In this document: piece by piece, positions 1 through 64,000 of the stretch
Layout of the letters: every line of letters begins with the position of its first letter
Position numbering within the stretch: position 1 is the first letter of the stretch
Assembly: GCA_965215605.1 (NCBI GenBank)
Contig: OZ244070.1
Location: 3,552,001-3,616,000 of the forward strand
Origin: an uncultured Candidatus Binatia bacterium
Lineage (GTDB): Bacteria; Desulfobacterota; Binatia; UBA9968; JAJDTQ01
Direction: 5' to 3'
Length of the DNA stretch: 64,000 bases
Made by a program: the position numbers and the translations under genes
The notes under the pieces: generated by a model
Told to the model about the DNA's origin: nothing
The model's input: the letters and a program-made list of their open reading frames with translations, nothing else
Database searches by the model: none

Positions 1-1
1 C

Positions 2-295
2 ACCCCCGAGGAGTACGCCCGACTCGGCGTGGAACGGCAGAGGGTGCTCGACCTGAAGGACGCCTTCGCCCAGGGCGCCACCATCGAGGAGGCCGCAGCC
101 CTGGTGACCGAGCAAATGGTCCTGTCCTATTACGTGGCCGGCACCCCGGCCGAGGTGGCCGACCAGGTGGTGGAACTAGCCGGGCAGGCCCGGGAGCTTG
201 GCTTCGACGAGATCGCCTTCGCCAAGCTCGGCCCCGACTACGAGGAAGCCATAGAGATGCTGGCGGAAAGCGTGATGCCGCGGCTCAGCGGGTAG
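2..295 (+). CDS. LLM-class (luciferase-like) oxidoreductase, C-terminal fragment, truncated by window start
   Basis: Frame is open from base 2 (TPEEYARLGVERQRVL...DEIAFAKLGPDYEEAIEMLAESVMPRL) and closely matches the C-terminus of the next ORF. Confidence 0.85.
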   Translation, partial: TPEEYARLGVERQRVLDLKDAFAQGATIEEAAALVTEQMVLSYYVAGTPAEVADQVVELAGQARELGFDEIAFAKLGPDYEEAIEMLAESVMPRLSG

Positions 296-337
296 GCCCG
301 GCGAACAGCTACGGTACTTCAAGAAGGAGGAATCCCC

Positions 338-1417
338 ATGGCGGCATTCGACGGCAAGCTCAGTCTCCAGTTCGTCATCCACTTGGCGAATCAGTACACG
401 GTGAATCAACTCGTGGAGTTGGCCGGGCTGGCGCACAGCCGTGGATTCGAGCGGATATGGGTCAACGACAACGCGCGTTACCGGAGCCAGGTGGTGGTGC
501 TCGCCGCCATAGCGGCCCGCGTTCCCGTCGGCATCGGCACCGCGATCCTCGTGCCGTACCTTCACCATCCCATCGAGGTGGTGGATTCGTTGGCGGCGTT
601 GTCCGAGTTGAGCGACGGGAGGGAGATCGGCTTCGGCCTCGCCCGCGGCGACCTGGCGCAGACGCCGCAGCACGTGGACGTACACCGGCCCATCTCGCTG
701 GTACGGGAACTGGCCGTGTTCACGCGGCGCGCGCTCGCCGGCGAGCGTGTCCCCTATGGCGACTTCCCCGTGCTCAGCGAATACTACCATCTGAACCCGG
801 CCGGCAGCTTCCAGTTGGCCTTCAAGCCGAGGTCGCCGGTGGTGATGTATTCCGGGGGGAACGGCCCCCAGTCCCTGCGCATGGGAGGCCAGGTGATGGA
901 CGGACTCATCAGCTCCGGCACCTTCATCCCGATGCTCCGGGCGGGCCGCCTGAAGGAGATGCATGACATGATCGAGGCGGGCGCCCGCAGCGTGGACCCG
1001 CACAAGACCTTGCGCAAGATGGTGGAGCTCAACGTGTCCGTTTCGCAGGACCGTGACGCCGCCATCGAGTTCCCCAAGCCACAGGTGTCCCATTCGATCC
1101 TGCAATGGGAAGCGTTGAACTTCACTCCGGAGGAATACGACCGCCTCGGGGTGGAGCGGGAAAAGGTGCTCGAGCTCAAGCAGGCGTTCGCCCAAGGCGC
1201 CACCGTCGAGGAAGCGGCGGAGATGGTGACCGAAGAGATGGTGCTGAACTACTACGTCGCCGGGCGGCCGGAGGAGGTGGCGGATCAGATCGTCGAGCTC
1301 TCCCAACAGGCCCAGGTCCTGGGCTACGACGAGATCGCCTTCGCCAAGCTCGGCCCGGACTACGAAGAGGCCATCAACATGCTCGCGGACAGCGTGATGC
1401 CGAGGCTGAAGGGATAA
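338..1417 (+). CDS. LLM-class flavin/F420-dependent oxidoreductase (Mer-like)
   Basis: AAGGAGG RBS; GFERIWVND, GIGTAILVPYLHHP and GLARG motifs typical of the LLM TIM barrel. Confidence 0.85.
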   Translation: MAAFDGKLSLQFVIHLANQYTVNQLVELAGLAHSRGFERIWVNDNARYRSQVVVLAAIAARVPVGIGTAILVPYLHHPIEVVDSLAALSELSDGREIGFGLARGDLAQTPQHVDVHRPISLVRELAVFTRRALAGERVPYGDFPVLSEYYHLNPAGSFQLAFKPRSPVVMYSGGNGPQSLRMGGQVMDGLISSGTFIPMLRAGRLKEMHDMIEAGARSVDPHKTLRKMVELNVSVSQDRDAAIEFPKPQVSHSILQWEALNFTPEEYDRLGVEREKVLELKQAFAQGATVEEAAEMVTEEMVLNYYVAGRPEEVADQIVELSQQAQVLGYDEIAFAKLGPDYEEAINMLADSVMPRLKG

Positions 1418-1421
1418 CGGC

Positions 1422-1973
1422 CTACAGGCTGCGCTTCTTCTGCCGCGCCTGCAGCGCTTCGAGGTTCTGTTGCGCCCCCTCGGCGAAGGGGTGGACGGCG
1501 AGGGTGGCCTCGAAGGCGCTAATGGCGGCCTCGTCGTTGCCCAATGCCGTCATGATGAGTCCCAGGCCGGAGAGCGCGCCGAAGTGGCGCGGCTCGAGCT
1601 CCAGGGTCTTGTCGATGTCGTTCACCGACGCCCGGTAGTCGCCCATGAGATAGTGGACCGTGGCCCGCTTGTTCCACGCTTCGGCGAATAGGGGGGCGAG
1701 GTCGATGATCTCGCTGAAGGTTTGCACCGACGCCGGGTAGTCCTGGGCGGACATCTCCGTCAGCCCCCGGCGCATCAGCTCGTTGACGCGGTCGTCGTCG
1801 GATTGATGCCATATGGCCCATATCAGGTTCGCCGCCACGGCTGCATCGCCGGCGTCGTCGGTGGTCTGTATCCGGGTGAAGAGCGCTTCCAGTCGCGGGT
1901 CCATCTGATCGGCCATGGGGGTTGCGGGTGCGATCAAGAGAAACGTGACGAGTATCGTTCCGGCAATCCGCAC
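1422..1973 (-). CDS. Exported tetratricopeptide-repeat protein
   Basis: TPR motifs (AEAWNKRATVHYLMGDY, LELEPRHFGALSGLG). GTG start at 1973 chosen because it gives a signal-peptide-like N-terminus and lies just behind a promoter-like motif. Confidence 0.8.
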   Translation of the reverse strand: MRIAGTILVTFLLIAPATPMADQMDPRLEALFTRIQTTDDAGDAAVAANLIWAIWHQSDDDRVNELMRRGLTEMSAQDYPASVQTFSEIIDLAPLFAEAWNKRATVHYLMGDYRASVNDIDKTLELEPRHFGALSGLGLIMTALGNDEAAISAFEATLAVHPFAEGAQQNLEALQARQKKRSL

Positions 1974-1979
1974 GGTGCC

Positions 1980-2009
1980 ACAATACAGGGTCCGGTTTCG
2001 GCGCGTCAA
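1980..2009 (-). promoter_or_regulatory. Putative sigma70 promoter TTGACG-N18-TATTGT (leaderless)
   Basis: Minus strand reads TTGACG (2009-2004), 18 nt, TATTGT (1985-1980), then 6 nt to the GTG at 1973. Confidence 0.45.
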
Positions 2010-2135
2010 CACGCGGACGGCGGCACCTTCGGGTCGGTTGCCGGCGGGAATCAAGTTCGTTATGCAAGGGTCACGGGTGCGGCCGCGGACAACGGCCGCC
2101 CGCCCGGCAATTCACCCAAGGGAGTCATTCGAAAT

Positions 2136-3083
2136 ATGGGAACGACACTGATCACCGGAGTGGGCCTCGTCGGCACCTCGTTCGCGCAGCACGCTCTGAA
2201 GCGCAACGAGAAGCTGGTGTTCTACGACTTCATGCCGCGCGCGGAGTACCTGCACCGGAAGCTCGGGACCGCGGACGTGGATGTGGTGCAGAAGGATATC
2301 CGGGATCTGCCGGCGCTGACGGAGACCATGCAGCGCCACCAGCCGGAGACCGTCATCCACACCGCCGGCCTCATCGGCGGGCGGGTGGAGGAGTCGCTCT
2401 ACAGCGGGCTCCAGATCAACGTGATGGGAACCATCAACGTGCTGGAGGCCGCGCGGCTCACCGGGGTGAAGCGTTTCGTGCTGATCAGCACCTTCGGCGC
2501 CTATGACCGGCGTCGGGCCGGGAATGAACCCACCCACGAGGACATGCCCCGGGGCCCTGGAGCCGGTTACGGCAACTCCAAGGCCACCAAGGAACTGATG
2601 GCGGAAGCGTACCAGCGGCTCTACGGCTTCGAGCTGCTGACGCTGCGGCTGGCCAACGCCTACGGGCTTGGGCATTTCTGGGGCGGCTCCGGCGGCGGCG
2701 AGAAGGTGCAGATGCTGTTGGAGGCGGGTATCCGCGGAGAGGTGGCGAGGATTCCCCAAGCCCAGACCATGACCTTCGAGTACGTCTACGCCAAGGACAT
2801 GGGACGGGCCGTGGACCTGGCGGCCACGGTGCCGGTGCCCGAGAAGACCACGTTCAACATCGGCGTCGGCCAGGTGACGACCTTCGACGACCTCGTGGCC
2901 GCGGCGGAGCGGCAGTTCCCCAAGCTGGAGGTGGAGGTGATCCCCGGCAGCCCGCCCGCGGTGTCCGCCAGCTCGCCGCTGGATATATCCCGGGCGAAGC
3001 AATATCTGGGCTGGGAGCCGCAATACACCATGGATGCGGCGTTCGAGGACTACGTCCAGGATCTCCGGGCGGTCATGGAGTGA
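2136..3083 (+). CDS. NAD-dependent epimerase/dehydratase (extended SDR)
   Basis: LITGVGLVG Rossmann motif and YGNSK (YxxxK). ATG at 2136 follows GGGAG; the ORF-track extension to 1722 overlaps the TPR gene. Confidence 0.85.
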   Translation: MGTTLITGVGLVGTSFAQHALKRNEKLVFYDFMPRAEYLHRKLGTADVDVVQKDIRDLPALTETMQRHQPETVIHTAGLIGGRVEESLYSGLQINVMGTINVLEAARLTGVKRFVLISTFGAYDRRRAGNEPTHEDMPRGPGAGYGNSKATKELMAEAYQRLYGFELLTLRLANAYGLGHFWGGSGGGEKVQMLLEAGIRGEVARIPQAQTMTFEYVYAKDMGRAVDLAATVPVPEKTTFNIGVGQVTTFDDLVAAAERQFPKLEVEVIPGSPPAVSASSPLDISRAKQYLGWEPQYTMDAAFEDYVQDLRAVME

Positions 3084-3739
3084 GCATGGAACTGCTTCAC
3101 TGCGTGTACGAGCCCGAGGGAGAGGGCCCTCATCCGACGATCCTGGCGCTGCACGGCCGGGGCGCCAACGCCACGGACCTGCTGGGCCTCGCGCCCCATC
3201 TGTGCGGCGGCGCGTTCCGGGTCATCTGTCCGCAGGCGCCGCTGGAGGTGGCGTTGGGTCCGGGCATGACCGGTTACGCTTGGTTCCCCATGTCGTCGGG
3301 CGGCGACATCGACACCGCCGCCTTCCTGTCCGCCCGCGACCGGCTCCGGATGTTCGTGGACCAATGCGCCGAGCGTTATCCCCTGGGAAGCCGCAAGCTC
3401 GTCCTGCTGGGCTTCAGCCAGGGCGGCGGGATGGCCTACAGCTTGGGACTGTCCGAGCCGGACCGTTTCGCGGGCATGTGCGTCCTGAGCTCGTGGCTGC
3501 GGGAGGGCACGCTGAGCGCCTTGGGCGTGGCCGACCGGGTGGACGCGCTGCCGACCCTGGTGCACCACGGCAAGCGGGACGAGTTGATCGAGCTGGCGCG
3601 GGCCACGCACTCCATCGAGTTGCTCAGGAAGCTGCAGGTCCCGGTGGACTACACCGAATACGACATGGGACACGAGATCACTTCCCGGAGCCTCGCCGAT
3701 CTGTCCGGCTGGCTCCAGGCGAAGGGGCTGGCAGTCTAG
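3080..3739 (+). CDS. Phospholipase/carboxylesterase family alpha/beta hydrolase
   Basis: LHGRG, GFSQGG nucleophile elbow, HGKRDELI and MGHEI catalytic D/H. Confidence 0.9.
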   Translation: MSMELLHCVYEPEGEGPHPTILALHGRGANATDLLGLAPHLCGGAFRVICPQAPLEVALGPGMTGYAWFPMSSGGDIDTAAFLSARDRLRMFVDQCAERYPLGSRKLVLLGFSQGGGMAYSLGLSEPDRFAGMCVLSSWLREGTLSALGVADRVDALPTLVHHGKRDELIELARATHSIELLRKLQVPVDYTEYDMGHEITSRSLADLSGWLQAKGLAV

Positions 3740-3803
3740 CAGCCTGCGCCGAAGGGACGGATGAGAGCGGATTTGCAGCCGTGAATTCCTGCGGCGCAAG
3801 CTC

Positions 3804-4661
3804 CTAGGCCAGATAGATGACGATGATGCCGGCGATCACGAACAGCGTGGCGATGCCGGTACGAAGCGTCACCTGCTCGATGTCCCGTGAGAACAGCACG
3901 GTGCCCAGCAGCACCCACAGGGGCGCGACGCACACGATGGGGCCCACCACCACCACGTTGCCGATGCCCAGTGCCGCCACCAGCGCCCAGATACCCACCG
4001 CCTCGAACACTCCCGTGACCAGGAAATAGGGCATGGCCCGCCGGTCGAACACGATGTTTGTCCTGGCCCGGCGGCTGAAGAGGTTGAGCAGCAACGGGCT
4101 CATCGCGGCCGCGCCCATGACCGCGCTCAGGAACAGCGGCTCGTTGGCGATGGTCAGCCCGTAGCGCCGGATCGGGTGGTTCACGCCCGCCGTGAGCGCG
4201 GCGGCCAGCGGGAAGAGCAGCTCCCACGTCCGGTAGGTCTTCTGCTGCTGCGGGTTCCACGAAAGCAGGACGATGCCCAGCACCACCGCTCCGGTCCCGG
4301 AAAGCAGCAAGGGGGTGACGGTCTCGTTCAGGAAAAGCACGGCCAGCGCGGTGCCGAAGAGGGGATTGGTGGCCTGGACGGTGCTGGTGACGCTGGCTCC
4401 GAGGCGGGCCACGCCGTGATAGGCGAACAGTCGCGTGCCGAGCTGGATCCAGCCGCCGGCCACGAAGCAGAGCGTGGCCATCCAGGGGATGCTGGGGATG
4501 CCGCCGGTGAGGAAGACGATCGTCCACAGGATGGTAGTGTTCACGGCCAGCGCCACGTAGGCGGCGGTGGAGGGCGTCGAGTACACCAGGCCCCGCCGGG
4601 TGGCCAGGAAGCAGCCGGCGTAGAAAAACGAGGTCACCAGGGCGAGGAATTGGGGCGACAT
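3804..4661 (-). CDS. EamA/DMT family transporter
   Basis: About 10 hydrophobic helices in two repeats; LAVLFLNE motif. Confidence 0.85.
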   Translation of the reverse strand: MSPQFLALVTSFFYAGCFLATRRGLVYSTPSTAAYVALAVNTTILWTIVFLTGGIPSIPWMATLCFVAGGWIQLGTRLFAYHGVARLGASVTSTVQATNPLFGTALAVLFLNETVTPLLLSGTGAVVLGIVLLSWNPQQQKTYRTWELLFPLAAALTAGVNHPIRRYGLTIANEPLFLSAVMGAAAMSPLLLNLFSRRARTNIVFDRRAMPYFLVTGVFEAVGIWALVAALGIGNVVVVGPIVCVAPLWVLLGTVLFSRDIEQVTLRTGIATLFVIAGIIVIYLA

Positions 4662-4691
4662 GAAGGTGTGTGGCGGCGGGGCGCGTCAGCG

Positions 4692-5261
4692 TCAGGACGA
4701 CAGGCTTCGGGCCCATGCCGCCAGCGCGGTTACGACGTCCGCCACGGCTCCCTTGACGTCGTCGTGGCCCTGTTTGAGATTGCCTTCTTCGTCGAACCGC
4801 TGCCGCCCGTTGTTGACGTAGAGCTCGGGCTTGGGGAGCACGATGGTTTCCGTGAAGACGAAAGACTGCCGCAGCGCGAGCTGCGCCCGGACCGTGCCCC
4901 AGGGGCCGCCGGAGACTCCCACCACGGCCGCGGGTTTCTTCTTCAACGGCGAGTTCTGGGGCGGCCGCGAGGCCCAGTCCACGGCGTTCTTGAGCACCCA
5001 GGGGACCGAGTAGTTGTACTCCGGCGTGGCGATCAACAGCGCGTCCGCGGCCCGGATGGCTTCCTTGAACTCCGCCACCGGCTCCGGATCGCCCTGTTTC
5101 TCCACGTCCTCGTTGTACAGCGGGATGACGGCAAGATCGAAGCTGTGGACGTCGATCCCTTCCGGCGCCGCCTCCTGCGCGATGCGGATCAGACCGCGGT
5201 TGTAGGAATGGGCCCTGAGACTGCCCGCGAACGCAAGTATCTTGAACGACTGTGCTGCCAT
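4692..5261 (-). CDS. NAD(P)H-dependent FMN reductase (ChrR/SsuE family)
   Basis: GSLR...SYN, ATPEYNYS, LKNAVDWASR motifs. Confidence 0.9.
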   Translation of the reverse strand: MAAQSFKILAFAGSLRAHSYNRGLIRIAQEAAPEGIDVHSFDLAVIPLYNEDVEKQGDPEPVAEFKEAIRAADALLIATPEYNYSVPWVLKNAVDWASRPPQNSPLKKKPAAVVGVSGGPWGTVRAQLALRQSFVFTETIVLPKPELYVNNGRQRFDEEGNLKQGHDDVKGAVADVVTALAAWARSLSS

Positions 5262-5339
5262 GAACGGTGCTCCATTGGTGAGGCTCAGTTGAACGGCTGA
5301 GCCGGCTCCGTCGCCGGGCCCGCGTACGGGCCGGTTCGG

Positions 5340-6098
5340 CTATTCTTCCGCCAGGTCCCTGCTGGTCCCGATGCGATCGACCAAGGGGAGCTTGAGCGCG
5401 GGCCGGGCGACGTCGAGGCCGAACACCAGCCCGAGCAGATTGATCTCGAGCCCCTCCTGGATCCCCACCGCCGCCCCCAGCAGTCCGTAGATGGAGAGCT
5501 GCCAGCCGGTGCCGCTCGGGGTCCGGGCAAGAAACTTCCCCTCGTCGAGGTAGTCCTTGCCGACGGCGTTGGACGGAAGCGCCGCCTCGAGCTCCGGGAC
5601 CTGACGGGCCACGTAGGCGGTGAAGGTGTTGCTGTTGGGGCCGGGCCACAGCCGGTAGGAATTCGGATACGGGTAGCTCTCGGCGGCCTTGCGGATGCCC
5701 GGAATCGCGCGCGCGGCCGCCGCTCCCCGGAGGTCCGCCATGATTTTCGGACGGCTGTCGAACCACAGCCGGTCGGGGATGTCTTCCTGCACCACCACCA
5801 CCGGCAGTCCGCGGTACGAGCGCCAGCCCACCACCTGGTAGACCACGTACGTCCGGGCTCCGGCCTCCTTCGTGGCGATCCACGTGTGCACGCCGAAAAT
5901 GCCGCGCCAGTTGAATGCCCGCGCGGCATAGAGCTGCACCACGGCCTCCGGCGTGGCGGCCGGATCCGGCGCGATGCCCGAGCTTTCGCGGCTGGCGGTG
6001 CGCCAGTCCTTGTTCCAGGCTCCCGATGCGCTGACGACGAAAGTCGAGACAAGCGCGAGGAACAGAACGATGAGGGTGATGATCAGGATGTTTCGCAC
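5340..6098 (-). CDS. DUF3750-like protein with N-terminal signal/anchor
   Basis: WRTASRESSGIAPDP, HTWI and YRLWPGPNSNTF motifs recognised as DUF3750. Confidence 0.75.
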   Translation of the reverse strand: MRNILIITLIVLFLALVSTFVVSASGAWNKDWRTASRESSGIAPDPAATPEAVVQLYAARAFNWRGIFGVHTWIATKEAGARTYVVYQVVGWRSYRGLPVVVVQEDIPDRLWFDSRPKIMADLRGAAAARAIPGIRKAAESYPYPNSYRLWPGPNSNTFTAYVARQVPELEAALPSNAVGKDYLDEGKFLARTPSGTGWQLSIYGLLGAAVGIQEGLEINLLGLVFGLDVARPALKLPLVDRIGTSRDLAEE

Positions 6099-6251
6099 CG
6101 GGTTGCCGTCATGCGCGCCTGGCCGACCGGCTGCCGGCCGGCCCCCGCGCTTCTTGACACCGAATCCCCAGGCCGGTTACTAGTGCTGGTTGTGCGGGAT
6201 TGTGAGGATACCTTCTGCGAGTCTAGGTGAAATCGTCCGAGGAGACAAATC

Positions 6252-7370
6252 ATGGCACAGAACGGGCACCCTTTGGTGGTGGATGCCGACGCCCACGTGA
6301 TCGAGACGGAACGCACCTGGGACTACCTCGAAGGCTCCGACAGGAAGTTCAGGCCGGTGCTGTTCGGCTCTCCCGACACGGACAAGCAGTACTGGGTGCT
6401 GGATGGAAAGATACGGGGAGCGCGTTTCGCCACCCTGAGCGAGCAGCAGCTCGACGATCTATCCGACAAGGCCGGCCGCCGTTTCACCACGCCGCAGGCC
6501 TCCCGCGAAGTCGATGACGTGGGGCTGCGCCTGGCGCAGCTCGACGAACTGGGGGTGGACGTCCAGGTCATGCACAACACGCTCTGGATCGAGCGGGTGG
6601 CGGATCATGTGGACGCCGAGACGGCGCTTTGCCTGGCTTGGAACCGCTGGATGGCCGACGTCTGGAAGGCGGGGCAGGGCAGGCTCCGGTGGTCCTGCGT
6701 GATACCCGCCATGGACCTGAACGAGGCGCTGCCGCAGATACGTTTCGCGCGCGAGCACGGCGCGGTGGCGGTGTGCATGCGGCCCTACGAAGGCGACCGG
6801 CACTTGGTGGACCCTTACTTCTATCCGGTTTTCGAGCTGGCCTCTGAGCTGGACATGGCCATCGGCGTGCACATCGCCAACGGCAGCGCCGGACTGACCT
6901 CGCATTTCCGGCCCCGGTACGACAAGACCGGCGGCTTCGCGCCGTTCCGGGTCCCCACGGTGGTGACCTGCCTGTCGCTGATCATGAGCGAGGTTCCGCG
7001 GGTCTTCCCGGACCTTCGCTGGGGCTTCATCGAGTCGTCGGCCCAGTGGGTGCCCTGGATCGTCAACGAAGCGAAACGCCGCTCGGGGAAGGCGGAGTAT
7101 CCCGACAATCCCTTCAAGGAGTACAAAGTCTACGTAACGGCCCAGACCGATGACGATTTCCCGTTCGTGCTGAAGTACGCGGGCGAGGACAACCTCGTCA
7201 TCGGAACCGACTACGGCCACACCGATTCCTCCAGCGAAGTGGACGCCATCACCAAGTTCAAGGCGGACCCCACGGTGGAAGACGATGCCAGGCGCAAGAT
7301 CCTGAGCGACAATCCCATGGCGCTCTACGGCATCCAACAACCCGAGAAGGAGAACGGCAATGTCCGGTAA
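6252..7370 (+). CDS. Amidohydrolase_2 family protein (ACMSD/LigW-like decarboxylase or hydratase), copy 1
   Basis: VDADAHV metal motif, IGVH, GFIES, IGTDYGH; GAGGAG RBS. Confidence 0.85.
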   Translation: MAQNGHPLVVDADAHVIETERTWDYLEGSDRKFRPVLFGSPDTDKQYWVLDGKIRGARFATLSEQQLDDLSDKAGRRFTTPQASREVDDVGLRLAQLDELGVDVQVMHNTLWIERVADHVDAETALCLAWNRWMADVWKAGQGRLRWSCVIPAMDLNEALPQIRFAREHGAVAVCMRPYEGDRHLVDPYFYPVFELASELDMAIGVHIANGSAGLTSHFRPRYDKTGGFAPFRVPTVVTCLSLIMSEVPRVFPDLRWGFIESSAQWVPWIVNEAKRRSGKAEYPDNPFKEYKVYVTAQTDDDFPFVLKYAGEDNLVIGTDYGHTDSSSEVDAITKFKADPTVEDDARRKILSDNPMALYGIQQPEKENGNVR

Positions 7371-8448
7371 CGGAACCAACATGGTGGTGGACGCGGACGC
7401 TCACGTGGTGGAGACGGAGGCGACGTGGGACTATCTGGATGCGTCGGAGAAGAAGTTTCGCCCGCAGCTCTTCGGCTCCCCCGAGGATAGGACCACCCAG
7501 TACTGGGTGCTGGACGGCAGAGTGCTGGGTTTCCGGTTCCAGAGCCTGAGCGAGCAGCAGCTCGACGAGGTGTCGGCCAAGGCGGGCCGGCAGATGCAGA
7601 CGCCCCAGGACGCCCGGGAACTGCGCGACGTGCAGTTGCGCCTCGATCACCTGGACGAGCTCGGCATCGACGTCCAGGTCCTGTACAACACCATGTGGAT
7701 CGAGCAGGTGACGGACCACGCCGACGCCGAGATCGCCCTGTGCGGGAGCTGGAACCGCTGGATGGCGGACGTCTGGAAGCAGGGCGGCGGACGCCTCCGG
7801 TGGATCTGCGTGGTGCCGGCCATGACCATGAACGAAGCGCTCGAGCAGATCCGGTTCGCCCGGGAGCACGGCGCCGTGGGCGTGTGCCTCCGTCCCTTCG
7901 AGGGCGACCGGCACCTGGTGGATCCGTACTTCTATCCGATCTTCGACGAAGCCCAGCGTCTCGACATGATGATGGGCATCCACATCGCCATCGGCAGCCC
8001 CAAGATGGCAACGCAGTTCCGGCCCCGCTACGACAGCGGCGGCGGCCTGCCGGTGTTTCGCATCCCCACGGTCTCCACCTGTTTCACGGTGATGATGAGC
8101 GAGGTGCCCAAGGTCTTTCCGGACCTGCGTTGGGGATTCATCGAGTCGTCGGCCCAATGGGTGCCGTGGGTGGTGAACGAAACCATCCGGAGGTCGGGGA
8201 CGGCGGAATACCCCGAGAACCCCATGAAGGCGTTCCACATCTATGTGTCGGCCCAGACCGATGACGACTTCCCCTACGTTCTCAAGTACGCGGGAGACGA
8301 CAACATCGTCATCGGCACGGACTACGGCCACACCGACGCCTCCAGCGAAGTGGACGCGTTCACGATCTTCAACGGCAACGAGACCATTTCCGCGGAGCAG
8401 AAGCGGAAGATCCTGAGCGACAACGCCCGGGCGCTCTACGGGCTGTAG
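7360..8448 (+). CDS. Amidohydrolase_2 family protein, copy 2 (tandem paralog)
   Basis: Same motifs as 6252 and clearly similar along the whole length; AAGGAG RBS. Confidence 0.85.
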   Translation: MSGNGTNMVVDADAHVVETEATWDYLDASEKKFRPQLFGSPEDRTTQYWVLDGRVLGFRFQSLSEQQLDEVSAKAGRQMQTPQDARELRDVQLRLDHLDELGIDVQVLYNTMWIEQVTDHADAEIALCGSWNRWMADVWKQGGGRLRWICVVPAMTMNEALEQIRFAREHGAVGVCLRPFEGDRHLVDPYFYPIFDEAQRLDMMMGIHIAIGSPKMATQFRPRYDSGGGLPVFRIPTVSTCFTVMMSEVPKVFPDLRWGFIESSAQWVPWVVNETIRRSGTAEYPENPMKAFHIYVSAQTDDDFPYVLKYAGDDNIVIGTDYGHTDASSEVDAFTIFNGNETISAEQKRKILSDNARALYGL

Positions 8449-8467
8449 GGACGCGACGGGGTCGAGG

Positions 8468-8500
8468 GCAAAAGGCCGGGACGGTGTCCCGGCCTTTTGC
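8468..8500. terminator. Bidirectional intrinsic terminator
   Basis: Perfect 15-bp inverted repeat GCAAAAGGCCGGGAC-ggt-GTCCCGGCCTTTTGC between convergent genes, with A and T tracts. Confidence 0.85.
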
Positions 8501-8521
8501 GTTTGGCGGCGTGGACGAGGC

Positions 8522-9088
8522 TCAACCCTTGAAGGGGCTCGTGACCTGGTAGCAGAAGCTGTTGAAGAGCGGGGTGGTGGTCAGGCCGGTCCAGGTGAAG
8601 AGTTTGCCTTCGGCGAAGAAGATGTGCATGCCGCAGTCGAACACCAGCACCACCCCGGCCAGGACCCCCACGGTGATGCCGATGACGGTGAGCCACCTCT
8701 CGCCGGCGCTCTTGAGATAGAGCAGCGTCGCCAGCCCGATCCCCAACTGGAAGCCCAGCAGCCAGATGGCGGCGGCGAAGCCCAGGATCCAGCCGATGAT
8801 GTTGGCGGTCCGGCGCCGTTCCTCGGCGGGGTCCAGGGGCTCGGCCTCCCTCTCCAGCAGCGAGGGGTCGGCGAGCCCCGGCTCGTCGCTGCCGGCGGGG
8901 ACGGCCTGCTCCGGCCGCCCCAGGATCTCCCGCCCAAGCTGGAGCGCCAGCAGCGCCGCGGTGGGCAGGCCGATGAGCCAGGCCATGAGGCTGGCCTGCA
9001 ACTCCCAGCCGTAGGCCTCCCACAGCGCCCACGCCATGACCAGGAACAACGCGCCGGTGAAGGCGATGGAGAAGCGTCGGGAACTCAT
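8522..9088 (-). CDS. tctB: Tripartite tricarboxylate transporter small membrane subunit (TctB-like)
   Basis: ATG at 9088 overlaps the tctA stop; 188 aa with 4-5 TM helices; operon context. Confidence 0.7.
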   Translation of the reverse strand: MSSRRFSIAFTGALFLVMAWALWEAYGWELQASLMAWLIGLPTAALLALQLGREILGRPEQAVPAGSDEPGLADPSLLEREAEPLDPAEERRRTANIIGWILGFAAAIWLLGFQLGIGLATLLYLKSAGERWLTVIGITVGVLAGVVLVFDCGMHIFFAEGKLFTWTGLTTTPLFNSFCYQVTSPFKG

Positions 9089-10716
9089 GGCGCGGTCTCG
9101 CTGCTGCGCTTGCGCCGGCGGTCGCGGATCACCGGGAAGGCGATGCTGGCCAGGATGACGCACAGGATGATCAGCACGCCCGGCCGCGCGAGGAAGCCGA
9201 AGTCGTAGCGGGAATAGGTGATCCAGAGGTAGTTGTCCGCCAGCCGCCCCAGCACCAGGCCCAGCAGCAGCGCCGGCCGGGACCAGTCGAACATCACCAT
9301 GAGCCATCCCAGGGCGCCGAAGATCAGGGTGATGATGATGTCGCCGAAGCTGTTGGTGTGAGTGTAGGAGCCCAGGTAGATGAACAGCAGCAGCGGCGGT
9401 ATCAGCAGCGTCCCCTTGATGCGGGTGAGCCGCGCCAACTGGTTGAGGAACAGGAAGCAGACCGACACCGTGATGACGTTGGACACCACCAGCACCCACA
9501 CCAGCGAGAAGGTGACGTCCAGGTCCTTGGTCAGCATGGAGGTGCCCGGACGGAGGCCCAGGACAAGGAATGCCCCCAGCAGGATGGCCGTGGTCACGTT
9601 GCCGGGGATGCCGAAGGCAATGGTGGGAATGAGCGCGCCGCCGAGGGTCGAGTTGTTGGCCGCGCCCGGGCCCACGACGCCCTCGATGGCGCCGGTCCCC
9701 ACCTGGTCCTGCTTGCCCGAGGACTGCATCGCGTGGGCGTACGCCACCCACTGGGACACCGGTCCGCCCATGCCCGGGATGATGCCGATGTAGGTGCCCA
9801 TGGCGCTGCAGCGAGCCACCAGCCACCAGTGCCGCAACGCGTCCTTCACCCCCTGGAGCACGCCGCCGAGCCGGCCGACGTGGGCCTGGGCGATGCTGCC
9901 GCCCTTGGTGGCGAGGTCGATGATCTCGGGTATGGCGAACAGCCCCACGGTGGCCGGCACCAGCCCGATGCCGGCGCCGCCGGTCTCGCCGCCGCCCCAG
10001 AGATACATGGTGCCGAAGGTGAAGCGTTCGGTGGCGGTCTGCATGTCCAGCCCCACCAGCGAGAAGATGAAGCCCAGGCCCCCGGCGGCCAGCCCCTTGA
10101 TCACGCTGCCGCCGCTCAGCGCCCCCACGAAGGTGACCCCGGCTACCGTGAGCATGAAGAACTCCGGGGTGCCCAGGGCCAGCACCAGCGGGGTGACGAT
10201 GGGGATGGCCAAGGCGATGGCGCCAGCGCCGATGAGCGCTCCCATGAGGGAGCTCATGAGCGAGGCGCCGAGGGCGCGTCCTGCCTCGCCCTTCTTGGCC
10301 ATGGGGTGGCCTTCCACGATGGTGGAGGCGGTGGACCCTTCGCCGGGGATGCCGAAGAGGATGGAGGTGATGTCGCCGGTGGTGGCGGTGACGGCCATCA
10401 TGCCGAGGAGGAAGGAGAACGCCTCCACCGCGTCCATCTTGAGTTGGAACGCGAACCCGAGCATGAGGGCCATGGTGACGGGTCCGCCGAGACCCGGCAG
10501 CATGCCCACCGCGAAGCCGATGAGGTTGCCCAGCAACAGGTAGCCGAAGGCGGGCCAGGAGAACACCCGGACGAAGCCCTCCAGGGAGGCCGCGGCAATC
10601 TTCCCGGCCATGCCCTGGGCCAGGAAGATCCAGACCGCCACGGCCGCCAGAAAGGCGAGCCAGCCCAGGCTACGTTTGAGGGTCACGATAAGGGGGTTCG
10701 GTGAAACCCGCGCCAC
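9085..10716 (-). CDS. tctA: Tripartite tricarboxylate transporter permease TctA
   Basis: GMLPGLG, ILFGIPG, EGHPMAKKGEAGRALG, GAANNS, FGIPG motifs; exact start uncertain. Confidence 0.9.
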   Translation of the reverse strand: MARVSPNPLIVTLKRSLGWLAFLAAVAVWIFLAQGMAGKIAAASLEGFVRVFSWPAFGYLLLGNLIGFAVGMLPGLGGPVTMALMLGFAFQLKMDAVEAFSFLLGMMAVTATTGDITSILFGIPGEGSTASTIVEGHPMAKKGEAGRALGASLMSSLMGALIGAGAIALAIPIVTPLVLALGTPEFFMLTVAGVTFVGALSGGSVIKGLAAGGLGFIFSLVGLDMQTATERFTFGTMYLWGGGETGGAGIGLVPATVGLFAIPEIIDLATKGGSIAQAHVGRLGGVLQGVKDALRHWWLVARCSAMGTYIGIIPGMGGPVSQWVAYAHAMQSSGKQDQVGTGAIEGVVGPGAANNSTLGGALIPTIAFGIPGNVTTAILLGAFLVLGLRPGTSMLTKDLDVTFSLVWVLVVSNVITVSVCFLFLNQLARLTRIKGTLLIPPLLLFIYLGSYTHTNSFGDIIITLIFGALGWLMVMFDWSRPALLLGLVLGRLADNYLWITYSRYDFGFLARPGVLIILCVILASIAFPVIRDRRRKRSSETAP

Positions 10717-10717
10717 C

Positions 10718-10741
10718 GGCAGGTTCGAGACCCGCCCCTAC
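10718..10741 (-). repeat. REP-like palindrome (GTAG-type)
   Basis: Minus strand GTAGGGGCGGGTCTCGAACCTGCC; related to the copies at 34466 and 41943. Confidence 0.55.
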
Positions 10742-10815
10742 GGGCGATCGCGCCTTGCCGGCAACGAAGAACCCCGCGGGGGCGGGTAGCACCCGGCCGA
10801 AGGCCGCCAACGGGT

Positions 10816-11892
10816 TCAGGGCTTTTGCGCCATGGCCTTCAGGATTTCCAGGGCTTCGGGGTCGCGCTTCTGGATCTCCACCACCTTGTCGATAATGGAC
10901 TGGGCCGCGGCAGCGTTCAGCGACACGAGGTCGAAACCGATCGCTTTCTTGAAATGGGCGATCATCTCCTTGTCTTTCAGGAAGCGGTCGAAGCTCGCCG
11001 CCGTGGTGTTGAAAACGTCCTTGGGCACCCGCGCCGCGTAGACCCAGCCGCGGCGGACGCCGCCGAGGTACGCCAGGAGTTCCATGGCCCGGTAGTTGGG
11101 GTCTTTCTTGACGGAGTCACCCTTGAGATCCTGGACGATCTCGTAATAGGTGGGAAGGTCCGGCAGGCGCGGGTCGCGGATGATCTTGCCGTCCTGGACG
11201 GTCCCTTCCTGGGCGAGGGGCACCACCGCGCCTTCCTCCACCATGGGCAACACGGCGGCGAAGTAGCCGCTCTGGCTGTCGTTGGTCATGTTGAGCTCAC
11301 CCCGGCGGATGGCCGCGCGCATGTCGCCGCTGCTGCCGTAGCCGGTGACCAGCTTGTGGTCCTGGTCCAGGATCTTCAGCAGCAGCCGCGGCAGCATGGA
11401 GCGGGGGCTCTGGATCGACGTGGTGCCGAAGAAGATCTTCTTCTTCAGCCCGGCCAGCTCGGTGCCCTTGGTGATGCCCAGGTCCTTGCTGACGAAGGTG
11501 ACGGTGGTTTCCCGCACGCCGCCCAGCCACTGGAGCTTGGCGAGCTCGAACTTGACCTTCTTGGGCTTGAAGATGCTGTCGGTTACCGAGGTGGAGAACT
11601 GCCCGATGATGGTGCCGTCGGCGGGTGCGGAGTTGTACACCCAGTTCTCTCCCACGATGCCGCCGCCGCCGGGCATGTTCTTGATGATGGTGGTGGGGTT
11701 GCCCGGAATCTGCTTTCCGATGAACGGAAGCATCTGGCGCGCCATGATGTCGGCGGCTCCGCCCACCGAGTAGGGGATCAGGATGGCAACGGTCTTGCCT
11801 TTGAATGAGACGTCGGCTCCGTGAGTCGGAGTCGCGAGGACGATGAACAGGGCTGCGATTGCGGCTGCAAGGGATGCGAAACGTCGGTTCAT
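10816..11892 (-). CDS. tctC: Tripartite tricarboxylate transporter substrate-binding protein (TctC/Bug family)
   Basis: Signal peptide, PYSVGGAAD, NMPGGGG, APADG, VTGYGSS motifs; GGAAGGAG RBS. Confidence 0.85.
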   Translation of the reverse strand: MNRRFASLAAAIAALFIVLATPTHGADVSFKGKTVAILIPYSVGGAADIMARQMLPFIGKQIPGNPTTIIKNMPGGGGIVGENWVYNSAPADGTIIGQFSTSVTDSIFKPKKVKFELAKLQWLGGVRETTVTFVSKDLGITKGTELAGLKKKIFFGTTSIQSPRSMLPRLLLKILDQDHKLVTGYGSSGDMRAAIRRGELNMTNDSQSGYFAAVLPMVEEGAVVPLAQEGTVQDGKIIRDPRLPDLPTYYEIVQDLKGDSVKKDPNYRAMELLAYLGGVRRGWVYAARVPKDVFNTTAASFDRFLKDKEMIAHFKKAIGFDLVSLNAAAAQSIIDKVVEIQKRDPEALEILKAMAQKP

Positions 11893-11923
11893 TGGATGCT
11901 CCTTCCTGGGTTGGTCCAGTGCC

Positions 11924-12008
11924 CTTGTATTTCGGGTGGCCTTCGCATGTCAACCGCAAAGCCCCGCTCGGGTGCGGATTTGACAACCTCCGGTGCTTCG
12001 GTTAAGAA
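11924..12008. promoter_or_regulatory. Back-to-back divergent sigma70-type promoters for tctC and ubiD
   Basis: Plus strand TTGACA (11980-11985)-N17-TAAGAA; minus strand TTGACA (11953-11948)-N18-TACAAG. Confidence 0.5.
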
Positions 12009-12066
12009 CCCGGAATCTTCGGAAATCCAGCACTGAGAATTCAACACTTTAGGAGAGAGGTGACAC

Positions 12067-13512
12067 ATGCCCAAGAGCCTGGGATCGTTTCTGGAAGACT
12101 GCCGGCGAGAGATTCCCAACGAGGTGGTCTACGTGACCAAGCAGGTGGACCCGGCTCACTACGACGTGAGCGCGCTCATCAAGCACCTCGACGCGGAGAG
12201 AAAGTTCCCCATCCTGGTTTTCGACAACCCGTTGGACCTTCACGGGAAGCCGTCCGACATCAAGCTGACCATGAACTGCGAGATCTCGCAGGGCAAGACC
12301 CAGGTCGCTCTCGGGATGGACAGGAGCATGAGCCGGGAGGCCATGACCGACCGCTGTCTGGAGCTTGAGGAGCACCGCATCGCCCCGGTGATCATCGAAC
12401 GCGACCAGGCGCCCGTCATGGAGAACGTCCAGAGCGGCAAGGACGTGGATATCTATCAGATTCCCATCATGCGGCATCACTACATGGACGGCGGCCCCTA
12501 CATCGTCATGTCCACCATCACCAAGGAACGGACCTCCGGAATCTACAACTGCTCGTACCATCGGATGGAGATCAAGTCGCCCCAGAGCACGGCATTGTAC
12601 GCCTCGCCGCGCCACCTGTGGAAGATCTTCAGGGACTACGAGGACAACAACATGGAGTGTCCCGTGGCCACGGTCCTGGGGCACCACCCGGCCTACCACA
12701 TGGGCGCCTGTTACAGCGGCCCGTTCGAGGTGAGCGAGTTCGAGATCATCGGCGGCTACATGCAGGAGCCCCTGCGGCTCACGCCGTCCTCCACCTGGGG
12801 CGACAACTTCCTCATTCCCGCGGACGCCGAACTGGTCATCGAAGGCCTGCTGCAACCCAACAAGCGCGTCGTGGAAGGTCCCTTCGGCGAGGCCCCGGGC
12901 TATCTCGGGCCGCAGCGCTATACCACTTGCGTGGACTACAAGGTCACGGCCATGAACTGGCGCAAGGGCGCCATGTTTCAGTCCATCATCACGCCGGAGG
13001 GTGACAAGCCCTGGATGGACCTGCCGCGGGAGGGCGCGTATCTGCGGCGTTGCCGCGAGGCGGTGCCGGGGGTGACGGCGGTGTGCAAGATGGGCCGGCA
13101 CGCCCACTACAACGTGTTCATCTCCATGAAGAAGATGTCCGAAGGCGATCCCGGCCGGGCGGCGGCCGCGGCCCTGACCTTCGACCATACCAAGAACGTC
13201 TTCGTCTTCGACGAGGACATCAATGTCTACGACTCCACGGATATCCTGTGGGCGCTGGCGACACGGGTGCAGCCGCACCGCCAGGTGTCGATCCTGAAGC
13301 CGCTCTTCCGCGGCAACTTCCTGGACCCCTCGCTGGTGGACGAGATCAAGACCTCCGGCATGATCGTGGATGCCACGCGGCCGCTGGACCGGCCGTTCTC
13401 CCCGGTGTCGAAGGTGCCGGACGAGGCCATGCAACGGATCAAGATCGAGGATTTCATACCGGGAGAGATCCTCTCGCACATTCCCATAGACCGCACCACC
13501 TATTGGTCCTAG
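12067..13512 (+). CDS. UbiD family (prFMN-dependent) decarboxylase, paralog 1
   Basis: DGGPYI, NCSYHR, PRHL, SEFE, EGPFGE, DEDIN...WALATR motifs; AGGAGAGAGG RBS. Confidence 0.92.
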   Translation: MPKSLGSFLEDCRREIPNEVVYVTKQVDPAHYDVSALIKHLDAERKFPILVFDNPLDLHGKPSDIKLTMNCEISQGKTQVALGMDRSMSREAMTDRCLELEEHRIAPVIIERDQAPVMENVQSGKDVDIYQIPIMRHHYMDGGPYIVMSTITKERTSGIYNCSYHRMEIKSPQSTALYASPRHLWKIFRDYEDNNMECPVATVLGHHPAYHMGACYSGPFEVSEFEIIGGYMQEPLRLTPSSTWGDNFLIPADAELVIEGLLQPNKRVVEGPFGEAPGYLGPQRYTTCVDYKVTAMNWRKGAMFQSIITPEGDKPWMDLPREGAYLRRCREAVPGVTAVCKMGRHAHYNVFISMKKMSEGDPGRAAAAALTFDHTKNVFVFDEDINVYDSTDILWALATRVQPHRQVSILKPLFRGNFLDPSLVDEIKTSGMIVDATRPLDRPFSPVSKVPDEAMQRIKIEDFIPGEILSHIPIDRTTYWS

Positions 13513-13571
13513 TGGACTGTAAGGTTGTTGCCGATTCGCAAGTTACAGGCCGCTGGTGAAAGGAAAGCTTC

Positions 13572-13718
13572 ATGGGTCAGGCTGTTGAAGTGACGTGTCC
13601 GAAATGCAGTGAAAAGTTCGTCGTGAACCCGCACATGCTCGGGTCCGGAATGGAGTTTCATTGTCCCTTCTGTGATGTGTACTTTCCGGAGGAAGAAAGC
13701 CCTAACATCTGGAAGTAG
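13572..13718 (+). CDS. 48-aa zinc-ribbon protein (CPKC...CPFC), not in ORF track
   Basis: Translates as MGQAVEVTCPKCSEKFVVNPHMLGSGMEFHCPFCDVYFPEEESPNIWK*; AAAGGA RBS; 59 nt downstream of the UbiD stop. Confidence 0.75.
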   Translation: MGQAVEVTCPKCSEKFVVNPHMLGSGMEFHCPFCDVYFPEEESPNIWK

Positions 13719-13724
13719 GAGAGC

Positions 13725-14675
13725 CTGTCGCAGCGGGACTTTTTCGATCTGGCGCGCCTGTTCCGGTTCCGGCAGGCGCTTGAAAGCGTTGAAGCTGTCG
13801 ATGCCCCCGAGGCCGTCCTGGTGGGCGGGCCGGAGCGCATCGACGGCGGTCGCGTCGGCATTCTGCCGGGCTCCTTCAATCCACCGACCCTCGCTCACCT
13901 GGAGTTGGCCCGGGCGGCCCGGCGCCGGTTCGACCTGGACCGCGTCGTATTCTCCCTCGGCAGCGTAATCGTTGACAAGGAACGGGTGGAAGGCCTGATC
14001 CGCGAGGATCGGTTGCTGCTGCTATCTCTGTTGGGGGCGGATCGCCCCTGGTCGGCTGTTGCGGTGGTCAACCGCGGCCTTTACTCCGAGCAGGCGCCGG
14101 CATTCCATGCCTGTTTCGGCAGCGGCGCGGATCTCTGGTTCATCGTCGGCATGGACAAGGTGCTCCAGATCTTCGACCCCAGGTACTACCAGGACCGCGA
14201 CCGCGCTCTGGACGCATTGTTCGCCCACGCGCGCCTCATCGGCGCCAATCGGGAAGACTGGGGCGGCGAGGACCTGGAAGCTCTGCTGGAACAGCCAGAG
14301 AATCGTCCCTACCGGGACTGGGTGCGCCCGCTGGCGCTTCCCGCCCGTTTCAAGGACCAGTCCTCCAGCGCCGTGCGGAGCGGCGCCGGAAGCGAATGGT
14401 CCTGGGAGGACGTGCTTTCCGAGGTGGCGCGGGACTTCGTCGCCGCCACGGGCGCGTTCCGGGACCGATATGAGTTGCGGGCGGCGGCCATGGACGTGCT
14501 CTATCCCATCAGGCAATGGGCGGAAACCGAGGTGGCGCTGGAGTCGCTCCTGGCCCGGGCCGCGGAGCCCGGCGAGGCCGGAGAGGCGGTGCGCGAAGTG
14601 TTGAGCACGCCGATGACGCCCGAGTTTCTCATGGACCGGCTTCAACGTCTGGGCCTGACGCGTTCCAGTCGTTGA
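13725..14675 (+). CDS. NadD/NMNAT-like nucleotidyltransferase (cytidylyltransferase fold)
   Basis: PGSFNPPTLAH (T/HxxH), FIVGMDK and SSSAVR motifs. Start uncertain: CTG at 13725 or GTG at 13821. Confidence 0.75.
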   Translation: MSQRDFFDLARLFRFRQALESVEAVDAPEAVLVGGPERIDGGRVGILPGSFNPPTLAHLELARAARRRFDLDRVVFSLGSVIVDKERVEGLIREDRLLLLSLLGADRPWSAVAVVNRGLYSEQAPAFHACFGSGADLWFIVGMDKVLQIFDPRYYQDRDRALDALFAHARLIGANREDWGGEDLEALLEQPENRPYRDWVRPLALPARFKDQSSSAVRSGAGSEWSWEDVLSEVARDFVAATGAFRDRYELRAAAMDVLYPIRQWAETEVALESLLARAAEPGEAGEAVREVLSTPMTPEFLMDRLQRLGLTRSSR

Positions 14676-14741
14676 ACAGGGGATCGGCGTCCAGCGCCGT
14701 CCGTCCGGATTCGATGGCCTTCCAACCGATGGCGGCCGCCT

Positions 14742-15881
14742 TCAGATATCCGGCAAGCCTGGCCTCGCGCGATTCGCCGGAGCCACGGCCGGCGCCGCCG
14801 TGAACGATGACGCGTTCCCGAGCTCGCCGCCGTGGCCGGCGGTGATGTGTCCGAGATGGTAGCGGGGTCCGTCGACCGTGTATCCGTGGAGCACCGGGTC
14901 CTCGGCCAGCAGCATGGGGGTGTCGAGGTCGATCCACTGGAAGGCGCCGGTGCCCGCCGCCAAGTGCGCGCTGAACCCCATGGCCAGCCGTGTCTCCACC
15001 ATGCCGCCGATCATGAGTCCGAGGCCGGAGGCCCGGGCGATGGCGATGATCTCCAGGGCCTGGGCCACGCCGCACTTGGCCAGCTTGACGTTGATGACGT
15101 GGGCCAGATGATCCCGGGCGATGCGCCCGGCGTCCTCGGAGGAGCGGCAGGATTCGTCGGCGGCCACGGGGACGCCCGCTTCGCGCACCAGCCGGGCCTG
15201 GCCGTCCCAGTCCTCCCGCGGTACCGGCTGTTCCAGGAGGGCCGGTTCCAGACCCTTGCGGCGCAGGCTCCTCAAGACCGCGAGGGTCTGCGCCACGTCA
15301 TAGCCCTCGTTGCCGTCCAGGATGAGGTCGCTCGTGGGATGGCCCTCACGGATGGCCTTGACGCGCTCGATATCGGCGTCAACGTCGACGCCGACCTTGG
15401 TCTTGAGGGTCGTGAAACCGAGCCCTCGGTACTCGGCCGCAAGCCGGCGGGCCTCTTCGGGTTCGCAGATGGGAATGGTGATGTCGGTGACGATGCGGTC
15501 GTGGGCGCCGCCGAAGAAGGCGTAGAGCGGAATATCCCAGTCGCGCGCCAGGGCGTCGAAAAGGGCCATCTCCAGGCCGGCTCGTACCGTCGGCGCTTCC
15601 GGGAGGGCGCCGGAAAGAGCTTCCACCAGCGGACGCCGGCGCAGGGCGTCGCGGCCGGTCCATTCCCGAGCCGCCCGCCGGACCGCTTCCAGCGCCGCCG
15701 GCTGGTCTTCCGGGGTGACCGTGGGCAGGATGGGAATCTCGCCCCAGCCGCTTGCGCCCCCGGCGAGGTCGAGCCGGACGGCGACGTTGCCGACCCTGTC
15801 CAGCCGCGCCCCGGCAATGGTGAACGGAGCCTTGAGTGACGCGTTCAGGACGCGCGCTTCGATGCGGGTGATCTGCTTCAA
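14742..15881 (-). CDS. Dipeptide (L-Ala-D/L-Glu) epimerase, enolase superfamily
   Basis: KTKVG, LDGNEG, LEQP, ADES, NVKLAK, GGMVE, DLD motifs; TTG start. Confidence 0.88.
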   Translation of the reverse strand: MKQITRIEARVLNASLKAPFTIAGARLDRVGNVAVRLDLAGGASGWGEIPILPTVTPEDQPAALEAVRRAAREWTGRDALRRRPLVEALSGALPEAPTVRAGLEMALFDALARDWDIPLYAFFGGAHDRIVTDITIPICEPEEARRLAAEYRGLGFTTLKTKVGVDVDADIERVKAIREGHPTSDLILDGNEGYDVAQTLAVLRSLRRKGLEPALLEQPVPREDWDGQARLVREAGVPVAADESCRSSEDAGRIARDHLAHVINVKLAKCGVAQALEIIAIARASGLGLMIGGMVETRLAMGFSAHLAAGTGAFQWIDLDTPMLLAEDPVLHGYTVDGPRYHLGHITAGHGGELGNASSFTAAPAVAPANRARPGLPDI

Positions 15882-16044
15882 GGGTGCTTCCGAAAGGGCG
15901 CCGGCGATGCCATGCCCGACAGGAACCTATCGCAAATTCCCGCCGGGGACCAGGGCGCTGTCGTCGCTTCATCCGGCTCGATCTGTTACGTTTCCGGCAA
16001 AGCGATTCAGCCGCTCGCGGCAGGGTCCTGAAGGAGGGTCGGAC

Positions 16045-16842
16045 ATGATTTCGGAAGTGGAGTTCGCTCCGGGCAAGAAGGGCTATCTGGCGAGAGCCCC
16101 TGAAGACGGCCGCTATCCCGCGGTGGTCCAGCTTCACGAGCGTTACGGCATAGTGGAGCACACGACGGACATTGCCGAGCGGTTGGCCGCGAACGGGTAC
16201 GTGACCCTGGCTCCCGACATGTTTTCGCGGTTCACCGGGGATCGGGAGGCGCTGGCCAGCGGAGACATCGGCGTGGGCATCCGCGACGATGAGGCGTTGG
16301 TGGATCTGGACGAGTGCATCGCCTATCTGCGAAGCCTGGACTGCGTGGACGGCGACCGCATCGCGGTGATGGGAGTATGCCAGACCGGGCGGCAGCCGCT
16401 GCTGGCCGCAGCCAGCCGCGGCGACCTTCGTTGCGCGGTGGTGTTCTACGGCGGGATCTACCAGCGTGACTGGGAGCCGCACGAGGAGCGCCCGACGCCG
16501 GTAGGCGAGTTCATCCAGCGGTTGTCGTGTCCGGTGCTGGGGGTGTTCGGCGACAGCGACCATATCATCTCGGTGGATGATGTGCTGCGGTTCAGGCGGG
16601 CGCTGGAGGAATCCTGGAAGAGCTATTCCATCCGTATCTTCAAGGATGCGCCCCACGGCTGGCTCAATGACACCATGCCTGGGCGGTACCGTCCGGAATC
16701 GGCCGAAGCGGCGTGGACGGTCTTGTTCCGTTTCCTGGAGCAACACCTGAGCCCGGATCGGGCCGGTACCCGCGTGGCGTGGGAGTTCGAGGGCGATGTC
16801 CCCGCGGACTACGATTTCTCGAAGACCGTGCGTCTTGCATGA
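16045..16842 (+). CDS. Dienelactone hydrolase family protein
   Basis: HERYG, APDMF, GVCQTG (Cys nucleophile), FYG, PHGW; AAGGAGG RBS before ATG 16045. Confidence 0.88.
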   Translation: MISEVEFAPGKKGYLARAPEDGRYPAVVQLHERYGIVEHTTDIAERLAANGYVTLAPDMFSRFTGDREALASGDIGVGIRDDEALVDLDECIAYLRSLDCVDGDRIAVMGVCQTGRQPLLAAASRGDLRCAVVFYGGIYQRDWEPHEERPTPVGEFIQRLSCPVLGVFGDSDHIISVDDVLRFRRALEESWKSYSIRIFKDAPHGWLNDTMPGRYRPESAEAAWTVLFRFLEQHLSPDRAGTRVAWEFEGDVPADYDFSKTVRLA

Positions 16843-16884
16843 TCCGCGCCGGCAGTTTGGATTCCTGAGGATGATCGGGTTAGA

Positions 16885-17544
16885 TTGGTGGGTCTCATGT
16901 CCTGTCTCACACATGCTTTCGTGAAGACGCGCAGGATCTCCTGTCGTCGGCAAGGCGGCTCCGGCTCCACGTGGCTCGGCGCGGCCGCGCTGTTCATTGG
17001 CTGCTTCGCGGGGATGGTCTCGGCCGGGGAAGGCCCCGGAGGGAGAGTCGACGAGGTGTTGCGGCAAAGCGTCGCGATCCTCGGCGACACGAGTCTGAAG
17101 GAAGATGAGCAGGTGGAACGTCTTCGCGCCGTCGTCCTGCCGGTCTTCGACTTCCCCGAGATGGCCCGCCGTTCGCTGGGCTCCCACTGGCGTCGGCGCA
17201 GTCCGGAGCACCGGGAGGAATTCACTCGCCTGTTCACCCGGCTGCTGGAACGGACCTACACGAGCCGTATTTCCGCCTACAACGGGCAGCGGACGAAGGT
17301 GGTGGGGGAGGAGATCGATGACCGTTTCGCCCGGGTCAAGACCGAAATCACGGACCGGGACGACCGCCGGTTCAAGGTGGACTACCGCATGCGCCGCGGG
17401 GGAGAACCCGCCGAATGGCGCATCTACGACGTCGTCATCGAGGACATCAGCCTGGTCAACAACTATCGCGCCCAGTTCAACCGGGTCATCAACCGGAGAT
17501 CCTTCGAGGATTTGCTGGAAAGGCTGCGGGCGCAAGCGGGCTGA
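16885..17544 (+). CDS. mlaC: MlaC/Ttg2D phospholipid-binding periplasmic protein
   Basis: FDFPEMARRSLG, WRIYDVVIEDISLVNNYRAQF; start uncertain. Confidence 0.85.
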   Translation: MVGLMSCLTHAFVKTRRISCRRQGGSGSTWLGAAALFIGCFAGMVSAGEGPGGRVDEVLRQSVAILGDTSLKEDEQVERLRAVVLPVFDFPEMARRSLGSHWRRRSPEHREEFTRLFTRLLERTYTSRISAYNGQRTKVVGEEIDDRFARVKTEITDRDDRRFKVDYRMRRGGEPAEWRIYDVVIEDISLVNNYRAQFNRVINRRSFEDLLERLRAQAG

Positions 17545-17591
17545 CGCGGCTTGCGCGCGGACACCAGCCCGGAGAATCATGCTGAGGGTCC

Positions 17592-18311
17592 ATGCCGGAT
17601 AAGGCCGTTCCCAGAAAGGCGTCCACCATCGTCCTGGCACGGGAGGCTGGAGACGGCGCATTCGAGATCTTCATGACGCGCCGGCCCCGGGAGATGCGTT
17701 TCCTGGGAGGCTTTTTCGTCTTCCCCGGCGGAAGCGTCAAGCGCGCGGACGCCTCTCCGGCCATGCTGGAGCGCTGCCGCGGTCTTTCTCCCGACGAGGC
17801 CAGGAGCCGGCTGGGGGACGACTTGAGCGCCGAGGATGCAATGGCGCATTGGGTGGCGGGCATCCGGGAACTGTACGAAGAAGTGGGAGTGCTCCTGTGC
17901 GTGAGCCAGGACAACGGCGCGGCGGTGGAACCCGATGCGCGGGACCGGGTGGCCGCCAGGCGGACCGCCCTGCTGAGCGGCGAGGTGGGCTTTGCCGAGT
18001 TGCTGGCGTCGGAGGGGCTTTGCTGTGACGTCGGCAGCCCCGTCTACTTCTACCACCGCACCACCCCGGAGCGGTATGCCATGCGGTTCGATACGCGGTT
18101 TTTCCTGGCTTCCCTCCCGGAGGGCCAGGTGCCGTTGGACGTGTCCGAGGAGGTGACGGAAAGCCTCTGGATCACCCCGGAGGAGGCGCTCCTGCGGGCC
18201 GAGCGGGGGCGCATGGCCGTCATACCGCCGACGTTGGCGACCCTGCGGACCTTGGGCGAGCTTGGCACCTGGGAAGCGCTGTGCCGCGAGTTCACCCTGC
18301 GCACGCCCTAG
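17592..18311 (+). CDS. NUDIX hydrolase (NUDT19-like)
   Basis: VFPGG...IRELYEEVG split Nudix box, TTP...RFDTRFF, PPT. Confidence 0.85.
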   Translation: MPDKAVPRKASTIVLAREAGDGAFEIFMTRRPREMRFLGGFFVFPGGSVKRADASPAMLERCRGLSPDEARSRLGDDLSAEDAMAHWVAGIRELYEEVGVLLCVSQDNGAAVEPDARDRVAARRTALLSGEVGFAELLASEGLCCDVGSPVYFYHRTTPERYAMRFDTRFFLASLPEGQVPLDVSEEVTESLWITPEEALLRAERGRMAVIPPTLATLRTLGELGTWEALCREFTLRTP

Positions 18312-18397
18312 GAGTCTGTCCGAAGTCTTCGTTCGAGCAAGAGTTTGAAACCGCCGGATCCGATTCCCGGACGCGGCGGGAGGGAGCAGTCGATACC

Positions 18398-20044
18398 ATG
18401 AGAACGGTGGATGTGATCGCCCATATCCTGAGGCGCGAAGGAGTTGACTATTTGAGCGCGTTTCCGACCTCGACCCTGATCGAGGCGGCGGCAGAGAGCG
18501 ACATCCGCCCCGTCATCTGCCGTCAGGAGCGGGTGGGCGTGGGCATCGCCGACGGTTACAGCAGGGTCAACAACGGCCGGCCTCCGGGTGTGTTCGCCAT
18601 GCAGTTCGGCCCCGGCGCGGAGAACGCGTATGCCGGGGTGGCCACGGCATACTCCGACGCCGTCCCGGTGTTGCTGCTGCCTCTGGGGCATACGCGGGAG
18701 CGTGAAGGCGTGTTCCCCCAGTTCAGCTCGTTGAAGAACTACGCTCCCATCACCAAGTTCGTGGAGCAGGTTACCACGGCCGACCGGGTCGTCGACACCA
18801 TGAGGCGCGCCTTCGCCAGGCTCAAGATGGGGCGGCCGGGTCCGGTGATGGTGGAGATACCGGCGGACGTGGCCGGCGAGCAGCTCGACCCCGCCGTGCT
18901 TGACGCCTATCGCCCGGTGAAGGCCACGCTCTCGGAGGCCGATCCGCGGGACGTCATGGCCGCGGCCAAGGCATTGCTCGAGGCCCGGGACCCGGTGATT
19001 CATGCCGGCCAAGGGGTGCTCTACGCCGAGGCGGCGCCCGAGCTGTTGGAGCTGGCGGAGCTCACCGGCATCCCCGTCATGACCACCATGGGCGGCAAGA
19101 GCGCTTTCCCGGAGACACACCCGCTCTCGCTGGGAAGTGCCTCGGGCGTCATGAACCGGCCGGTGTACCACTTCCTCAAGAAGGCGGACCTGGTCTTCGG
19201 CGTGGGAACGAGTCTCACCCGCCACCCCATGACCACGCCCATGCCGGCGGGGAAGACGTTCATACAGGCGACGGACGATCCCATCGACATCGGCAAGAAT
19301 TACCACGTCGACCATCCCATCATCGGCGACGCCAAGCTTGTGCTGAGGCAGTTCGTGGAGGCGGTCGGGGAGCTGCTGGACGGCGGCTCCCGGACCGAGG
19401 GGTCTGCCGCGGCGGAGATCGCCGAAATGAGAGAGGGCTGGCTTCAGGAGTGGAAGCCGAAGCTGACTTCCGGCGAGGTGCCCATCAATCCCTACCGGGT
19501 CATTCGGGAGTTCATGAACGCCGTGGACCCTGCCGAGGCCATCGTCACCCACGATTCCGGCAGCCCGCGGGACCAGCTCATGCCGTTCTATCGGTCCGCC
19601 GGGCCGCGGTCCTACCTGGGATGGGGCAAATCCCACGGTCTGGGCACCGGCCTGGGGTTGAACCTGGGGGCCAAGCTGGCGGCGCCCGAGAAGTTCGTGG
19701 TCAACTTCATGGGAGACGCGGCGTTCGGCATGACCGGCCTGGACTTCGAGACCGCAGTGCGCTCGAATCTGCCCATCCTGACCATCGTGCTCAACAATTC
19801 CACCATGGCGGTGGAGACCCGCCACATGGCGCTGTCGCACGAGCGTTACGGCAGCAGGGACCTCGGCGGCAACTACGCCGACATGGCCCGGGCCATGGGC
19901 GGCTGGGCGGAGCGGGTGGAGGACCCCGCCGCCGTGGGCGCCGCCATCGTCCGGGCGCGGCGGGCGACGGAGGAGGGGCAGGCGGCCTTGCTGGAGTTCA
20001 TCACCGGTCCGGAGATCGAGTACTCCCACAAGGGTGCGTTTTAA
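18398..20044 (+). CDS. Thiamine-diphosphate-dependent enzyme (acetolactate-synthase-like family)
   Basis: CRQERVG, GPGAEN, GRPGPVMVEIP, GDAAFGM...VLNN ThDP motif; ATG 18398 after GGGAGGGAG. Confidence 0.9.
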   Translation: MRTVDVIAHILRREGVDYLSAFPTSTLIEAAAESDIRPVICRQERVGVGIADGYSRVNNGRPPGVFAMQFGPGAENAYAGVATAYSDAVPVLLLPLGHTREREGVFPQFSSLKNYAPITKFVEQVTTADRVVDTMRRAFARLKMGRPGPVMVEIPADVAGEQLDPAVLDAYRPVKATLSEADPRDVMAAAKALLEARDPVIHAGQGVLYAEAAPELLELAELTGIPVMTTMGGKSAFPETHPLSLGSASGVMNRPVYHFLKKADLVFGVGTSLTRHPMTTPMPAGKTFIQATDDPIDIGKNYHVDHPIIGDAKLVLRQFVEAVGELLDGGSRTEGSAAAEIAEMREGWLQEWKPKLTSGEVPINPYRVIREFMNAVDPAEAIVTHDSGSPRDQLMPFYRSAGPRSYLGWGKSHGLGTGLGLNLGAKLAAPEKFVVNFMGDAAFGMTGLDFETAVRSNLPILTIVLNNSTMAVETRHMALSHERYGSRDLGGNYADMARAMGGWAERVEDPAAVGAAIVRARRATEEGQAALLEFITGPEIEYSHKGAF

Positions 20045-20110
20045 CGGTTTGCATCAAAGCCGGCGGGTCATGCGCGGATGCATGGAACGCCCGGACGTGA
20101 AGAGGATTCC

Positions 20111-22816
20111 ATGCGAAAATCCATCGGCCTGATCCTGCTCGGCGCGTTCCTGCTGTTCTCGCTCTTCGGCGAGGCCATCTATCTCTACACGGACTATCTC
20201 TGGTTCGGTGAGATCGGCTATTCCGGCGTGTTCACCAAGACCCTCTGGATCAAGATCCTGCTGGGCGTGACTTCGGGCGTGCTGTTCTTTGCGCTGGTCT
20301 ACGTCAACATCAAGCTCGCGGCGCGCATTCGCGAAGGCGTGATACCGCTCAAGAGCACGAACCCCGAGGTGCCCGGGCCGGAGGAGTTGGATCCCCTGAT
20401 CAGGCGGCTGCTGCTGCCGGTGGCTCTGGTGCTGGGGTTTCTGGCCGCGCCGCAGGCGGCGATGCACTGGGAGTCGGCGCTGCTGTACTTCAACGGCGCT
20501 CCCTTCGGCATCCAGGATCCGCTCCTGGGCAAGGACATCGGCTTCTATATCTTCCGGCTTCCGGCGCTCGACGCCATCTATCGGTGGTTCCTGGTATCCC
20601 TCGGGCTCGTGCTGGTGGCCACGGCTTTCATCTACCTGTTGTACGGCGGGATCCAGTACGGGGAAGACGGACTGTCCGTCCACGCGGCAGCCAAGGTCCA
20701 CCTGTCGATACTGCTGGCGTTGTTGTTGCTGGTCCAGAGCGGCGGTTACCTGCTGGACGCCTACAAGCTCCTCTACTCGCACAACGGGGTGGTGTTCGGC
20801 GCCGGTTACACCGACATACACGCCAGGCTTCCGGCGCTCCGGGTGCTGGCGGTAGTGGCCCTGTTGGCGGCCGGGGTTTGTCTGTTTCATATGCGCCGGC
20901 CCGGTCTCCGGTACGTGGTCATCGGAATCGGGGCGCTGGCCGTGGTCCACGGCATCGGCATGTACGCGTATCCGTCCTTCCTGCAGCAGTTTCACGTGGT
21001 CCCCAACGAGCTGGTGGCCGAGACGCCCTACATCGAGCGCAACATCCGCTCCACGCGCCACGCCTACGGCCTGGACCGGGTGGAGGCACAGGAGTTTCCG
21101 GTCAACGAGGTGTTGACGGCGGAGGACCTTCAGAAGAATGACGCCACGGTCAAGAACATCCGGCTGTGGAACTACATGCCGCTGTTGTCCACGTACGCCC
21201 AGCTACAGCAGATCCGCACCTACTACGAGTTCGTGGACGTGGACAATGATCGCTACGAGATCGACGGCAACTACCGCCAAGTGATGCTCTCGGCCCGTGA
21301 GCTGTCCCACGAGCAGTTGCCGAGCCGCATCTGGATCAACGAGCACCTGGTGTACACCCACGGCTACGGGGTGGTGTTCAGCCCCGTGAACCAGATCAGC
21401 AAGGAAGGGCTGCCCGCGTTCTTCGTCAAGGACATCCCGCCGGTGTCCGAGGGTTTCATCAAGGTGACCCGGCCGGAGATCTACTTCGGTGAGGTGGCCA
21501 ACGACTACGTGTTCGTCAAGACGAAGGCGCAGGAGCTGGACTACCCGGCCGGCGACCGGAACATCTACACCACCTACGATGGCGCGGGTGGCGTGCCGTT
21601 GCGGTCGTTCTGGCGCAAGCTCTTGTATTCGGCCCGTTTCGCGACCCTGCGGATCTCCCTGTCCAACGACATTACGCCGGAAAGCCGGATTCTCTACTAC
21701 CGCAAGATACAGGACCGGGTGCAGAAACTGGCGCCGTTCCTGACCTTCGATGAAGATCCGTACCTGGTGGTCACTCCGGAGGGCCGGCTGTTCTGGATCA
21801 TCGACGGCTACACCACGTCGGACCGCTACCCGTATTCCGAGCCCAGGGAGGGAGTCGGCAACTACATCCGCAACTCGGTGAAGACCGTGGTGGACGCCTA
21901 CAACGGCACCGTGGAATTCTACATCGCCGATGGCGACGATCCGGTGGTGCAGGCCTATTCCAACGGCTTCCCGGGCCTGTTCAAGCCCATGGAGGCCATG
22001 CCGGAGGCGTTGCTCGCCCACGTGCGCTATCCCCAGGATCTGTTCAAGGTGCAGGCGCGGATGTATGCCACCTACCACATGCGGGATCCGCAGGTCTTCT
22101 ACAACAAGGAGGACCTGCTGAGCATTCCCAATCGCAAGGTGGACGATGAAGAACGGGAGATGGAGCCCTACTACACCATCATGCGCCTGCCCGGAGAGGA
22201 CAAGGAGGAGTTCGTCCTGCTCCTGCCCTTCACCCCCAACAACCGCGACAACATGCGGGCATGGCTCGCCGCCCGGAGCGACGGGTCCCATTACGGCAAG
22301 CTGCTGGCGCTCAATTTCCCCAAGGCCAAGCTCGTCTACGGCCCCAAGCAGGTCGACGCCCGCATCGACCAGGATGCGTTCATCTCGCAGCAGTTGAGCC
22401 TCTGGGGCCAGCGCGGTTCGGAGGTGATCCGCGGCAGCCTGCTGGCGATTCCCATCCAGGAATCGCTGCTCTACGTGCAGTCGCTGTATCTGGCGGCGGA
22501 GCAGGGCTCCCTCCCGGAGCTCAAGCGGGTGGTCGCGGTGTTCGGCAACCGCATCGCCATGAGGGAGAACCTCGAGGATGCGCTGAACGAGCTGTTCGGC
22601 GACTCCGCCGAGGGTCCCGCGACGGCCTCGCCGTCGGTGCGGATGGCGGCCGGGACGGAAACCGCCGGAGGAACCCCGGCGGCCCGGGCCATGGAGTATT
22701 ACCAACGCTCCATGGAACGCCTCCAGGCCGGCGACTGGGCCGGCTTCGGCGACGCGCTGCGCCAACTCGAGCAGTCCCTCCAGGCCCTGCAGGCGCCGGC
22801 TACACCGGCCCAGTAA
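20111..22816 (+). CDS. UPF0182 family integral membrane protein
   Basis: YTDYLWF, DPLLGKDIGFYIF, NIRLW, QQIRTYYEF, HLVYTHGYG, NYIRNSVK motifs. Confidence 0.92.
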   Translation: MRKSIGLILLGAFLLFSLFGEAIYLYTDYLWFGEIGYSGVFTKTLWIKILLGVTSGVLFFALVYVNIKLAARIREGVIPLKSTNPEVPGPEELDPLIRRLLLPVALVLGFLAAPQAAMHWESALLYFNGAPFGIQDPLLGKDIGFYIFRLPALDAIYRWFLVSLGLVLVATAFIYLLYGGIQYGEDGLSVHAAAKVHLSILLALLLLVQSGGYLLDAYKLLYSHNGVVFGAGYTDIHARLPALRVLAVVALLAAGVCLFHMRRPGLRYVVIGIGALAVVHGIGMYAYPSFLQQFHVVPNELVAETPYIERNIRSTRHAYGLDRVEAQEFPVNEVLTAEDLQKNDATVKNIRLWNYMPLLSTYAQLQQIRTYYEFVDVDNDRYEIDGNYRQVMLSARELSHEQLPSRIWINEHLVYTHGYGVVFSPVNQISKEGLPAFFVKDIPPVSEGFIKVTRPEIYFGEVANDYVFVKTKAQELDYPAGDRNIYTTYDGAGGVPLRSFWRKLLYSARFATLRISLSNDITPESRILYYRKIQDRVQKLAPFLTFDEDPYLVVTPEGRLFWIIDGYTTSDRYPYSEPREGVGNYIRNSVKTVVDAYNGTVEFYIADGDDPVVQAYSNGFPGLFKPMEAMPEALLAHVRYPQDLFKVQARMYATYHMRDPQVFYNKEDLLSIPNRKVDDEEREMEPYYTIMRLPGEDKEEFVLLLPFTPNNRDNMRAWLAARSDGSHYGKLLALNFPKAKLVYGPKQVDARIDQDAFISQQLSLWGQRGSEVIRGSLLAIPIQESLLYVQSLYLAAEQGSLPELKRVVAVFGNRIAMRENLEDALNELFGDSAEGPATASPSVRMAAGTETAGGTPAARAMEYYQRSMERLQAGDWAGFGDALRQLEQSLQALQAPATPAQ

Positions 22817-22957
22817 CCTGCCGGCCACGACTGTGAGGGGGGTTCCGCCGGTCGCCGCAGGGCGCCTTGCGACAAGGGGAGCATCGCCCCGCGGCGATTG
22901 CGGCGGGCGATGCGCGAGACGGCGAGAAGGGCCCGGGACGGAAACGCGAGTGGACAC

Positions 22958-23794
22958 ATGAGAAGCATGACCGGTTTCGGCCAAGCCATCCTCCAGGACA
23001 GGCAGGTCAAGGTTTCCGTACAGATCCGCAGTGTGAATCACCGGCACGCGGACATTCACCTGCGGGTGCCGAAGCTCTATCTGGGCCTCGAGGACGAGTT
23101 GCGCGAGCAGGCACGGGGGAAGATCCACCGCGGCCGCGCGGATGTCTATATCGACCGGACGCCGCTCAAGGGGCGGGGCTACCGGCTGGAGGTGGACGAC
23201 GCCCTCATGGAGCAGTACTGTGAAGCCTTGCAGCGCATCAAGAAGCGGTTTCGGCTTCAGGGCGACATCGACCTTCAATTGGTGCCGCGGCTGCCCGATC
23301 TCTTCCAGTTCAAGGAGCCGGAGCGTGTGGAAGGAAGCGAGAAGCGTTTGGTGCTGCGGGCGTTCGACACGGCCCTGAAGAGCCTGACGCGATCCCGGGA
23401 CCGGGAGGGGCGCAACCTCAAGCGTGACATGGGGGCCGAGGCCCGCCAGTTGGACCGGGTGGCCCGGAGCCTGGGGCGGCGCGCCGTGGCCATCGATCAG
23501 CGGCTGCAGGAACAGGGCGCGGCGGCCAATCCCGCGGGCGAGGCGGGGAGCGGGACCTTCAAGGGCAGCATCAACGAGGAGGTGGTGAGGTTGAGGAGCC
23601 ACGTGGAGATGCTCTCCGGCCTGATGCGGGAGCGGGAGCCGGTGGGCAAGAAGATCGACTTCCTGCTCCAGGAAGTTCAGCGGGAGCTCACCACCATCGG
23701 CGCCAAGGCGCCGCAACTGGAGGTGGTCCGCCTGGTGCTCGTGGGCAAGGAAGGCGTGGAGAAGATCCGGGAACAGGTCCAGAACGTGGAATGA
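22958..23794 (+). CDS. yicC: YicC/YloC family endoribonuclease
   Basis: MRSMTGFG, RSVNHR, GKKIDFLLQE, KIREQVQNVE; lies upstream of gmk. Confidence 0.92.
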   Translation: MRSMTGFGQAILQDRQVKVSVQIRSVNHRHADIHLRVPKLYLGLEDELREQARGKIHRGRADVYIDRTPLKGRGYRLEVDDALMEQYCEALQRIKKRFRLQGDIDLQLVPRLPDLFQFKEPERVEGSEKRLVLRAFDTALKSLTRSRDREGRNLKRDMGAEARQLDRVARSLGRRAVAIDQRLQEQGAAANPAGEAGSGTFKGSINEEVVRLRSHVEMLSGLMREREPVGKKIDFLLQEVQRELTTIGAKAPQLEVVRLVLVGKEGVEKIREQVQNVE

Positions 23795-24411
23795 CGGTCT
23801 CGATTCGAAGCTTTACCAAACGCGGCCCCGGGCTCGTGTTCATCGTATCGGCGCCGTCCGGGGCGGGCAAGACGACGTTGACGCGGAAGGTCCTGAGCCT
23901 CTATCCGGAGATGAGCCTGTCCGTGTCCTGCACGACGCGTCTGCCGCGGCATGGAGAGACTCCCGGCAAGGACTACGAGTTCGTGTCGGAGGCGGTGTTC
24001 AGACGAATGCTCGCCGCGGGAGATTTCGCCGAATGGGCGGAGGTTCACGGGAAGCTGTACGGCACCCCCCGGCGGCCGCTTGAACGCCAGCTCCGACGCG
24101 GCCGGGACGTGCTGCTGGACATCGACGTTCAGGGGGCGCGTCAGATCAAGGAGCATGTCCGCGACGCCGTGGCCATATTCGTGCTGCCGCCGTCTCTCGA
24201 CGAGTTGCGCCGGCGCCTGGCGGCCCGGGGGACGGACGCGCGCAAGACGATCGAGCAGCGCTGGCGCAACGCCAAACATGAAATTGAGGAAATTCAGGGA
24301 TATGATTACTTTATCGTCAACCGTGACGTGAAGGATGCGGTCAAGCGGCTCGCCGCAATCATCGCGGCTGAAAGGCTCAAGGTGTGCAGGTACATTCCGA
24401 AACAGAAGTAA
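23791..24411 (+). CDS. gmk: Guanylate kinase
   Basis: SAPSGAGKTT, SCTTRLPR, EWAEVHG, DIDVQGA. Confidence 0.96.
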   Translation: MTVSIRSFTKRGPGLVFIVSAPSGAGKTTLTRKVLSLYPEMSLSVSCTTRLPRHGETPGKDYEFVSEAVFRRMLAAGDFAEWAEVHGKLYGTPRRPLERQLRRGRDVLLDIDVQGARQIKEHVRDAVAIFVLPPSLDELRRRLAARGTDARKTIEQRWRNAKHEIEEIQGYDYFIVNRDVKDAVKRLAAIIAAERLKVCRYIPKQK

Positions 24412-26588
24412 GCCCCCGCCGCCGGTCGAAACGCGCCAGCGCCGGCAGCGCCATCGCCGAGCTTGTCGACAAGGTCCAGCAGTACCAGCCCGGGGCCGAC
24501 ATCGAGCAGTTGCGGGAGGCCTGCCAGTTCTCGTCGCGGGTGCATGCAGGACAGAAGCGGCTGTCCGGCGAGCCGTACCTGACCCACCCCCTGGCCGTGG
24601 CGGGCGTGCTGGCGGACCTGAAGCTCGACCTTCCGAGCATCATCGGCGGGATGCTTCACGATACGGTGGAGGACACGCTGGCGACGCTTCCGGAGATCGA
24701 GTCGGCGTTCGGCGAGGAAATCGGGGCTCTGGTGGACGGAGTGACCAAGCTGAGCCGCGTGGACTTCACCAGCCACGAGGAAAAGCAGGCGGAGAATTTC
24801 CGCAAGATGATCATGGCCATGGCCAAGGACATCCGCGTGGTCCTCATCAAGCTGGCCGACCGTACCCACAACATGCGCACGCTCCAGTATCTTTCCCCGG
24901 AGAAGCAGCGGCGCATCGCCCAGGAAACGCTGGACATCTATGCTCCCATCGCCCACAGGCTGGGAATCTACTGGATCAAGAGCGAGCTCGAGGACCTGGC
25001 CCTCAAGCACATTCGCCCGGAGATCTACGCGCAGTTGAAGAGCAGCGTGGCGCAGAAGCGGAAGCACAGGGAGAAGTACACCAATGACGTGATCTCCCGT
25101 CTGAGCAAGGCGCTGGCGGAGGAAGGCATCGACGCGGAGGTGAGCGGCAGGCCCAAGCATTTCTACAGCATCTTCCGGAAGATGGAGAACCAGAGCCTGG
25201 ACTTCAGCCAGGTTTACGACCTGGTGGCGTTCCGTGTCGTCGTGGACACCGCGCGGGAGTGCTACGAGGCCCTGGGCGTCGTTCATGCGAAGTGGCGGCC
25301 GGTGCCGGGCCGTTTCAAGGACTACATCGCGCTGGCCAAGCCCAACATGTACCAGTCCCTGCACACCACCGTCATCGGCCCCAACGCCCAGCGCATCGAG
25401 ATCCAGATCCGCACCCAGGACATGCATCGGGTGGCGGAGGAGGGCATCGCTTCCCACTGGCGGTACAAAAAGGAGAAGGACCTGCAGGTGACGGACATGC
25501 AGCGCTTCGCATGGCTCCGGCAACTCCTCGAATGGCAACAGAATCTCTCGGACCCCCAGGAGTTCCTGCACAGCATCAAGGAGGACCTCTTTCCCGACGA
25601 GGTATACGCGTTCACGCCCAACGGCGATCTGCAAAGCTTTCCCAAGGGGGCGACGGTCATCGATTTCGCCTACCGGATCCATTCCGACATCGGGCAGCAT
25701 TGCTCGGGCGCGCGGGTGAACGGAAGGCTGGTGCCCTTCAAGTACATCCTGCGGAGCGGCGATACCGTGGAGATCATCACCACCCAGGAACAGACGCCGA
25801 GCCGGGACTGGCTGAAGATGGTCAAGACTCCCCGCGCCCGGTCCCGCATACGGGCCTGGATGGCCTTGCAGCAACGGGAACGAAGCGTGGCCCTGGGCCG
25901 CGAGATCCTGGAAGCGGACTTCAGCCGTCACGGGCTGGACTTTCAGGACCTTCAGGAGGAAGGGACACTCGAGACCCTGGGGCGGGAGCTCGGGGTCAAG
26001 AACGAGGAAGGACTGCTGGCCGGCCTCGGTTACGGCAAGGTGATGTCGCGGCAGATCCTGGCCAAGCTGGTTCCGGCGGACAAGATCGCGGCGGACAAGA
26101 AACAGCTCGAGGGCGGCCTGGAGCGCCTCTTCCGGCTGGTGGGCTCCAGGGACCGCGGTGTCCGGGTCAAGGGCATCGAGGACGTGCTGGTCCGGTTCGC
26201 GCGCTGCTGCCATCCGTTGCCCGGCGAGGACATCACCGGATTCATCACCCGAGGGAGAGGCGTCACCGTGCACGTGGCCAGTTGTCCCACCGGGCTGGAC
26301 AACGATCCCGAGCGGAAGGTGGAGGTGAGTTGGTCGGAGGATGCGCAAATGCCCCGGGCGGTGAAGATCGAGGTGGGCTGCGCCGACGAGCCGGGGCTGC
26401 TGGCGGCCATCAGCTCGGCGATCTCCGAGGCGGGCGTGAATATCGCTCGCGCGCACATAAGAACGTTCGACGACAAGGCCGTCAACACCTTCGAGATCAT
26501 GATCGGAAGTTCCGATCAGCTCCGTCGGGTGTTGCAGGATATCGCCGGGGTGAAGGGGGTTTACAAGGCGAGTCGGGTCCAGGGTTAG
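24384..26588 (+). CDS. spoT: Bifunctional (p)ppGpp synthetase/hydrolase (long RSH)
   Basis: HDTVED hydrolase motif, KLADRTHNMRT, RFKD (RxKD), YQSLHT, EIQIRT, plus TGS, ZFD and ACT domains. Confidence 0.95.
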   Translation: MQVHSETEVSPRRRSKRASAGSAIAELVDKVQQYQPGADIEQLREACQFSSRVHAGQKRLSGEPYLTHPLAVAGVLADLKLDLPSIIGGMLHDTVEDTLATLPEIESAFGEEIGALVDGVTKLSRVDFTSHEEKQAENFRKMIMAMAKDIRVVLIKLADRTHNMRTLQYLSPEKQRRIAQETLDIYAPIAHRLGIYWIKSELEDLALKHIRPEIYAQLKSSVAQKRKHREKYTNDVISRLSKALAEEGIDAEVSGRPKHFYSIFRKMENQSLDFSQVYDLVAFRVVVDTARECYEALGVVHAKWRPVPGRFKDYIALAKPNMYQSLHTTVIGPNAQRIEIQIRTQDMHRVAEEGIASHWRYKKEKDLQVTDMQRFAWLRQLLEWQQNLSDPQEFLHSIKEDLFPDEVYAFTPNGDLQSFPKGATVIDFAYRIHSDIGQHCSGARVNGRLVPFKYILRSGDTVEIITTQEQTPSRDWLKMVKTPRARSRIRAWMALQQRERSVALGREILEADFSRHGLDFQDLQEEGTLETLGRELGVKNEEGLLAGLGYGKVMSRQILAKLVPADKIAADKKQLEGGLERLFRLVGSRDRGVRVKGIEDVLVRFARCCHPLPGEDITGFITRGRGVTVHVASCPTGLDNDPERKVEVSWSEDAQMPRAVKIEVGCADEPGLLAAISSAISEAGVNIARAHIRTFDDKAVNTFEIMIGSSDQLRRVLQDIAGVKGVYKASRVQG

Positions 26589-26624
26589 GCCGGGAGAATC
26601 GTCGGCCTGGGCCCGGATGGGGGT

Positions 26625-26816
26625 TCAGGCGACCTTTTCGATCTTGCCCGACCGTATGCAGCGCGTACAGACACGAATGTGCCGCACCGCGCCCTTCACC
26701 CGTGCCCGGACCTGCTGGAGATTCGGGAGCCAGCGGCGTCTGGTCTTGTTGTTCGCGTGGCTGACGTTGTTGCCGACCGAAGGCCCCTTGCCGCAGATGG
26801 TGCATTTTCTAGCCAT
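26625..26816 (-). CDS. rpmB: 50S ribosomal protein L28 (Cys-containing form)
   Basis: [10 protein letters not shown]...[20 protein letters not shown]...CTRC. Confidence 0.97.
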
Positions 26817-27016
26817 GGCTACTGTCTTCGAATCCTTTCAATGAGTTCGGTGGACGTAATGGTCCGGTGTCAATCGGCAGATGATATCATAGGGATGCGC
26901 GTTTGCGAAGCAGATGGCGTGGTCCCTTGGCTCCAGGGCGTCCTGGTGTCAACCAGCACGTTGGGTCGGGGGGTTGCAGGATGAGCGCGCGGTGACGCGC
27001 CGGCCTTCCGGGACGT

Positions 27017-27051
27017 ATTCAATTGTCATTTGAATGATACCATGCTAACGG
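27017..27051 (+). promoter_or_regulatory. Putative promoter TTGTCA-N17-TAACGG overlapped by palindrome ATTCAA-N7-TTGAAT
   Basis: Read directly: ATTCAA 27017-27022, TTGTCA 27023-27028, TTGAAT 27030-27035, TGc-TAACGG 27043-27051. Confidence 0.4.
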
Positions 27052-27079
27052 GTGACACAATCATTCGAGGGGGAGCAAA

Positions 27080-27469
27080 ATGGTTCTAGACCTGAGGGTC
27101 AGCGTCAAGCGGCAGATTGATCGTTTGAGGAAGGATCTGGCAGCAGCCACGGATCGCGTCGGTGCGTTGCGCGATGAGATCAAGCGCCATGAACAGATAT
27201 ATGGGATGCTGGATGGAAGTGCCAGGAAAGGCGGGCGGGCCGGACGGCCGCGAGGGTCCGGCGGCGGCCAGAAGCGGGGGCCGCAGGGTTCGATGATCGA
27301 TTGGAATGGGATTTTCGAGAGTCTGCCTTCCGAGTTCACGCTGGATACCCTGGGCGCCGACAAGACCGCCCAGGAGAAGCCCCGCGCCTACCTTCGGCAG
27401 GTGGTCGTGAGGTGGTCCAAGGAAGGCCGGATCCGGCGCACCGGCAGGGGCCGCTATCAGAAGGCGTAA
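27080..27469 (+). CDS. Small basic protein: coiled coil + Gly/Arg linker + probable winged helix (putative DNA-binding)
   Basis: GAGGGGGAG RBS; heptad-like N-terminus; GRAGRPRG linker; C-terminal WSKEGRIRRTGRGRY wing-like motif. Confidence 0.7.
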   Translation: MVLDLRVSVKRQIDRLRKDLAAATDRVGALRDEIKRHEQIYGMLDGSARKGGRAGRPRGSGGGQKRGPQGSMIDWNGIFESLPSEFTLDTLGADKTAQEKPRAYLRQVVVRWSKEGRIRRTGRGRYQKA

Positions 27470-27516
27470 ACCGGACCGCTGGACGAGTCCATACAAGACA
27501 GTGAGTGGAGGTAACG

Positions 27517-28959
27517 ATGGAATTCAATGATTGCCGCGAGTGGATCGCCAAGGCGGATGCCTTGGGAGAGCTCAAGACCCTGAAGGGCTGTGACTGGGAT
27601 CTCGAGATCGGCGCCATTACCGAGATGGTCATGCGCAAGGAAGACGGCCCGGCCGTGCTGTTCGACGAGATCAAGGACCACCCCAAGGGCTACCGTGTCC
27701 TTTCCAATTCGCTCAGTTCGCGGAAGCGTATCGGACTGACCCTCAACCTGCCGCCCGGCGACAGCAAGATGGAGTTCGTCAATACCTGGCGTGAACACTA
27801 CAAGAAGATCCAGCCCATTCCGGCGAAGGTGCTCAAGGACGGTCCCGTGTTCGAGAACGTCTTCGAGGACGGCAACATCGATCTGCTCAAGTTCCCCACG
27901 CCCAGGTGGCATGAGCGGGACGGTGGCCGCTACATCGGCACCGGGAGCATCGACATCACCGCCGACCGTGATGAGGGCTGGACCAACTGGGGCACGTATC
28001 GGGTCATGGTCCACGACTCCGACACGGTGGGTTTCTACATCTCTCCGGGCAAGCATGGACGGATACACCGGGACAAGTACCAGTCCACCGGCGAGTCCTT
28101 CAAGATGGCCATGTCCTTCGGCCACGACCCGCTGGTTTTCCTCGGCGGCAGCATCGAAGTGCCTTACGGGGTGCCCGAGTACGACTTCATCGGAGGTCTT
28201 CGAGGAGAGCCCCTGGAAGTCGTCAAGGCGCCGTATTCCGGGCTGATGGTTCCAGCCAACGCGGAGATCGTCGTGGAAGGCGACGTGGTATTCGGCGAGG
28301 ATCGGGTGGAAGGCCCGTTCGGCGAGTGGACCGGCTACTACGCCAGCGCGGAGCGGAACGAGCCCATCGTGAAGATCAAGCGGATGTACCACCGGAACGA
28401 CCCGATCATCCTCGGCTCGCCTCCGGGAAGGCCTCCCGCCGAGCTCGGCTGGTATCGGTCGTATCTGCGCTCCGCGCTGATCTGGGACGAGATGGAGAAG
28501 GCGGGGGTGCCGGACGTGAAGGGTGTGTGGTTGATGGTGGCCGGAGGCAGCCGCCTCGTCATGGTCGTCTCCATCAAGCAGCGCTATCCCGGCCACGCGC
28601 GTCAGGCCGCCGTGGTGGCTTCCCAGTGCCATGCGGGGGCGTACCTCGGACGCTACGTCATCGTGGTGGACGACGACATCGATCCTTCCAACACCGACGA
28701 CGTGATCTGGGCCATGGCGACGCGCTCGGACCCGGACTCGGACATCGACATCATCCGGCGGGCCTGGAGCGGACCCCTCGATCCGATCGTGCATCCCACC
28801 AAGAAGGGTTTCAATTCCCGCGCCATCATCGACGCGTGCCGTCCCTACGAGTGGATGAGCGAGTTCCCGCCGGTGGCGGAATCGAGTCCGGAAGTGCTGG
28901 ATGCCACCGCGAAGAAGTGGGGCAAGGTGCTGTTCAGCAGCAACGGTGCCGGTTCGTAG
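27517..28959 (+). CDS. UbiD family decarboxylase/carboxylase, paralog 2
   Basis: WHERDGGRYIGT, NWGTYR, PGKHG, PEYD, EGPFGEWTGYY, VDDDID; GGAGGT RBS. Confidence 0.93.
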   Translation: MEFNDCREWIAKADALGELKTLKGCDWDLEIGAITEMVMRKEDGPAVLFDEIKDHPKGYRVLSNSLSSRKRIGLTLNLPPGDSKMEFVNTWREHYKKIQPIPAKVLKDGPVFENVFEDGNIDLLKFPTPRWHERDGGRYIGTGSIDITADRDEGWTNWGTYRVMVHDSDTVGFYISPGKHGRIHRDKYQSTGESFKMAMSFGHDPLVFLGGSIEVPYGVPEYDFIGGLRGEPLEVVKAPYSGLMVPANAEIVVEGDVVFGEDRVEGPFGEWTGYYASAERNEPIVKIKRMYHRNDPIILGSPPGRPPAELGWYRSYLRSALIWDEMEKAGVPDVKGVWLMVAGGSRLVMVVSIKQRYPGHARQAAVVASQCHAGAYLGRYVIVVDDDIDPSNTDDVIWAMATRSDPDSDIDIIRRAWSGPLDPIVHPTKKGFNSRAIIDACRPYEWMSEFPPVAESSPEVLDATAKKWGKVLFSSNGAGS

Positions 28960-28969
28960 CCCCGCACCG

Positions 28970-29821
28970 CTAACGTTTTTCCCGAGACGGCGGGTCCATC
29001 ACGATGGTGACGGACCCGCCGTCTCTTTGTATGTGGAGCATCCGTGGCCGGGTCCCCGTGCCTGAGTAGAGTATTCGCTTCAACTCGCGCGTGTTCCTCA
29101 CCGTCTCTCGATCCACCCCGGTGATGACGTCACCGCGCCGGAAACCCAGCCGCGAAGCGGTGCCGTCGCGTTCCACATGGGCCACCAGGACGCCTCCGTG
29201 CCGCGGGGTAGCGAACAGCCGGGCCAGTTCCTCCGTCAGGTCCTGCAGGTGCATGCCCAACAGCCGCGTAACCTCGTCACGCGCTGGAAACTCCCGTTCT
29301 CCGAGGTTGACACCCTGCTCCAGGACCTCGGTTGTGGCGTAGATGGGCGTGCCGGTTCGCAGCGCCACCGCGATGGCGTCGCTCGGGCGCGAGTCCACGG
29401 CGATGGTACGGCCCCCCGCCTTGACGGTGATGACGGCGAAGAAGGTGTTGTCCCGGATTTTCGTTATGGTGACCCGCTCCGGTTCGGCGTCCAGCCCCTC
29501 CAGGAGGTTGCCGATCAGGTCGTGGGTATCCGGCCTGGAAAGAGGTTCACCCTCGAGGACGCGGGCGATGGCGCTGGCTTCCGCCGCGCCGATCCATATG
29601 GGCAACACCCGGCCAGCCCCGGTCAGGATCACCACGGGGGTGCGGTTCGTGGGGTCCACGGCCACATGCCGCACCTCCATGCGGATGACCGCCTCGGAGG
29701 CGGCGAGGCCCTGGACGGGTAGCAGCAGGAAGATCCCGAACAGCGCCCCTCGAAAGCTCCGACTCGGGCCTGAAGAGAGCGGGTGTCCGGAAACTCCGTC
29801 CGCCGCGAGCGGGTTTTTCAT
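28970..29821 (-). CDS. Bifunctional nuclease (BFN/DUF151) domain + C-terminal PDZ domain protein
   Basis: LPIWIG..EA, RPDTHDL, DSRPSDAIAVALR (BFN); LGMHLQDLT...GVLVAHV...GFRRGDVITGVD (HtrA-type PDZ). Confidence 0.85.
   Translation of the reverse strand: MKNPLAADGVSGHPLSSGPSRSFRGALFGIFLLLPVQGLAASEAVIRMEVRHVAVDPTNRTPVVILTGAGRVLPIWIGAAEASAIARVLEGEPLSRPDTHDLIGNLLEGLDAEPERVTITKIRDNTFFAVITVKAGGRTIAVDSRPSDAIAVALRTGTPIYATTEVLEQGVNLGEREFPARDEVTRLLGMHLQDLTEELARLFATPRHGGVLVAHVERDGTASRLGFRRGDVITGVDRETVRNTRELKRILYSGTGTRPRMLHIQRDGGSVTIVMDPPSREKR
28984..29030 (+). terminator. Intrinsic terminator for ubiD paralog 2, lying inside the 3' end of the opposite-strand gene
   Basis: GAGACGGCGGGTCC-a-TCAC[gatg]GTGA-c-GGACCCGCCGTCTC followed by TTTGT. 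Confidence 0.6.
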
Positions 29822-29827
29822 GGGCGG

Positions 29828-29909
29828 AGCTTATCCACCGCGGCTTGAGGGTGTCAACAGAAGAACCGCTTGCGCGGTGTTGACGATCCTGAAGCCCGCC
29901 GGTTAATCT
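29828..29909. promoter_or_regulatory. Divergent sigma70-type promoters for BFN-PDZ (leaderless) and mutL
   Basis: Minus strand TTGACA (29857-29852)-N18-TAAGCT (29833-29828), 6 nt to ATG 29821; plus strand TTGACG (29880-29885)-N18-TAATCT (29904-29909). Confidence 0.5.
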
Positions 29910-29959
29910 CGAAGGGCCTCGCCGCGGTGGTATCCCGCGGAGGGCCGGCAGGAGGCTGC

Positions 29960-31738
29960 ATGAAGATCGCGCTGCTCCCGGACAACCTGATCGATCGAAT
30001 CGCCGCCGGCGAGGTGGTGGAGAGGCCCGCGTCGGTTGTCAAGGAGTTGCTGGACAATGCGCTCGATGCCGGGGCCGGTGAAATATCCGTTCTGGTGGAA
30101 GGTAACGGCACCGCGCATATCAAGGTCAGCGACGACGGCGAAGGAGTGGCCTTCGAGGATGTTCCCCTGGCCTTCGAGCGGCATTCCACCAGCAAGATCC
30201 GCGACGAGGCGGACCTCGCGAACATCGCCACCATGGGCTTTCGGGGAGAGGCGCTTCCCAGCATCGCTTCGGTTGCGGTGGTGGAGATGGTGTCGCGCCC
30301 GGGATCTCGGGAGAGCGGTTGCAGATACCGGGTCGAGAATGGGCGCCGGGGAAGCCCCGTGGCCGCCGGCTGTCCCGTGGGCACCACCGTCGAGGTGCGG
30401 GACCTCTTTTACCATGTGCCCGCCAGGCTGAAGTTCACGAAGTCCCCGCGCACGGAGATCCGGTACGTCAGCGACGTGGTGAACCGCGCGGCGCTGGCGC
30501 ACCCATCGGTGCATTTCCGCCTTCACCACGGCGGCAAGAGACTGGCGGACTACCTGGCCACGGCCCGGCTCGAGGACCGGGTGCGGCAGGTGTTGGGCGA
30601 CGCCGGCAGCGACCTGGTGTCCTTCGCCTTCAACCGGGAGTCTCTCCGGTGCACCGGTTTCGCGAGCCAGGCGCCCAAGTCCTTCGGCAACTCCCGGTAC
30701 ATGATCACGTTCGTCAACCGCCGGTTCGTGCGCGACAGGCTGCTGAACCACGCCATGCTCCAGGCCTACGATACGCTGCTGATGAAGGGACGGTTTCCCG
30801 CGGTGGTCCTCTACCTGGAGATGCCGCCGGACTACGTGGACGTCAATGTCCATCCGGCCAAGACCGAGGTGCGCTTCCGCCGCCAGAACGAAGTCTACGA
30901 GACGGTTCTGGCCGCCGTGCGGGGGAGCCTGAAGGCTGCCGCCCAGGGAAGCGCGTCCTTCGCGTCCGACCCCGCTCCAGGCCGTACGATGTTGGATGAA
31001 GGGGCGGGAGTCCGGGAGCCGTTTTCGGCGTACGGCGCCCCGGGCGTCCACCCGGGCCTGCCCTTGCACGCCCGCGCCGGCGCCGCCGGCCCCGTGCCGG
31101 GCGCGCCTCTTGCCGGACATCCGGCGGCCGGCTCCCATCTCTCCGAAGAGCCGGGGAGGTTCTCGTCGCTCATGGTCGTGGGACAGGTGTTGGGGTGTTA
31201 CATCCTCTGCCACGGCGCCCCGGGCATGGTGCTCATCGATCAACACGCCGCGCATGAGCGCATCGCCTTCCAGCGCATGCGCGAAGACCTCGAACACGGC
31301 GCCATCGAGAGACAGGAATTGCTGATGCCGCAGATCCTGGAGCTTACGGTCACCGAGGCCCTGGTGCTCGAAGAGCAACTCGGCGCGCTGGAGCGGGCGG
31401 GATTCACCGTGGAGCCGTTTGGCCGCAACACGTTCTCGCTGAGGGCGGTGCCGGCCCTCCTTGCCGAGGGTGACTACCGGGACGCGGTGCGCGCGATGAT
31501 CGGCGAGCTGGCGGATACGGACCGGACCGGGGAGTTGCGCCGGGGCATTCATGAGCGTCTCATGACCATCGCCTGCCACAGCGTGATCCGCGCCAACCGC
31601 ACACTGGTGAAGGAAGAGATGGAGGCGCTCCTCCGCGGTCTCGACGACGCCGAATTCGCCACCCAATGCCCCCACGGCCGCCCCGTGATGGTTCAGTTCA
31701 GCCGCTCGCAACTGGAGCGGATGTTCCGGCGCGCCTGA
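29960..31738 (+). CDS. mutL: DNA mismatch repair endonuclease MutL
   Basis: IAAGEVVERPASVVKEL, GFRGEAL, DVNVHPAK, DQHAAHER endonuclease motif, ACH, CPHGRP; AGGAGG RBS. Confidence 0.97.
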   Translation: MKIALLPDNLIDRIAAGEVVERPASVVKELLDNALDAGAGEISVLVEGNGTAHIKVSDDGEGVAFEDVPLAFERHSTSKIRDEADLANIATMGFRGEALPSIASVAVVEMVSRPGSRESGCRYRVENGRRGSPVAAGCPVGTTVEVRDLFYHVPARLKFTKSPRTEIRYVSDVVNRAALAHPSVHFRLHHGGKRLADYLATARLEDRVRQVLGDAGSDLVSFAFNRESLRCTGFASQAPKSFGNSRYMITFVNRRFVRDRLLNHAMLQAYDTLLMKGRFPAVVLYLEMPPDYVDVNVHPAKTEVRFRRQNEVYETVLAAVRGSLKAAAQGSASFASDPAPGRTMLDEGAGVREPFSAYGAPGVHPGLPLHARAGAAGPVPGAPLAGHPAAGSHLSEEPGRFSSLMVVGQVLGCYILCHGAPGMVLIDQHAAHERIAFQRMREDLEHGAIERQELLMPQILELTVTEALVLEEQLGALERAGFTVEPFGRNTFSLRAVPALLAEGDYRDAVRAMIGELADTDRTGELRRGIHERLMTIACHSVIRANRTLVKEEMEALLRGLDDAEFATQCPHGRPVMVQFSRSQLERMFRRA

Positions 31739-31748
31739 GCGGTGTCCC

Positions 31749-32678
31749 GTGAACAGGCTCAGGGTCATCTTCGTCGTGGGTCCCACCGGCGTCGGCAAGA
31801 CCGACGCGGCGCTGACCCTCGCGTCCCGGTTCGACGCGGAGATCATCAGCGCCGACTCCATGCAGGTCCATCGCCACATGGACATCGGGACCGCCAAGCC
31901 GACGCCGGCCCAGCGGCGGGAGCGGCCGCACCACCTCCTGGACGTGGTGGACCCGGACGGGGACTTCGATGCCTCGCAGTTCCGGGAACGGGCGCTGGCG
32001 GCCATGGAGGGCATTCGGGCCCGCGGCCGGAACGTGCTGGTGGCCGGCGGCACCGGCCTGTACGTGAAGGCGCTGGCCCGGGGCCTGTTCGCCGGCCCGC
32101 CGCGGGATGCGGATCTCCGGGCCGCCCTGGAGCAGGCCGAGGTGGAGCAGGGGCCGGGGCATCTCTACCAGCGGCTGAAGCGCGTGGACCCCGACGCGGC
32201 CGGGCGGATTCACCGCCACGACAAGGTCCGGATCATACGCGCGCTGGAGGTCTTCGAGGGCACCGGAAGGCCGCTGAGCCAGTGGCAGCGGGAGCACGGA
32301 TTCGACGACGATCCCTTCGAGGTGCTGGGGGTGGCACTGGAACGGCCCCGCTCCGAGCTGTACGGACGGATCGATCGCCGGTGTGGAGAAATGATGGAGG
32401 CGGGGCTGCTGGACGAGGTCCGGGGCCTTCTGGACATGGGCTATGCGCCGGGTCTCCGCAGCCTGCAGAGCGTCGGCTACCGGCAGGCGGTTCAGTGCCT
32501 GGCGGGCGCCATGAGCCGGCCCGACGCGCTGTCGTCGATGCAGCAGGCTACCCGCCGGCTGGCCAAACGCCAGTTGACCTGGTTCCGCGCCGACCCGAGC
32601 CTCCACTGGATGCACCCCGCCCGGATCGATGCCATCGGCAACGTGTGCCGCCGCTTCCTCACCGGGCTCCGGAGTTGA
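31749..32678 (+). CDS. miaA: tRNA dimethylallyltransferase
   Basis: GPTGVGKT, SADSMQV, DIGTAKP, GGTGLY, AKRQLTWFR. Confidence 0.96.
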   Translation: MNRLRVIFVVGPTGVGKTDAALTLASRFDAEIISADSMQVHRHMDIGTAKPTPAQRRERPHHLLDVVDPDGDFDASQFRERALAAMEGIRARGRNVLVAGGTGLYVKALARGLFAGPPRDADLRAALEQAEVEQGPGHLYQRLKRVDPDAAGRIHRHDKVRIIRALEVFEGTGRPLSQWQREHGFDDDPFEVLGVALERPRSELYGRIDRRCGEMMEAGLLDEVRGLLDMGYAPGLRSLQSVGYRQAVQCLAGAMSRPDALSSMQQATRRLAKRQLTWFRADPSLHWMHPARIDAIGNVCRRFLTGLRS

Positions 32679-32703
32679 CTGGATGGGGGTTTAGTGTTAG
32701 CAG
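32675..32703 (+). promoter_or_regulatory. Putative promoter of the catabolic cluster, TTGACT-N17-TAGCAG (extended TG)
   Basis: Read directly; overlaps the miaA stop. Confidence 0.4.
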
Positions 32704-32706
32704 CCT

Positions 32707-33672
32707 TTGGACATCATGAAATCCGCCGATTTCGTCGAGGCCCGGCGGAGGCTCGAGGCCAAGCCCCAATCCACCGGTGAAAAGCTCACCACCCTGGCAC
32801 AGGCCGTGCAGAGGGTCCGGGATGGCGACCACATCGCCATCGGAGGGTGTCTCTTTTCACGCAGCCCGCTGGCGGCGTTGATGGAGGTGCTGCGCCAGCA
32901 CAGGCGCGGCCTGACCCTGTCGCGCAACCTGATGTGCTACGAGGGCGAGTTGTTCATGGCCGCCAAGGCGGTGGATGGGCTCATGACGAGCTGGTTCGAC
33001 ATCGCGCTGCCCTGGGGCCTCTCCATCAAGCTCCGGGAGGAAGTGGAAGGCGGGCGCATCCGGTTCGAGGAGTGGAGCCATCTCGGGCTCGGGCTCCGTT
33101 ACCGCGCCGGCGCCATGGGCGTTCCGTTCCTGCCCACCCTGACCATGCTCGGCTCGGACCTGATGGGCGTCACCGACACCCGCACCATGGAGTGCCCGTT
33201 CACGGGGGAGCAGCTTTGCCTGGTGCCGGCCCTGTTCCCCGAGGTGGCGCTGATCCACGTGCACCGTGCCGACCGTTTCGGCAACTGTCAGATCGACGGC
33301 TACCCGCACATGGACACGGACATTGCCAAGGCCGCCGCTACGGTCATCGTCACCGCCGAGGAGATCATCGACGAGGAGGAGGTCCGCCGCCGGCCGGACC
33401 GCACGGTCATTCCGGGGCTTGTGGTGGACGCGGTAGTGGAGATGCCCTACGGCTCTTTCCCGCACGAGTGCTACGGCTTGTACGAAGCCGACTTCGCCCA
33501 TTTCGAGGCCTACACGGATGCCGTCAAGGCCAGGGGTACCGGCGCCATCAACGATTACCTCGACCGCCATGTCTACGGGGTCTCGGGGCACGAGGGCTAC
33601 TTGGCGCTGTTCGGCGAAGAGGCGCTGGCGCGGCAGAGACGGCGCGCCGAAGAGCTGCTGGGGCCGCGATGA
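32707..33672 (+). CDS. Family I CoA-transferase subunit A (GctA/CatI-like)
   Basis: FEEWSH, RYRAGAMGVPFLP, CPFTG, HVHRADRFGN. Start TTG 32707 or ATG 32716. Confidence 0.88.
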   Translation: MDIMKSADFVEARRRLEAKPQSTGEKLTTLAQAVQRVRDGDHIAIGGCLFSRSPLAALMEVLRQHRRGLTLSRNLMCYEGELFMAAKAVDGLMTSWFDIALPWGLSIKLREEVEGGRIRFEEWSHLGLGLRYRAGAMGVPFLPTLTMLGSDLMGVTDTRTMECPFTGEQLCLVPALFPEVALIHVHRADRFGNCQIDGYPHMDTDIAKAAATVIVTAEEIIDEEEVRRRPDRTVIPGLVVDAVVEMPYGSFPHECYGLYEADFAHFEAYTDAVKARGTGAINDYLDRHVYGVSGHEGYLALFGEEALARQRRRAEELLGPR

Positions 33673-34430
33673 GCTACTCCGCCACCGAGCTGTTGGCCGT
33701 GGTCGCCGCCCGCCAACTCGCGGGGGTGACCTCCGTGTTCGCCGGGGTGGGCGTGCCGCTGGTGTCCGCGGTGCTGGCGCAGAAGACCGGCGCCCCCGAC
33801 CTCGTCATCGTGGTGGAAGGCGGCAGCATGGGACCTCAGATGGTGCCGGGACGGTTGCCGTACTCCACCAACGAGATGCGCACCGCGCCCAGGGCTCAGA
33901 TGCTGCCGGGCATCACCGACACGTTCCTGTTCGCCCAGCGGGGCTTTCTCGACGTGGGGTTCGTCGGCGGCGCCCAGATCGACTGTCACGGGAACCTCAA
34001 CTCGAGCGTGATCGGCAGCTACGAGCGGCCCAAGGTCCGGTTGCCGGGGAGCGGCGGCGCCAACGACATCATCTCGCTGTGCCGCAAGGTCATGGTGGTG
34101 ACCATGCACGAACGGCGGCGTTTCGTGCCTCGGGTGGATTTCGTCACCAGTCCGGGATTTCTGGCGGGCGGAGACGCGCGCCGCAAGGCGGGGCTGCTGT
34201 TCGGCACCGTCAGCCGCATCGTGACCCATCTGGGCACGCTGGCCTTCGACGACGAGACCCGGCGGTTGCGGCTGGAGAGCCTCCACCCGGGCGTCACCGT
34301 CCAGGAGGTGCTGGACAACACCGGGTTCGAGCTGCCGGTGCCTGACCATCTGCCGGTCACCGAGCCGCCCAGCGAAGAGGAGTTGGAGACCTTGCGGCGC
34401 ATCGACCCGGAGAGGAACTTTCTCGGGTAG
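33669..34430 (+). CDS. Family I CoA-transferase subunit B (GctB/CatJ-like)
   Basis: ATGA overlap; FAGVG, VVEGG (catalytic Glu position), GGAQID..GNLN, RLPGSGGAND, VDFVTSPG. Confidence 0.9.
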   Translation: MSYSATELLAVVAARQLAGVTSVFAGVGVPLVSAVLAQKTGAPDLVIVVEGGSMGPQMVPGRLPYSTNEMRTAPRAQMLPGITDTFLFAQRGFLDVGFVGGAQIDCHGNLNSSVIGSYERPKVRLPGSGGANDIISLCRKVMVVTMHERRRFVPRVDFVTSPGFLAGGDARRKAGLLFGTVSRIVTHLGTLAFDDETRRLRLESLHPGVTVQEVLDNTGFELPVPDHLPVTEPPSEEELETLRRIDPERNFLG

Positions 34431-34465
34431 CGCGAACGCACGGCGCCGCGGACAGGGCGCCGCAG

Positions 34466-34488
34466 GGGGCGGGTTTCAAGCCCGCCCG
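34466..34488 (+). repeat. REP-like palindrome
   Basis: GGGGCGGGTTTCAAGCCCGCCCG, identical to 41943-41965. Confidence 0.65.
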
Positions 34489-34517
34489 GGTCTGAAACAT
34501 CGACGGAGCCGTAACTC

Positions 34518-35459
34518 ATGCCGGTACAGTTTGGAGTCGCCATTCGCAATTTCGTCGGTCCGGGGGAGACCCCGGACGTGGACGGGCTGATACGTTATTC
34601 CCGGCGCGCCGAGGAGTTGGGCTTCGAGTCGCTCTGGGCGTGGGACCACATCCTGCTGGGGGTGGAGCCGAGCTTCCCGGTGCTGGACTCGCTGACCATC
34701 CTTACCGCCATCGCCGTCCGCACCGAACACATTCGGCTGGGCACCGGGGTGATGGTGCTGCCGCTGCGCAACCCGGTGGTGACCGCCAAGGTCCTGGCCA
34801 GTCTGGACCAGATCTCCAACGGCCGCCTGCTGCTTGGGGCTGCCTCCGGCTGGTACGCCCGGGAGTTCGACGCGGTGGGCATCTCCTTCAAGGACCGCGG
34901 CCGCATCTTCGAGCGCAACCTCGATCTGCTGGTGCGGCTCTGGACCGAGGACAGGGTGACCGAGCAGGTGGACGAGTTGAACCTCCGGTCGGCGGTGCTT
35001 CTGCCCAAGCCGGTGCAGAAGCCTCATCCCCCCATCCTGATCGGCGGGTACATCGACCGGGTGCTGCGCCGGGCGGGCCGCAAGGGGGACGGCTGGCTCA
35101 CCTACTTCTACACTCCGGAGGGCTTTTCCAAGAGCTGGGCCAAGGTCCTGGACGCGGCGGAAAAGGCCGGCCGCGATCCGTCGAAGCTCACGGCCACGAA
35201 CCAGCTCGCCATCTACGTGGGCCCCTCCAGGGAGGAGGCCGACGAACCCATGCGCCACTGGCTCACCACCGAGTGGGACATCGCGAAATGGAGTGATTCC
35301 ACCATCGACCACGCCATTCGCGGGACCGCCGACGAGTGCGCGGAGCAGCTCCAGGCCCATGTGGACGCCGGTGTTCACCGGATCATCCTGATCCCCTACC
35401 GGTACCAGCCGGAGCAACTGGAAAGGATCGCCTCGGAAGTGATTCCCAGGTTGACCTGA
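34518..35459 (+). CDS. LLM-class oxidoreductase, possibly F420-dependent
   Basis: GFESLWAWDH, RLGTGVMVLPLRNP, LDQISNGR, EFDAVG, PKPVQKPHPPILIGG. Confidence 0.88.
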   Translation: MPVQFGVAIRNFVGPGETPDVDGLIRYSRRAEELGFESLWAWDHILLGVEPSFPVLDSLTILTAIAVRTEHIRLGTGVMVLPLRNPVVTAKVLASLDQISNGRLLLGAASGWYAREFDAVGISFKDRGRIFERNLDLLVRLWTEDRVTEQVDELNLRSAVLLPKPVQKPHPPILIGGYIDRVLRRAGRKGDGWLTYFYTPEGFSKSWAKVLDAAEKAGRDPSKLTATNQLAIYVGPSREEADEPMRHWLTTEWDIAKWSDSTIDHAIRGTADECAEQLQAHVDAGVHRIILIPYRYQPEQLERIASEVIPRLT

Positions 35460-35484
35460 AAGCCTGCGGAGGGGGAGAGAGCCC

Positions 35485-36384
35485 ATGCGGTTTGACTATT
35501 TCGAGCCGACGACACTGGATGAGGCCGGCGAGTTGCTGCGGAAAGGGAAGGGCGCCCGCAGACCGCTTGCCGGCGGCACCGACATCGTCATACAGTTGCG
35601 CCGGCGGGTGGTCAGCACGCAGGGCCTGGTGAACCTGAAGCGGATACCGGAGCTTTGGGGCTGGGCGCGGGAACCCGGCGAGGGGCTCTGGCTCGGCGCC
35701 TGCACGCCCATGCGGGACCTGGAGACCGCCGCCGCCGTGGGCGAGCGTTTTCCTTCCATCACCGAGGCGCTTCGGGTGGTGGGGTCGCTGCAGTTGAGAA
35801 ACATCGCCAGCGTGGGCGGCAATCTGTGCAATGCTTCGCCGTCGGCGGACACGGCGCCGCCGCTGGTGGCGTTGGGGGCGACGGCCAGTGTGCATACCGC
35901 TGAATCCCGGCGGGAAACGGTGCGGGTGGAGAATTTCTTCGAGGGGCCCGGCACATCGGTGCTGGGCGCCGGCGGACTGCTCCTGGCGGTGGAAGTGCCC
36001 GAGCCGTTGCCGCACGCCGGCGACGCCTTCGAGCGCTTCACCCCGCGGTCGGCCATGGACATTGCCATCGCCAGCGCGGCCGCGGCGGTGACGCTGGACG
36101 CGGCCGGGGAGAAGGTGGCGACGGCGCGGATCGCGCTGGGCGCGGTGGCGCCCACGCCCGTGCGGGCTCTCAGGGCCGAGGAGTTCGTGCAGGGCAAGGA
36201 GTTGACGCCCGAGGTCCTGGAGCGGGCGGGCCGGGCGGCCATGGGTGAATGCCGGCCCATCGACGACATCCGCGGGTCGGCGGCCTACCGCAAGGAGCTG
36301 GTGGGCATTCTCGTGCGACGCGTGTTGCGGCAGGCAGCGGAGCGGGCCCGGGCGCGCTCCAACGGCGGGACGGAAACGGTATGA
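35485..36384 (+). CDS. Molybdenum hydroxylase FAD subunit (CoxM/NdhF-like)
   Basis: LAGGTD, RNIASVGGNLCNASPSAD, DDIRGSAAYR; no 4Fe-4S Cys insert. Confidence 0.92.
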   Translation: MRFDYFEPTTLDEAGELLRKGKGARRPLAGGTDIVIQLRRRVVSTQGLVNLKRIPELWGWAREPGEGLWLGACTPMRDLETAAAVGERFPSITEALRVVGSLQLRNIASVGGNLCNASPSADTAPPLVALGATASVHTAESRRETVRVENFFEGPGTSVLGAGGLLLAVEVPEPLPHAGDAFERFTPRSAMDIAIASAAAAVTLDAAGEKVATARIALGAVAPTPVRALRAEEFVQGKELTPEVLERAGRAAMGECRPIDDIRGSAAYRKELVGILVRRVLRQAAERARARSNGGTETV

Positions 36385-36860
36385 AACAGCGCTATGTTCT
36401 GCGGGTGAACGGCGCCGCCAGGGAAGCGGAAGCCGAGCCTCACGAGTCGCTGCTGGACGTGCTGCGGGAGAACCTTCGGCTGACCGGCAGCAAGAAGGGC
36501 TGCAACGAGGCCGAATGCGGCTCGTGCACGGTGCTGCTGAACGGCCGCCCGGTGGTGTCCTGCCTGGTGCTGGTTCCGGACGCCGTGGGCCGGGACATCG
36601 TCACCATTGAAGCCCTGGCCGAAGACGGGACTCCCCACCCGGTGCAACGGCAGATGGTGGAACAGGGCGGCGTCCAGTGCGGCTACTGCACTCCCGGAAT
36701 GATCATGAGCGCCTACGCGCTGCTCCAGGAGAATCCGCATCCCACCGACGAGGAGATCCGCTTCGCCATTTCCGGCAACATCTGCCGCTGTACGGGGTAC
36801 GGCAAGATCGTCAAGGCGGTCCGGGCGGCCGCGGAAGAGCTCGGGGGGGCGGCGTCATGA
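36381..36860 (+). CDS. Molybdenum hydroxylase 2x[2Fe-2S] subunit (CoxS/NdhS-like)
   Basis: GCNEAECGSC...SC and QCGYCTPG...CRCTGY; ATGA overlap. Confidence 0.94.
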   Translation: MKQRYVLRVNGAAREAEAEPHESLLDVLRENLRLTGSKKGCNEAECGSCTVLLNGRPVVSCLVLVPDAVGRDIVTIEALAEDGTPHPVQRQMVEQGGVQCGYCTPGMIMSAYALLQENPHPTDEEIRFAISGNICRCTGYGKIVKAVRAAAEELGGAAS

Positions 36861-38164
36861 GCGAAGACACCTCCCGGGACACGGCCGGCGCGTACCAGTG
36901 GATAGGAACGAACGTCACCAAGCCGGATGCGCTGGAAAAGGCGCTGGGGGCCACCGAGTACGTCGGCGACATGGTGATGCCGGGCATGCTCCACGCCAAG
37001 ATCCTGTGGGCGGGAATGCCCCACGGGGTGATCCGGAACATCGACACCGGAGAGGCCGCCCGGGTGCCCGGCGTGGCGGCGGTGGTCACCGCTTCGGACG
37101 TGCCCGGCACCAACCGTTACGGACTGGCCGTGCCGGACCAGCGGGCGCTGGCCGACGACAAGGTGCGGTCGGCGGGCGACGCGCTGGCACTGGTGGCGGC
37201 GGAGGACGAGGCGGCGGCGGAGGAGGCGGTGGCCAGGATCAAGGTGGACATCGAGCCGTTGCGTCCCATTCTTACCTACGAGGACGCGCTGGATCCGGAT
37301 GCGCCCGCGATCCACGAAGGCGGCAACGTGTTCCAGCACACCACCGTGCGCAAGGGCGATCTGGAACAGGGCATCCAGGAGTCCGACGTGATCGTGGAGG
37401 ACGCCTACCATACCCATCGCATGGATCACGTCCCCATGGAGCCGGAGGCGGGCCTGGCCTACGTCGATCCCTCCGGCGTTCTGAACATCCTGGTGGGGAC
37501 CCAGTATCCCTATCGGGACCGGCGTCAGATCGCCCCGGCCCTGGACCTGGCCATGAACAAGGTACGGGTGATCCAGGCCCCCATCGGCGGCGGCTTCGGA
37601 CGCAAGGACGACATCACGGCGGAGATCCACGTGGGCCTGCTGGCGCTGAAGACGCGCCGGCCGGTGCGCCTGGTCTACACCCGGGAAGAGTCTCTCATCG
37701 CCAACACCAAGCGCCATCCCATGGCCATGAGCTTCCGCACCGGCGCCCGCAAGGACGGACGGCTGACCTTCCTGGACGGCGACATCTACGGCGACACGGG
37801 CGCGGGGGTTTCCCTCGGCGCCTACGTCATCAAGAAGGCGGGCATCCACGCCACCGGCCCCTACGACGTGCCCAACATCCGGGTGGACACCTACACGCTC
37901 TACACCAACAATCTCGTCTCCGGGGCCATGCGCGGCTTCGGGGTGATGCAGGCGGCAGTGGCCCACGAGTCGCAGATGGACCAGTTGGCCCACCGGCTCG
38001 GAATGTCGCCGCTGGAGTTCCGGATCAAGAACTGCCTCAAGCCGGGGCTCGCCGCCTCCACCGGACAGTTGATGAACGAGGGCTGCGGCATCGAGGCGAC
38101 GCTGCAGCGGATCAAGGACTACATGAGCGCGCACGACCTGCGCTTCAAGCGGCCTCAAGCATGA
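36857..38164 (+). CDS. Molybdenum hydroxylase Mo subunit, N-terminal half (NdhL-like)
   Basis: PMEPE, GTQYP, IGGGFGRK, TKRHP, AMRGFG, HESQMD; ATGA overlap. Confidence 0.9.
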   Translation: MSEDTSRDTAGAYQWIGTNVTKPDALEKALGATEYVGDMVMPGMLHAKILWAGMPHGVIRNIDTGEAARVPGVAAVVTASDVPGTNRYGLAVPDQRALADDKVRSAGDALALVAAEDEAAAEEAVARIKVDIEPLRPILTYEDALDPDAPAIHEGGNVFQHTTVRKGDLEQGIQESDVIVEDAYHTHRMDHVPMEPEAGLAYVDPSGVLNILVGTQYPYRDRRQIAPALDLAMNKVRVIQAPIGGGFGRKDDITAEIHVGLLALKTRRPVRLVYTREESLIANTKRHPMAMSFRTGARKDGRLTFLDGDIYGDTGAGVSLGAYVIKKAGIHATGPYDVPNIRVDTYTLYTNNLVSGAMRGFGVMQAAVAHESQMDQLAHRLGMSPLEFRIKNCLKPGLAASTGQLMNEGCGIEATLQRIKDYMSAHDLRFKRPQA

Positions 38165-38184
38165 GGCTCATGAGCTGAACGGCC

Positions 38185-39198
38185 ATGGCAACAAGAAAAG
38201 GCTTGGGCATCGGCTCCATGTACTACGGCATCGGCTACGGCTTCAGCCGCGCCGACATCGGCTCGGCCGAGATCGAGATGGCCGAGGACGGCACCACCAC
38301 GATCTACTCGGGCGCATGCGACATGGGCCAGGGGGTCATGACGGTGGTGACCCAGGTCGCCGCGGAGGAGCTCGGCATCGAGCCCGACCAGATCCGCGTG
38401 GTGGCCGCCGATACCGGCAGTACGCCGGACGCCGGGCCCACCTCGGGCAGCCGCGCCACTTTCGTGCAGGGCGTGGCGGTGCAGAACGCGGCCCAGGAGT
38501 TGCGCGGGCAGATCCTGGACATGGCCTCGCGCATGCTGGAGTGTCCGAGGGAGAACCTGCACGTGCGGCGGGGCGAGGTGTGCGAGGCCGGCACCGACCG
38601 GCCGCTGGTGTCGGTGGGCAAGGTGGCGCATCAACTCCATTTCCATGGGCGGCGGGCGGCGGCCTGGGGCTGGCACGACAACACCACCGCGGACGTGGAC
38701 CCGGAGACCTCTCAGGGCGACGCCTACGCCACCTACGGCTGGGCCACGCAGTTGGCCGAGGTGGAGGTGGACACCGAGACCGGCCGCATCCGGCTGACCA
38801 AGCTGGTGTCGGCCACCGACGCCGGCAAGGCCATCAACCCGGTGGCGGTGGAGGGGCAGATCGAGGGCGGCGCCGCCATGGGCCTGGGCTACGGCCTCTA
38901 CGAGCAGCACATCCTGGAGAACGGCGTGCCGCGCACGGCATCCCTGGCATTCTATCTCGTGCCCACGTCCATGGACGTGCCGGACATCGAGTGCGAGATC
39001 GTGGAGGTGCCCGATCCCAAGGGGCCGTTCGGCGCCAAGGGCGTGGCCGAGCCGGCCACCATTCCCACGACGCCGGCCATCCTCAACGCCATCTACGACG
39101 CCATCGGCATTCGCATCACCGAGACTCCCATCACGCCGGAACGGGTCTTCTTCGCCATCCAGGAGGCCAGGGCCCGGGGCGAGTTCGAAGAAGACTGA
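38185..39198 (+). CDS. Molybdenum hydroxylase Mo subunit, C-terminal half (NdhM-like)
   Basis: RKGLGIGSMYYGIG start, DMGQG, TSGSRAT, EGQIEGG, GPFGAKGVAEP (catalytic Glu). Confidence 0.9.
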   Translation: MATRKGLGIGSMYYGIGYGFSRADIGSAEIEMAEDGTTTIYSGACDMGQGVMTVVTQVAAEELGIEPDQIRVVAADTGSTPDAGPTSGSRATFVQGVAVQNAAQELRGQILDMASRMLECPRENLHVRRGEVCEAGTDRPLVSVGKVAHQLHFHGRRAAAWGWHDNTTADVDPETSQGDAYATYGWATQLAEVEVDTETGRIRLTKLVSATDAGKAINPVAVEGQIEGGAAMGLGYGLYEQHILENGVPRTASLAFYLVPTSMDVPDIECEIVEVPDPKGPFGAKGVAEPATIPTTPAILNAIYDAIGIRITETPITPERVFFAIQEARARGEFEED

Positions 39199-39213
39199 GG
39201 CGGGAGGAACGCA

Positions 39214-39903
39214 TTGGGTCATCGCGTCGGACTGCTTGTCCCTTCGTCGAACACCGTCATGGAGGTGGATTTCTACCGCCATCTGCCGGCGTCGGCCACG
39301 GTCCACACCGGCCGGATGTACATGGAAGCCACCACGGTCAAGGGCGAGGAAGAGATGCTCGACGAGCACTGCCTGCCGGCGGCCGCCGACGTGGCCACCG
39401 CCAGGCCGGACCTGATGGTGTTCGGCTGCACCAGCGCGGGGGCGCTGCGGGGCAATGCCTACGACGCCGATCTGTGCCGCCGCATCTCCGACGTCGCCGG
39501 CGCGCCCACCGTCAGCGTCATCGAATCGGTGCGGCGCAAGCTCGCGTCGCTGAAGGTCAAGCGGGTGGCGGTGCTGACACCCTATATCGAAGACCTCAAC
39601 GTCCGCATCAAAGCCAGCGTGGAGGATGACGGCCTTGAGGTGGCATCGATCCACGGCATGGGGATCAGCGTCAACTTCAACCTGGCGCTGGTGGAGCCGC
39701 CGGAGATACTGGCCTTCGCCCGGGAGAAGCTGGGCGCCCGGCCGCAAGTGGACGCCCTGTTCATTTCGTGCACCAACTACCAGGCGGTGGCGACACTGCC
39801 GGAATTGAAGAAGCTGTACGACATGCCCATCGTCACCAGCAACCAGGCCGCCCTCGAAGCCGTGGGCCGGCAACTGGACGTGGGGTTGGTGGACATGGGT
39901 TGA
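39214..39903 (+). CDS. Maleate cis-trans isomerase / Asp-Glu racemase family protein
   Basis: GLLVPSSNTVME, FGCTS and ISCTN (two-Cys dyad), VTSNQA; TTG start after GGAGG. Confidence 0.88.
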   Translation: MGHRVGLLVPSSNTVMEVDFYRHLPASATVHTGRMYMEATTVKGEEEMLDEHCLPAAADVATARPDLMVFGCTSAGALRGNAYDADLCRRISDVAGAPTVSVIESVRRKLASLKVKRVAVLTPYIEDLNVRIKASVEDDGLEVASIHGMGISVNFNLALVEPPEILAFAREKLGARPQVDALFISCTNYQAVATLPELKKLYDMPIVTSNQAALEAVGRQLDVGLVDMG

Positions 39904-39915
39904 GGAGGAAACCCG

Positions 39916-40788
39916 ATGGAATTCATGAAACTCGACGGCGCCGTGGACCTGCACGTGCACTCCTATCCGTGCGTGTTCCAGCGGCGGGTGGATGACCGGG
40001 AGGCGGTCAAAGCCGCCTCGGACGCGGGCATGGCGGCCATCGTGCTGAAGTGCCACCACGAGAGCACGGTGAGCCGCGCGTATCTCATTCAGAAGGAGTT
40101 TCCCGACATCAAGGTGTTCGGCGGCGTGGTGATGAACCAGTTCGTGGGCGGCATCAACCCGGCGGCGGCGGAGGTGGGGCTCCGGCTCGGCGCCAAGGAG
40201 ATCTGGATGCCCACCATCGACGCGGCCCATCACGTGGAAATCCACGGCGCCCGGGGCAGCTACGACACCCAGACCAGCGGCTCGGACTTCGTCTGGGGCG
40301 ACCCCATCTCCGCGGTCAAGGACGGCAAGGTGGTGGACGAGGCCCTGGTGGTGCTGGAGCTCGTCGCCAAGTACGACGCCATCCTGGGGACCGCGCACCT
40401 CTCCCTCGCAGAGATCGAGCTGCTGGTGAAGGCGGCCCACGAGCGGGGGGTGAAGAAGATCCTGATCACCCACCCGTATTTCCGGGTGCCCGCGGGCATG
40501 AACCTGGACTTCCTGAAGCAGATGATGCGCTACGGCGCCATCGGCGAGTTCGGTTACTGCACCATCTCGCCCATGTGGGCGTACGTGAACCTGGAGTTCA
40601 CCAAGGGCATCATGGACTCCATGGGTTTCGACAACTGCGTGGTCATGAGCGACACCGGCCAGTCCCACAACCCGCTGCCGCCGGAGGCGTTGTGGCTCTA
40701 TGCCCAGGGGCTCTACGAAAAGGGAGTCTCGCCCAGGAACGTGGAGAAGCTCATCGTCGACAACCCTCGGGCGATGCTTGGCATCTGA
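39916..40788 (+). CDS. Metal-dependent amidohydrolase-fold protein (DUF6282-like)
   Basis: DLHVH, VLKCH, GGINP, WMPT, TAHL, THP, SDTGQ motifs. Confidence 0.8.
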   Translation: MEFMKLDGAVDLHVHSYPCVFQRRVDDREAVKAASDAGMAAIVLKCHHESTVSRAYLIQKEFPDIKVFGGVVMNQFVGGINPAAAEVGLRLGAKEIWMPTIDAAHHVEIHGARGSYDTQTSGSDFVWGDPISAVKDGKVVDEALVVLELVAKYDAILGTAHLSLAEIELLVKAAHERGVKKILITHPYFRVPAGMNLDFLKQMMRYGAIGEFGYCTISPMWAYVNLEFTKGIMDSMGFDNCVVMSDTGQSHNPLPPEALWLYAQGLYEKGVSPRNVEKLIVDNPRAMLGI

Positions 40789-40823
40789 CGGGCTACGGAA
40801 AGAGACGGGCGGAAAGGACGGCC

Positions 40824-41858
40824 ATGACGGATTGGGCATCCCGGGGACGGATCGCGGAAGACATCACCGAGGCGGCGGGGCTGACGCCCTTGCTCCGGTT
40901 GCGCAAGGTGGCGGCGGGCCCGCAGGCGTTGTGCGGCAAGCTCGAGTTCATGAACCCGTCATCGAGCCTCAAGGACCGTATCCTGCGGCGCATGGTGCGG
41001 AGCGCGGAGGAACGGGGGGAGCTCAAGCCCGGCATGACCATCCTGGAAGCCTCCACCGGCAGCACCGGCATCGCCACTTCGATGATCGGCGCGGTGTGCG
41101 GCTACCCGGTGGTGGTGGTGATGCCCGAGGGCATGAGCGAGGAGCGCAAGGCCTCCATGCGCGCCTACGGCGCGGAGCTGGTGCTGACGCCCGGGGCGGA
41201 GAGCGACGTGGACCTGTGCCTGGAGAAGGTGGAGGAGTTGAAGCGCGCCGAGCCGGACCGCTACTGGGAGCCCGGCCAGTTCTCCAACCGGGACAACATC
41301 GCGGCGCACTACGAGACCACCGGGCCGGAGATCTGGCACCAGACCGAGGGGCAGGTGGACGTGTTCGTGGCTTCCCAGGGCAGCGGCGGCACCGTATCCG
41401 GCGTCGGCAAGTATCTGAAGGAGCGGAACCCGGAGGCGAAGATCTACGCCGTGGAGCCCGAGGAATGCCCGATCCTGTCGGGCGGGACCTGGGGACCCCA
41501 CGCCATCGAAGGCATCGGCGACGGCTTCATCCCGGAGAACCTGGACCTGGACTACGTGGACGGCGTGGTGACGGTCTCGTCCGAGGATTCCATCGCCATG
41601 GCCCGGCGCTTGGCCCGGGAGGAAGGCGTCCTGTGCGGCATTTCGTCCGGCTGCAACGTGGCGGCGGCCAACAAGCTGTCGGCGGCGTTGCCGTCCGCGA
41701 AGATGATCGTGACCATGATCAACGACACCGGCATGCGCTATTTCTCCACGCCGCTGTTCGGGAAGGACGAGGCCACCGAGATCCCCGACCGCGAGCATCC
41801 CATTCGTGAAGAAGACAAGGCCAATCTGGCGCACCGGAACCTGCATATCGTTCGTTAG
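40824..41858 (+). CDS. Cysteine-synthase-like PLP fold-II enzyme (divergent)
   Basis: KLEFMNPSSSLKDR, EASTGSTG, QFSN..N, HYETTGPEI, GSGGT, IEGIG, GISSG; ATG 40824 after AAAGGA. Confidence 0.85.
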   Translation: MTDWASRGRIAEDITEAAGLTPLLRLRKVAAGPQALCGKLEFMNPSSSLKDRILRRMVRSAEERGELKPGMTILEASTGSTGIATSMIGAVCGYPVVVVMPEGMSEERKASMRAYGAELVLTPGAESDVDLCLEKVEELKRAEPDRYWEPGQFSNRDNIAAHYETTGPEIWHQTEGQVDVFVASQGSGGTVSGVGKYLKERNPEAKIYAVEPEECPILSGGTWGPHAIEGIGDGFIPENLDLDYVDGVVTVSSEDSIAMARRLAREEGVLCGISSGCNVAAANKLSAALPSAKMIVTMINDTGMRYFSTPLFGKDEATEIPDREHPIREEDKANLAHRNLHIVR

Positions 41859-41942
41859 GTGCCTTTTTCGCTCCACAGTGCGGTGCGGGCGCGGGCAACG
41901 GCCGTGCACCCTGGAACCTGCGCTCCAAGAAGCGAAACTGCA

Positions 41943-41965
41943 GGGGCGGGTTTCAAGCCCGCCCG
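41943..41965 (+). repeat. REP-like palindrome
   Basis: GGGGCGGGTTTCAAGCCCGCCCG, identical to 34466-34488. Confidence 0.65.
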
Positions 41966-41995
41966 CATAAGGATCAACCGGACGGGACGCCGCCG

Positions 41996-43231
41996 ATGCC
42001 CCTCCCCGAAAGCCTGACCTGCGTCCTGTGCGGTGCCGCCTACCCGGAAGGTGCCAACCAGTACAGTTGCCCGGAATGCGGGGAACTGGGGACCCTGCGG
42101 GTGTCCTACGACTACGACCGGATCAAGGCATCGGCGAGCCGTGACGGCTTGGCCGCCGTGCCGTTCCGGGATCACTGGCGCTATCTGCCGCTACTGCCCT
42201 TGGCCGCCGACCGGGTCGAGTTCCCGCTGGCGGTGGGAGGAACGCCGCTCCATCCGGTGCCCGGCCTGCGCAAGGAACTGGGCCTGGAACGGCTCTGGGT
42301 CAAGGACGATACCGCCAATCCGTCCGCTTCGCTGAAGGATCGGGCCAGCGCCGTGGTGCTGCTCAAGGGAAAGGAGCTGGGCCGCCGGGAGTTCGCCGCC
42401 GCCTCCACCGGAAACGCCGGCGCATCCCTGGCGTGCCTGTCGGCGGCCCTGGGGCTTCCCTGCCACGTCTTCGTGCCCGAGTCGGCGCCGAGGGCCAAGG
42501 TGGCGCAGCTCGTGGTCTTCGGCGCCGACGTGCTCTCCGTCCGCGGCAGCTACTCCGAGGCGTTCAGCCTGTGCGTCGAGGCCAGCGAGCGCTTCCGGTG
42601 GTACAACCGCAACACCGGCTACAATCCCTACACCGTGGAGGGGAAGAAGACCGTGGCGCTGGAGATCGCCGAGCAGCTCGGCTGGGAGCCGCCCGATACG
42701 ATCATCGTTTCCACCGGCGACGGCTGCATCCTGAGCGGCATCTGGAAGGGGTTCACGGATCTCCATCGGCTGGGGTGGATCTCCCGGCTGCCGCGGCTGG
42801 TGGCGGCCCAGGCCGAGGGCTCCCAGTCCATCAAGCAGGCCTTCGACGGCGACGGCATCATCCGCCCCGTGGCGGAAGACACGCTGGCGGACAGCATCAG
42901 CGTCGCGTTGCCGCGGAACGGAGTGATGGCGGTGCAGGATCTCAAGGCCTCCGGGGGGAACGCGACAAGCGTGTCCGACGGCGAGATCCTCCAAGCCATG
43001 CCGCTGCTGGGCAAGACCACGGGACTGTTCGCGGAGCCGGCCGCCGCCGCGGCCGTGGCGGCGCTCGTGAAGCTCGTGGACCAGGGCGAGCTCTCGTCCG
43101 GCGAGCGCGTGGTCGTCCTGTCCACGGGCCACGGCCTCAAGGACGTCGACGCGGCATTGCGGGCGGTCGATCCGCCGGAACCGGTCGACTGCTCGATTGA
43201 CGCGGTAAGGGAAAGAATACAAAGGTCATGA
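41996..43231 (+). CDS. Threonine-synthase-like PLP enzyme with N-terminal Zn ribbon
   Basis: CVLC...CPEC, NPSASLKDR, ASTGNAG, EGKKT, TGDG, TGHGLKD. Confidence 0.85.
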   Translation: MPLPESLTCVLCGAAYPEGANQYSCPECGELGTLRVSYDYDRIKASASRDGLAAVPFRDHWRYLPLLPLAADRVEFPLAVGGTPLHPVPGLRKELGLERLWVKDDTANPSASLKDRASAVVLLKGKELGRREFAAASTGNAGASLACLSAALGLPCHVFVPESAPRAKVAQLVVFGADVLSVRGSYSEAFSLCVEASERFRWYNRNTGYNPYTVEGKKTVALEIAEQLGWEPPDTIIVSTGDGCILSGIWKGFTDLHRLGWISRLPRLVAAQAEGSQSIKQAFDGDGIIRPVAEDTLADSISVALPRNGVMAVQDLKASGGNATSVSDGEILQAMPLLGKTTGLFAEPAAAAAVAALVKLVDQGELSSGERVVVLSTGHGLKDVDAALRAVDPPEPVDCSIDAVRERIQRS

Positions 43232-43291
43232 TGGGCGGAAGATGGGTGGCGCAACCGGGAACGAGAACGAATGGGAGGCAAGGAGAATCGA

Positions 43292-44659
43292 GTGCCACAG
43301 GATCTACAGAGTTTCTTGAAGCGATTGAAGGAGGAATGCCCCGAGCAGTTCCTCGAGGTGGACGAGCCGGTGTCCCGGGAGTTCGAGGCCACGGCCCTGG
43401 TCATGGAGGCGGAGCGGCTGCCGTCCTGCCCGGCGGTGATGTTCCGGAACATCACCGGGAGCGAGTTCACCATGGCGGCCAACGTGCTGGCCCACCGTCC
43501 GCGTCTGGCCTGGGCCTTCGGGACGTCGGAGGAGGGGCTGGTGCACGAGTTCAAGGAGCGCATCCAGAGGCCCATGTCCCCCGAGGTGTCCAAGGATGCC
43601 CCCTTCCGGGACAATACCCTGCGGGAGGCGGCGGTGGATCTGGGACAGCTCCCCATTCTGACCCATTTCGAGCAGGACGGCGGCCCCTACGTGACCGCCG
43701 GGCTGTTGGTGGCGCGGGATCCGCAATCCGGCATGAGCACGGTGGGTTTTCATCGCATGCAGCTCAAGGGGCCGCGCAAGCTCGGAGTCAGCCTGCACTC
43801 CCGGCGCCGCATGTTCGAGTACTTCCGGCGCGCCGAGGAAAAGGGCGAGTCCCTGGAAGCCGCGGTATGCATCGGCGTGCACCCGCTGATCTCCCTGGGC
43901 GCCTTGACGTTACCGCCGGCCGGGGTCGAGAAATTTGCGCTCCAGGGAGGGCTCCTGGGCGAGCCTTTGGAGTTGACGCCCTGCGCCACCGTGGACGTCG
44001 ACGTGCCCCGGTGGTCGGAGATCGTCATCGAGGGACGGATCCTCAAGGACGTGCGGGAGAAGGAAGGGCCGTTCGGCGAGTTTACGGGGTACGCTTCGAG
44101 CCGGAGCACGGAGAACGTCTTCGAGGCCACCGCACTGCACTACCGCAACGGCGCCGTCTACCAGGACATCAACGGCGGCGACAGCATGGAGCATTGCCGC
44201 TGTCTCTCCATGCCCCGTGAGGTGGAGTTCACCAACGTGCTGGGCAAGACCATACCCAACCTCAAGGCGGTGCACGTGCCGGTGCGCTCGGGCATCGGCA
44301 GCTTCCACTGCTACGTGTCCCTGCGCAAGACCGCCGAGGGGCAGGGGAAGCAGGCCATCTTCAGCGTCCTGGGCGCCGACCACTACGTCAAGCTGGTGGT
44401 GGTGGTGGACGACGACATCGACATCTTCGACGAGGAGCAGGTGCTGTGGGCCATCGCCACCCGGATGCAGGCCAACAGGGACGTCTTCATCATCGACGAG
44501 GCCATGGGAACGCTGCTGGACCCGTCGGCCACTGACGCCGTCACGGCGAAGATGGGCATCGACGCCACCAAGCCCCTGGGCGAGTACGCCTCGACCCTTT
44601 CCATCGAGCCGGGCGCGGTGGAGCGGGCGCGCCGGCTCATGAGCAAGCTGACCGGTTGA
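43292..44659 (+). CDS. UbiD family protein, paralog 3 (atypical metal-ligand residues)
   Basis: DGGPYVTAG, EGPFGEFTGY, VDDDID...WAIATRMQ, LDPS, KMGIDAT; GTG 43292 after AAGGAG. Confidence 0.92.
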   Translation: MPQDLQSFLKRLKEECPEQFLEVDEPVSREFEATALVMEAERLPSCPAVMFRNITGSEFTMAANVLAHRPRLAWAFGTSEEGLVHEFKERIQRPMSPEVSKDAPFRDNTLREAAVDLGQLPILTHFEQDGGPYVTAGLLVARDPQSGMSTVGFHRMQLKGPRKLGVSLHSRRRMFEYFRRAEEKGESLEAAVCIGVHPLISLGALTLPPAGVEKFALQGGLLGEPLELTPCATVDVDVPRWSEIVIEGRILKDVREKEGPFGEFTGYASSRSTENVFEATALHYRNGAVYQDINGGDSMEHCRCLSMPREVEFTNVLGKTIPNLKAVHVPVRSGIGSFHCYVSLRKTAEGQGKQAIFSVLGADHYVKLVVVVDDDIDIFDEEQVLWAIATRMQANRDVFIIDEAMGTLLDPSATDAVTAKMGIDATKPLGEYASTLSIEPGAVERARRLMSKLTG

Positions 44660-44663
44660 CCGC

Positions 44664-46241
44664 ATGGAGAGCTTCCGGACTTTCCTGGACGATTTGCGGA
44701 ACGCCGGCGAACTCGTCGACATCCACAAACCCGTGGATGTCCGGCACATCGCCGCGTTGGTGGACCAGGCGTCCACCGCGCTGTTGTTCCATAGGGTGCG
44801 CGGCTACGAGATGCCCGTGGTCTCGGGGCTCCTGAACGACCGCCGGCGCATTGCCCTGTCGGCTGGTTGCGACTACGCGCAGATGGAGCGGCGGCTCGGC
44901 CACGCCCTCGATCATCCCGTCGATCCCATCGAAGTCGGCGACGGCGGCGCGAGGAGTTGGTATCGGGAAGGGGCCGAGGTGGACCTCTTCGCCCTGCCGG
45001 TGCCGGTGTTCTCCGAGTTCGACGGCGGTCCCACGATTACGGCCGGCGTCACCCTGGCCCACGATCCCGAATACGGACTGAACGCCGGCACCTATCGTTT
45101 CCAGGTAAAGGAACGTGCCCTCACCGGCATCGACATCGTCACCCCCAACAACCTGCGCAGGCTGGCGGAGAAGGCCCTGGCGGCCAACGCGCCGCTGCCC
45201 ATCTCCATCAACATCGGCACCCACCCGGTGGAGCTGATGGCGTCCCTCTACAAGGCGCCCCTGGGGCGGAACGAGCTGGCCATCGCCGGCGGCATGCTGG
45301 GGCGGCCGGTGCGCCTGGGCGCCTGCCGGACCATCGACGCGCCCTGCCTGGCGGACGCGGAGATCGTGCTGGAGGCGGAGATCCTGCCCACCGGCTGGAC
45401 CCGGCAGGAGGGGCGGTTCGGCGAGATGACGCGCCTCATGGGCGACGTGCACTACAATCCTCACGTGCGGGTGAAGGCGATCTCGCGCCGCGAGGACGCC
45501 ATCTACTACGCGCTGCACATGCCCTGGGAGAACATCTGGATCAAGGAGCACGGTTTCCAGGCGGTGCTCAAGCGGGTCCTCGACGCGGCCGGGGTGACGG
45601 TGACCGCGGTGAACGTCACGCCGGGAGGCTGCTGCCACTGGCACGCCGTCATCGCCATCCGGAAGCAGCCCGGCGATCCTCAGAACGCCATCATGGCGGC
45701 GCTGTCGGTGGCGGACCTCAAGCACGTGGTGGTCGTGGATGACGAGATCGACGTCTACGACGCCATGGAGGTGGAATGGGCCATGGCCACCCGGGTGCAG
45801 GCCGACCGCGACATCACTATCCTCTCGGACGCCCGCTCCAAGCCCCTGGACCCGAGCTTGCCGCTGTCGGAAGGCATCCCCACCACCGCCAAGTGCGGCA
45901 TCGACGCCACCATTCCCGACGGCGTCCCCAAGGCGCGGTATCAGCGCATCACCTATCCCCACGCGGATGAGCTGGACCTCGGCGCCTACCTGGGCGAAGC
46001 GGAGGCCGGCGAGGGGTCGCCCGAGACCCTGGTTGAAGCTGCCAGCGCGAGCGTCGAGGATGCCGCGGCGGCCATACGCGGACTGCTCGCCGCCGGGTCC
46101 ATGTACTTCAGCGAGATCGCGGAAAGCGTTCCGGGAGCCGGTTTCCAGTCCGTCGCCCGGACGATGGGCGAGTTGCACGCCGCCGGAGAGATCGATCAGG
46201 ACGCGGAGGGGCGCTACCGGCTGGCGTCGGAGAGGCGCTGA
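44664..46241 (+). CDS. UbiD family protein, paralog 4, with C-terminal winged-helix-like extension
   Basis: DGGPTITAG, NAGTYR, EGRFGE, VDDEID...WAMATRVQ; extra ~60-aa tail MYFSEIAE...GELHAAGEIDQDAEGRY. Confidence 0.9.
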   Translation: MESFRTFLDDLRNAGELVDIHKPVDVRHIAALVDQASTALLFHRVRGYEMPVVSGLLNDRRRIALSAGCDYAQMERRLGHALDHPVDPIEVGDGGARSWYREGAEVDLFALPVPVFSEFDGGPTITAGVTLAHDPEYGLNAGTYRFQVKERALTGIDIVTPNNLRRLAEKALAANAPLPISINIGTHPVELMASLYKAPLGRNELAIAGGMLGRPVRLGACRTIDAPCLADAEIVLEAEILPTGWTRQEGRFGEMTRLMGDVHYNPHVRVKAISRREDAIYYALHMPWENIWIKEHGFQAVLKRVLDAAGVTVTAVNVTPGGCCHWHAVIAIRKQPGDPQNAIMAALSVADLKHVVVVDDEIDVYDAMEVEWAMATRVQADRDITILSDARSKPLDPSLPLSEGIPTTAKCGIDATIPDGVPKARYQRITYPHADELDLGAYLGEAEAGEGSPETLVEAASASVEDAAAAIRGLLAAGSMYFSEIAESVPGAGFQSVARTMGELHAAGEIDQDAEGRYRLASERR

Positions 46242-46283
46242 CCTGCGGTCCTGGACAGCCGCAGGTCTTCAGCGCTGGTCTGT

Positions 46284-46312
46284 TTGACAGCGTTCAAGGG
46301 CTGCGATAACAG
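46284..46312 (+). promoter_or_regulatory. Putative promoter TTGACA-N17-TAACAG
   Basis: Read directly upstream of the AAAGGAG RBS of 46339. Confidence 0.45.
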
Positions 46313-46338
46313 CCTTTGGGCCTAAAGGAGAACGCCTG

Positions 46339-47427
46339 ATGCCGACCATCAACGATGCCGACGGCCACATCAACGACTACTTCTTCGGCGACGAGATCGC
46401 CAAGTACATGCCCGAGGGGAACCAGTTCAGCCAGATGTTCCCGGTGTTCGACCACCTGCACTTCCGTTACCTGATGAAGAACCGGGTGCCCAAGTACGTC
46501 GGCGGCAGCATGAAGACCGCGCCGGGTCCCGCGGAGTGGCTGGAGTTCATCGAAGAGACCGGCATCGCCTGGAGCGTGCTCTACCCCAGCGCCGGGCTGG
46601 GGGTGGGGCGCATCGTTTCGGTGGAGTGGGCCATCGCCGCCTGCCGGGCCTACAACAACTGGCTGCACGATCGTTTCACCAGCACCACGCCGCGTCTCAA
46701 GGGCGTCGGCCTCATTCCGATCCAGGACGAAGAGGCCGCGTGCGCCGAGCTGCAGCGCTGCGTGCGGGAGTTGGGCATGGTCGGCGCCATGCTGCCGTCC
46801 AACGGCGAAGCCATCAAGGGGCAACTGGGCGCCAAGGCCTATTGGCCGATCTACGAGGAGGCGGAGAAGCTCGGCTGCTGTCTCACCGTGCACGGCGGCG
46901 CGCACCATCACCTCGGCCTCGACGGCTTCAGCGTGTACTATCCGGTGCACGCCCTCGGCCACCCTTTCGGGATCATGGTGCAGGCGGCGGCGATGCTCAG
47001 CCACGGCATCTTCGAGCGCTTTCCCCGGCTACGGGTGGCATTCCTGGAAGGGGGCGCCACCTGGGTGCCGTTTTTCATGGACCGGCTCGACCGGTCCTAC
47101 AACGAGGGGCATCTGCAGATCGACCTCGCCGGCGACCCGGTCCCAGGCCCCCGGCCGGGCGAGAAGGCCAGCGAGCATTTCAAGCGTCACGTCCGGGAGG
47201 GGAGGATCTTCGTCGGCTTCGATTGCGACGACGCCGGTCTGGCCTTTGCCGTGCAGCAGGCCGGCGCCGAGCCCTTCCTGTTCGCCAGTGACTTCCCGCA
47301 TGAGGTATTCGACGCGGCATCGTGCCGCCACGAGATCGACGAGTTGCTGCAGCGGGACGACCTGACCCAGGATCAGAAAGAGGCGGTGCTGGGCGGGAAC
47401 GCGGCGCGGCTGTACGGTATCGGTTAG
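46339..47427 (+). CDS. Amidohydrolase_2 family protein
   Basis: DADGH, VLYPS, CRAYNNW, TVHGG, AFLEGG, FASDFPH. Confidence 0.87.
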   Translation: MPTINDADGHINDYFFGDEIAKYMPEGNQFSQMFPVFDHLHFRYLMKNRVPKYVGGSMKTAPGPAEWLEFIEETGIAWSVLYPSAGLGVGRIVSVEWAIAACRAYNNWLHDRFTSTTPRLKGVGLIPIQDEEAACAELQRCVRELGMVGAMLPSNGEAIKGQLGAKAYWPIYEEAEKLGCCLTVHGGAHHHLGLDGFSVYYPVHALGHPFGIMVQAAAMLSHGIFERFPRLRVAFLEGGATWVPFFMDRLDRSYNEGHLQIDLAGDPVPGPRPGEKASEHFKRHVREGRIFVGFDCDDAGLAFAVQQAGAEPFLFASDFPHEVFDAASCRHEIDELLQRDDLTQDQKEAVLGGNAARLYGIG

Positions 47428-47518
47428 GCAAATTCTTCTCCATGTCGCCGGAGGCCAAGAAGGGGCTGGGCGTTCTCGTGCGGAAGAAGAAAAAGTAGGA
47501 AACGGGTACCACGCGATC

Positions 47519-48511
47519 ATGCTGTTTCTCACGGAAGAAGACGTTCTCCGGGCGGTGGAAGGCCGAAACGCGTACGGAGAGGCGGTGGCGGTCATCGAGG
47601 AGGTGCTGCGCCAGCAGTCCGAGGGCAGCACGTTTCATCTCAAGCGCCTGACCATGGAGCACCCCGATCACCCGGGTCATCTCTGGCACAACATCCGCAT
47701 CCTGCCGGGCATGGTGCCGGAACTCGGTTACGCGGCGGTGCGGGTCTACTCGGGATACCAGGGGACCAACCGGTCCGAGGTCATCTGTCTGTTCAATTGG
47801 GAAGACATGGAGATGTCGGCCATCATTTCCGACTATCATCTGCACGCCATCCGCACCGCGTCTCCTTACGGCGTGGCGGCCAAGTACCTGTCGCGCGCGG
47901 ATGCGCAGACCCTGGGGGTCATCGGCACCGGACGCTACGCCAAGGGCTTCGTCCAGGCCTGCTGCGCGGTGCGCGACATCCGGCACGTCAAGGCGTATAG
48001 CCGCAACGCGGAGAACCGGCGGCGGTTCCGTGAAGAGATGACGGAGGTTCTGGGCATCGAGGTGGTGGCGGTGGAGTCCGGCCGGGAAGCCGTCCGGGAC
48101 ACGGACATCATGTTGCTGGCGACCTCCGGCAACACCATCGTGTTCGAGGGCGGCTGGCTGGAGCCGGGGACGCTGGTCATGTCCCTGGCTCCCGGGGAGT
48201 TCGACGAAGCCACGGCGCTGGGCTCGCGTGTGTTCCTCTCCGGCACCGACCAAGTGCTCGGCGACAGCCCGCCCCGGAAACCGTTTCCGTCGCTGCTTGC
48301 CAGCGGCAAGTTCAGCAAGGACGACGTGGCGGCGGAGTTCTGCGATGTGGTGTCCGGGAAGATGCCAGGTCGCGGAAGCGATGACGAGATCATCCTCTAC
48401 GAGTCTCCGGGCATGGGCATCCTCGACGTAGGCATCGCTGGCTGGGTCTACCGGCTGGCCCGGGAAAAGGGGTTGGGCACCGATCTGCCCTTTGGGGAAG
48501 AACCCGGGTAG
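47519..48511 (+). CDS. Ornithine cyclodeaminase / mu-crystallin (imine reductase) family protein
   Basis: IRTAS, GVIGTG, LATSG, PGE, GR..DEI..YESPGMGILD. Confidence 0.85.
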   Translation: MLFLTEEDVLRAVEGRNAYGEAVAVIEEVLRQQSEGSTFHLKRLTMEHPDHPGHLWHNIRILPGMVPELGYAAVRVYSGYQGTNRSEVICLFNWEDMEMSAIISDYHLHAIRTASPYGVAAKYLSRADAQTLGVIGTGRYAKGFVQACCAVRDIRHVKAYSRNAENRRRFREEMTEVLGIEVVAVESGREAVRDTDIMLLATSGNTIVFEGGWLEPGTLVMSLAPGEFDEATALGSRVFLSGTDQVLGDSPPRKPFPSLLASGKFSKDDVAAEFCDVVSGKMPGRGSDDEIILYESPGMGILDVGIAGWVYRLAREKGLGTDLPFGEEPG

Positions 48512-48546
48512 GGACGAGTTCAGGGTTTCCCCAACGGTGAGGTGAA

Positions 48547-50034
48547 ATGCGCACATTGATTCGCGGCGGCTGGATCGTCGGCTACCAAGGCGAGACCCAC
48601 GCGCTGCTGCGCGATGGCGTGGTGGTGTTCGAGGACGGGCGCATCCTGCACGTGGGCGCTGATTTTGAAGGGAACGTGGACCGGGAGATGGACGCCGACG
48701 GGATGTTGGTGGCGCCGGGTTTCATCGACATGCACGTCCACGGCGGCCACCGGGCTTCACACCGGCTGATCACGGACACCGGGCGGCCGGATTACTTCGG
48801 CCAGCCGTTCCTGGAGATCAGCGTGCCGCGGGAAGGGACCCGGCCGGCGGGCGATCCCCGCTACATGAGGCCCGACCAGGCCGGCGCCACCGAAGGCACG
48901 GACCTGCACGCCACCTTCACCGTGGCCGAGCTCTTGCGCAACGGCGTCACCACGTTCATGGAGATCGGCAGCCAGCTCCGGGTTCAGGAAGGGTTGCTCA
49001 AGGAGGTCGACCGGCTCGGCGCCCGCGCCTACCTGGGCCCCGGCTTCGACTCGGGCCGCTGGGTGGCGGACGAAAAGGGCCGGCTCAAGCGCGCGCTGGA
49101 CGAGGCCGCGGGCTGGCGTGAGTTCGAGGGCGCGGTGGAGTTCATCAAGCGGGTGGAAGGCAGTTGCGGCGACCGGGTCCGGGGCATCCTGATACCGCGG
49201 GAGGCCGAGACCTGCACGTTGGATCTCCTGAGGGCGACGCGTAAGGCAGCCGGCGATCTCAAGGTGCCGATATCGACCCACGCCGCCTACAACATCATCG
49301 AGTTCTACGAGCTCGTGACGGAACATCGCATGACCCCGGTGGAGTTGCTGGAGTCGGTGGGCCTTCTGGGCCCCGACCTCACCATCGGACACGGGAACCT
49401 GGTGGCCGAGAACCCCCAGTTGAACTTCGCGGGGGGCCGGGACGTGGATCTCATGGGCGAATACGGCGTGTCCATCTCCCACTGTCCGGTCAACATTGCC
49501 CGCCGGGGCCGTTGCCTCGACTCCTGGGAGCGGTACCGCAAGGCCGGCGTCAACATCGCCTTGGGGAGCGACACCTACCCGCGGGACTTCATGATGCAGA
49601 TGCGGGTGGCCTCGTACTTCGGCAAGGTCATCGGACACAACCTGCGCGCGGCCACGGCCGCCGAGGTGTTCGAGGCCGCCACCCTGGGCGGCGCCAGGGC
49701 CTTGGGGCGGGACGACCTCGGGCGGCTGGCGCCGGGAGCGCGCGCGGACATCATCATCGTCGACATTTCCGGAAGGGGCACGCTCAGGTACGGGCCGGTG
49801 CGCGATCCCATCAAGAGCCTGGTGGAATGCGGCATCGGCGACGATGTCCGCACGGTCATCGTCGACGGCGAGGTGCGGATGGAGGAGGGGCGGATTCCCG
49901 GAGTGGATATCGAGTCCCTGCGGCGGCAGGCACAGGAGGCCGCGGAGTTCGCCTGGGACCGCCTCCAGGACTGGGACGCGCTGGGGCGGAGCGCGGAGGA
50001 GATGAGCCCCTGGTCCTTCCCGTTGATGAAGTGA
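48547..50034 (+). CDS. Chlorohydrolase/deaminase-like amidohydrolase (AtzA/TrzA family)
   Basis: PGFIDMHVH, LLRNGVTT, STHAA, ISHCP, ALGSD, ATLGGARALG, GARADI. Confidence 0.87.
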   Translation: MRTLIRGGWIVGYQGETHALLRDGVVVFEDGRILHVGADFEGNVDREMDADGMLVAPGFIDMHVHGGHRASHRLITDTGRPDYFGQPFLEISVPREGTRPAGDPRYMRPDQAGATEGTDLHATFTVAELLRNGVTTFMEIGSQLRVQEGLLKEVDRLGARAYLGPGFDSGRWVADEKGRLKRALDEAAGWREFEGAVEFIKRVEGSCGDRVRGILIPREAETCTLDLLRATRKAAGDLKVPISTHAAYNIIEFYELVTEHRMTPVELLESVGLLGPDLTIGHGNLVAENPQLNFAGGRDVDLMGEYGVSISHCPVNIARRGRCLDSWERYRKAGVNIALGSDTYPRDFMMQMRVASYFGKVIGHNLRAATAAEVFEAATLGGARALGRDDLGRLAPGARADIIIVDISGRGTLRYGPVRDPIKSLVECGIGDDVRTVIVDGEVRMEEGRIPGVDIESLRRQAQEAAEFAWDRLQDWDALGRSAEEMSPWSFPLMK

Positions 50035-50058
50035 ACCGTCCCGGCAAGCCGAATTCGT

Positions 50059-50088
50059 CGTTCCGGCGAAACAGGGTATGCCGGAACG
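50059..50088. terminator. Hairpin between convergent genes (possible terminator or REP-like element)
   Basis: CGTTCCGGC-N12-GCCGGAACG; no U-tract. Confidence 0.35.
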
Positions 50089-50128
50089 GCATCCGAGGGA
50101 TGGGGGCGGGAGTGACGAATTCACGGGG

Positions 50129-51004
50129 TCAACCGGCGCGGCGCTGCAGCACGATTCCCCCGACGATCAATGCCAGCCCCGTCACGGTGCTGGGGTAGAT
50201 GGGCTCTCCCACCAACAGCGCGATCACCAGCAGCGACAGGAAGGGCGTCAGGTAGATCAGTTGGCCCACCTGGGCCGTGGTGCGGGAGAGCTTGAGGGCT
50301 CGGAGCCAGGCGACGAAGGCGATGCCCATCTCGAACGTGCCGATATACACGGCGCCGGCCAGCCCCGCCGCGCCGGGCATCTCCGGGGTGCCCGCGAGCA
50401 ACCAAAACCCGCCCGAGAAGCCGCATCCGAACACGAAATTGACCAACAGCCGCGTCACCGGGTCGCGGTGGTCCTTGACCCCGTAGATCCAGTAGAACGT
50501 CCAGATCAGCGTGCTTCCCAGCGCCAGCGCCACGCCCAGCGGGTTGGCCAGGTCGAGCCCGAGGGGGTCTCCTCGCGTGGCGATGAGGGCCACGCCGGTG
50601 AAGCTGATGGCCATGGCGGCGATGGCGCGCGCGCCGATGGGCTGGCGGAGCAGGACGACGGAGAACAGCGCCAGCACCATGGGCCAGGTGAAGTTCAGCG
50701 TCAGCGCCTCTTGGGCGGGCAGGAGATCGTATGCCTTGAAGAGGACGAGGTAATAGAGGAAGGGGTTCAGGAAACCAAGGCAAAGCGATGTACGGAGGTC
50801 GCCGAGGTTCCATTCCCGGAACTGCCCGAGCCGTCCGGTGGACAGGGTGATGCAGAGCAGCACAAGGACGGACACCGCCGAGGAGCAGAACACCAGCACG
50901 CCGGGGCCCACGTGGCGCAGGGAGAGCTTGAACGCCGTCGCCACCGTGGACCAGAAGAGCACCGTGACGGCGGCGTAGAGATAGGCCTGGGTCTGCGTTT
51001 GCAT
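50129..51004 (-). CDS. EamA/DMT family transporter
   Basis: LFWSTVATAFK, NPFLYYLVLFKAY, LPAQEA, LIYLTPFLS; about 10 TM helices; ATG at 51004. Confidence 0.88.
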   Translation of the reverse strand: MQTQTQAYLYAAVTVLFWSTVATAFKLSLRHVGPGVLVFCSSAVSVLVLLCITLSTGRLGQFREWNLGDLRTSLCLGFLNPFLYYLVLFKAYDLLPAQEALTLNFTWPMVLALFSVVLLRQPIGARAIAAMAISFTGVALIATRGDPLGLDLANPLGVALALGSTLIWTFYWIYGVKDHRDPVTRLLVNFVFGCGFSGGFWLLAGTPEMPGAAGLAGAVYIGTFEMGIAFVAWLRALKLSRTTAQVGQLIYLTPFLSLLVIALLVGEPIYPSTVTGLALIVGGIVLQRRAG

Positions 51005-51181
51005 GGACGGTTCGCCGCTTCCGGAAGGTACCATGTTTGCGCTCCCCCATCGACACGCCCCGAAGGGCTGGGGCCGGGCTCCGGGAGAGGGGCAAAAGCC
51101 TTTGCTGACGCGGAGTTGCAATTGCACAGGAGTTCAGCTAACGTAGCCTTTCGTTCGCAGTCCATCCCCTCGAGGTTTTCA

Positions 51182-52258
51182 TTGATCCGCAGAGAATCGG
51201 TAGATGCCCTCCGAAAAAAGATCGACCGAGTTGATTCCAGGATCGTAGCGCTCCTCAACGAGAGAGCCTCCCTTGCCCTGAAGATCGGAAGTCAGAAGAA
51301 CCGCACGGGAAGGCCCGTCTACGTCGCCAGCCGCGAGCGGGAGATTTACCGGCAGGTATCCGACGCCAACACGGGGCCGTTGCCGGCCTCGTCGATTCGC
51401 GCCGTGTTCAGGGAGGTCCTGTCCGCCTGCCGCGGCATCGAGACGCGGATGAAGGTGGCGTTCTTCGGCCCCGAGGCGACCTTTACCCACATGGCCGCGC
51501 AGCGACACTTCGGCGGCGCGGTCCGCTACTCTCCCGAGCGCACCATCAACGATGTCTTCCGGGAGGTAGGCGCGGGCAACGCCGACTATGGCGTGGTGCC
51601 CATCGAGAACTCCACCGAAGGGGTGGTGACACACACCCTGGATCTGCTGCAGGAGTCGAACGTTCAGATCTGTGGCGAGGTCAGCGTCGACATCGAGCTT
51701 TGCCTGCTGTCCCGGTCGGGCCGGACGAAGGACGTACGCCGTATCCTTTCCCATTCGCATGCCCTGGGCCAATGCCGCCGCTGGCTGGCCGCCCACTTTC
51801 CCGGCGCCGCCGTCGAAGAGGTGTCGAGCACGGCGCAGGCGGCCAGGGAGGCGCGCACGGACCGGGAGGTGGCGGCGGTGTCCAGTCGTCTGGCGGCCGA
51901 GGTCTATGGGATCAAGATCGTCCAGGCCAACATCGCCGACAATCACGACAACATCACCCGGTTCTTCGTCATCGGAGACGATCCGCCGTCACCGACCGGA
52001 GAGGACAAGACCAGCATCGCGTTCGCGGCCAAGGATCGCGTGGGCGTGCTTCACGACATGCTGGCGCCGTTCGCCAAACACAACATCAACCTCACCAAGA
52101 TCGAGTCGCGCCCCTCGCGCCAGAAGGCGTGGGAATACGTTTTCTTCATCGATTTCAAGGGCCACCAACAAGAACCTCGGGTCAAGCGCGCCCTGGACCA
52201 GCTCTCCGACAGTTGCGTTTTCCTGAGGATCCTCGGCTCCTATCCCAGCAGCCTATGA
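51182..52258 (+). CDS. pheA: Chorismate mutase/prephenate dehydratase (P-protein)
   Basis: LRKKIDRVD...LLNER, FGPEATFT, PIENSTEG, NITRF, NLTKIESRP; TTG start after GAGGT. Confidence 0.95.
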   Translation: MIRRESVDALRKKIDRVDSRIVALLNERASLALKIGSQKNRTGRPVYVASREREIYRQVSDANTGPLPASSIRAVFREVLSACRGIETRMKVAFFGPEATFTHMAAQRHFGGAVRYSPERTINDVFREVGAGNADYGVVPIENSTEGVVTHTLDLLQESNVQICGEVSVDIELCLLSRSGRTKDVRRILSHSHALGQCRRWLAAHFPGAAVEEVSSTAQAAREARTDREVAAVSSRLAAEVYGIKIVQANIADNHDNITRFFVIGDDPPSPTGEDKTSIAFAAKDRVGVLHDMLAPFAKHNINLTKIESRPSRQKAWEYVFFIDFKGHQQEPRVKRALDQLSDSCVFLRILGSYPSSL

Positions 52259-53358
52259 GCATTGTCGAAAAGGTTCCGGACTACATCCGCCGCATCGTGC
52301 CGTACGTGCCCGGCAAGCCCATCGACGAGGTGGAGCGGGAATACGGCATTCGGGGGTCGGCCAAGCTGGCGTCCAACGAGAACTCCCTGGGTCCGTCCCC
52401 CAAGGCAGTGGCCGCGTTGCGGGAGCGGCTGGAGGAGCTGCATCTCTATCCGGACGGCGGCTGCTTCCATCTCCGGCATGGGTTGGCCGCCAGGCTCGGA
52501 GTCGAGCCCGAGCGGCTGATCTTCGGCAACGGCTCGAACGAGTTGATCGAGCTGGCGGTGCGGACTTTCCTGCGCCCGGGAGACGAAGCCCTGATCTCCC
52601 AGGGCTCCTTCGTGGCCTACGGCCTTGCGCTGGATGCCATGGGAGCGGCGGTCCGCAAGGTGCCGCTGAAGGATTACGGCTACGACCTGGAAGCCATGGC
52701 CCGGGCGCTGACGCCCAGGACCCGCCTGGTCTTCCTGGCCAACCCCAACAACCCCACGGGCACCATCTACCGGCGGCCGGAGTGGGAGGAGTTCCTCGAA
52801 CGGGTGGGTCCCGAGGCGCTGGTGGTGGCGGACGAGGCCTACTTCGAGTACGCCACCGACCCGGACTATCCCGACTCCCTCGACGACCGCCGGGAGGACC
52901 GGACGGTGCTGACCATCAGGACCTTCTCCAAGGTCTACGGTCTCGCGGGTCTCCGCATCGGTTACGGCATCGCCCCAGCCGAGGTCGTGGCGATGATGAA
53001 TCAGGTGCGGGAACCCTTCAACGTCAACGCCGCGGCCCAGTGGGCGGCGGCGGCGGCGGTGGAAGACGCCGAGCACCTCCACCGGAGCCTGGATCTCAAC
53101 CGCGAGGGTCTGGCTCTCCTGACGGAGGGTCTGACGGGACTCGGGGTCCAGTGGGTCCCGAGCCAGGCCAATTTCATCCTGGTGCAAACGGGCCGGGCCG
53201 GCCATGTCTTCGAGGAGCTGATGCGCCGGGGAGTCATCGTGCGGCCGGTGGGCCCGGAATTTCCCGACCACGTGCGGGTGACCGTGGGGACTCCGGACGA
53301 GAACCGCAAGTTCCTGGAGGGCCTCTCGAGGATCCTCGAAGGAGGCGTGAGCGGCTGA
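52255..53358 (+). CDS. hisC: Histidinol-phosphate/aromatic aminotransferase
   Basis: KLASNEN, GNGSNE, NPNNPTG, DEAY, RTFSKVYGLAGLRIGY. Confidence 0.94.
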   Translation: MSIVEKVPDYIRRIVPYVPGKPIDEVEREYGIRGSAKLASNENSLGPSPKAVAALRERLEELHLYPDGGCFHLRHGLAARLGVEPERLIFGNGSNELIELAVRTFLRPGDEALISQGSFVAYGLALDAMGAAVRKVPLKDYGYDLEAMARALTPRTRLVFLANPNNPTGTIYRRPEWEEFLERVGPEALVVADEAYFEYATDPDYPDSLDDRREDRTVLTIRTFSKVYGLAGLRIGYGIAPAEVVAMMNQVREPFNVNAAAQWAAAAAVEDAEHLHRSLDLNREGLALLTEGLTGLGVQWVPSQANFILVQTGRAGHVFEELMRRGVIVRPVGPEFPDHVRVTVGTPDENRKFLEGLSRILEGGVSG

Positions 53359-54212
53359 TGTTCCGGACCATGGCAATCGCGGGCGTGGGGCTGATCGGCG
53401 GCTCCCTGGCGTTGGCTGCCAAGGAGCGCGGCTTGGTGGACCGGGTGGTGGGATACGGACGCAACGAGAAGACCCTGCGCCGCGCACGGAAACTCGGCAT
53501 CCTGGATGCCTATTTTCTCGGCCCCGAGGACTTTCCCGGCGAAACCGATTTGCTGGTCCTGGCGACGCCGGTCAGCGCCATCGCGCCGGTGACCCGATCG
53601 TTTCTGCCGCGCATCCACCCGGAATGCCTGATCACCGACGTAGGCAGCGTGAAACGCCGGGTGGTGGCGGACATGGAGCGTTTGCTGAAGGGCGGTCGCT
53701 CCTTCGTCGGAGCCCATCCCATTGCCGGCAGCGATCAATGGGGTCCCGACCCGGCGAGAGCGGACCTGTTCGTCGGCCGCCGCTGTATCCTCACGCCCAC
53801 CAGGAACACGGATCCCGGCGCGTTGAAGAAACTGCGGACATTCTGGCGGCGGGTCGGGGCCAAGGTGGAGTCGATGGACGTCCGGCTTCATGACCGGATT
53901 CTGGGCGTGGTGAGCCACTTGCCTCATGTCGCGGCGTACGCGTTGGTCAACGCCCTGGACCGCACCAAGGTGGATTCGCTGGATCTTGCCGAGTACTGCG
54001 GCGCGGGTTTCAGGGACACCACTCGCATTGCCGCCAGCCGTCCGGAACTCTGGCGGGACATTTGCCTGCTCAACCGGGAGGCGGTGCTCAAGGGGCTTGG
54101 GGAGTACGCTCGAGGGCTCGAGAGGATAGCGGATTGTATCCGCAGGGACGACGGTCCTGGCCTGGAGCGGGAATTCGAGCGGGCCTTGGCGACCCGGAAA
54201 AGGATGTCGTAG
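53358..54212 (+). CDS. tyrA: Prephenate/arogenate dehydrogenase
   Basis: GVGLIGGS, TDVGSVK, HPIAG, SHLPH, FRDTTRIA. Confidence 0.94.
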   Translation: MFRTMAIAGVGLIGGSLALAAKERGLVDRVVGYGRNEKTLRRARKLGILDAYFLGPEDFPGETDLLVLATPVSAIAPVTRSFLPRIHPECLITDVGSVKRRVVADMERLLKGGRSFVGAHPIAGSDQWGPDPARADLFVGRRCILTPTRNTDPGALKKLRTFWRRVGAKVESMDVRLHDRILGVVSHLPHVAAYALVNALDRTKVDSLDLAEYCGAGFRDTTRIAASRPELWRDICLLNREAVLKGLGEYARGLERIADCIRRDDGPGLEREFERALATRKRMS

Positions 54213-54215
54213 GGA

Positions 54216-55496
54216 ATGAGCGTGAGGGTGGAACAGGCTTCGCGTCCCCTCAGGGGCGAACTGGAGGTGCCGGGGGACAAGTCCGTCGGGCACCGCGCCG
54301 TGATCATGGGATCGGTGGCCCGGGGCGAGACCCGTATCGCGAACATGTCCCGCGGAGCCGACAACTCCAGTACCGTGGCGGCCTTCCGGCGCATGGGCGT
54401 GGAGTTTCGGCGCGAGGCCGACACCCTGTGCATCGAAGGCAAGGGCTGGGACGGGCTGCAGGCGCCGGCGGAGACCGTCGACTGCGGGAATTCCGGCACC
54501 ACCATGCGCTTGCTGGCGGGGCTCCTGTCGGGCCGCCCCTTCGACGCCACGCTGGACGGGGACGGCTCACTCCGCACCCGGCCCATGAAACGGGTGATCG
54601 AGCCGTTGACGAGCATGGGCGCGCGGATCACCGGCAACGACGGCCGCGCGCCGCTGGAGATCCGCGGCCAGCCGCTCCACGGCATCGAATACGCCTCGCC
54701 GGTGGCCAGCGCGCAGGTCAAGTCGGCCGTGCTGCTGGCGGGTTTGCAGGCACGGGGAGAGACCCGGTTCGAGGAGCCGTACCGGTCGCGGGACCACACC
54801 GAGATCATGGCGCGGGGGTTCGGCGCCTCGGTGGAGAGCGCCGGCCGGGAGGTGGTGCTGAAGGGCGGGCAGGAGCTCCGGGGTACGCATCTGAGGGTGC
54901 CGGGCGATATTTCGTCGGCCGCTTTCCTGGCCGTGGCCGCGGCCGCCATGCCAGGGTCGGACGTGTCCATACTGCGCGTGGGCTTCAATCCCACGCGCAG
55001 CGGCGTGATCGAGGTGCTGCGGGCCATGGGCGCGGACATCGAGGTCACACGCGCATGGGAGGAGGCCGGCGAGCCGGTGGCGGACTTCCGGGTGAAGGGC
55101 GGCGAGCTGCGGGGGACGGAGGTCCCGCCCGAGCTGGCGCCCCGCACCATCGACGAGTATCCCGTGTTGTTCGTGGCGGCGGCGCTGGCCGGCGGGCCGA
55201 CCCTGTTTCGCGACGTCGGCGAGCTGCGCTTCAAGGAGTCCGACCGCATCGCCGCCATGAGACGGGAGCTCTCGAAGATGGGCGTGCGGATGGAAGTGAG
55301 CGGTGACGATGTTTCGCTCGGAGGCGGCGGGAAGCTCGAGGGCGCTTCGGTCGACAGTCATGACGACCATCGGGTGGCCATGGCGTTGGCGGTGGCCGGC
55401 CTGTCCGCCAGGGGCGGGGTCGTGCTTTCGAACGAGGAATGCGTCAAGGTTTCGTTTCCGGGCTTCTTCGAAAGTCTTGAAAAAATCCGTGGTTAA
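54216..55496 (+). CDS. aroA: EPSP synthase
   Basis: PGDKS, CGNSGTTMR, RPM, SAQVKSA, RDHTE, ELRFKESDR, DHRVAM. Confidence 0.96.
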   Translation: MSVRVEQASRPLRGELEVPGDKSVGHRAVIMGSVARGETRIANMSRGADNSSTVAAFRRMGVEFRREADTLCIEGKGWDGLQAPAETVDCGNSGTTMRLLAGLLSGRPFDATLDGDGSLRTRPMKRVIEPLTSMGARITGNDGRAPLEIRGQPLHGIEYASPVASAQVKSAVLLAGLQARGETRFEEPYRSRDHTEIMARGFGASVESAGREVVLKGGQELRGTHLRVPGDISSAAFLAVAAAAMPGSDVSILRVGFNPTRSGVIEVLRAMGADIEVTRAWEEAGEPVADFRVKGGELRGTEVPPELAPRTIDEYPVLFVAAALAGGPTLFRDVGELRFKESDRIAAMRRELSKMGVRMEVSGDDVSLGGGGKLEGASVDSHDDHRVAMALAVAGLSARGGVVLSNEECVKVSFPGFFESLEKIRG

Positions 55497-55551
55497 CGAA
55501 CCGGCGGGTTCGGATGCCGGTTGTGCCGGATGCGAAGTGAGGATAGGATAG

Positions 55552-56235
55552 TTGATCGTGGCCATTGACGGCCCGGCGGGCGCGGGCAAGAGCACAGTCG
55601 CCAAGGCCGTGGCGAAGCGTCTGGGATACCGCTATATGGACACCGGCGCCATGTACCGGGCGCTGGCCTGGAAGGTCATGCGCCAGGGCGCCGACCCCGG
55701 CGACGAGCGCGCCTTGGGAAGGATCCTCGAGAGCACGGAGGTGGACCTGGGGGCCGATGCCGCCTCTCCGTCGGTGATGCTGGACGGCGCGGACGTGAGC
55801 GGGGCGATTCGCACGGCGGAGGTCGGACAGATGGCGTCGCGGGTTTCCGGAATGGGCGTCGTCAGGCGCCGGATGGCGGACCTCCAGCGCACCATGGGCC
55901 GTAGCGGTTGCATCGTGGCCGAAGGGCGCGACATGGGGACGGTGGTCTTCCCCGACGCCGACGTGAAGATCTATCTCGATGCTTCACCCGAGACGCGGGC
56001 GCGGCGGCGGTTCGAGGAACTGACCGGCCGAGAACCGGCGCTGACCCTGGAGGAGACCCTGGCCGACGTCATGCGTCGCGACCGGCGGGACAAGGAGCGC
56101 GCGGTGGCGCCGTTGCGACAGGCGGACGACGCGCTGCGGATCGATTCGACGACATTGTCGGCGGCGGCGGTGGTGGACAGGATACTGCGGGAAATCAATT
56201 CGAAATCAAATGAGGATGGGAGAACTGTTTCATGA
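55552..56235 (+). CDS. cmk: Cytidylate kinase
   Basis: AIDGPAGAGKST, DTGAMYR, EGRDMGTVVFP. Confidence 0.96.
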   Translation: MIVAIDGPAGAGKSTVAKAVAKRLGYRYMDTGAMYRALAWKVMRQGADPGDERALGRILESTEVDLGADAASPSVMLDGADVSGAIRTAEVGQMASRVSGMGVVRRRMADLQRTMGRSGCIVAEGRDMGTVVFPDADVKIYLDASPETRARRRFEELTGREPALTLEETLADVMRRDRRDKERAVAPLRQADDALRIDSTTLSAAAVVDRILREINSKSNEDGRTVS

Positions 56236-57992
56236 CGGAAGGCGAGGCTAACAAGGACCAGGAAACTTCGATTGCCGAGGACGACTTCGAATCCATGTTC
56301 GAGGAAAGTCTGCAGGCCGTACAGCCGGGCGGTGTGGTCACCGGCAAGGTAGTCGATATCAACCCCACTCACGTGGTGGTGGACGTGGGCTACAAGACCG
56401 AGGGCCGTATCTCGGTGCAGGAGTTCCAGGAACGCGACGGAACCCTGCAGGTGAACGTCGGCGACGACCTGGACGTCTTCTTCGAATCCCCCGAGGGGGA
56501 CCGCGGGGAGATCGTGCTCTCCCGCCAGAAGGCGGAGAGCATCAAGGTCTGGGACCGGATCGAGCAGGCCTACGAGCAGGTGACGCCCATCGAAGGGATC
56601 ATCGTCGCGAGGGTCAAGGGCGGATTCAAGGTGGACGTGGGCGTGGACGGGTTTCTTCCCGGCTCGCACGTGGACATCCGGCCGACCCGGAACCTCGACC
56701 AGTTCGTGGGCAAGCGCGACCGCTTCACGATCCTCAAGTACAACAGGATGCGCGACAACGTCGTGGTGTCCCGCAAGGTGCTGCTCGAGAAGGAACGGGA
56801 AGTGCTCAAGAAGGAGACCCTCGCCGTGCTCGACGAGGGGGTGATCCTGGAAGGCATCGTCAAGAACATCACGGATTACGGCGCCTTCGTGGACGTGGGC
56901 GGTATCGACGGCATCCTGCACATCACCGACATGTCCTGGGGACGCGTGAACCACCCGAGCGACCTGCTGAGCATCGGCGAGACCATCCGGGTGGTGGTGC
57001 TCAAGTTCGACAAGGAACGGGAACGGATCTCGCTGGGCATGAAGCAGATCACCCCGGATCCTTGGGAATCGGTCACCGATGGGTACCCCGTCGACTCCAG
57101 GATTACCGGCAAGGTCGTGGGCCTTACGGACTACGGCGCATTCGTGGAGTTGGAGAAAGGGGTCGAGGGGCTGATCCATGTGTCGGAGATGTCGTGGGCG
57201 AAGAAGCTGTCGCATCCCTCGAAGGTGGTCCAGGTGGGCGAGACCGTGGAAGCCATGGTCCTGAACGTGGACCCCGGGCGCCGGCGCATCTCGCTGGGGC
57301 TGCGTCAGGTGCTGCCGAACCCGTGGTTCCTGGCCAAGGAGAAATACCCCGAGGGCAGCATCGTCAAGGGGCCGGTGCGCAACATCACCGATTTCGGCGT
57401 GTTCGTCGGCGTCGAGGAGGGCATCGACGGTTTGATCCACATCTCCGATCTGGACTGGACCAAGAAGATCAAGCACCCCTCGGAGCTGTACAAGAAGGGT
57501 GACATCGTCGAGGCCAAGGTGCTCGGAGTCGATCCGCAGGTGGAGCGGTTCTCGCTGGGAGTGAAGCAATTGGGCATGGATCCGTGGGAACGCGTGGTCC
57601 AGGAGAACCCTGCGGGCTCCCGCATCACGGGCGAGATCGTCAGGGTGCTGGACTTCGGCGTCTTCGTGCGCGTGGCCGAATCCGTGGAGGGTTTGATCCA
57701 CGTATCCCAACTGAGCACGGAGCACGTGGACAAACCGTCGAGTCTCTACCAGGTAGGCGATGTCGTCGAGGCGGAGGTGGTCAACGTCGACCTCCAGGAA
57801 CGGAAGATCGGGCTGAGCATCCGCGCCCTGAAGCGGTCGGAAGAGAGAGAAGAGCTGGAGACGTACTTGAAGCGGGAGAAGGAGGCGGGACGGTTTTCGT
57901 TCGAGACCATCCTGAACGAGGAGTTGAAGCTGGACCGGGAGGGTGGTCGGTCCGAGACGACGACGGAAGACGGCGACAAGGATACGGAGTAG
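56232..57992 (+). CDS. rpsA: 30S ribosomal protein S1
   Basis: Six S1 repeats (DYGAFV...GLIHVSE). Confidence 0.97.
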   Translation: MTEGEANKDQETSIAEDDFESMFEESLQAVQPGGVVTGKVVDINPTHVVVDVGYKTEGRISVQEFQERDGTLQVNVGDDLDVFFESPEGDRGEIVLSRQKAESIKVWDRIEQAYEQVTPIEGIIVARVKGGFKVDVGVDGFLPGSHVDIRPTRNLDQFVGKRDRFTILKYNRMRDNVVVSRKVLLEKEREVLKKETLAVLDEGVILEGIVKNITDYGAFVDVGGIDGILHITDMSWGRVNHPSDLLSIGETIRVVVLKFDKERERISLGMKQITPDPWESVTDGYPVDSRITGKVVGLTDYGAFVELEKGVEGLIHVSEMSWAKKLSHPSKVVQVGETVEAMVLNVDPGRRRISLGLRQVLPNPWFLAKEKYPEGSIVKGPVRNITDFGVFVGVEEGIDGLIHISDLDWTKKIKHPSELYKKGDIVEAKVLGVDPQVERFSLGVKQLGMDPWERVVQENPAGSRITGEIVRVLDFGVFVRVAESVEGLIHVSQLSTEHVDKPSSLYQVGDVVEAEVVNVDLQERKIGLSIRALKRSEEREELETYLKREKEAGRFSFETILNEELKLDREGGRSETTTEDGDKDTE

Positions 57993-58023
57993 CGCCGCCG
58001 GAGATGACTTTCGGGGAACTTGC

Positions 58024-58326
58024 ATGACAAAGCGAGACCTGATCGAAGAAATCAACGAACGGTATCCCCACCTGTCGCGTTTCGATGCGGAGGTGATCGT
58101 CAACTCTGTTTTCGACTCGTTGATCGCCGCTTTGCAGCGTGAGGAACGGATCGAGATCCGGGGCTTCGGCAGTTTCGTGGTCAAGCACCGCAGGGCCCGG
58201 GACGGGCGCAATCCCAAGACCGGCGAAATCGTATCCGTGTCTTCCAAGAGGGTTCCGTTTTTCAAGGTCGGCAAGGAACTCCGCCTGCGCGTCAACCAGA
58301 GCCCAGCTGCCGAGGACGGCTGTTAG
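58024..58326 (+). CDS. ihfB: Integration host factor beta subunit
   Basis: MTKRDLI, RIEIRGFGSF, GRNPKTG, FKVGKELRLRVN; follows rpsA. Confidence 0.9.
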   Translation: MTKRDLIEEINERYPHLSRFDAEVIVNSVFDSLIAALQREERIEIRGFGSFVVKHRRARDGRNPKTGEIVSVSSKRVPFFKVGKELRLRVNQSPAAEDGC

Positions 58327-58337
58327 GAGGAACAGGA

Positions 58338-59735
58338 GTGGAATCCATCAATACCCTGGACGAATTGAAACGTAGCGGCATTGCCGTGCGATCCGTGCGC
58401 GACGAGATGCGCAACAACCTCATGAATCTTCTCAAGTCCGGGGACCGGATGCTTCCGGGAATCGTGGGCTACGACGAGACCGTGATTCCGGAGATCGAGA
58501 ACGCGATCCTGTCGGGCCACCACATGGTCTTTCTGGGGGAGCGGGGACAGGCCAAGTCGCGCATCATCCGCGGCCTCACCATGCTGCTGGACGAAACGGT
58601 CCCGAAGGTGAAGGGCTGCGAGATCAACTGCGATCCCTTCAACGTCATCTGCACCACGTGCCGGCGCAAGCTGGCCGAGAAAGGCGACCAACTGGAGATT
58701 GAGTGGATCGGCCGGGAGCATCGCTACGGCGAGAAGCTGGCCACGCCGGATGTTTCCATCGCGGACCTCATCGGCGAGATCGACCCCATCAAGGTCGCGG
58801 AAGGACGCTACCTCGCGGACGAGGAGACGATACACTACGGTCTGGTCCCACGCACGAACCGCGGCGTCTTCGCCGTCAACGAGCTGCCGGACCTCACCGA
58901 GAAGGTGCAGGTGGGACTCTTCAACCTCATGGAGGAGAAGGACGTCCAGATCAAGGGATACAAGATCCGTCTGCCCCTGGACGTGGTCATCGTGGCCAGC
59001 GCGAACCCGGAAGACTACACCAGCCGGGGCCGCATCATCACGCCCCTCAAGGACCGCTTCGACGTTCAGATCAGGACCCACTATCCGCGCGACGTCGAGC
59101 ACGAGATCGACATCATGGAGCAGGAGTCGGCTCCCATCGACGAGCGCAGCCAAACGGTGATGATTCCCGACTTCATGAAGGAGGTGCTGGGCCACCTGAC
59201 CTTCGAGGCGCGCAACTCAAGCGAGATCAACCAGTCCTCCGGGGTCAGCGTCCGCATCAGCATCAACAACTACGAGAGCATGATCAGCAATGCCGAGAAA
59301 CGCGCGCTACGGGTCGGCGAGACCGCCATCGTGCCGCGAGTCAGCGACCTCCACGCCGTCCTCCCGTCCACCTGCGGAAAGATCGAGGTGGAGTACGTGG
59401 GCGAGGAGAAGAACGAGGAGGAGCTCATCGAGCGGCTGTTGAACAAGGCGATCCTCAAGACCTTCGACAGCCGCTTCGACCTGAACGGGCTGCAAAGCGT
59501 CATCGAGTACTTCAACTCGGGCTGGGGGGTGGAGGTGTCCGACGAGATGCGCTCGGAGGATTACCTCGAAGGCATCAAGGAGATCCCGGGGTTGGGTGAA
59601 GCCATCCGGTCCCTGGGGGATGTCGACTCGCCGGAGTTCCTGGCTTCGGCCACGGAATTGGTGCTGGAAGGCCTGCACCTGCACCAGAAGCTCAACAAGG
59701 AAGCCGAAGGGGGCCGAGTGACCTACGGAAAGTGA
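58338..59735 (+). CDS. Magnesium-chelatase/MoxR-like AAA+ ATPase
   Basis: GERGQAKS Walker A, DLIGEIDP, FAVNELPDL Walker B variant, SANPEDYT.RGRI. Confidence 0.85.
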   Translation: MESINTLDELKRSGIAVRSVRDEMRNNLMNLLKSGDRMLPGIVGYDETVIPEIENAILSGHHMVFLGERGQAKSRIIRGLTMLLDETVPKVKGCEINCDPFNVICTTCRRKLAEKGDQLEIEWIGREHRYGEKLATPDVSIADLIGEIDPIKVAEGRYLADEETIHYGLVPRTNRGVFAVNELPDLTEKVQVGLFNLMEEKDVQIKGYKIRLPLDVVIVASANPEDYTSRGRIITPLKDRFDVQIRTHYPRDVEHEIDIMEQESAPIDERSQTVMIPDFMKEVLGHLTFEARNSSEINQSSGVSVRISINNYESMISNAEKRALRVGETAIVPRVSDLHAVLPSTCGKIEVEYVGEEKNEEELIERLLNKAILKTFDSRFDLNGLQSVIEYFNSGWGVEVSDEMRSEDYLEGIKEIPGLGEAIRSLGDVDSPEFLASATELVLEGLHLHQKLNKEAEGGRVTYGK

Positions 59736-59808
59736 TCGCGCGCTTGTGCGCGGCCACCCGCCCGTGGACAGCACCGTCTTGCGCGGCGCGCACCGCGGTT
59801 GACCCGTT

Positions 59809-61401
59809 ATGATCCACGCACGCTACAGTCGCTGGCACGGAGGCCAGGAGCGGTCCATCAGCTCCGACGACGTCTTCGACCAGCTCAACGAGCACCTTGA
59901 CGAGACCGGCGATCTGCAACAGTCCATGCGCCGCCTGATGCAGCGCGGCATGGGCGAAGAGGACGATCACGTCAACGGTCTCGACGACCTGCTGTCACGG
60001 GTGGCCCGCGAGAAGCGGCGGATGTACGAGCAGTACCAGATCCGTTCCGCGCTGGACGAGATCCAGGAGAAACTGCAGGACATCGTCGCCGACGAACGCG
60101 AGACCCTCCAGCAGAAACCGGACCGGGCCGAGGCCGAGAAGAAGGACGAGTTCCTGCAGCACCTGCCGCCCAAGCTGAGCGACGCCATCGAGCGGCTGGC
60201 GGGCTACAATTTCGAGAACCTCGAGGCGAAGAAGGATTTCGAGGAGATCCTGTCCCAACTGGACAAGATCCGCCGTCTGGAAAACTACATTCGACGTGAA
60301 GGAAACCTCTTCAGGGGTCAGGAATCGTTGAACTTCGAGGAAGCCTCGGAGCTCCAGGAGCGCATGGAGGGCCTCCAGAAGCTGGAGGGCCAACTGTCCA
60401 GCAGCCAGCCCAAGGACGTGGACATGGACCTCCTGAACAGCCTTCTCGGCGCCCAGGCTCAGGAGGACTACGAAGGGGTCATGCGGCTGGAGTCGTCCCT
60501 GGAGGACGGCGGATACGTGGTGGACAAGGGCGACCACTTCGAGCTGACGCCCCGCGGGGTCCGGCGCATCGGCCAGATCGCCTTGAGGGACATCTACAAG
60601 CAACTGAGCCGCGACGCCGCCGGGCGCCACCAGATCGCCCGCCACGGCTCCCAGGAGATGGTTCCCGAGAGCAGCAAACCCTATGTCTCGGGCGACGCCT
60701 TGAACCTGAACCTCAACGAGACCCTGAGGAGCGCCCTGCGCCGCAACGCGACCCTGCCGCTCAACCTGGATCCCCGGGACTTCATGGTCTTCGACTCCCA
60801 GTACTCCACCCGGGCGGCCACCGTGCTGTTGCTGGACATGAGCTGGTCCATGAGCTGGGACGGCCGCTTCGCAGCAGCCAAGAAGGTGGCCCTGGCCATG
60901 GAGTCGCTGTGCCGCGCCAAGTACCCCCAGGATTATTTCGGCATCGTCGGCTTCTTCACCCGCGCCGTGGAGTTGAAGGCCAAGGACTTGCCGGAAGCCA
61001 CCTGGAACATGGGCGACCCCTTCACCAACCTTCAGGACGGGCTCCATCTCGCCATCGACCTGCTGAAGAAGCGAAGCTCCACCCGGAACCAGCAGATCAT
61101 CGTGATCACCGACGGCCAGCCCACCGCCTATTGCCGCCAGGGGCGTCTGTATTGCGAATGGCCCCTGAGCTTCGGCGGCATCAGCCAGCGCGCGGCCGAA
61201 GAGACGCTCAAGGAAGCCAAACGGGTCACCCAGCGCGGCATCACCATCAACACCTTCATGCTCGACGACAGCCCGGTGCTCAAGGGCTTCGTCGACGAGA
61301 TGACCCGCCTCAACAAGGGCCGCGCCTTCTATACCCGCCCCGATCGCCTGGGACAGTATCTGCTCGTAGACTACCTGCTGGGCCAGCGTCGCAAGGTCTA
61401 G
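59809..61401 (+). CDS. VWA-domain protein (AAA+ partner)
   Basis: DMSWS MIDAS, TNLQDGL, ITDGQPTA, INTFML. Confidence 0.87.
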   Translation: MIHARYSRWHGGQERSISSDDVFDQLNEHLDETGDLQQSMRRLMQRGMGEEDDHVNGLDDLLSRVAREKRRMYEQYQIRSALDEIQEKLQDIVADERETLQQKPDRAEAEKKDEFLQHLPPKLSDAIERLAGYNFENLEAKKDFEEILSQLDKIRRLENYIRREGNLFRGQESLNFEEASELQERMEGLQKLEGQLSSSQPKDVDMDLLNSLLGAQAQEDYEGVMRLESSLEDGGYVVDKGDHFELTPRGVRRIGQIALRDIYKQLSRDAAGRHQIARHGSQEMVPESSKPYVSGDALNLNLNETLRSALRRNATLPLNLDPRDFMVFDSQYSTRAATVLLLDMSWSMSWDGRFAAAKKVALAMESLCRAKYPQDYFGIVGFFTRAVELKAKDLPEATWNMGDPFTNLQDGLHLAIDLLKKRSSTRNQQIIVITDGQPTAYCRQGRLYCEWPLSFGGISQRAAEETLKEAKRVTQRGITINTFMLDDSPVLKGFVDEMTRLNKGRAFYTRPDRLGQYLLVDYLLGQRRKV

Positions 61402-61460
61402 CACCGGGAATCCTGCGCAACCTGTCGCAGGAATTTACGGGATACGACACTGGTCAACGC

Positions 61461-61495
61461 ATAGCTTGTAGGCAATATAGGCTGTATGCTATACA
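61461..61495 (+). promoter_or_regulatory. Tandem imperfect palindromic operators over a putative promoter
   Basis: ATAGC-TTGTAG-GCAAT and ATAGG-CTGTAT-GCTAT; TTGTAG-N18-TATACA. Confidence 0.45.
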
Positions 61496-61552
61496 GTCGT
61501 ATGAACTGATTCGTCACGCCTGCCGATACGTTGAAGGAAGAAGGATGGGACG

Positions 61553-61921
61553 ATGGTAACGACGTTGAAGGAAAAGACAACGCATCTCGGTCCCGACTCT
61601 CGGGAGCGGATCGAGGCGGAAGCCGAACGCTTGCACCAGGAGTCCCTGACCCTCCAGGATCTCCGGAAGAGGAAGGCGCTGACTCAGACCCAGCTTGCCG
61701 AGACGCTGGGCATCCGCCAGGCGACGGTGGCCCAGACGGAGAAGCGCAGCGACCTCCTGATTTCGACCTTGCGAAGCTATATTGAAGCCATGGGCGGGCG
61801 TCTGGACTTGGTGGTGGCATTTCCGGACCGGGTGCCTGTCCATCTCGGGGGCCTCGGCGGACCCGACAGACGAGGCGAACTGCCGCGGACCCCGGAAAGG
61901 GGAGCACCAAGGGGTTCCTGA
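61553..61921 (+). CDS. XRE/HTH_3 protein of HigA-like antitoxin type
   Basis: LQDLRKRKALTQTQLAETLGIRQATVAQTEKRSDLLISTLRSYIEAMGGRL. Confidence 0.85.
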   Translation: MVTTLKEKTTHLGPDSRERIEAEAERLHQESLTLQDLRKRKALTQTQLAETLGIRQATVAQTEKRSDLLISTLRSYIEAMGGRLDLVVAFPDRVPVHLGGLGGPDRRGELPRTPERGAPRGS

Positions 61922-64000
61922 TGGAGCGGACGCGGCTCACGCCCATGATGCATCAGTACCTGGAGATCAAGGATCGGCACCGGGATGCGATCCTGTTCTT
62001 CCGGCTCGGGGACTTCTACGAGATGTTCTTCGAGGATGCGGAAAAGGCGTCCAGGGTCCTCGACATCGCCCTGACGAGCCGCAACCGCAACGACGGCGCG
62101 CCCGTGCCCCTGTGCGGCGTGCCGCACCACGCGGCTACCCCCTACATCGGCAAGCTCCTGTCGGCCGGCTTCAAGGTGGCGGTTTGCGAGCAGACCGAGG
62201 ATCCCAGGCAGGCCAAGGGCGTGGTGCGGCGGGAAGTGGTCAAGGTCATCAGCCCCGGAACCCTCACGGAAGGGGAAGGGCTCGAGGCCGACGTCAACAA
62301 TTTCCTGGCGGCGGTGGTGGGCGCCCGTGACGAATACGGCCTCTCCTACACCGACGTCACCACCGGCGAGTTCCGCTTCACCCAGATGAAGGGCTACGCT
62401 GCCCTCGCCGGCGAGCTCGGACGGATCCAGCCGCGGGAGTTGCTGATTCCCGAATCGCTGTACGCCGCCCTCGGGATGCTGCGCGACGACTACGCCGGGG
62501 TGCATTGCACGTCCGGGCCGGACACGTGGTTCTCGGGCGCCGCCGTCCAGAGACTCAACGATGCCGGCATCTTTCAGGGTCCACGGGACGAGTGGCCGCT
62601 GGGGGTCCGCGCCGGCGCCGGCATCCTCGCCTACCTGGAAGACCGCACGCCGGGCGCAGCCAGGGTGCTGACTTCGCTGGAGCCCTATCGCGCATCGCGG
62701 TTTCTGATGCTCGACGAAAGTACCCAGGCCAATCTCGAGCTCCTGCGCAGCTTCGACGGGAGCAGGCGGGGCTCCCTGCTGGGGGTGCTGGAGCCCACCC
62801 GGACGGCCATGGGGGCGCGGGAGCTGCGCAAATGGATCCTCTATCCGCTGCTGGACGAGCATGAGATCCGCCGGCGTCAGGAGGCCGTGGCGGAACTGGT
62901 GGAGCGGCCGGATGTGCGCCGGAGGCTGCGGGATACGCTCCATGGCGTCCAGGACCTGGAACGTCTGTCCGGGCGCGTCGCGTCGCGGTCGGCAACGCCC
63001 CGGGACCTGGCCGCGGTGAAGGACACGCTGCGGGCGCTGGAGGGAGTGCGCGGGGCGCTGCAGTCCTGCGGCAGCGAGTTGCTGGCCGGGTTGCGGTCGG
63101 GGTTGAGCGCCGAGCCGGAAGTGGTGGCGCTGGTGGAGCGGTCTGTGGTGGACGAGCCGCCGGCCACGGTGCGGAACGGCGGTTTCGTGCGGCCGGGGTT
63201 CGATGAGGAGCTGGACGCCCTGACCGCCGTCCGCGGCAACGCCAAGGGCTGGATCTCGGAGCTTCAGCACCAGGAACGGGAGCGCACCGGCATCCATTCC
63301 CTGAAGGTGCGCTACAACAAGGTGTTCGGGTACTACATCGAGGTCACCAGGGCCAACCTCGCCCATGTCCCGGAGAACTACATCCGGAAGCAGACGCTGA
63401 CCAACGGCGAACGGTTCGTCACCCCCGAGCTCAAGGACTACGAAGCGCGGGTGCTGGGGTCGGACGAGGAGATACTGAAGATCGAGTCCCGCATTTTCGC
63501 GGAGTTGCTGGACCGCATCGCCGCCCACTACCGTTCCATGAAGGAGTCGAGCCTTGCCCTGGCCAGGCTGGATACGCTGCTGGCGCTGGCGGAGACGGCC
63601 GAATCGCGGCACTTCGTCCGTCCCCGGGTGGATTCCGGCCTGGCGCTGGTGTTGCGGGCGGCGCGCCATCCAGTGGTGGAGGCGGTGCTGGGCCGGGGCG
63701 GTTTCGTCCCCAACGACTGCGAGTTGGACCCCGAGACCACGCAGATCAAGCTTCTGACCGGTCCCAACATGGCCGGCAAGTCTACCTACATGAGGCAGGT
63801 GGCGCTGGTGGTGGTGCTCGCCCAGATGGGGAGCTTCGTGCCGGCGGATGCCGCCCACGTGGGGCTGGTGGATCGGCTCTTCACCCGTTTCGGCGCCACC
63901 GACGCGCTGGCGGCCGGCGAATCCACGTTCATGGTGGAGATGAAGGAGACGGCCCGCATCCTGCGGCTGGCCACGCCCCGAAGCCTCATCCTGCTGGACG
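61921..64000 (+). CDS. mutS: DNA mismatch repair protein MutS (truncated by window end; absent from ORF track)
   Basis: Translated by hand: MERTRLTPMMHQYLEIK...FFRLGDFYEMFFEDA...LTGPNMAGKSTYMRQVAL...GESTFMVEM. Confidence 0.96.
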   Translation, partial: MERTRLTPMMHQYLEIKDRHRDAILFFRLGDFYEMFFEDAEKASRVLDIALTSRNRNDGAPVPLCGVPHHAATPYIGKLLSAGFKVAVCEQTEDPRQAKGVVRREVVKVISPGTLTEGEGLEADVNNFLAAVVGARDEYGLSYTDVTTGEFRFTQMKGYAALAGELGRIQPRELLIPESLYAALGMLRDDYAGVHCTSGPDTWFSGAAVQRLNDAGIFQGPRDEWPLGVRAGAGILAYLEDRTPGAARVLTSLEPYRASRFLMLDESTQANLELLRSFDGSRRGSLLGVLEPTRTAMGARELRKWILYPLLDEHEIRRRQEAVAELVERPDVRRRLRDTLHGVQDLERLSGRVASRSATPRDLAAVKDTLRALEGVRGALQSCGSELLAGLRSGLSAEPEVVALVERSVVDEPPATVRNGGFVRPGFDEELDALTAVRGNAKGWISELQHQERERTGIHSLKVRYNKVFGYYIEVTRANLAHVPENYIRKQTLTNGERFVTPELKDYEARVLGSDEEILKIESRIFAELLDRIAAHYRSMKESSLALARLDTLLALAETAESRHFVRPRVDSGLALVLRAARHPVVEAVLGRGGFVPNDCELDPETTQIKLLTGPNMAGKSTYMRQVALVVVLAQMGSFVPADAAHVGLVDRLFTRFGATDALAAGESTFMVEMKETARILRLATPRSLILLD

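Follow-up and report, generated by a model that had tools for sequence, protein, structure and literature searches.

The window, a 64,000-nt stretch of DNA, contains between positions 32707 and 50034 a cluster of 16 plus-strand genes that were confirmed by their coding frames and by profile matches (Table 1). An earlier note had listed 16 same-strand genes at this place. They are real, their frames being supported by a high third-position GC (0.79-0.93), and the family labels that it proposed agree with Pfam and NCBIfam matches. The listed ORF frame was wrong for CoA-transferase B (33669-34430 and not 33518-34345) and for the CysK-like gene (40824-41858 and not 40700-41809). The 15 junctions measure -4 to 39 nt, except for four larger gaps found between CoA-transferase B and LLM (87 nt), CysK and ThrC (137 nt), UbiD2 and Amido2 (97 nt) and Amido2 and OCD (91 nt). 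As MutL and MiaA lie upstream on the same strand, the co-directional run comprises 18 genes and is ended by an EamA gene; judged by synteny, the functional start lies at 32707. No transporter or regulator gene was found in the cluster itself among the window ORFs scanned.

Table 1. Features of the cluster and of its borders, in window positions.
Feature	Position	Strand	Match or remark
MutL	29870-31738	+	upstream of cluster
MiaA	31749-32678	+	upstream of cluster
CoA-transferase subunit A, family I, glutaconate CoA-transferase type	32707-33672	+	PF01144 97.9 bits
CoA-transferase subunit B	33669-34430	+	PF01144 88.2 bits; 4-nt overlap with subunit A stop
Perfect hairpin GGGCGGG-TTTCAAG-CCCGCCC	34467-34487	.	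in CoA-transferase B/LLM gap
LLM oxidoreductase, luciferase-like, F420 class by model	34518-35459	+	PF00296 200 bits
Mo-hydroxylase FAD subunit	35485-36384	+	PF00941, PF03450
Mo-hydroxylase 2x[2Fe-2S] subunit	36381-36860	+	PF01799, PF00111
Mo-hydroxylase large subunit, N-terminal half	36857-38164	+	PF01315, PF02738
Mo-hydroxylase large subunit, C-terminal half, separate gene	38185-39198	+	PF20256 256 bits
Asp/Glu-racemase-superfamily protein (Pfam 'Amdase')	39214-39903	+	PF17645 85.8 bits
DUF6282 protein, putative metal-dependent ring-opening hydrolase	39916-40788	+	PF19799 222.5 bits
CysK-like fold-II PLP enzyme, altered substrate loop	40824-41858	+	cysK model 357.6 bits, cut-off 350.95
Second hairpin copy, same sequence	41944-41964	.	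in CysK/ThrC gap
ThrC-like fold-II PLP enzyme	41996-43231	+	PF00291 262 bits
UbiD-family (de)carboxylase 1 (UbiD1)	43271-44659	+	UbiD_N, UbiD, UbiD_C domains
UbiD-family (de)carboxylase 2 (UbiD2)	44664-46241	+	6h6v 274 bits
Promoter/operator-like motif TTGACAGC-N-GGGCTGCGATAACAGCC	46284-46314	+	conserved upstream of Amido2
Amidohydrolase_2 (Amido2), ACMSD-type decarboxylase/hydratase family	46339-47427	+	PF04909 95.9 bits
Ornithine cyclodeaminase/mu-crystallin family protein (OCD)	47519-48511	+	PF02423 148.5 bits
Chlorohydrolase-family amidohydrolase (ChlH), PRK06151 type	48547-50034	+	NF004801 562.7 bits, cut-off 416
EamA gene	50129-51127	-	ends co-directional run

Conservation was assessed in 80 loci fetched via DUF6282, and all counts are therefore conditional on this gene. 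According to the identity of their DUF6282 to that of the window, the loci form groups A (94-98%, n=21), B (80-83%, n=7), C (64-70%, n=5) and D (47-55%, n=47). ORF calling in them was crude and many are short contigs; only 25 of the 47 group-D loci reach at least 18 kb, so that gene absences in this group are partly due to contig ends. A core composed of a GctAB-type CoA-transferase, an F420-type LLM, the four-subunit Mo-hydroxylase, a two-Cys racemase-like protein, DUF6282 and two fold-II PLP enzymes was kept in loci labelled Binatia, Dehalococcoidia, Chloroflexota, Actinomycetota and Bacillota. For instance, in groups A, B, C and D respectively, linkage was found for the N half of the Mo large subunit in 20/21, 5/7, 4/5 and 34/47 loci, for the racemase-like gene in 20/21, 6/7, 4/5 and 35/47, for any fold-II PLP gene in 21/21, 7/7, 4/5 and 25/47, and for CoA-transferase A in 18/21, 3/7, 0/5 and 25/47. 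The core genes recur beside DUF6282s that are just 47-83% identical to that of the window, and four-fold degenerate sites are saturated in these groups (32-47% identity); the grouping of the core genes is more than chance. DUF6282 is 96-98% identical across Binatia-like loci, and in one locus (L032) the protein is 98% identical against 45% for four-fold sites and 66% for the MiaA protein, a comparison that we read as strong constraint with vertical descent. The UbiD pair is found in a smaller set of lineages than the core. The synteny check called for by the earlier note thus favoured the core and spoke against the 17 kb as one pathway unit, since its last three genes vary and are nearly confined to the Binatia-like group.

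In the Mo-hydroxylase, the FAD subunit shares 31% identity with E. coli XdhB, and the 2x[2Fe-2S] subunit, whose start was chosen at an ATGA overlap (translation beginning MKQRY), 44% with XdhC. The best solved relative of the N half of the large subunit is the nicotinate dehydrogenase NdhL of Eubacterium barkeri (3hrd_A, 387 bits; next 201 bits). The same half reaches 407 bits with the pucD model and 390 bits with the Se-dependent XDH model, both below cut-off, and on these scores the Mo-enzyme is as close to purine hydroxylase models as to nicotinate dehydrogenase. The best solved relatives of CoA-transferase A and B are GctA (1poi_A, 139 bits) and GctB (1poi_B, 150 bits), and subunit B keeps the Glu at the catalytic position (IVVEGG vs IIVESG in GctB), where AibB-type chains have N or S. 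Short aliphatic dicarboxylates are the usual substrates of GctAB-type transferases, so that the enzyme may act after ring opening; it may then take a ring-opened dicarboxylate, with the LLM acting on another step.

These relatives bring to mind a pyridine-monocarboxylate (nicotinate/picolinate) route of the E. barkeri or Azorhizobium type with DUF6282 as enamidase equivalent, which we hold to be a doubtful alternative. In such a route nicotinate dehydrogenase yields the 6-hydroxy acid, a reductase the tetrahydro-oxo acid and enamidase acts next; a glutarate-type product would finally be taken by the glutaconate-type CoA-transferase. It is favoured by the NdhL and glutaconate CoA-transferase matches as well as by the large subunit being divided between two genes, with the same domain border as in the E. 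barkeri enzyme. Nevertheless, the Mo subunit reaches equally high scores with the purine-type models, the route has no role for the conserved fold-II PLP enzymes and the YgeX-type lyase described below, and no B12 mutase, dimethylmalate enzymes or glutaryl-CoA dehydrogenase were found in the window. Moreover, PucR-type regulators (21 of the 80 loci) and NCS1 permeases (8 loci) beside relatives of the cluster suggest nucleobase-like compounds. Together with TRAP transporters, these genes also give the relatives a catabolic setting, in keeping with the preferred reading given below.

The racemase-like protein reaches just 57-61 bits against AMDase and maleate isomerase structures. Its two conserved cysteines are kept in 42/43 (C72) and 43/43 (C186) relatives. 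The protein is paired with DUF6282 in relatives, NicX/NicD/NicF-type partners are absent, and these observations argue against the earlier suggestion of a maleate isomerase (NicE) ending the pathway. In DUF6282, H13, H15, H161, H186 and D246 are invariant among 21 sequences; a sub-threshold PHP domain match was observed in 19/21 members and a search for solved relatives returned none.

The LLM exceeds the cut-off of TIGR03619 (205.5 bits vs 166.9), and no F420 biosynthesis genes were seen in the window ORFs scanned. Among the 80 loci, 43 carry an LLM, 5 a DHO_dh-Fer4 and 5 a FAD_binding_2 reductase, and no locus combines two of these types. The last two types, PydA/PreA-like DHO_dh-[4Fe-4S] in Bacillota relatives (297.7 bits with the PreA model, below its cut-off of 335) and a fumarate-reductase-like flavoprotein in Chloroflexia, are placed between the racemase-like gene and DUF6282.

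The CysK-like protein (310 bits vs M. tuberculosis CysK1) has the loop STGSTG in place of the TSGNTG of three CysK structures, and this change was found in 24/24 linked homologues from Binatia-like and Chloroflexi groups. The ThrC-like protein passes TIGR00260 (183.9 bits, cut-off 167.1) and fails NF006050 (293.4 bits, cut-off 303); its gene comes after DUF6282/CysK in groups A-C. Both proteins, left unexplained by the earlier note, belong to the conserved core and thereby point to an amino-acid intermediate, although they could be ordinary biosynthetic enzymes as both pass NCBIfam cut-offs. In its widest form this doubt denies any single pathway, unrelated operons including housekeeping cysK and thrC being joined in incidental co-direction. 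Such a reading has a slight probability: the passing of general cut-offs, a 2.4-kb gene on the opposite strand that separates CysK from ThrC in L006 and L017, the variable tail with its own promoter-like motif and the lack of a regulator or transporter in the window cluster agree with it, whereas core linkage across phyla at saturated synonymous divergence, a loop change specific to linked copies and CysK/ThrC gaps of just 10-24 nt in five loci (L005, L012, L018, L015 and L013) do not.

In group D, the PLP enzyme of L061 passes the diaminopropionate ammonia-lyase model (348.7 bits, cut-off 276) and is 36% identical to E. coli YgeX; relatives at 51-61% identity occur in 11 further group-D loci, giving 12 actinomycete loci in total. 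This lyase is confined to group D, where DUF6282 is ~52% identical to that of the window, and the substrate there may differ. A non-orthologous reductive purine (uric acid/2,8-dioxopurine) or pyrimidine-type pathway would join an XDH-family enzyme, reductive dearomatisation, two ring hydrolases and diaminopropionate ammonia-lyase. The same enzyme logic is found in PMC12507026 and in the preprint 10.1101/2025.04.24.650524; the former describes dearomatisation by YgfK or a PydA homologue in the reductive uric-acid pathway and, in Chloroflexota clusters, F420-type luciferase-family genes in that place. We consider this pathway unlikely here. The YgeX-type lyase, the PydA-like reductase in Bacillota relatives with LLM elsewhere, the PucR and NCS1 genes, a PyrR gene adjoining the cluster in L033 and the membership of ChlH in the broad chlorohydrolase family of SsnA are consistent with it. 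However, E. coli SsnA, HyuA, YgeW and YgfK match 0/80 loci and YgeY 1/80, ChlH has no blastp match to SsnA, TRAP transporters in Bacillota relatives indicate a carboxylate and there is no place for the CoA-transferase or the UbiD enzymes. In favour of the CoA step in the preferred reading below, L033 also has, close to the cluster, a gene of the benzoate-CoA-ligase family (663 bits vs cut-off 375).

The best solved relative of UbiD1 is PtHmfF (6h6v, 299 bits). UbiD2 is 31% identical to UbiD1 with a longer C-terminus. Orthologues occur in L023 (73% for UbiD1, 55% for UbiD2) and L041 (56% and 51%), UbiD2 always following a UbiD1-type gene; no UbiX-type prFMN synthase was found among 54 window ORFs scanned. 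The closeness of both UbiDs to PtHmfF recalls a Trudgill-type (furoate/furandicarboxylate) route for five-membered heteroaromatic acids, in which UbiD would decarboxylate a diacid, the monoacid would be CoA-activated, the Mo-enzyme would hydroxylate the acyl-CoA, and an isomerase and a lactone/lactam hydrolase (DUF6282) would open the ring to a 2-oxoglutarate derivative. A Mo-hydroxylase does occur here together with a CoA step and a hydrolase, as in the pathway logic given in PMC3223595, but this route is very unlikely: it leaves the PLP enzymes and LLM unexplained, no HmfD-type ligase, HmfE-type thioesterase or UbiX/HmfG was found in the window, and most group-D loci lack the UbiD pair.

Our preferred reading, taken at about even odds (roughly 0.5), sees in the run a composite locus that serves the catabolism of an N-heteroaromatic carboxylic acid, with a chemistry deduced from families, residues and linkage. 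Unit 1, from 32707 to ~41858 and perhaps to 46241, would be an operon kept in several phyla, and Unit 2 (46339-50034) an accessory module that has a putative promoter of its own and is largely limited to the Binatia-like lineage. The xanthine-dehydrogenase-family enzyme would hydroxylate the ring carbon beside N, giving a lactam or ureide tautomer, and the GctAB-type CoA-transferase would form the CoA thioester of the ring acid. The F420-type LLM would then reduce the ring C=C conjugated to the carboxyl, in the window probably as CoA ester, its slot being taken in Bacillota and Chloroflexia by one of the two other reductases. The uric-acid pathway of PMC12507026 likewise has YgfK, a PydA homologue or F420-type luciferase-family genes in the place of its dearomatising enzyme. 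The racemase-like protein might equilibrate the new alpha-stereocentre before DUF6282, taken to be a TIM-barrel-type hydrolase that depends on a metal, cleaves the ring and thereby releases an alpha-amino group. Finally, the CysK-like and ThrC-like enzymes, or in many actinomycete loci the YgeX-type lyase, would take off the beta-/gamma-substituent and the amino group to yield a 2-oxo acid and ammonia, while the UbiD pair may trim or add a ring carboxylate and so make the route accessible to related acids. Most likely, the substrate has a carboxylate alpha to the ring N and, at the beta/gamma carbon, another heteroatom or a leaving group; imidazole-, pyrazine- or pyrimidine-carboxylate types and a substituted picolinate/nicotinate are candidates.

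The earlier outline of Mo-hydroxylation, hydride reduction and hydrolytic opening without a dioxygenase agrees with the conserved parts and with the interchangeable reductases of other phyla, except that the Mo-enzyme is equally purine-hydroxylase-like. In its logic the proposed route is akin to nicotinate fermentation, to the furoate pathway and to the reductive uric-acid pathway, yet it lacks the enzymes that define each of them. The gene combination had not been recognised as a named pathway in the earlier note, and no matching description of it was found in the literature searched; it is apparently an undescribed route for the breakdown of a nitrogen-containing ring acid.

In the tail, the possible internal promoter at 46284 suggested earlier is backed by a promoter-like motif conserved in 13/21 Binatia-like loci. 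The motif precedes Amido2 in the window and in 12 group-A loci, and in L003, a locus devoid of Amido2, it precedes OCD; a generic sigma-70 scan made no call on it. Amido2, the best solved relatives of which reach just ~81 bits, is present in 12/21 loci of group A, 0 of B, 0 of C and 1/47 of D. OCD is below the cut-off of every NCBIfam equivalog and is present in 16/21 group-A loci, with a truncated copy at the end of L023. ChlH was found in 10/21 group-A loci only; it scores ~86 bits with SsnA models (cut-offs 444-455) and is 24% identical to GuaD. As for the hairpins, the first has near-identical counterparts at this position in L005 and L018, and L012 has a variant of it there; the second is an insertion in this genome, given the short CysK/ThrC gaps of the five other loci.

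The 16 plus-strand genes listed in the earlier note were confirmed to fill positions 32707 to 50034 of the window. Since the window has a G+C content of ~66%, raw ORF lists are full of shadow frames; coding frames were chosen by third-position GC and then checked with Pfam and NCBIfam. The gene list itself stood, while two ORFs of the mechanical list proved to be in the wrong frame and are given here with corrected ends. Of the cluster's 15 junctions, 12 measure -4 to 39 nt; larger gaps amount to 87, 137, 97 and 91 nt. Its upstream neighbours are mutL and miaA on the same strand, and downstream lies an EamA gene on the opposite strand, followed by pheA, an aminotransferase gene, tyrA and aroA. 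The reading of these genes as one N-heterocycle pathway is partly supported: they form a real, conserved and undescribed catabolic cluster, apparently for an N-heterocyclic acid, made up of a core to which accessory modules are joined.

Position of the cluster genes and of the other features discussed
Feature	Position (window unless a locus is named)	Strand	Remark
CoA-transferase A		+	PF01144
CoA-transferase B	33669-34430	+	PF01144; corrected frame
LLM (luciferase-like oxidoreductase)	34518-35459	+	
Mo-hydroxylase, FAD subunit		+	PF00941/PF03450
Mo-hydroxylase, 2Fe-2S subunit		+	PF01799/PF00111
Mo-hydroxylase, large subunit, first piece		+	PF01315+PF02738
Mo-hydroxylase, large subunit, second piece		+	PF20256
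Racemase-like protein	39214-39903	+	Pfam Amdase family
DUF6282 protein	39916-40788	+	PF19799
CysK-like PLP enzyme	40824-41858	+	corrected frame
ThrC-like PLP enzyme		+	
UbiD1	43271-44659	+	
UbiD2	44664-46241	+	
Amido2	46339-47427	+	Amidohydrolase_2
OCD	47519-48511	+	ornithine-cyclodeaminase family
ChlH	48547-50034	+	chlorohydrolase-family amidohydrolase
21-nt hairpin, first copy	34467-34487		
21-nt hairpin, second copy	41944-41964		
Second LLM	296-1417		
Further Amidohydrolase_2 genes	6231-7370; 7306-8448		
TctA transporter	9085-10737	-	
Further UbiD-family genes	12064-13512; 27505-28959		
mutL	29870-31738	+	
EamA/DMT transporter	50129-51127	-	
mutS	61786-63999	+	
GrdB-like and reductase component B-like genes	L023, 2716-5368		
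Inserted 815-aa gene (~2.4 kb)	L017, 12002-14449	-	He_PIG Ig-like domain
Non-coding element before tail module	L015, ~16429-16520; L002, ~16723-16810		

In the surroundings, mutL and mutS lie ~30 kb apart, and between them are found the catabolic cluster and the block for aromatic amino-acid biosynthesis (pheA, aminotransferase, tyrA, aroA), then cmk and rpsA. The EamA/DMT transporter faces the cluster end and has a weak match (70 bits) to YddG, an aromatic amino-acid exporter; its position is kept in at least seven Binatia-like loci, and it is the sole transporter adjoining the cluster in that lineage. The window holds four UbiD-family genes, mutually 26-31% identical, as well as three Amidohydrolase_2 genes and a second LLM. 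A scan of 54 window ORFs revealed no gene of the UbiX type.

Eighty loci, each made up of a DUF6282 relative and flanks of at most 10 kb, were searched with all window proteins (tblastn, E<=1e-10, coverage >=50%). In group A (21 loci), DUF6282 is about 96-98% identical to that of the window; 15 of these loci are labelled Candidatus Binatia and the others Thermodesulfobacteriota, Deltaproteobacteria or Syntrophobacterales. Group B (seven loci, 80-83%) comprises Dehalococcoidia, Anaerolineae and others, group C (five loci, 64-70%) Chloroflexi, and group D (47 loci, 47-55%) mostly Actinomycetota with some Bacillota and Chloroflexota. Throughout group A the cluster occupies the same site, after mutL-miaA and before EamA-pheA, the nearest loci being L005, L012 and L018. 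Gene content varies 3' of UbiD1, where five group-A loci (L003, L009, L013, L014, L016) each lack at least one of UbiD2, Amido2, OCD and ChlH, and one group-B locus, L023, ends in a truncated OCD gene. Many absences in group D are ascribed to contig ends because only 25 of its 47 loci reach at least 18 kb.

Loci holding a relative of each window gene; the loci were selected through DUF6282, so that the counts are conditional frequencies
Gene	Group A	Group B	Group C	Group D
Mo large subunit, N half	20/21	5/7	4/5	34/47
Racemase-like (Amdase family)	20/21	6/7	4/5	35/47
CoA-transferase B	19/21	3/7	0/5	26/47
LLM	20/21	4/7	0/5	19/47
CysK-like	21/21	7/7	1/5	11/47
ThrC-like	20/21	7/7	4/5	13/47
UbiD1	18/21	4/7	0/5	2/47
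Amido2	12/21	0/7	0/5	1/47
OCD	16/21	0/7	0/5	0/47
ChlH	10/21	0/7	0/5	0/47

The cluster proteins are conserved far above their flanks. For instance, against the related locus L032, DUF6282 is 98%, CoA-transferase A 91% and MiaA 66% identical, and four-fold degenerate sites are 35-51% identical in all three genes alike. Across Binatia-like genomes DUF6282 stays 96-98% identical versus 66-88% for MiaA, and even in loci from other phyla (L019, L023, L024) it is 80-82% identical, with four-fold sites at 32-42%. Locus by locus within the Binatia-like set, synonymous divergence of the cluster genes follows the divergence of miaA while the proteins are well conserved, which argues for vertical descent under strong purifying selection and not for recent transfer. 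The unusually strong constraint on the core proteins suggests that the substrate may be of importance to this uncultured Binatia-like group as a source of carbon or nitrogen. In a plasmid collection, just 31-35% identical paralogues of DUF6282 were found, in unrelated contexts.

By the domains of its four adjacent genes, the Mo-enzyme belongs to the xanthine dehydrogenase/Mo-hydroxylase family in its NDH-type four-subunit form, with FAD, two 2Fe-2S centres and a split large subunit carrying the molybdenum cofactor. For the N half of this subunit the best solved relative is the nicotinate dehydrogenase NdhL of Eubacterium barkeri (3hrd_A, 387 bits; the next reaches 201), and the split falls at the same domain border as in that enzyme. 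The same half scores equally high on purine-type models (pucD, 407 bits; Se-dependent XDH, 390 bits), all below cut-off, and is 30-35% identical to XdhA and XdhD of E. coli; the NCBIfam matches of the subunit include no NDH model.

The CoA-transferase is closest to glutaconate CoA-transferase, and Glu50 of its B chain aligns with the Glu of the VESG motif of GctB, which we take to be the catalytic residue; by sequence it is assigned to family I, glutaconate type. A non-transferase role of the AibAB or IpdAB kind was set aside, as this Glu is kept here and missing in AibB-type decarboxylase chains. Across the loci the CoA-transferase travels with LLM, which passes the F420-class model TIGR03619 (205.5 bits versus a cut-off of 166.9), a class assigned by model. 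The pair may activate a ring acid and then reduce it. Alternatively, given its GctAB type, the transferase would handle a ring-opened dicarboxylate.

Other lineages carry other reductases. In Bacillota-type loci (L033, L036, L071, L078, L080), the gene immediately preceding DUF6282 encodes a DHO_dh plus 4Fe-4S protein (297.7 bits against a cut-off of 335 for the PreA model); the racemase-like gene, where present, immediately precedes it in turn. Chloroflexia-type loci (L028-L030, L034, L051) have at that position a flavoprotein resembling fumarate reductase and L-aspartate oxidase, and two of them (L028, L029) a family III CoA-transferase nearby. None of the 80 loci holds two of the three reductase types (LLM, DHO_dh-Fer4, FAD_binding_2), for which reason the sequences are read as one pathway slot filled by non-homologous reductases. 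This would amount to a natural experiment, with three unrelated reductases in a single slot.

Near the Bacillota-type clusters are found TRAP transporters and PucR or sigma-54 regulators, and the L033 cluster is accompanied by genes for PyrR and for a member of the benzoate-CoA-ligase family. Among the actinomycete loci, 21 have a regulator of the PucR type after DUF6282 and eight an NCS1 permease. A biosynthetic role for the cluster was set aside, the relatives carrying such uptake systems and PucR or sigma-54 regulators. In L023, genes for a GrdB-like protein and a glycine/sarcosine/betaine-reductase component B-like protein lie just upstream of the Mo-hydroxylase genes, and NMT1/SsuA-like binding proteins accompany them.

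The tightest linkage in the loci is that of the racemase-like protein with DUF6282. The former shows a distant likeness, 52-61 bits, to structures of arylmalonate decarboxylase (AMDase) and maleate isomerase. Cysteines are found at C72 in 42 of 43 relatives and at C186 in all 43; both are presumed from the family to be catalytic positions. Such a two-Cys pattern marks two-base racemases and isomerases and not AMDase, which has a single catalytic Cys and a Gly at the second position. A decarboxylase of the AMDase type was rejected, both positions being occupied by Cys and the NF052327 score being 87 bits against a cut-off of 225. The two-Cys feature is shared with maleate cis-trans isomerase (NicE/MaiA), which the earlier note had cited as the last enzyme of aerobic pyridine-ring degradation. 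A maleate-isomerase ending was given up, as maleate isomerase structures score only 52-57 bits and the window contains neither a ring-cleavage dioxygenase family nor a maleamate amidase family.

DUF6282 has no solved relative at E<=0.01. Five residues are invariant, an HxH motif (H13, H15), H161, H186 and D246, and sub-threshold domain matches were observed to PHP (19 of 21 members), TatD (3), Amidohydro_2 (2) and PTE (2). Taken together, these residues and likenesses suggest a putative metal-dependent barrel hydrolase. In addition, the Atlas gives weak PTE/TatD leads (0.82) for one homologue, P0016. The family is large (1742 clusters at 50% identity, E<=1e-10) and is named in no paper of the literature searched. 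In proteins P0173 and P0125 it was also found fused behind a complete thiamine-diphosphate enzyme (883 aa) and as a tandem duplication (723 aa), and genes for thiamine-diphosphate enzymes occur near DUF6282 in three group-D loci, which may hint at a subsequent 2-oxo-acid step.

The CysK-like protein reaches 357.6 bits on TIGR01139 (cysK), just above the cut-off of 350.95, and its PLP lysine lies in SLKDR, aligned with SVKDR of CysK1. The substrate (Asn) loop reads STGSTG versus TSGNTG in the three best-matching CysK structures, a change kept in 24 of 24 linked homologues from groups A-C. The TSGNTG loop is near-invariant in true CysK; as judged from its sequence, the protein thus has the score and the PLP lysine of cysteine synthase A but not its substrate loop. 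The ThrC-like protein passes TIGR00260 (183.9 bits, cut-off 167.1) and fails NF006050 (293.4 bits, cut-off 303); it is 21% identical to E. coli YgeX over 137 aa. A YgeX-type lyase was found in 12 group-D loci and not in the window. In Saccharopolyspora elongata (L061), the PLP gene between the Mo-enzyme and DUF6282 scores 348.7 bits on the diaminopropionate ammonia-lyase model (cut-off 276), and its product is 36% identical to YgeX and has 51-61% relatives in 11 more group-D loci. These PLP enzymes point to an amino-acid stage, which the earlier note had not anticipated.

Both UbiDs are closest, at family level, to the furandicarboxylate decarboxylase PtHmfF (299 and 274 bits to 6h6v; PMC8988006). 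They are 31% identical to each other, and both have orthologues of their own in L023 and L041, with gene order kept, which suggests a two-subunit enzyme or two successive steps. In the tail, ChlH scores 86 bits on SsnA models with cut-offs of 444-455 and has no blastp match to E. coli SsnA.

All of the chemistry that follows is deduced, the observed basis being protein families, gene linkage and residue conservation. Ahead of the core steps, a ring carboxylate would be the target of the UbiD pair. The Mo-enzyme would then hydroxylate a ring carbon adjoining N, the ring acid would be activated with CoA, and LLM would reduce the C=C conjugated to the carboxyl. The two-Cys protein might racemise the new alpha-carbon, after which DUF6282 would open the lactam or ureide and free the alpha-amino group. 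In a last stage the PLP enzymes would eliminate a beta- or gamma-substituent and the amine, and the tail module may serve related compounds, by deamination, decarboxylation or reduction. Fold-II PLP lyases need a free alpha-amino acid with a leaving group, which favours rings that bear the carboxylate in alpha position to N and, at the carbons that follow, a second heteroatom. A substituted pyridine acid is a possible substrate type; on isonicotinate and citrazinate, the literature among the matches listed is chemistry only.

It is tentatively proposed, with a probability of about 0.3, that DUF6282 is a new family of ring-opening cyclic-amide hydrolases which, paired with a dedicated two-Cys racemase, is central to an undescribed and widespread route spanning four phyla or more. 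A Mo-hydroxylated N-heteroaromatic acid would lose its aromaticity through one of three mutually unrelated reductases, among them an F420-dependent, luciferase-like enzyme with a CoA thioester as substrate, and the ring N would be released through diverged CysK-, ThrC- or YgeX-type PLP lyases. To our knowledge, reduction of a CoA thioester by such an F420-dependent enzyme is a reaction type not yet shown. If true, the proposal would give DUF6282 its first function and a testable context, and there would be, next to nicotinate fermentation and the reductive catabolism of pyrimidines and urate, a fourth route of the "hydroxylate, reduce, hydrolyse" kind for N-heterocycles. As cultured carriers exist, namely S. 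elongata and Syntrophaceticus schinkii (L071), the pathway question is directly testable.

The logic of the cluster matches three described routes, for uric acid, nicotinate and furoate, and its gene content places it in none of them. Nicotinate fermentation in E. barkeri proceeds through NdhFSLM, 6-hydroxynicotinate reductase and enamidase. The four-subunit Mo-hydroxylase with its split large subunit and the order of hydroxylation, reduction and hydrolytic opening are alike. On the contrary, PLP enzymes, CoA-transferase, LLM and UbiDs are additions of the cluster studied here, its DUF6282 protein is without solved relative, and no Pfam families of enamidase, 2-methyleneglutarate (B12) mutase or dimethylmalate enzymes are present among the 54 window ORFs scanned. 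The pairing of racemase and hydrolase recalls two known couples, hydantoin racemase with hydantoinase and allantoin racemase with allantoinase. There too a two-Cys protein of the Asp/Glu/hydantoin-racemase superfamily adjoins a metal-dependent cyclic-amide hydrolase, a role that is putative for DUF6282. Nevertheless, DUF6282, having no solved relative, is not placed among the classical cyclic amidohydrolases, and the racemase-like protein is in the Pfam Amdase family.

The reductive uric-acid (2,8-dioxopurine) pathway involves a reductive dearomatisation by a PydA-like flavoenzyme, and its authors note F420-type luciferase-family genes replacing the reductase in Chloroflexota clusters (PMC12507026); the pathway is also the subject of a preprint (10.1101/2025.04.24.650524). 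In E. coli and Clostridia (XdhD-YgfM, YgfK or UacX, SsnA, HyuA, YgeW/YgeY, YgeX), an XDH-family enzyme comes first, as proposed for the cluster, and reductive dearomatisation, hydrolytic ring opening and a fold-II PLP lyase at the end are shared, the lyase being YgeX-like in 12 related loci. The cluster differs in having DUF6282 as hydrolase and CysK-like and ThrC-like PLP enzymes in the window instead of a YgeX-like one, and it adds the two-Cys racemase-like protein, the CoA-transferase and the UbiD pair. E. coli SsnA, HyuA, YgeW and YgfK gave no tblastn match in the 80 loci and YgeY a single one (L072, 26%); none of HyuA, YgeW, YgeY and YgfK is in the window.

The Trudgill furoate/HMF pathway (hmfABCDE, hmfFG) combines CoA activation, a Mo-dependent hydroxylase and ring hydrolysis (PMC3223595), and shares these steps and HmfF-type UbiDs with the cluster. 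The cluster has a CoA-transferase instead of a ligase, with a reductase, the racemase-like protein and PLP enzymes added. As for HmfD ligase, HmfE thioesterase and HmfG/UbiX, no AMP-binding, enoyl-CoA-hydratase-type or UbiX flavoprotein family was detected among the 54 window ORFs. The dip cluster of Alcaligenes faecalis JQ135 degrades dipicolinic acid, a pyridine dicarboxylate and thus of a candidate substrate class for the UbiD pair. A dip-type route was set aside since it starts with the oxygen-dependent monooxygenase DipD and does not need molybdenum cofactor (PMC11472048). A description of the present gene set was not found in the literature searched, which excludes most subscription journals.

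The last three genes, Amido2, OCD and ChlH, had been suspected to follow an internal promoter at 46284. A generic promoter/terminator scan detected none at this position and one promoter-like site versus 1.5 expected. Support comes instead from the motif TTGACAGC-N-GGGCTGCGATAACAGCC, which the window and 12 group-A loci share at ~30 nt ahead of the Amido2 start. L003 is without UbiD2 and Amido2, and there the same motif stands directly before OCD. The locus comparison thus supports these genes as a probable transcription unit of their own.

Within the core, the CysK/ThrC junction is soft: five loci have a gap of 10-24 nt there, and the window one of 137 nt into which a hairpin is inserted. In L017 a gene is inserted there on the opposite strand, and by coordinates an equivalent insertion is present in L006; ThrC is displaced by ~2.5 kb in both. 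The hairpin is a perfect one of 21 nt (7-bp G+C stem, 7-nt loop), identical in two copies for which none is expected by chance, and within the window it is confined to the two core gaps of greatest length. The first copy is kept with variants in L005, L018 and L012; the closest relatives lack the second, which is an insertion. A role as conserved operator was rejected, no exact copy being found in the 80 loci and the second being an insertion; it has the look of a small REP-type element or of an RNA hairpin. Rfam gave no riboswitch in the window and four loci. A second conserved non-coding element, without counterpart in the window, precedes the tail module in two Binatia loci (L015, L002); in L015 it had no Rfam match. 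This element begins with a TTGAC...GATAAT-like sequence, followed by a G+C-rich and apparently structured stretch.

Follow-up and report, generated by a model that had tools for sequence, protein, structure and literature searches.

UbiD family decarboxylases with threonine, arginine and lysine in place of the metal ligand triad: a conserved clade and its possible mode of cofactor binding

Interest in UbiD enzymes as reversible (de)carboxylases centres on CO2 fixation and the production of bio-based chemicals. Active holo-enzyme is repeatedly difficult to obtain, and loading of the cofactor is described as dependent on Mn2+ and K+. According to the available parts of PMC7662398, PMC7976604 and PMC8988006, Mn2+ and K+ hold the cofactor phosphate in canonical UbiDs. 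The best sequence match of the protein analyzed here is HmfF, the 2,5-furandicarboxylic acid decarboxylase of Pelotomaculum thermopropionicum (PDB 6H6V/6H6X; E 4.2e-88, 299 bits), and the two share the three-domain UbiD architecture and the catalytic HR...EGPFGE residues. HmfF carries Asn, His and Glu at the positions that we take to be its metal ligands, by homology and from the Fdc1 numbering (N168/H191/E233). Our protein instead has Thr, Arg and Lys (T/R/K) at these positions, and its 37% identity to HmfF does not imply the same substrate. The literature searched, with most subscription papers outside its reach, yielded no description of UbiDs with Arg or Lys at the metal site, and PMC5818171 contains nothing on that site.

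The gene lies in a 64,000-nucleotide stretch of DNA, here called the window (Table 1). The open reading frame listing gives it mechanically as ATG 43271..44659 (462 aa). The GTG at 43292 is probably the true start because the resulting length of 455 aa is that of the closest homologues; residue numbers are counted from ATG 43271 throughout, and subtracting 7 converts them to the 455-aa form. Both domain architecture and HMM score identify a full three-domain UbiD, with matches to UbiD_N (PF20695, 53 bits), UbiD (PF01977, 204 bits) and UbiD_C (PF20696, 107 bits) and a TIGR00148 score of 348.4 bits against a curated cut-off of 244.85. The NCBIfam equivalogs all scored below their cut-offs, namely VdcC (288 against 650 bits), mena_SCO4490 (221 against 496), UbiD PRK10922 (164 against 788), phenylphosphate carboxylase alpha and beta (127 against 565 and 119 against 469) and BagN/FevL (112 against 1000). 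The motifs TVGFHR (157), HSRRR (176), GVEKF (218) and EGPFGE (265) are all present, and the assignment of the gene to the UbiD family by the first-pass annotation of this DNA is borne out by Pfam, TIGR00148 and the motif positions.

Table 1 Features of the T/R/K-type UbiD gene and of its surroundings in the window
Feature	Position	Strand	Remark
Canonical UbiD paralogue, N/H/E	12067..13512	+	
Canonical UbiD paralogue, N/H/E	27505..28959	+	NWGTYR, PGKH, VPEYDFIGG
Co-directional gene run around the T/R/K-type gene	34518..50034	+	
AAGGAG Shine-Dalgarno-like hexamer	43280..43285	+	6 nt upstream of GTG 43292; read from sequence
T/R/K-type UbiD family decarboxylase gene	43292..44659	+	455 aa from GTG 43292
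T157-V-G159 (ACG..GGT)	43739..43747	+	First metal-site position; N-x-S in canonical relatives
R162	43754..43756	+	Catalytic Arg of R-E-E network, kept
R180 (CGC)	43808..43810	+	At His metal ligand position; N-terminus of helix 179-190 in model
K221 (AAA)	43931..43933	+	At Glu metal ligand position; N-terminus of helix 221-229 in model
E265-G-P-F-G-E270	44063..44080	+	Both catalytic acidic residues kept
H371	44381..44383	+	Fifth residue diagnostic of the clade; canonical relatives have L, P or M
Further UbiD family gene (fourth in window)	44664..46241	+	4 nt after stop of the T/R/K-type gene; absent from the first-pass annotation

The same annotation had proposed that the Asn/His/Glu triad is replaced by Thr/Arg/Lys, and the register behind this proposal holds against both HmfF and the nearest canonical relatives. 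HMMER alignment against PDB sequences sets T157, R180 and K221 opposite N, H and E of HmfF 6h6v without local ambiguity, and SLHSRRRMF of our protein aligns without gaps to SLHSRRHLW of the nearest canonical relatives. The spacing of T157, R162, R180, K221, E265 and E270 is identical to that of Ser165, Arg170, His188, Glu229, Glu273 and Glu278 of PA0254 in the available text of PMC3650080, a likeness of spacing only that serves as no more than a consistency check. The Asn(Ser)/His/Glu site for Mn2+ (and K+) of the UbiD family is absent from this protein, which has T157, R180 and K221 instead. A nearby His or Glu could have occupied the metal site, as the annotation had itself cautioned, and neither fits. 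The Glu of GVEK (E220) is ruled out as a shifted ligand by the D, G, S or R found there elsewhere in the clade, and the His of SLHS (H176) by its presence in the canonical sister clades too. Comparison of the clade alignment with canonical relatives revealed no conserved substitute ligand near the metal site. The catalytic Arg and EGPFGE had been described as intact; R162, E265 and E270 of the Arg-Glu-Glu/Asp network are indeed present, invariant in a 25-sequence clade alignment and common to canonical relatives. The change of Asn to Thr, counted by the annotation as part of the ligand loss, is real and says little by itself, because PA0254/HudA has Ser at this position yet binds Mn2+ (available parts of PMC3650080 and PMC7976604).

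What had been presented as the peculiarity of one gene is instead the property of a clade, accompanied by several convergent lineages with Lys at the Glu position. The annotation had suggested checking whether T/R/K is conserved in a clade. Among the nearest 120 clusters at 90% identity (48-92% identity to the query), 119 are T/R/K and one is T/R/Q, which excludes a chance origin of the combination; as judged from these alignments, the clade is under clade-wide purifying selection. The T/R/K combination was found at 17 of 79 genome loci, which come from Binatia, Methylomirabilota and Alphaproteobacteria. In a tree of 174 leaves, from which HmfF itself was left out, the T/R/K clade is monophyletic (23 leaves, support 0.998) and its sister is a canonical N/H/E clade (joint support 0.862). 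A comparison of 133 sequences of the clade against those of 41 canonical relatives singled out only five of the 462 positions as diagnostic, the threshold being conservation of 90% or more within the clade and occurrence of the residue in 10% or fewer of the outside sequences: T157, G159, R180, K221 and H371. Four of these five belong to the metal site (N to T, S to G, H to R and E to K). T157 is conserved in 99% and G159 in 100% of the clade sequences, while the canonical relatives have N at the former position in 41 of 41 cases and S (38) or A (3) at the latter. A further 61 positions, R162, E265 and E270 among them, are conserved in both groups, and by this comparison the remodelling is limited to the phosphate/metal site.

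The AF2 model of the protein (pLDDT 89.1, pTM 0.86) has lower confidence near the metal site, where residues 171-180 have a block mean of 78 and residues 211-220 one of 82. HmfF 6h6v is its best Foldseek match (TM 0.87/0.90, 37% identity), and TM values of 0.80-0.87 to HmfF, AroY, VdcC, InD, UbiD, HudA and Fdc1 assign the modelled structure to the UbiD fold.

Co-variation at the site was evaluated in 150 representatives at 50% identity, the best 150 of 6371 matches. Lys occupies the Glu position in 33 of the 150, and Asn is also gone in 30 of the 32 of those that align there. The combinations found were N with E/D (102), non-N with K (30), N with K (2) and non-N with E/D (0). Of 106 E/D-types, 98 have His or Asp at the second metal-site position; of 33 K-types, only 3 have His, and the count for Asp alone does not go beyond 1. 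The catalytic R-E/D-E residues are kept, where aligned, in 31 of 34 K-type rows (the 33 representatives plus the window protein). Because these sequences are phylogenetically related, the independent evidence amounts to approximately five events rather than 30. Fitch parsimony of the Lys state on the 174-leaf tree requires six changes (five gains and one K to Q), whereas shuffled labels need 43.5 on average and never fewer than 36; by this reconstruction the Lys state would have arisen about five times. The Arg plus Lys pair arose a second time, in L048/P0263. An NCBIfam scan of 14 other Lys-type proteins returned only the generic TIGR00148 above cut-off, and their cluster names were uninformative. 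The best PDB sequence match of three other Lys-type lineages (P0153, P0263 and P0229) is canonical HmfF each time, and no solved Lys-type structure was seen among the PDB UbiDs whose triad was inspected.

The two paralogues that had been said to keep the N/H/E ligands (12067-13512 and 27505-28959) do so. The adjacent UbiD family gene encodes N140, N163 (Asn in place of His) and E204, with EGRFGE at 249 and a C-terminal extension of approximately 110 aa that has no Pfam match. The gene run begins with an LLM F420-type oxidoreductase, XDH-like FAD, 2Fe-2S and split Mo subunits and an Amdase/EutA-like protein, and continues with DUF6282, CysK-like and ThrC-like proteins, the two UbiDs, Amidohydro_2, OCD/mu-crystallin and the chlorohydrolase-family PRK06151. 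No UbiX gene is present in the 64-kb window; the source organism presumably makes prenylated FMN (prFMN), given the two canonical UbiDs encoded there. Elsewhere in the clade, the T/R/K gene of L017, an Afipia-type member, is followed after 33 nt by UbiX, and in L020 the two genes belong to one gene run. Counted over all loci, UbiX is adjacent at 2 of 17 T/R/K loci versus 27 of 62 other loci. All-against-all ORF clustering of the 17 T/R/K loci and Pfam analysis of 148 neighbour genes revealed no fixed operon that would name a substrate. Recurrent neighbours include Mo-hydroxylase large subunits (L008, L009, L013 and L014), chlorohydrolase PRK06151 (L014, L017, L001 and the window), NMT1-type ABC transporters, GntR regulators and DUF1989. 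The operon and related loci suggest an N-heterocyclic carboxylate as substrate.

Three readings of the altered site had been offered, namely metal-independent binding of the cofactor phosphate, a different cofactor and a non-catalytic subunit; on sequence evidence we favour the first of these and disfavour the last. We consider it somewhat probable that the protein is an active prFMN decarboxylase binding the cofactor phosphate with Arg and Lys in place of Mn2+/K+. It would be a catalytically competent (de)carboxylase of the HmfF-like branch, still operating on prFMN, in which the Mn2+/K+ bridge to the phosphate is exchanged for direct protein contacts. The R180 guanidinium and K221 ammonium groups would form salt bridges to the phosphate from the N-termini of the helices that normally present His and Glu, while T157 would donate a hydrogen bond and G159 would make room. 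In terms of charge, Mn2+ (+2), K+ (+1) and Glu (-1) add up to the same as Arg (+1) and Lys (+1). We infer direct phosphate binding, metal independence and activity. Direct binding is favoured because the replacements are the invariant, defining feature of a large clade, because two metal ligands are swapped for two cationic side chains, because the rest of the UbiD core (61 positions, catalytic R/E/E included) is unchanged, and because UbiX is co-operonic with two clade members. A cation (Mg2+, Mn2+ or monovalent) might alternatively be retained through phosphate oxygens, waters, T157 and backbone carbonyls, with R180 and K221 in the second shell only. The PA0254 metal, in the available text of PMC3650080, has two protein ligands and four waters with Ser at the first position, a role that T157 could take. 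We nonetheless think a retained cation unlikely: the His and Glu that act as direct side-chain ligands are now cationic residues that would repel it, the replacements are invariant and co-vary with the loss of Asn in approximately five lineages, and no compensating acidic residue or His was gained, E220 being variable and H176 common to canonical clades.

Since the change has struck precisely the phosphate-reading site, this site might instead be adapted to a flavin-type cofactor other than prFMN that has another phosphate arrangement (for example diester, pyrophosphate-bearing or deazaflavin-derived). F420-related genes occur nearby, as the LLM F420-type oxidoreductase of the window operon and as CofC/CofH, CofD and an F420 oxidoreductase in L014, and UbiX is seldom adjacent; yet the products of the F420 genes may just as well work with neighbouring enzymes, and in L017 and L020 UbiX shares an operon directly with the T/R/K gene. 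Canonical relatives have the 61 core positions in common with the clade, and no clade-specific change exists beyond H371 and the four positions of the site. This argues for an unchanged isoalloxazine/prenyl pocket and unchanged chemistry, and a different cofactor appears quite improbable. A regulatory or otherwise non-catalytic subunit that has lost cofactor binding and partners the adjacent UbiD is scarcely probable at all. Heteromeric UbiD family enzymes do exist (the phenylphosphate carboxylase alpha/beta models of NCBIfam), and the two genes are 4 nt apart here, with the same pair in L001. This is, however, the only recurrence among the 17 T/R/K loci, the other 16 having no second UbiD in the fetched flanks, which rules out a conserved heteromer as a clade property; moreover, the clade shows no variation at R162, E265 and E270, and the site has changed to specific conserved residues, unlike decay. 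The protein could finally be an ordinary HmfF orthologue, as in the JGI annotation of several clade members as '2,5-furandicarboxylate decarboxylase 1', and no PDB entry matches this protein better than HmfF, in sequence or in fold. The identity is only 37%, however, HmfF has N/H/E, and the neighbours are Mo-hydroxylase, amidohydrolase/deaminase and PLP enzymes rather than furan-pathway functions. Since HmfF is also the top PDB match of the T/R/K clade, P0153, P0263, P0229 and many canonical clades, the name reflects a lack of closer references, and we regard orthology as very unlikely.

If prFMN is bound through Arg and Lys, a natural clade would provide a metal-independent scaffold and a direct test of the contribution of the metal to cofactor binding and maturation. 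The simple signature T-x-G ... SRRR ... K would then allow the large pool of proteins that now go under 'UbiD family decarboxylase' or, wrongly, 'FDCA decarboxylase' to be split. The chances are about even that Lys-type UbiDs in general represent a widespread metal-free way of holding prFMN that converged approximately five times; the T/R/K clade, having both Arg and Lys, would be its most complete example. The large x-P-K class adds only one positive charge, so the charge argument cannot be extended to all Lys-type UbiDs. The recurrent Glu to Lys switch with loss of Asn would offer a clean case of the convergent swap of a metal site for side-chain charges. A bolder version of this proposal would have the remodelled phosphate site read a chemically different cofactor tail.

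Binding of prFMN without Mn2+ has a precedent in UbiX and LpdD (available parts of PMC10865409), whose folds are unrelated to UbiD and in which reduced prFMNH2 is bound for synthesis or chaperoning and has no role as a catalytic cofactor. PA0254/HudA, a pyrrole-2-carboxylate decarboxylase (PDB 4IP2, 7ABN), has the UbiD fold of our protein, and its Ser165 (second sphere) shows that the first site position can vary. Unlike our protein, this enzyme still has His188 and Glu229 at the other two positions and depends on Mn2+ and K+, as given in the available parts of PMC3650080 and PMC7976604. In gene content alone, the window operon and several T/R/K loci resemble the cluster of XCDC (LA1_0150), the UbiD family xanthine-8-carboxylate decarboxylase of Cupriavidus sp. 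LA-1, which includes a Mo hydroxylase, amidohydrolase-type enzymes, a pterin deaminase and UbiX; in the available text of PMC12391406, XCDC was assayed with K+ and Mn2+ present. The uncharacterized canonical 'SLHSRRHLW' UbiDs (L015, L016, L018, L026, P0124 and P0250) form the sister clade at approximately 41-44% identity, and UbiX lies near their genes in L015, L016 and L018 (within approximately 100 nt in L016 and L015). They have the SLHSRR and FTGYAS motifs and the catalytic residues in common with our protein, but at the four site positions they keep the N-x-S, H and E that it has exchanged.

The UbiD-type decarboxylase gene at 43292..44659 (+) lies in a window of 66% G+C, and two start candidates were found for it (43271-43294): an ATG at 43271 without an obvious ribosome-binding site and a GTG at 43292 with AAGGAG 6 nt upstream. 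The GTG is probably the true start because the 455-aa protein it gives is as long as the closest homologues; residues are numbered here from the ATG, so that numbers in the 455-aa form are lower by 7. The product carries the Pfam domains UbiD_N, UbiD and UbiD_C and scores 348 bits against the generic NCBIfam model TIGR00148 (cut-off 245), with all the specific equivalogs (VdcC, menaquinone decarboxylase, E. coli-type UbiD, phenylphosphate carboxylase alpha and beta, and BagN) far under cut-off. An AlphaFold2 model built from a 25-sequence clade alignment (mean pLDDT 89.1, pTM 0.86) matched HmfF from Pelotomaculum thermopropionicum best (6H6V; TM 0.87/0.90, 37% identity), with AroY, VdcC, InD, UbiD, HudA and Fdc1 next in rank.

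HmfF also ranked first in a HMMER comparison with PDB sequences (E 4.2e-88), which allowed the three metal-site positions, canonically Asn, His and Glu (N168/H191/E233 in the Fdc1 numbering of the first-pass annotation), to be placed. T157 of STVGFHR falls on the Asn of RNVSIHR, R180 of SRRRMF on the His of PRHLW, and K221 of GVEKF on the Glu of GVDEL. The nearest canonical genome relatives align without gaps, with SLHSRRHLW opposite SLHSRRRMF and D-E-Y opposite E-K-F. The aligned register is supported by more than a single pairwise alignment, and the replacements proposed in the first-pass annotation (Asn by Thr, His by Arg, Glu by Lys) are borne out. The same annotation was right that the catalytic Arg and EGPFGE are intact, as R162 and both acidic residues of the motif are present, and that the paralogues at 12067 and 27505 keep N/H/E. 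It had also named two residues that might serve as ligands instead. The Glu before K221 cannot be a shifted ligand since it is not conserved, the position being D, G, S or R among the best 120 cluster matches; the His of SLHS (H176) occurs in canonical sister clades too. Ser165/Arg170/His188/Glu229/Glu273/Glu278 of PA0254 are spaced exactly as T157/R162/R180/K221/E265/E270, a consistency check on spacing only and not a residue-level alignment. The available text of PMC3650080 has the PA0254 metal bound directly by His188 and Glu229 and via water by Ser165, and describes the Glu as invariant across all putative UbiDs.

Conservation of the Thr/Arg/Lys (T/R/K) triad, suggested as a check at the outset, was evident from a search of 5.8 billion protein clusters: a joint alignment of the best 120 matches (48-92% identity) gave T/R/K in 119 and T/R/Q in one. 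A scan of one genome per species found 595 matching stretches, the best 80 of which yielded 79 loci. T/R/K was present in 17 of these, including a Ca. Binatia MAG (L001, 93% identity), Methylomirabilota/Rokubacteria MAGs (~50%) and alphaproteobacterial MAGs (~45%); the remainder were 52 N/H/E, 6 N/D/E, 1 H/R/K, 2 other types and 1 partial locus ending in the K motif. Nitrosotalea is an ammonia-oxidising archaeon of low G+C, and the contig of locus L004, from a record titled Nitrosotalea sp., is probably mis-binned because it has 71% G+C and a Methylomirabilota-like T/R/K UbiD (51% identical to the target).

To define the clade by its residues, 133 members were set against 41 canonical relatives, 6 from the sister group and 35 from further afield, after removal of one 403-aa fragment. 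A position counted as diagnostic if its conservation within the clade was 90% or more and the residue occurred in no more than 10% of the outside sequences. Only five of 462 positions qualified: T157 (N outside the clade), G159 (S or A), R180 (H or D), K221 (E, with one H and one D) and H371 (L, P or M). Four of the five constitute the metal site, and 61 positions, including R162, E265, G266, P267 and E270, are conserved in both groups; thus the clade is, as judged from its residues, an ordinary UbiD core with a remodelled phosphate/metal site as its defining feature. H371, the only diagnostic residue away from that site, is His in 91% of members and sits immediately ahead of the C-terminal domain's VVVVDDD strand.

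When 1.84 billion representatives (50% identity) were searched exhaustively with HMMER, 6371 matched (965 at E <= 1e-30), and the best 150 were analysed for the wider distribution of the Lys. Among these the Glu position held Glu/Asp in 106, Lys in 33 and another residue, mostly His, in 11. Asn occupied the first position in 102/102 aligned Glu/Asp-types versus 2/32 aligned Lys-types, and the second was His or Asp in 98/106 Glu/Asp-types versus His in only 3/33 Lys-types. In these alignments the first-position residue follows the third. A FastTree tree of 174 sequences combined the four UbiDs of the window and 15 locus proteins with 13 clade members and 142 of the 150 representatives, the other eight being shorter than 400 aa. 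The T/R/K group was monophyletic (23 leaves, support 0.998), with the canonical SLHSRRHLW clade as sister (joint support 0.862). The Lys state required six parsimony changes, namely five gains and one Lys-to-Gln change inside the T/R/K clade, compared with 43.5 on average, and never fewer than 36, for shuffled labels. Besides the T/R/K clade, Lys-type lineages comprise a large S/G/A-Pro-Lys clade (22 leaves, support 0.90), L048/P0263 (a second origin of Arg plus Lys), P0194/P0248/P0229, and P0240. As these sequences share ancestry, they provide roughly five independent events as evidence for the switch, not 30. R-E/D-E is kept where aligned in 31 of 34 Lys-type rows (33 representatives plus the window protein), the exceptions being P0175, P0242 and truncated rows. 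Source names for Lys-types are just 'UbiD family decarboxylase' or an automatic '2,5-furandicarboxylate decarboxylase 1'; NCBIfam assigned 14 such proteins to the generic family only, with no specific model, and canonical HmfF was the nearest solved structure for all four Lys-type lineages tried.

The S/G/A-Pro-Lys proteins are uncharacterised HmfF-like UbiDs with Ser/Gly/Ala, Pro and Lys at the three positions and the motifs ANPP and EGPFGESTGYY (members include P0150, P0153, P0177-P0179, P0193, P0201, P0205, P0209, P0210, P0213, P0214 and P0218-P0221). Since just one positive charge is gained, they may bind the phosphate differently from T/R/K proteins. A further variant with Glu replaced by His (N/H/H; P0123, P0180, P0189, P0204, P0245 and P0259) forms its own small clade and probably still binds metal, with an all-nitrogen/oxygen ligand set.

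Canonical UbiDs bind the ribityl phosphate of prenylated FMN (prFMN) via Mn2+ and a monovalent ion, according to the available text of PMC7662398, PMC7976604 and PMC8988006. Both side-chain ligand positions are cationic in the T/R/K clade, and in the AlphaFold2 model R180 lies at the N-terminus of helix 179-190 and K221 at that of helix 221-229, the loops beside the site being of somewhat lower confidence. We infer that R180 and K221 grip the prFMN phosphate directly; T157 would be a hydrogen-bond donor, G159 would make space, and net charge would be kept, Mn2+, K+ and Glu- summing to +2 as do Arg+ and Lys+. Retention of the ion, with these two cationic side chains only in the second shell, is unlikely. 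That the cofactor carries another kind of phosphate tail, as F420-related genes near some clade members could suggest, is quite unlikely. UbiX, which makes prFMN, bears on the cofactor as well: a UbiX-family flavin prenyltransferase (PRK06029, 254 bits vs cut-off 188) begins 33 nt past the T/R/K gene of an Afipia MAG (L017), and the gene run of L020 consists of a GntR regulator, the T/R/K UbiD, an NMT1-type ABC transporter and, last, UbiX (263 bits). UbiX linkage is weaker in the T/R/K clade than elsewhere, since the fetched flanks contain it at 2/17 T/R/K loci and 27/62 others (29/79 overall). No UbiX was found in the 64-kb window; the source organism presumably makes prFMN because the window holds two canonical UbiDs.

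That the protein is simply an HmfF orthologue, the family member it most resembles in sequence and fold, is very improbable given a site remodelled at T157, G159, R180 and K221. We give least credence to a non-catalytic partner of the adjacent UbiD (44664-46241): the pair recurs in L001 only among T/R/K loci, and the target's catalytic residues are in place. Direct phosphate binding by R180 and K221 remains our preferred reading. The family, fold and probable chemistry of the target are known; what appears to differ, on the residues compared, is the cofactor anchoring, which is conserved and has evolved repeatedly. Full-text searching with thin coverage of subscription papers turned up no account of UbiDs that carry Arg or Lys in place of the metal ligands.

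Features of the window discussed in the text
Feature	Position	Strand	Remarks
Tandem Amidohydro_2 genes	6252-7370; 7360-8448		
TctA transporter gene	9085-10716	-	beside tandem Amidohydro_2 genes
Weak TctC-like gene	10816-11892	-	
Canonical UbiD paralogues	start 12067; start 27505		N/H/E
Co-directional gene run	34518-50034	+	includes target
LLM F420-type oxidoreductase	in run	+	
XDH-like molybdenum hydroxylase	35485-39198	+	FAD, 2Fe-2S, split Mo subunit
XDH-like FAD subunit	35485-36384	+	upstream of large subunit
XDH-like 2Fe-2S subunit	36249-36860	+	upstream of large subunit
XDH-like large subunit ORF 1	36677-38164	+	MoCoBD_1
XDH-like large subunit ORF 2	38185-39198	+	MoCoBD_2
Amdase/EutA-like protein	in run	+	
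DUF6282 protein	in run	+	
CysK-like and ThrC-like PLP enzymes	in run	+	
Target UbiD, from ATG	43271-44659	+	in run; 462 aa
H371 codon	44381-44383	+	
Fourth UbiD-family gene	44664-46241	+	in run; 4 nt after target stop
Amidohydro_2 protein	in run	+	
Ornithine-cyclodeaminase (OCD)/mu-crystallin protein	in run	+	
Chlorohydrolase-family protein	in run	+	PRK06151, 563 bits

The fourth UbiD-family gene, absent from the first-pass annotation, encodes an N/N/E site (His to Asn), the catalytic motif EGRFGEMTR and a C-terminal extension of ~110 aa (45909-46238) without a Pfam match. The mechanical starts of the XDH-like ORFs overlap, and their 5' coordinates are provisional. The ORF at 50078-52258 (+) has chorismate mutase, prephenate dehydratase and ACT domains from residue 373 onwards; its first ~370 codons have no Pfam match and a lower third-position G+C (0.73), and its start is probably over-called, or an extra N-terminal region is carried. 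A second (de)carboxylation locus may lie at 6252-13512, a stretch that includes the canonical UbiD starting at 12067.

L001 keeps the window's gene order from the CysK-like gene through the chlorohydrolase gene, and no fixed operon was found among the other T/R/K loci. Mo-hydroxylase large subunits recur at T/R/K loci L008, L009, L013 and L014, the same chlorohydrolase family lies directly downstream in L014 and is also present in L017, and NMT1-type ABC transporters and GntR regulators recur as well. According to the available text of PMC12391406, cluster I of Cupriavidus sp. LA-1 breaks down pterins and lumazine and includes UbiX and a UbiD-family decarboxylase of xanthine-8-carboxylate, the latter assayed with K+ and Mn2+; its other enzymes are a Mo lumazine dehydrogenase, a pterin deaminase and an isomerase of the amidohydrolase type. 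The window run and the T/R/K loci have a similar parts list (in the window a Mo hydroxylase, amidohydrolases, a chlorohydrolase-family deaminase-like protein and UbiDs), a likeness of gene content, and because of it our guess is that the target substrate is a nitrogen-heterocyclic carboxylate. Compared with LA-1 cluster I as described there, the window run adds CysK-like, ThrC-like and OCD/mu-crystallin genes.
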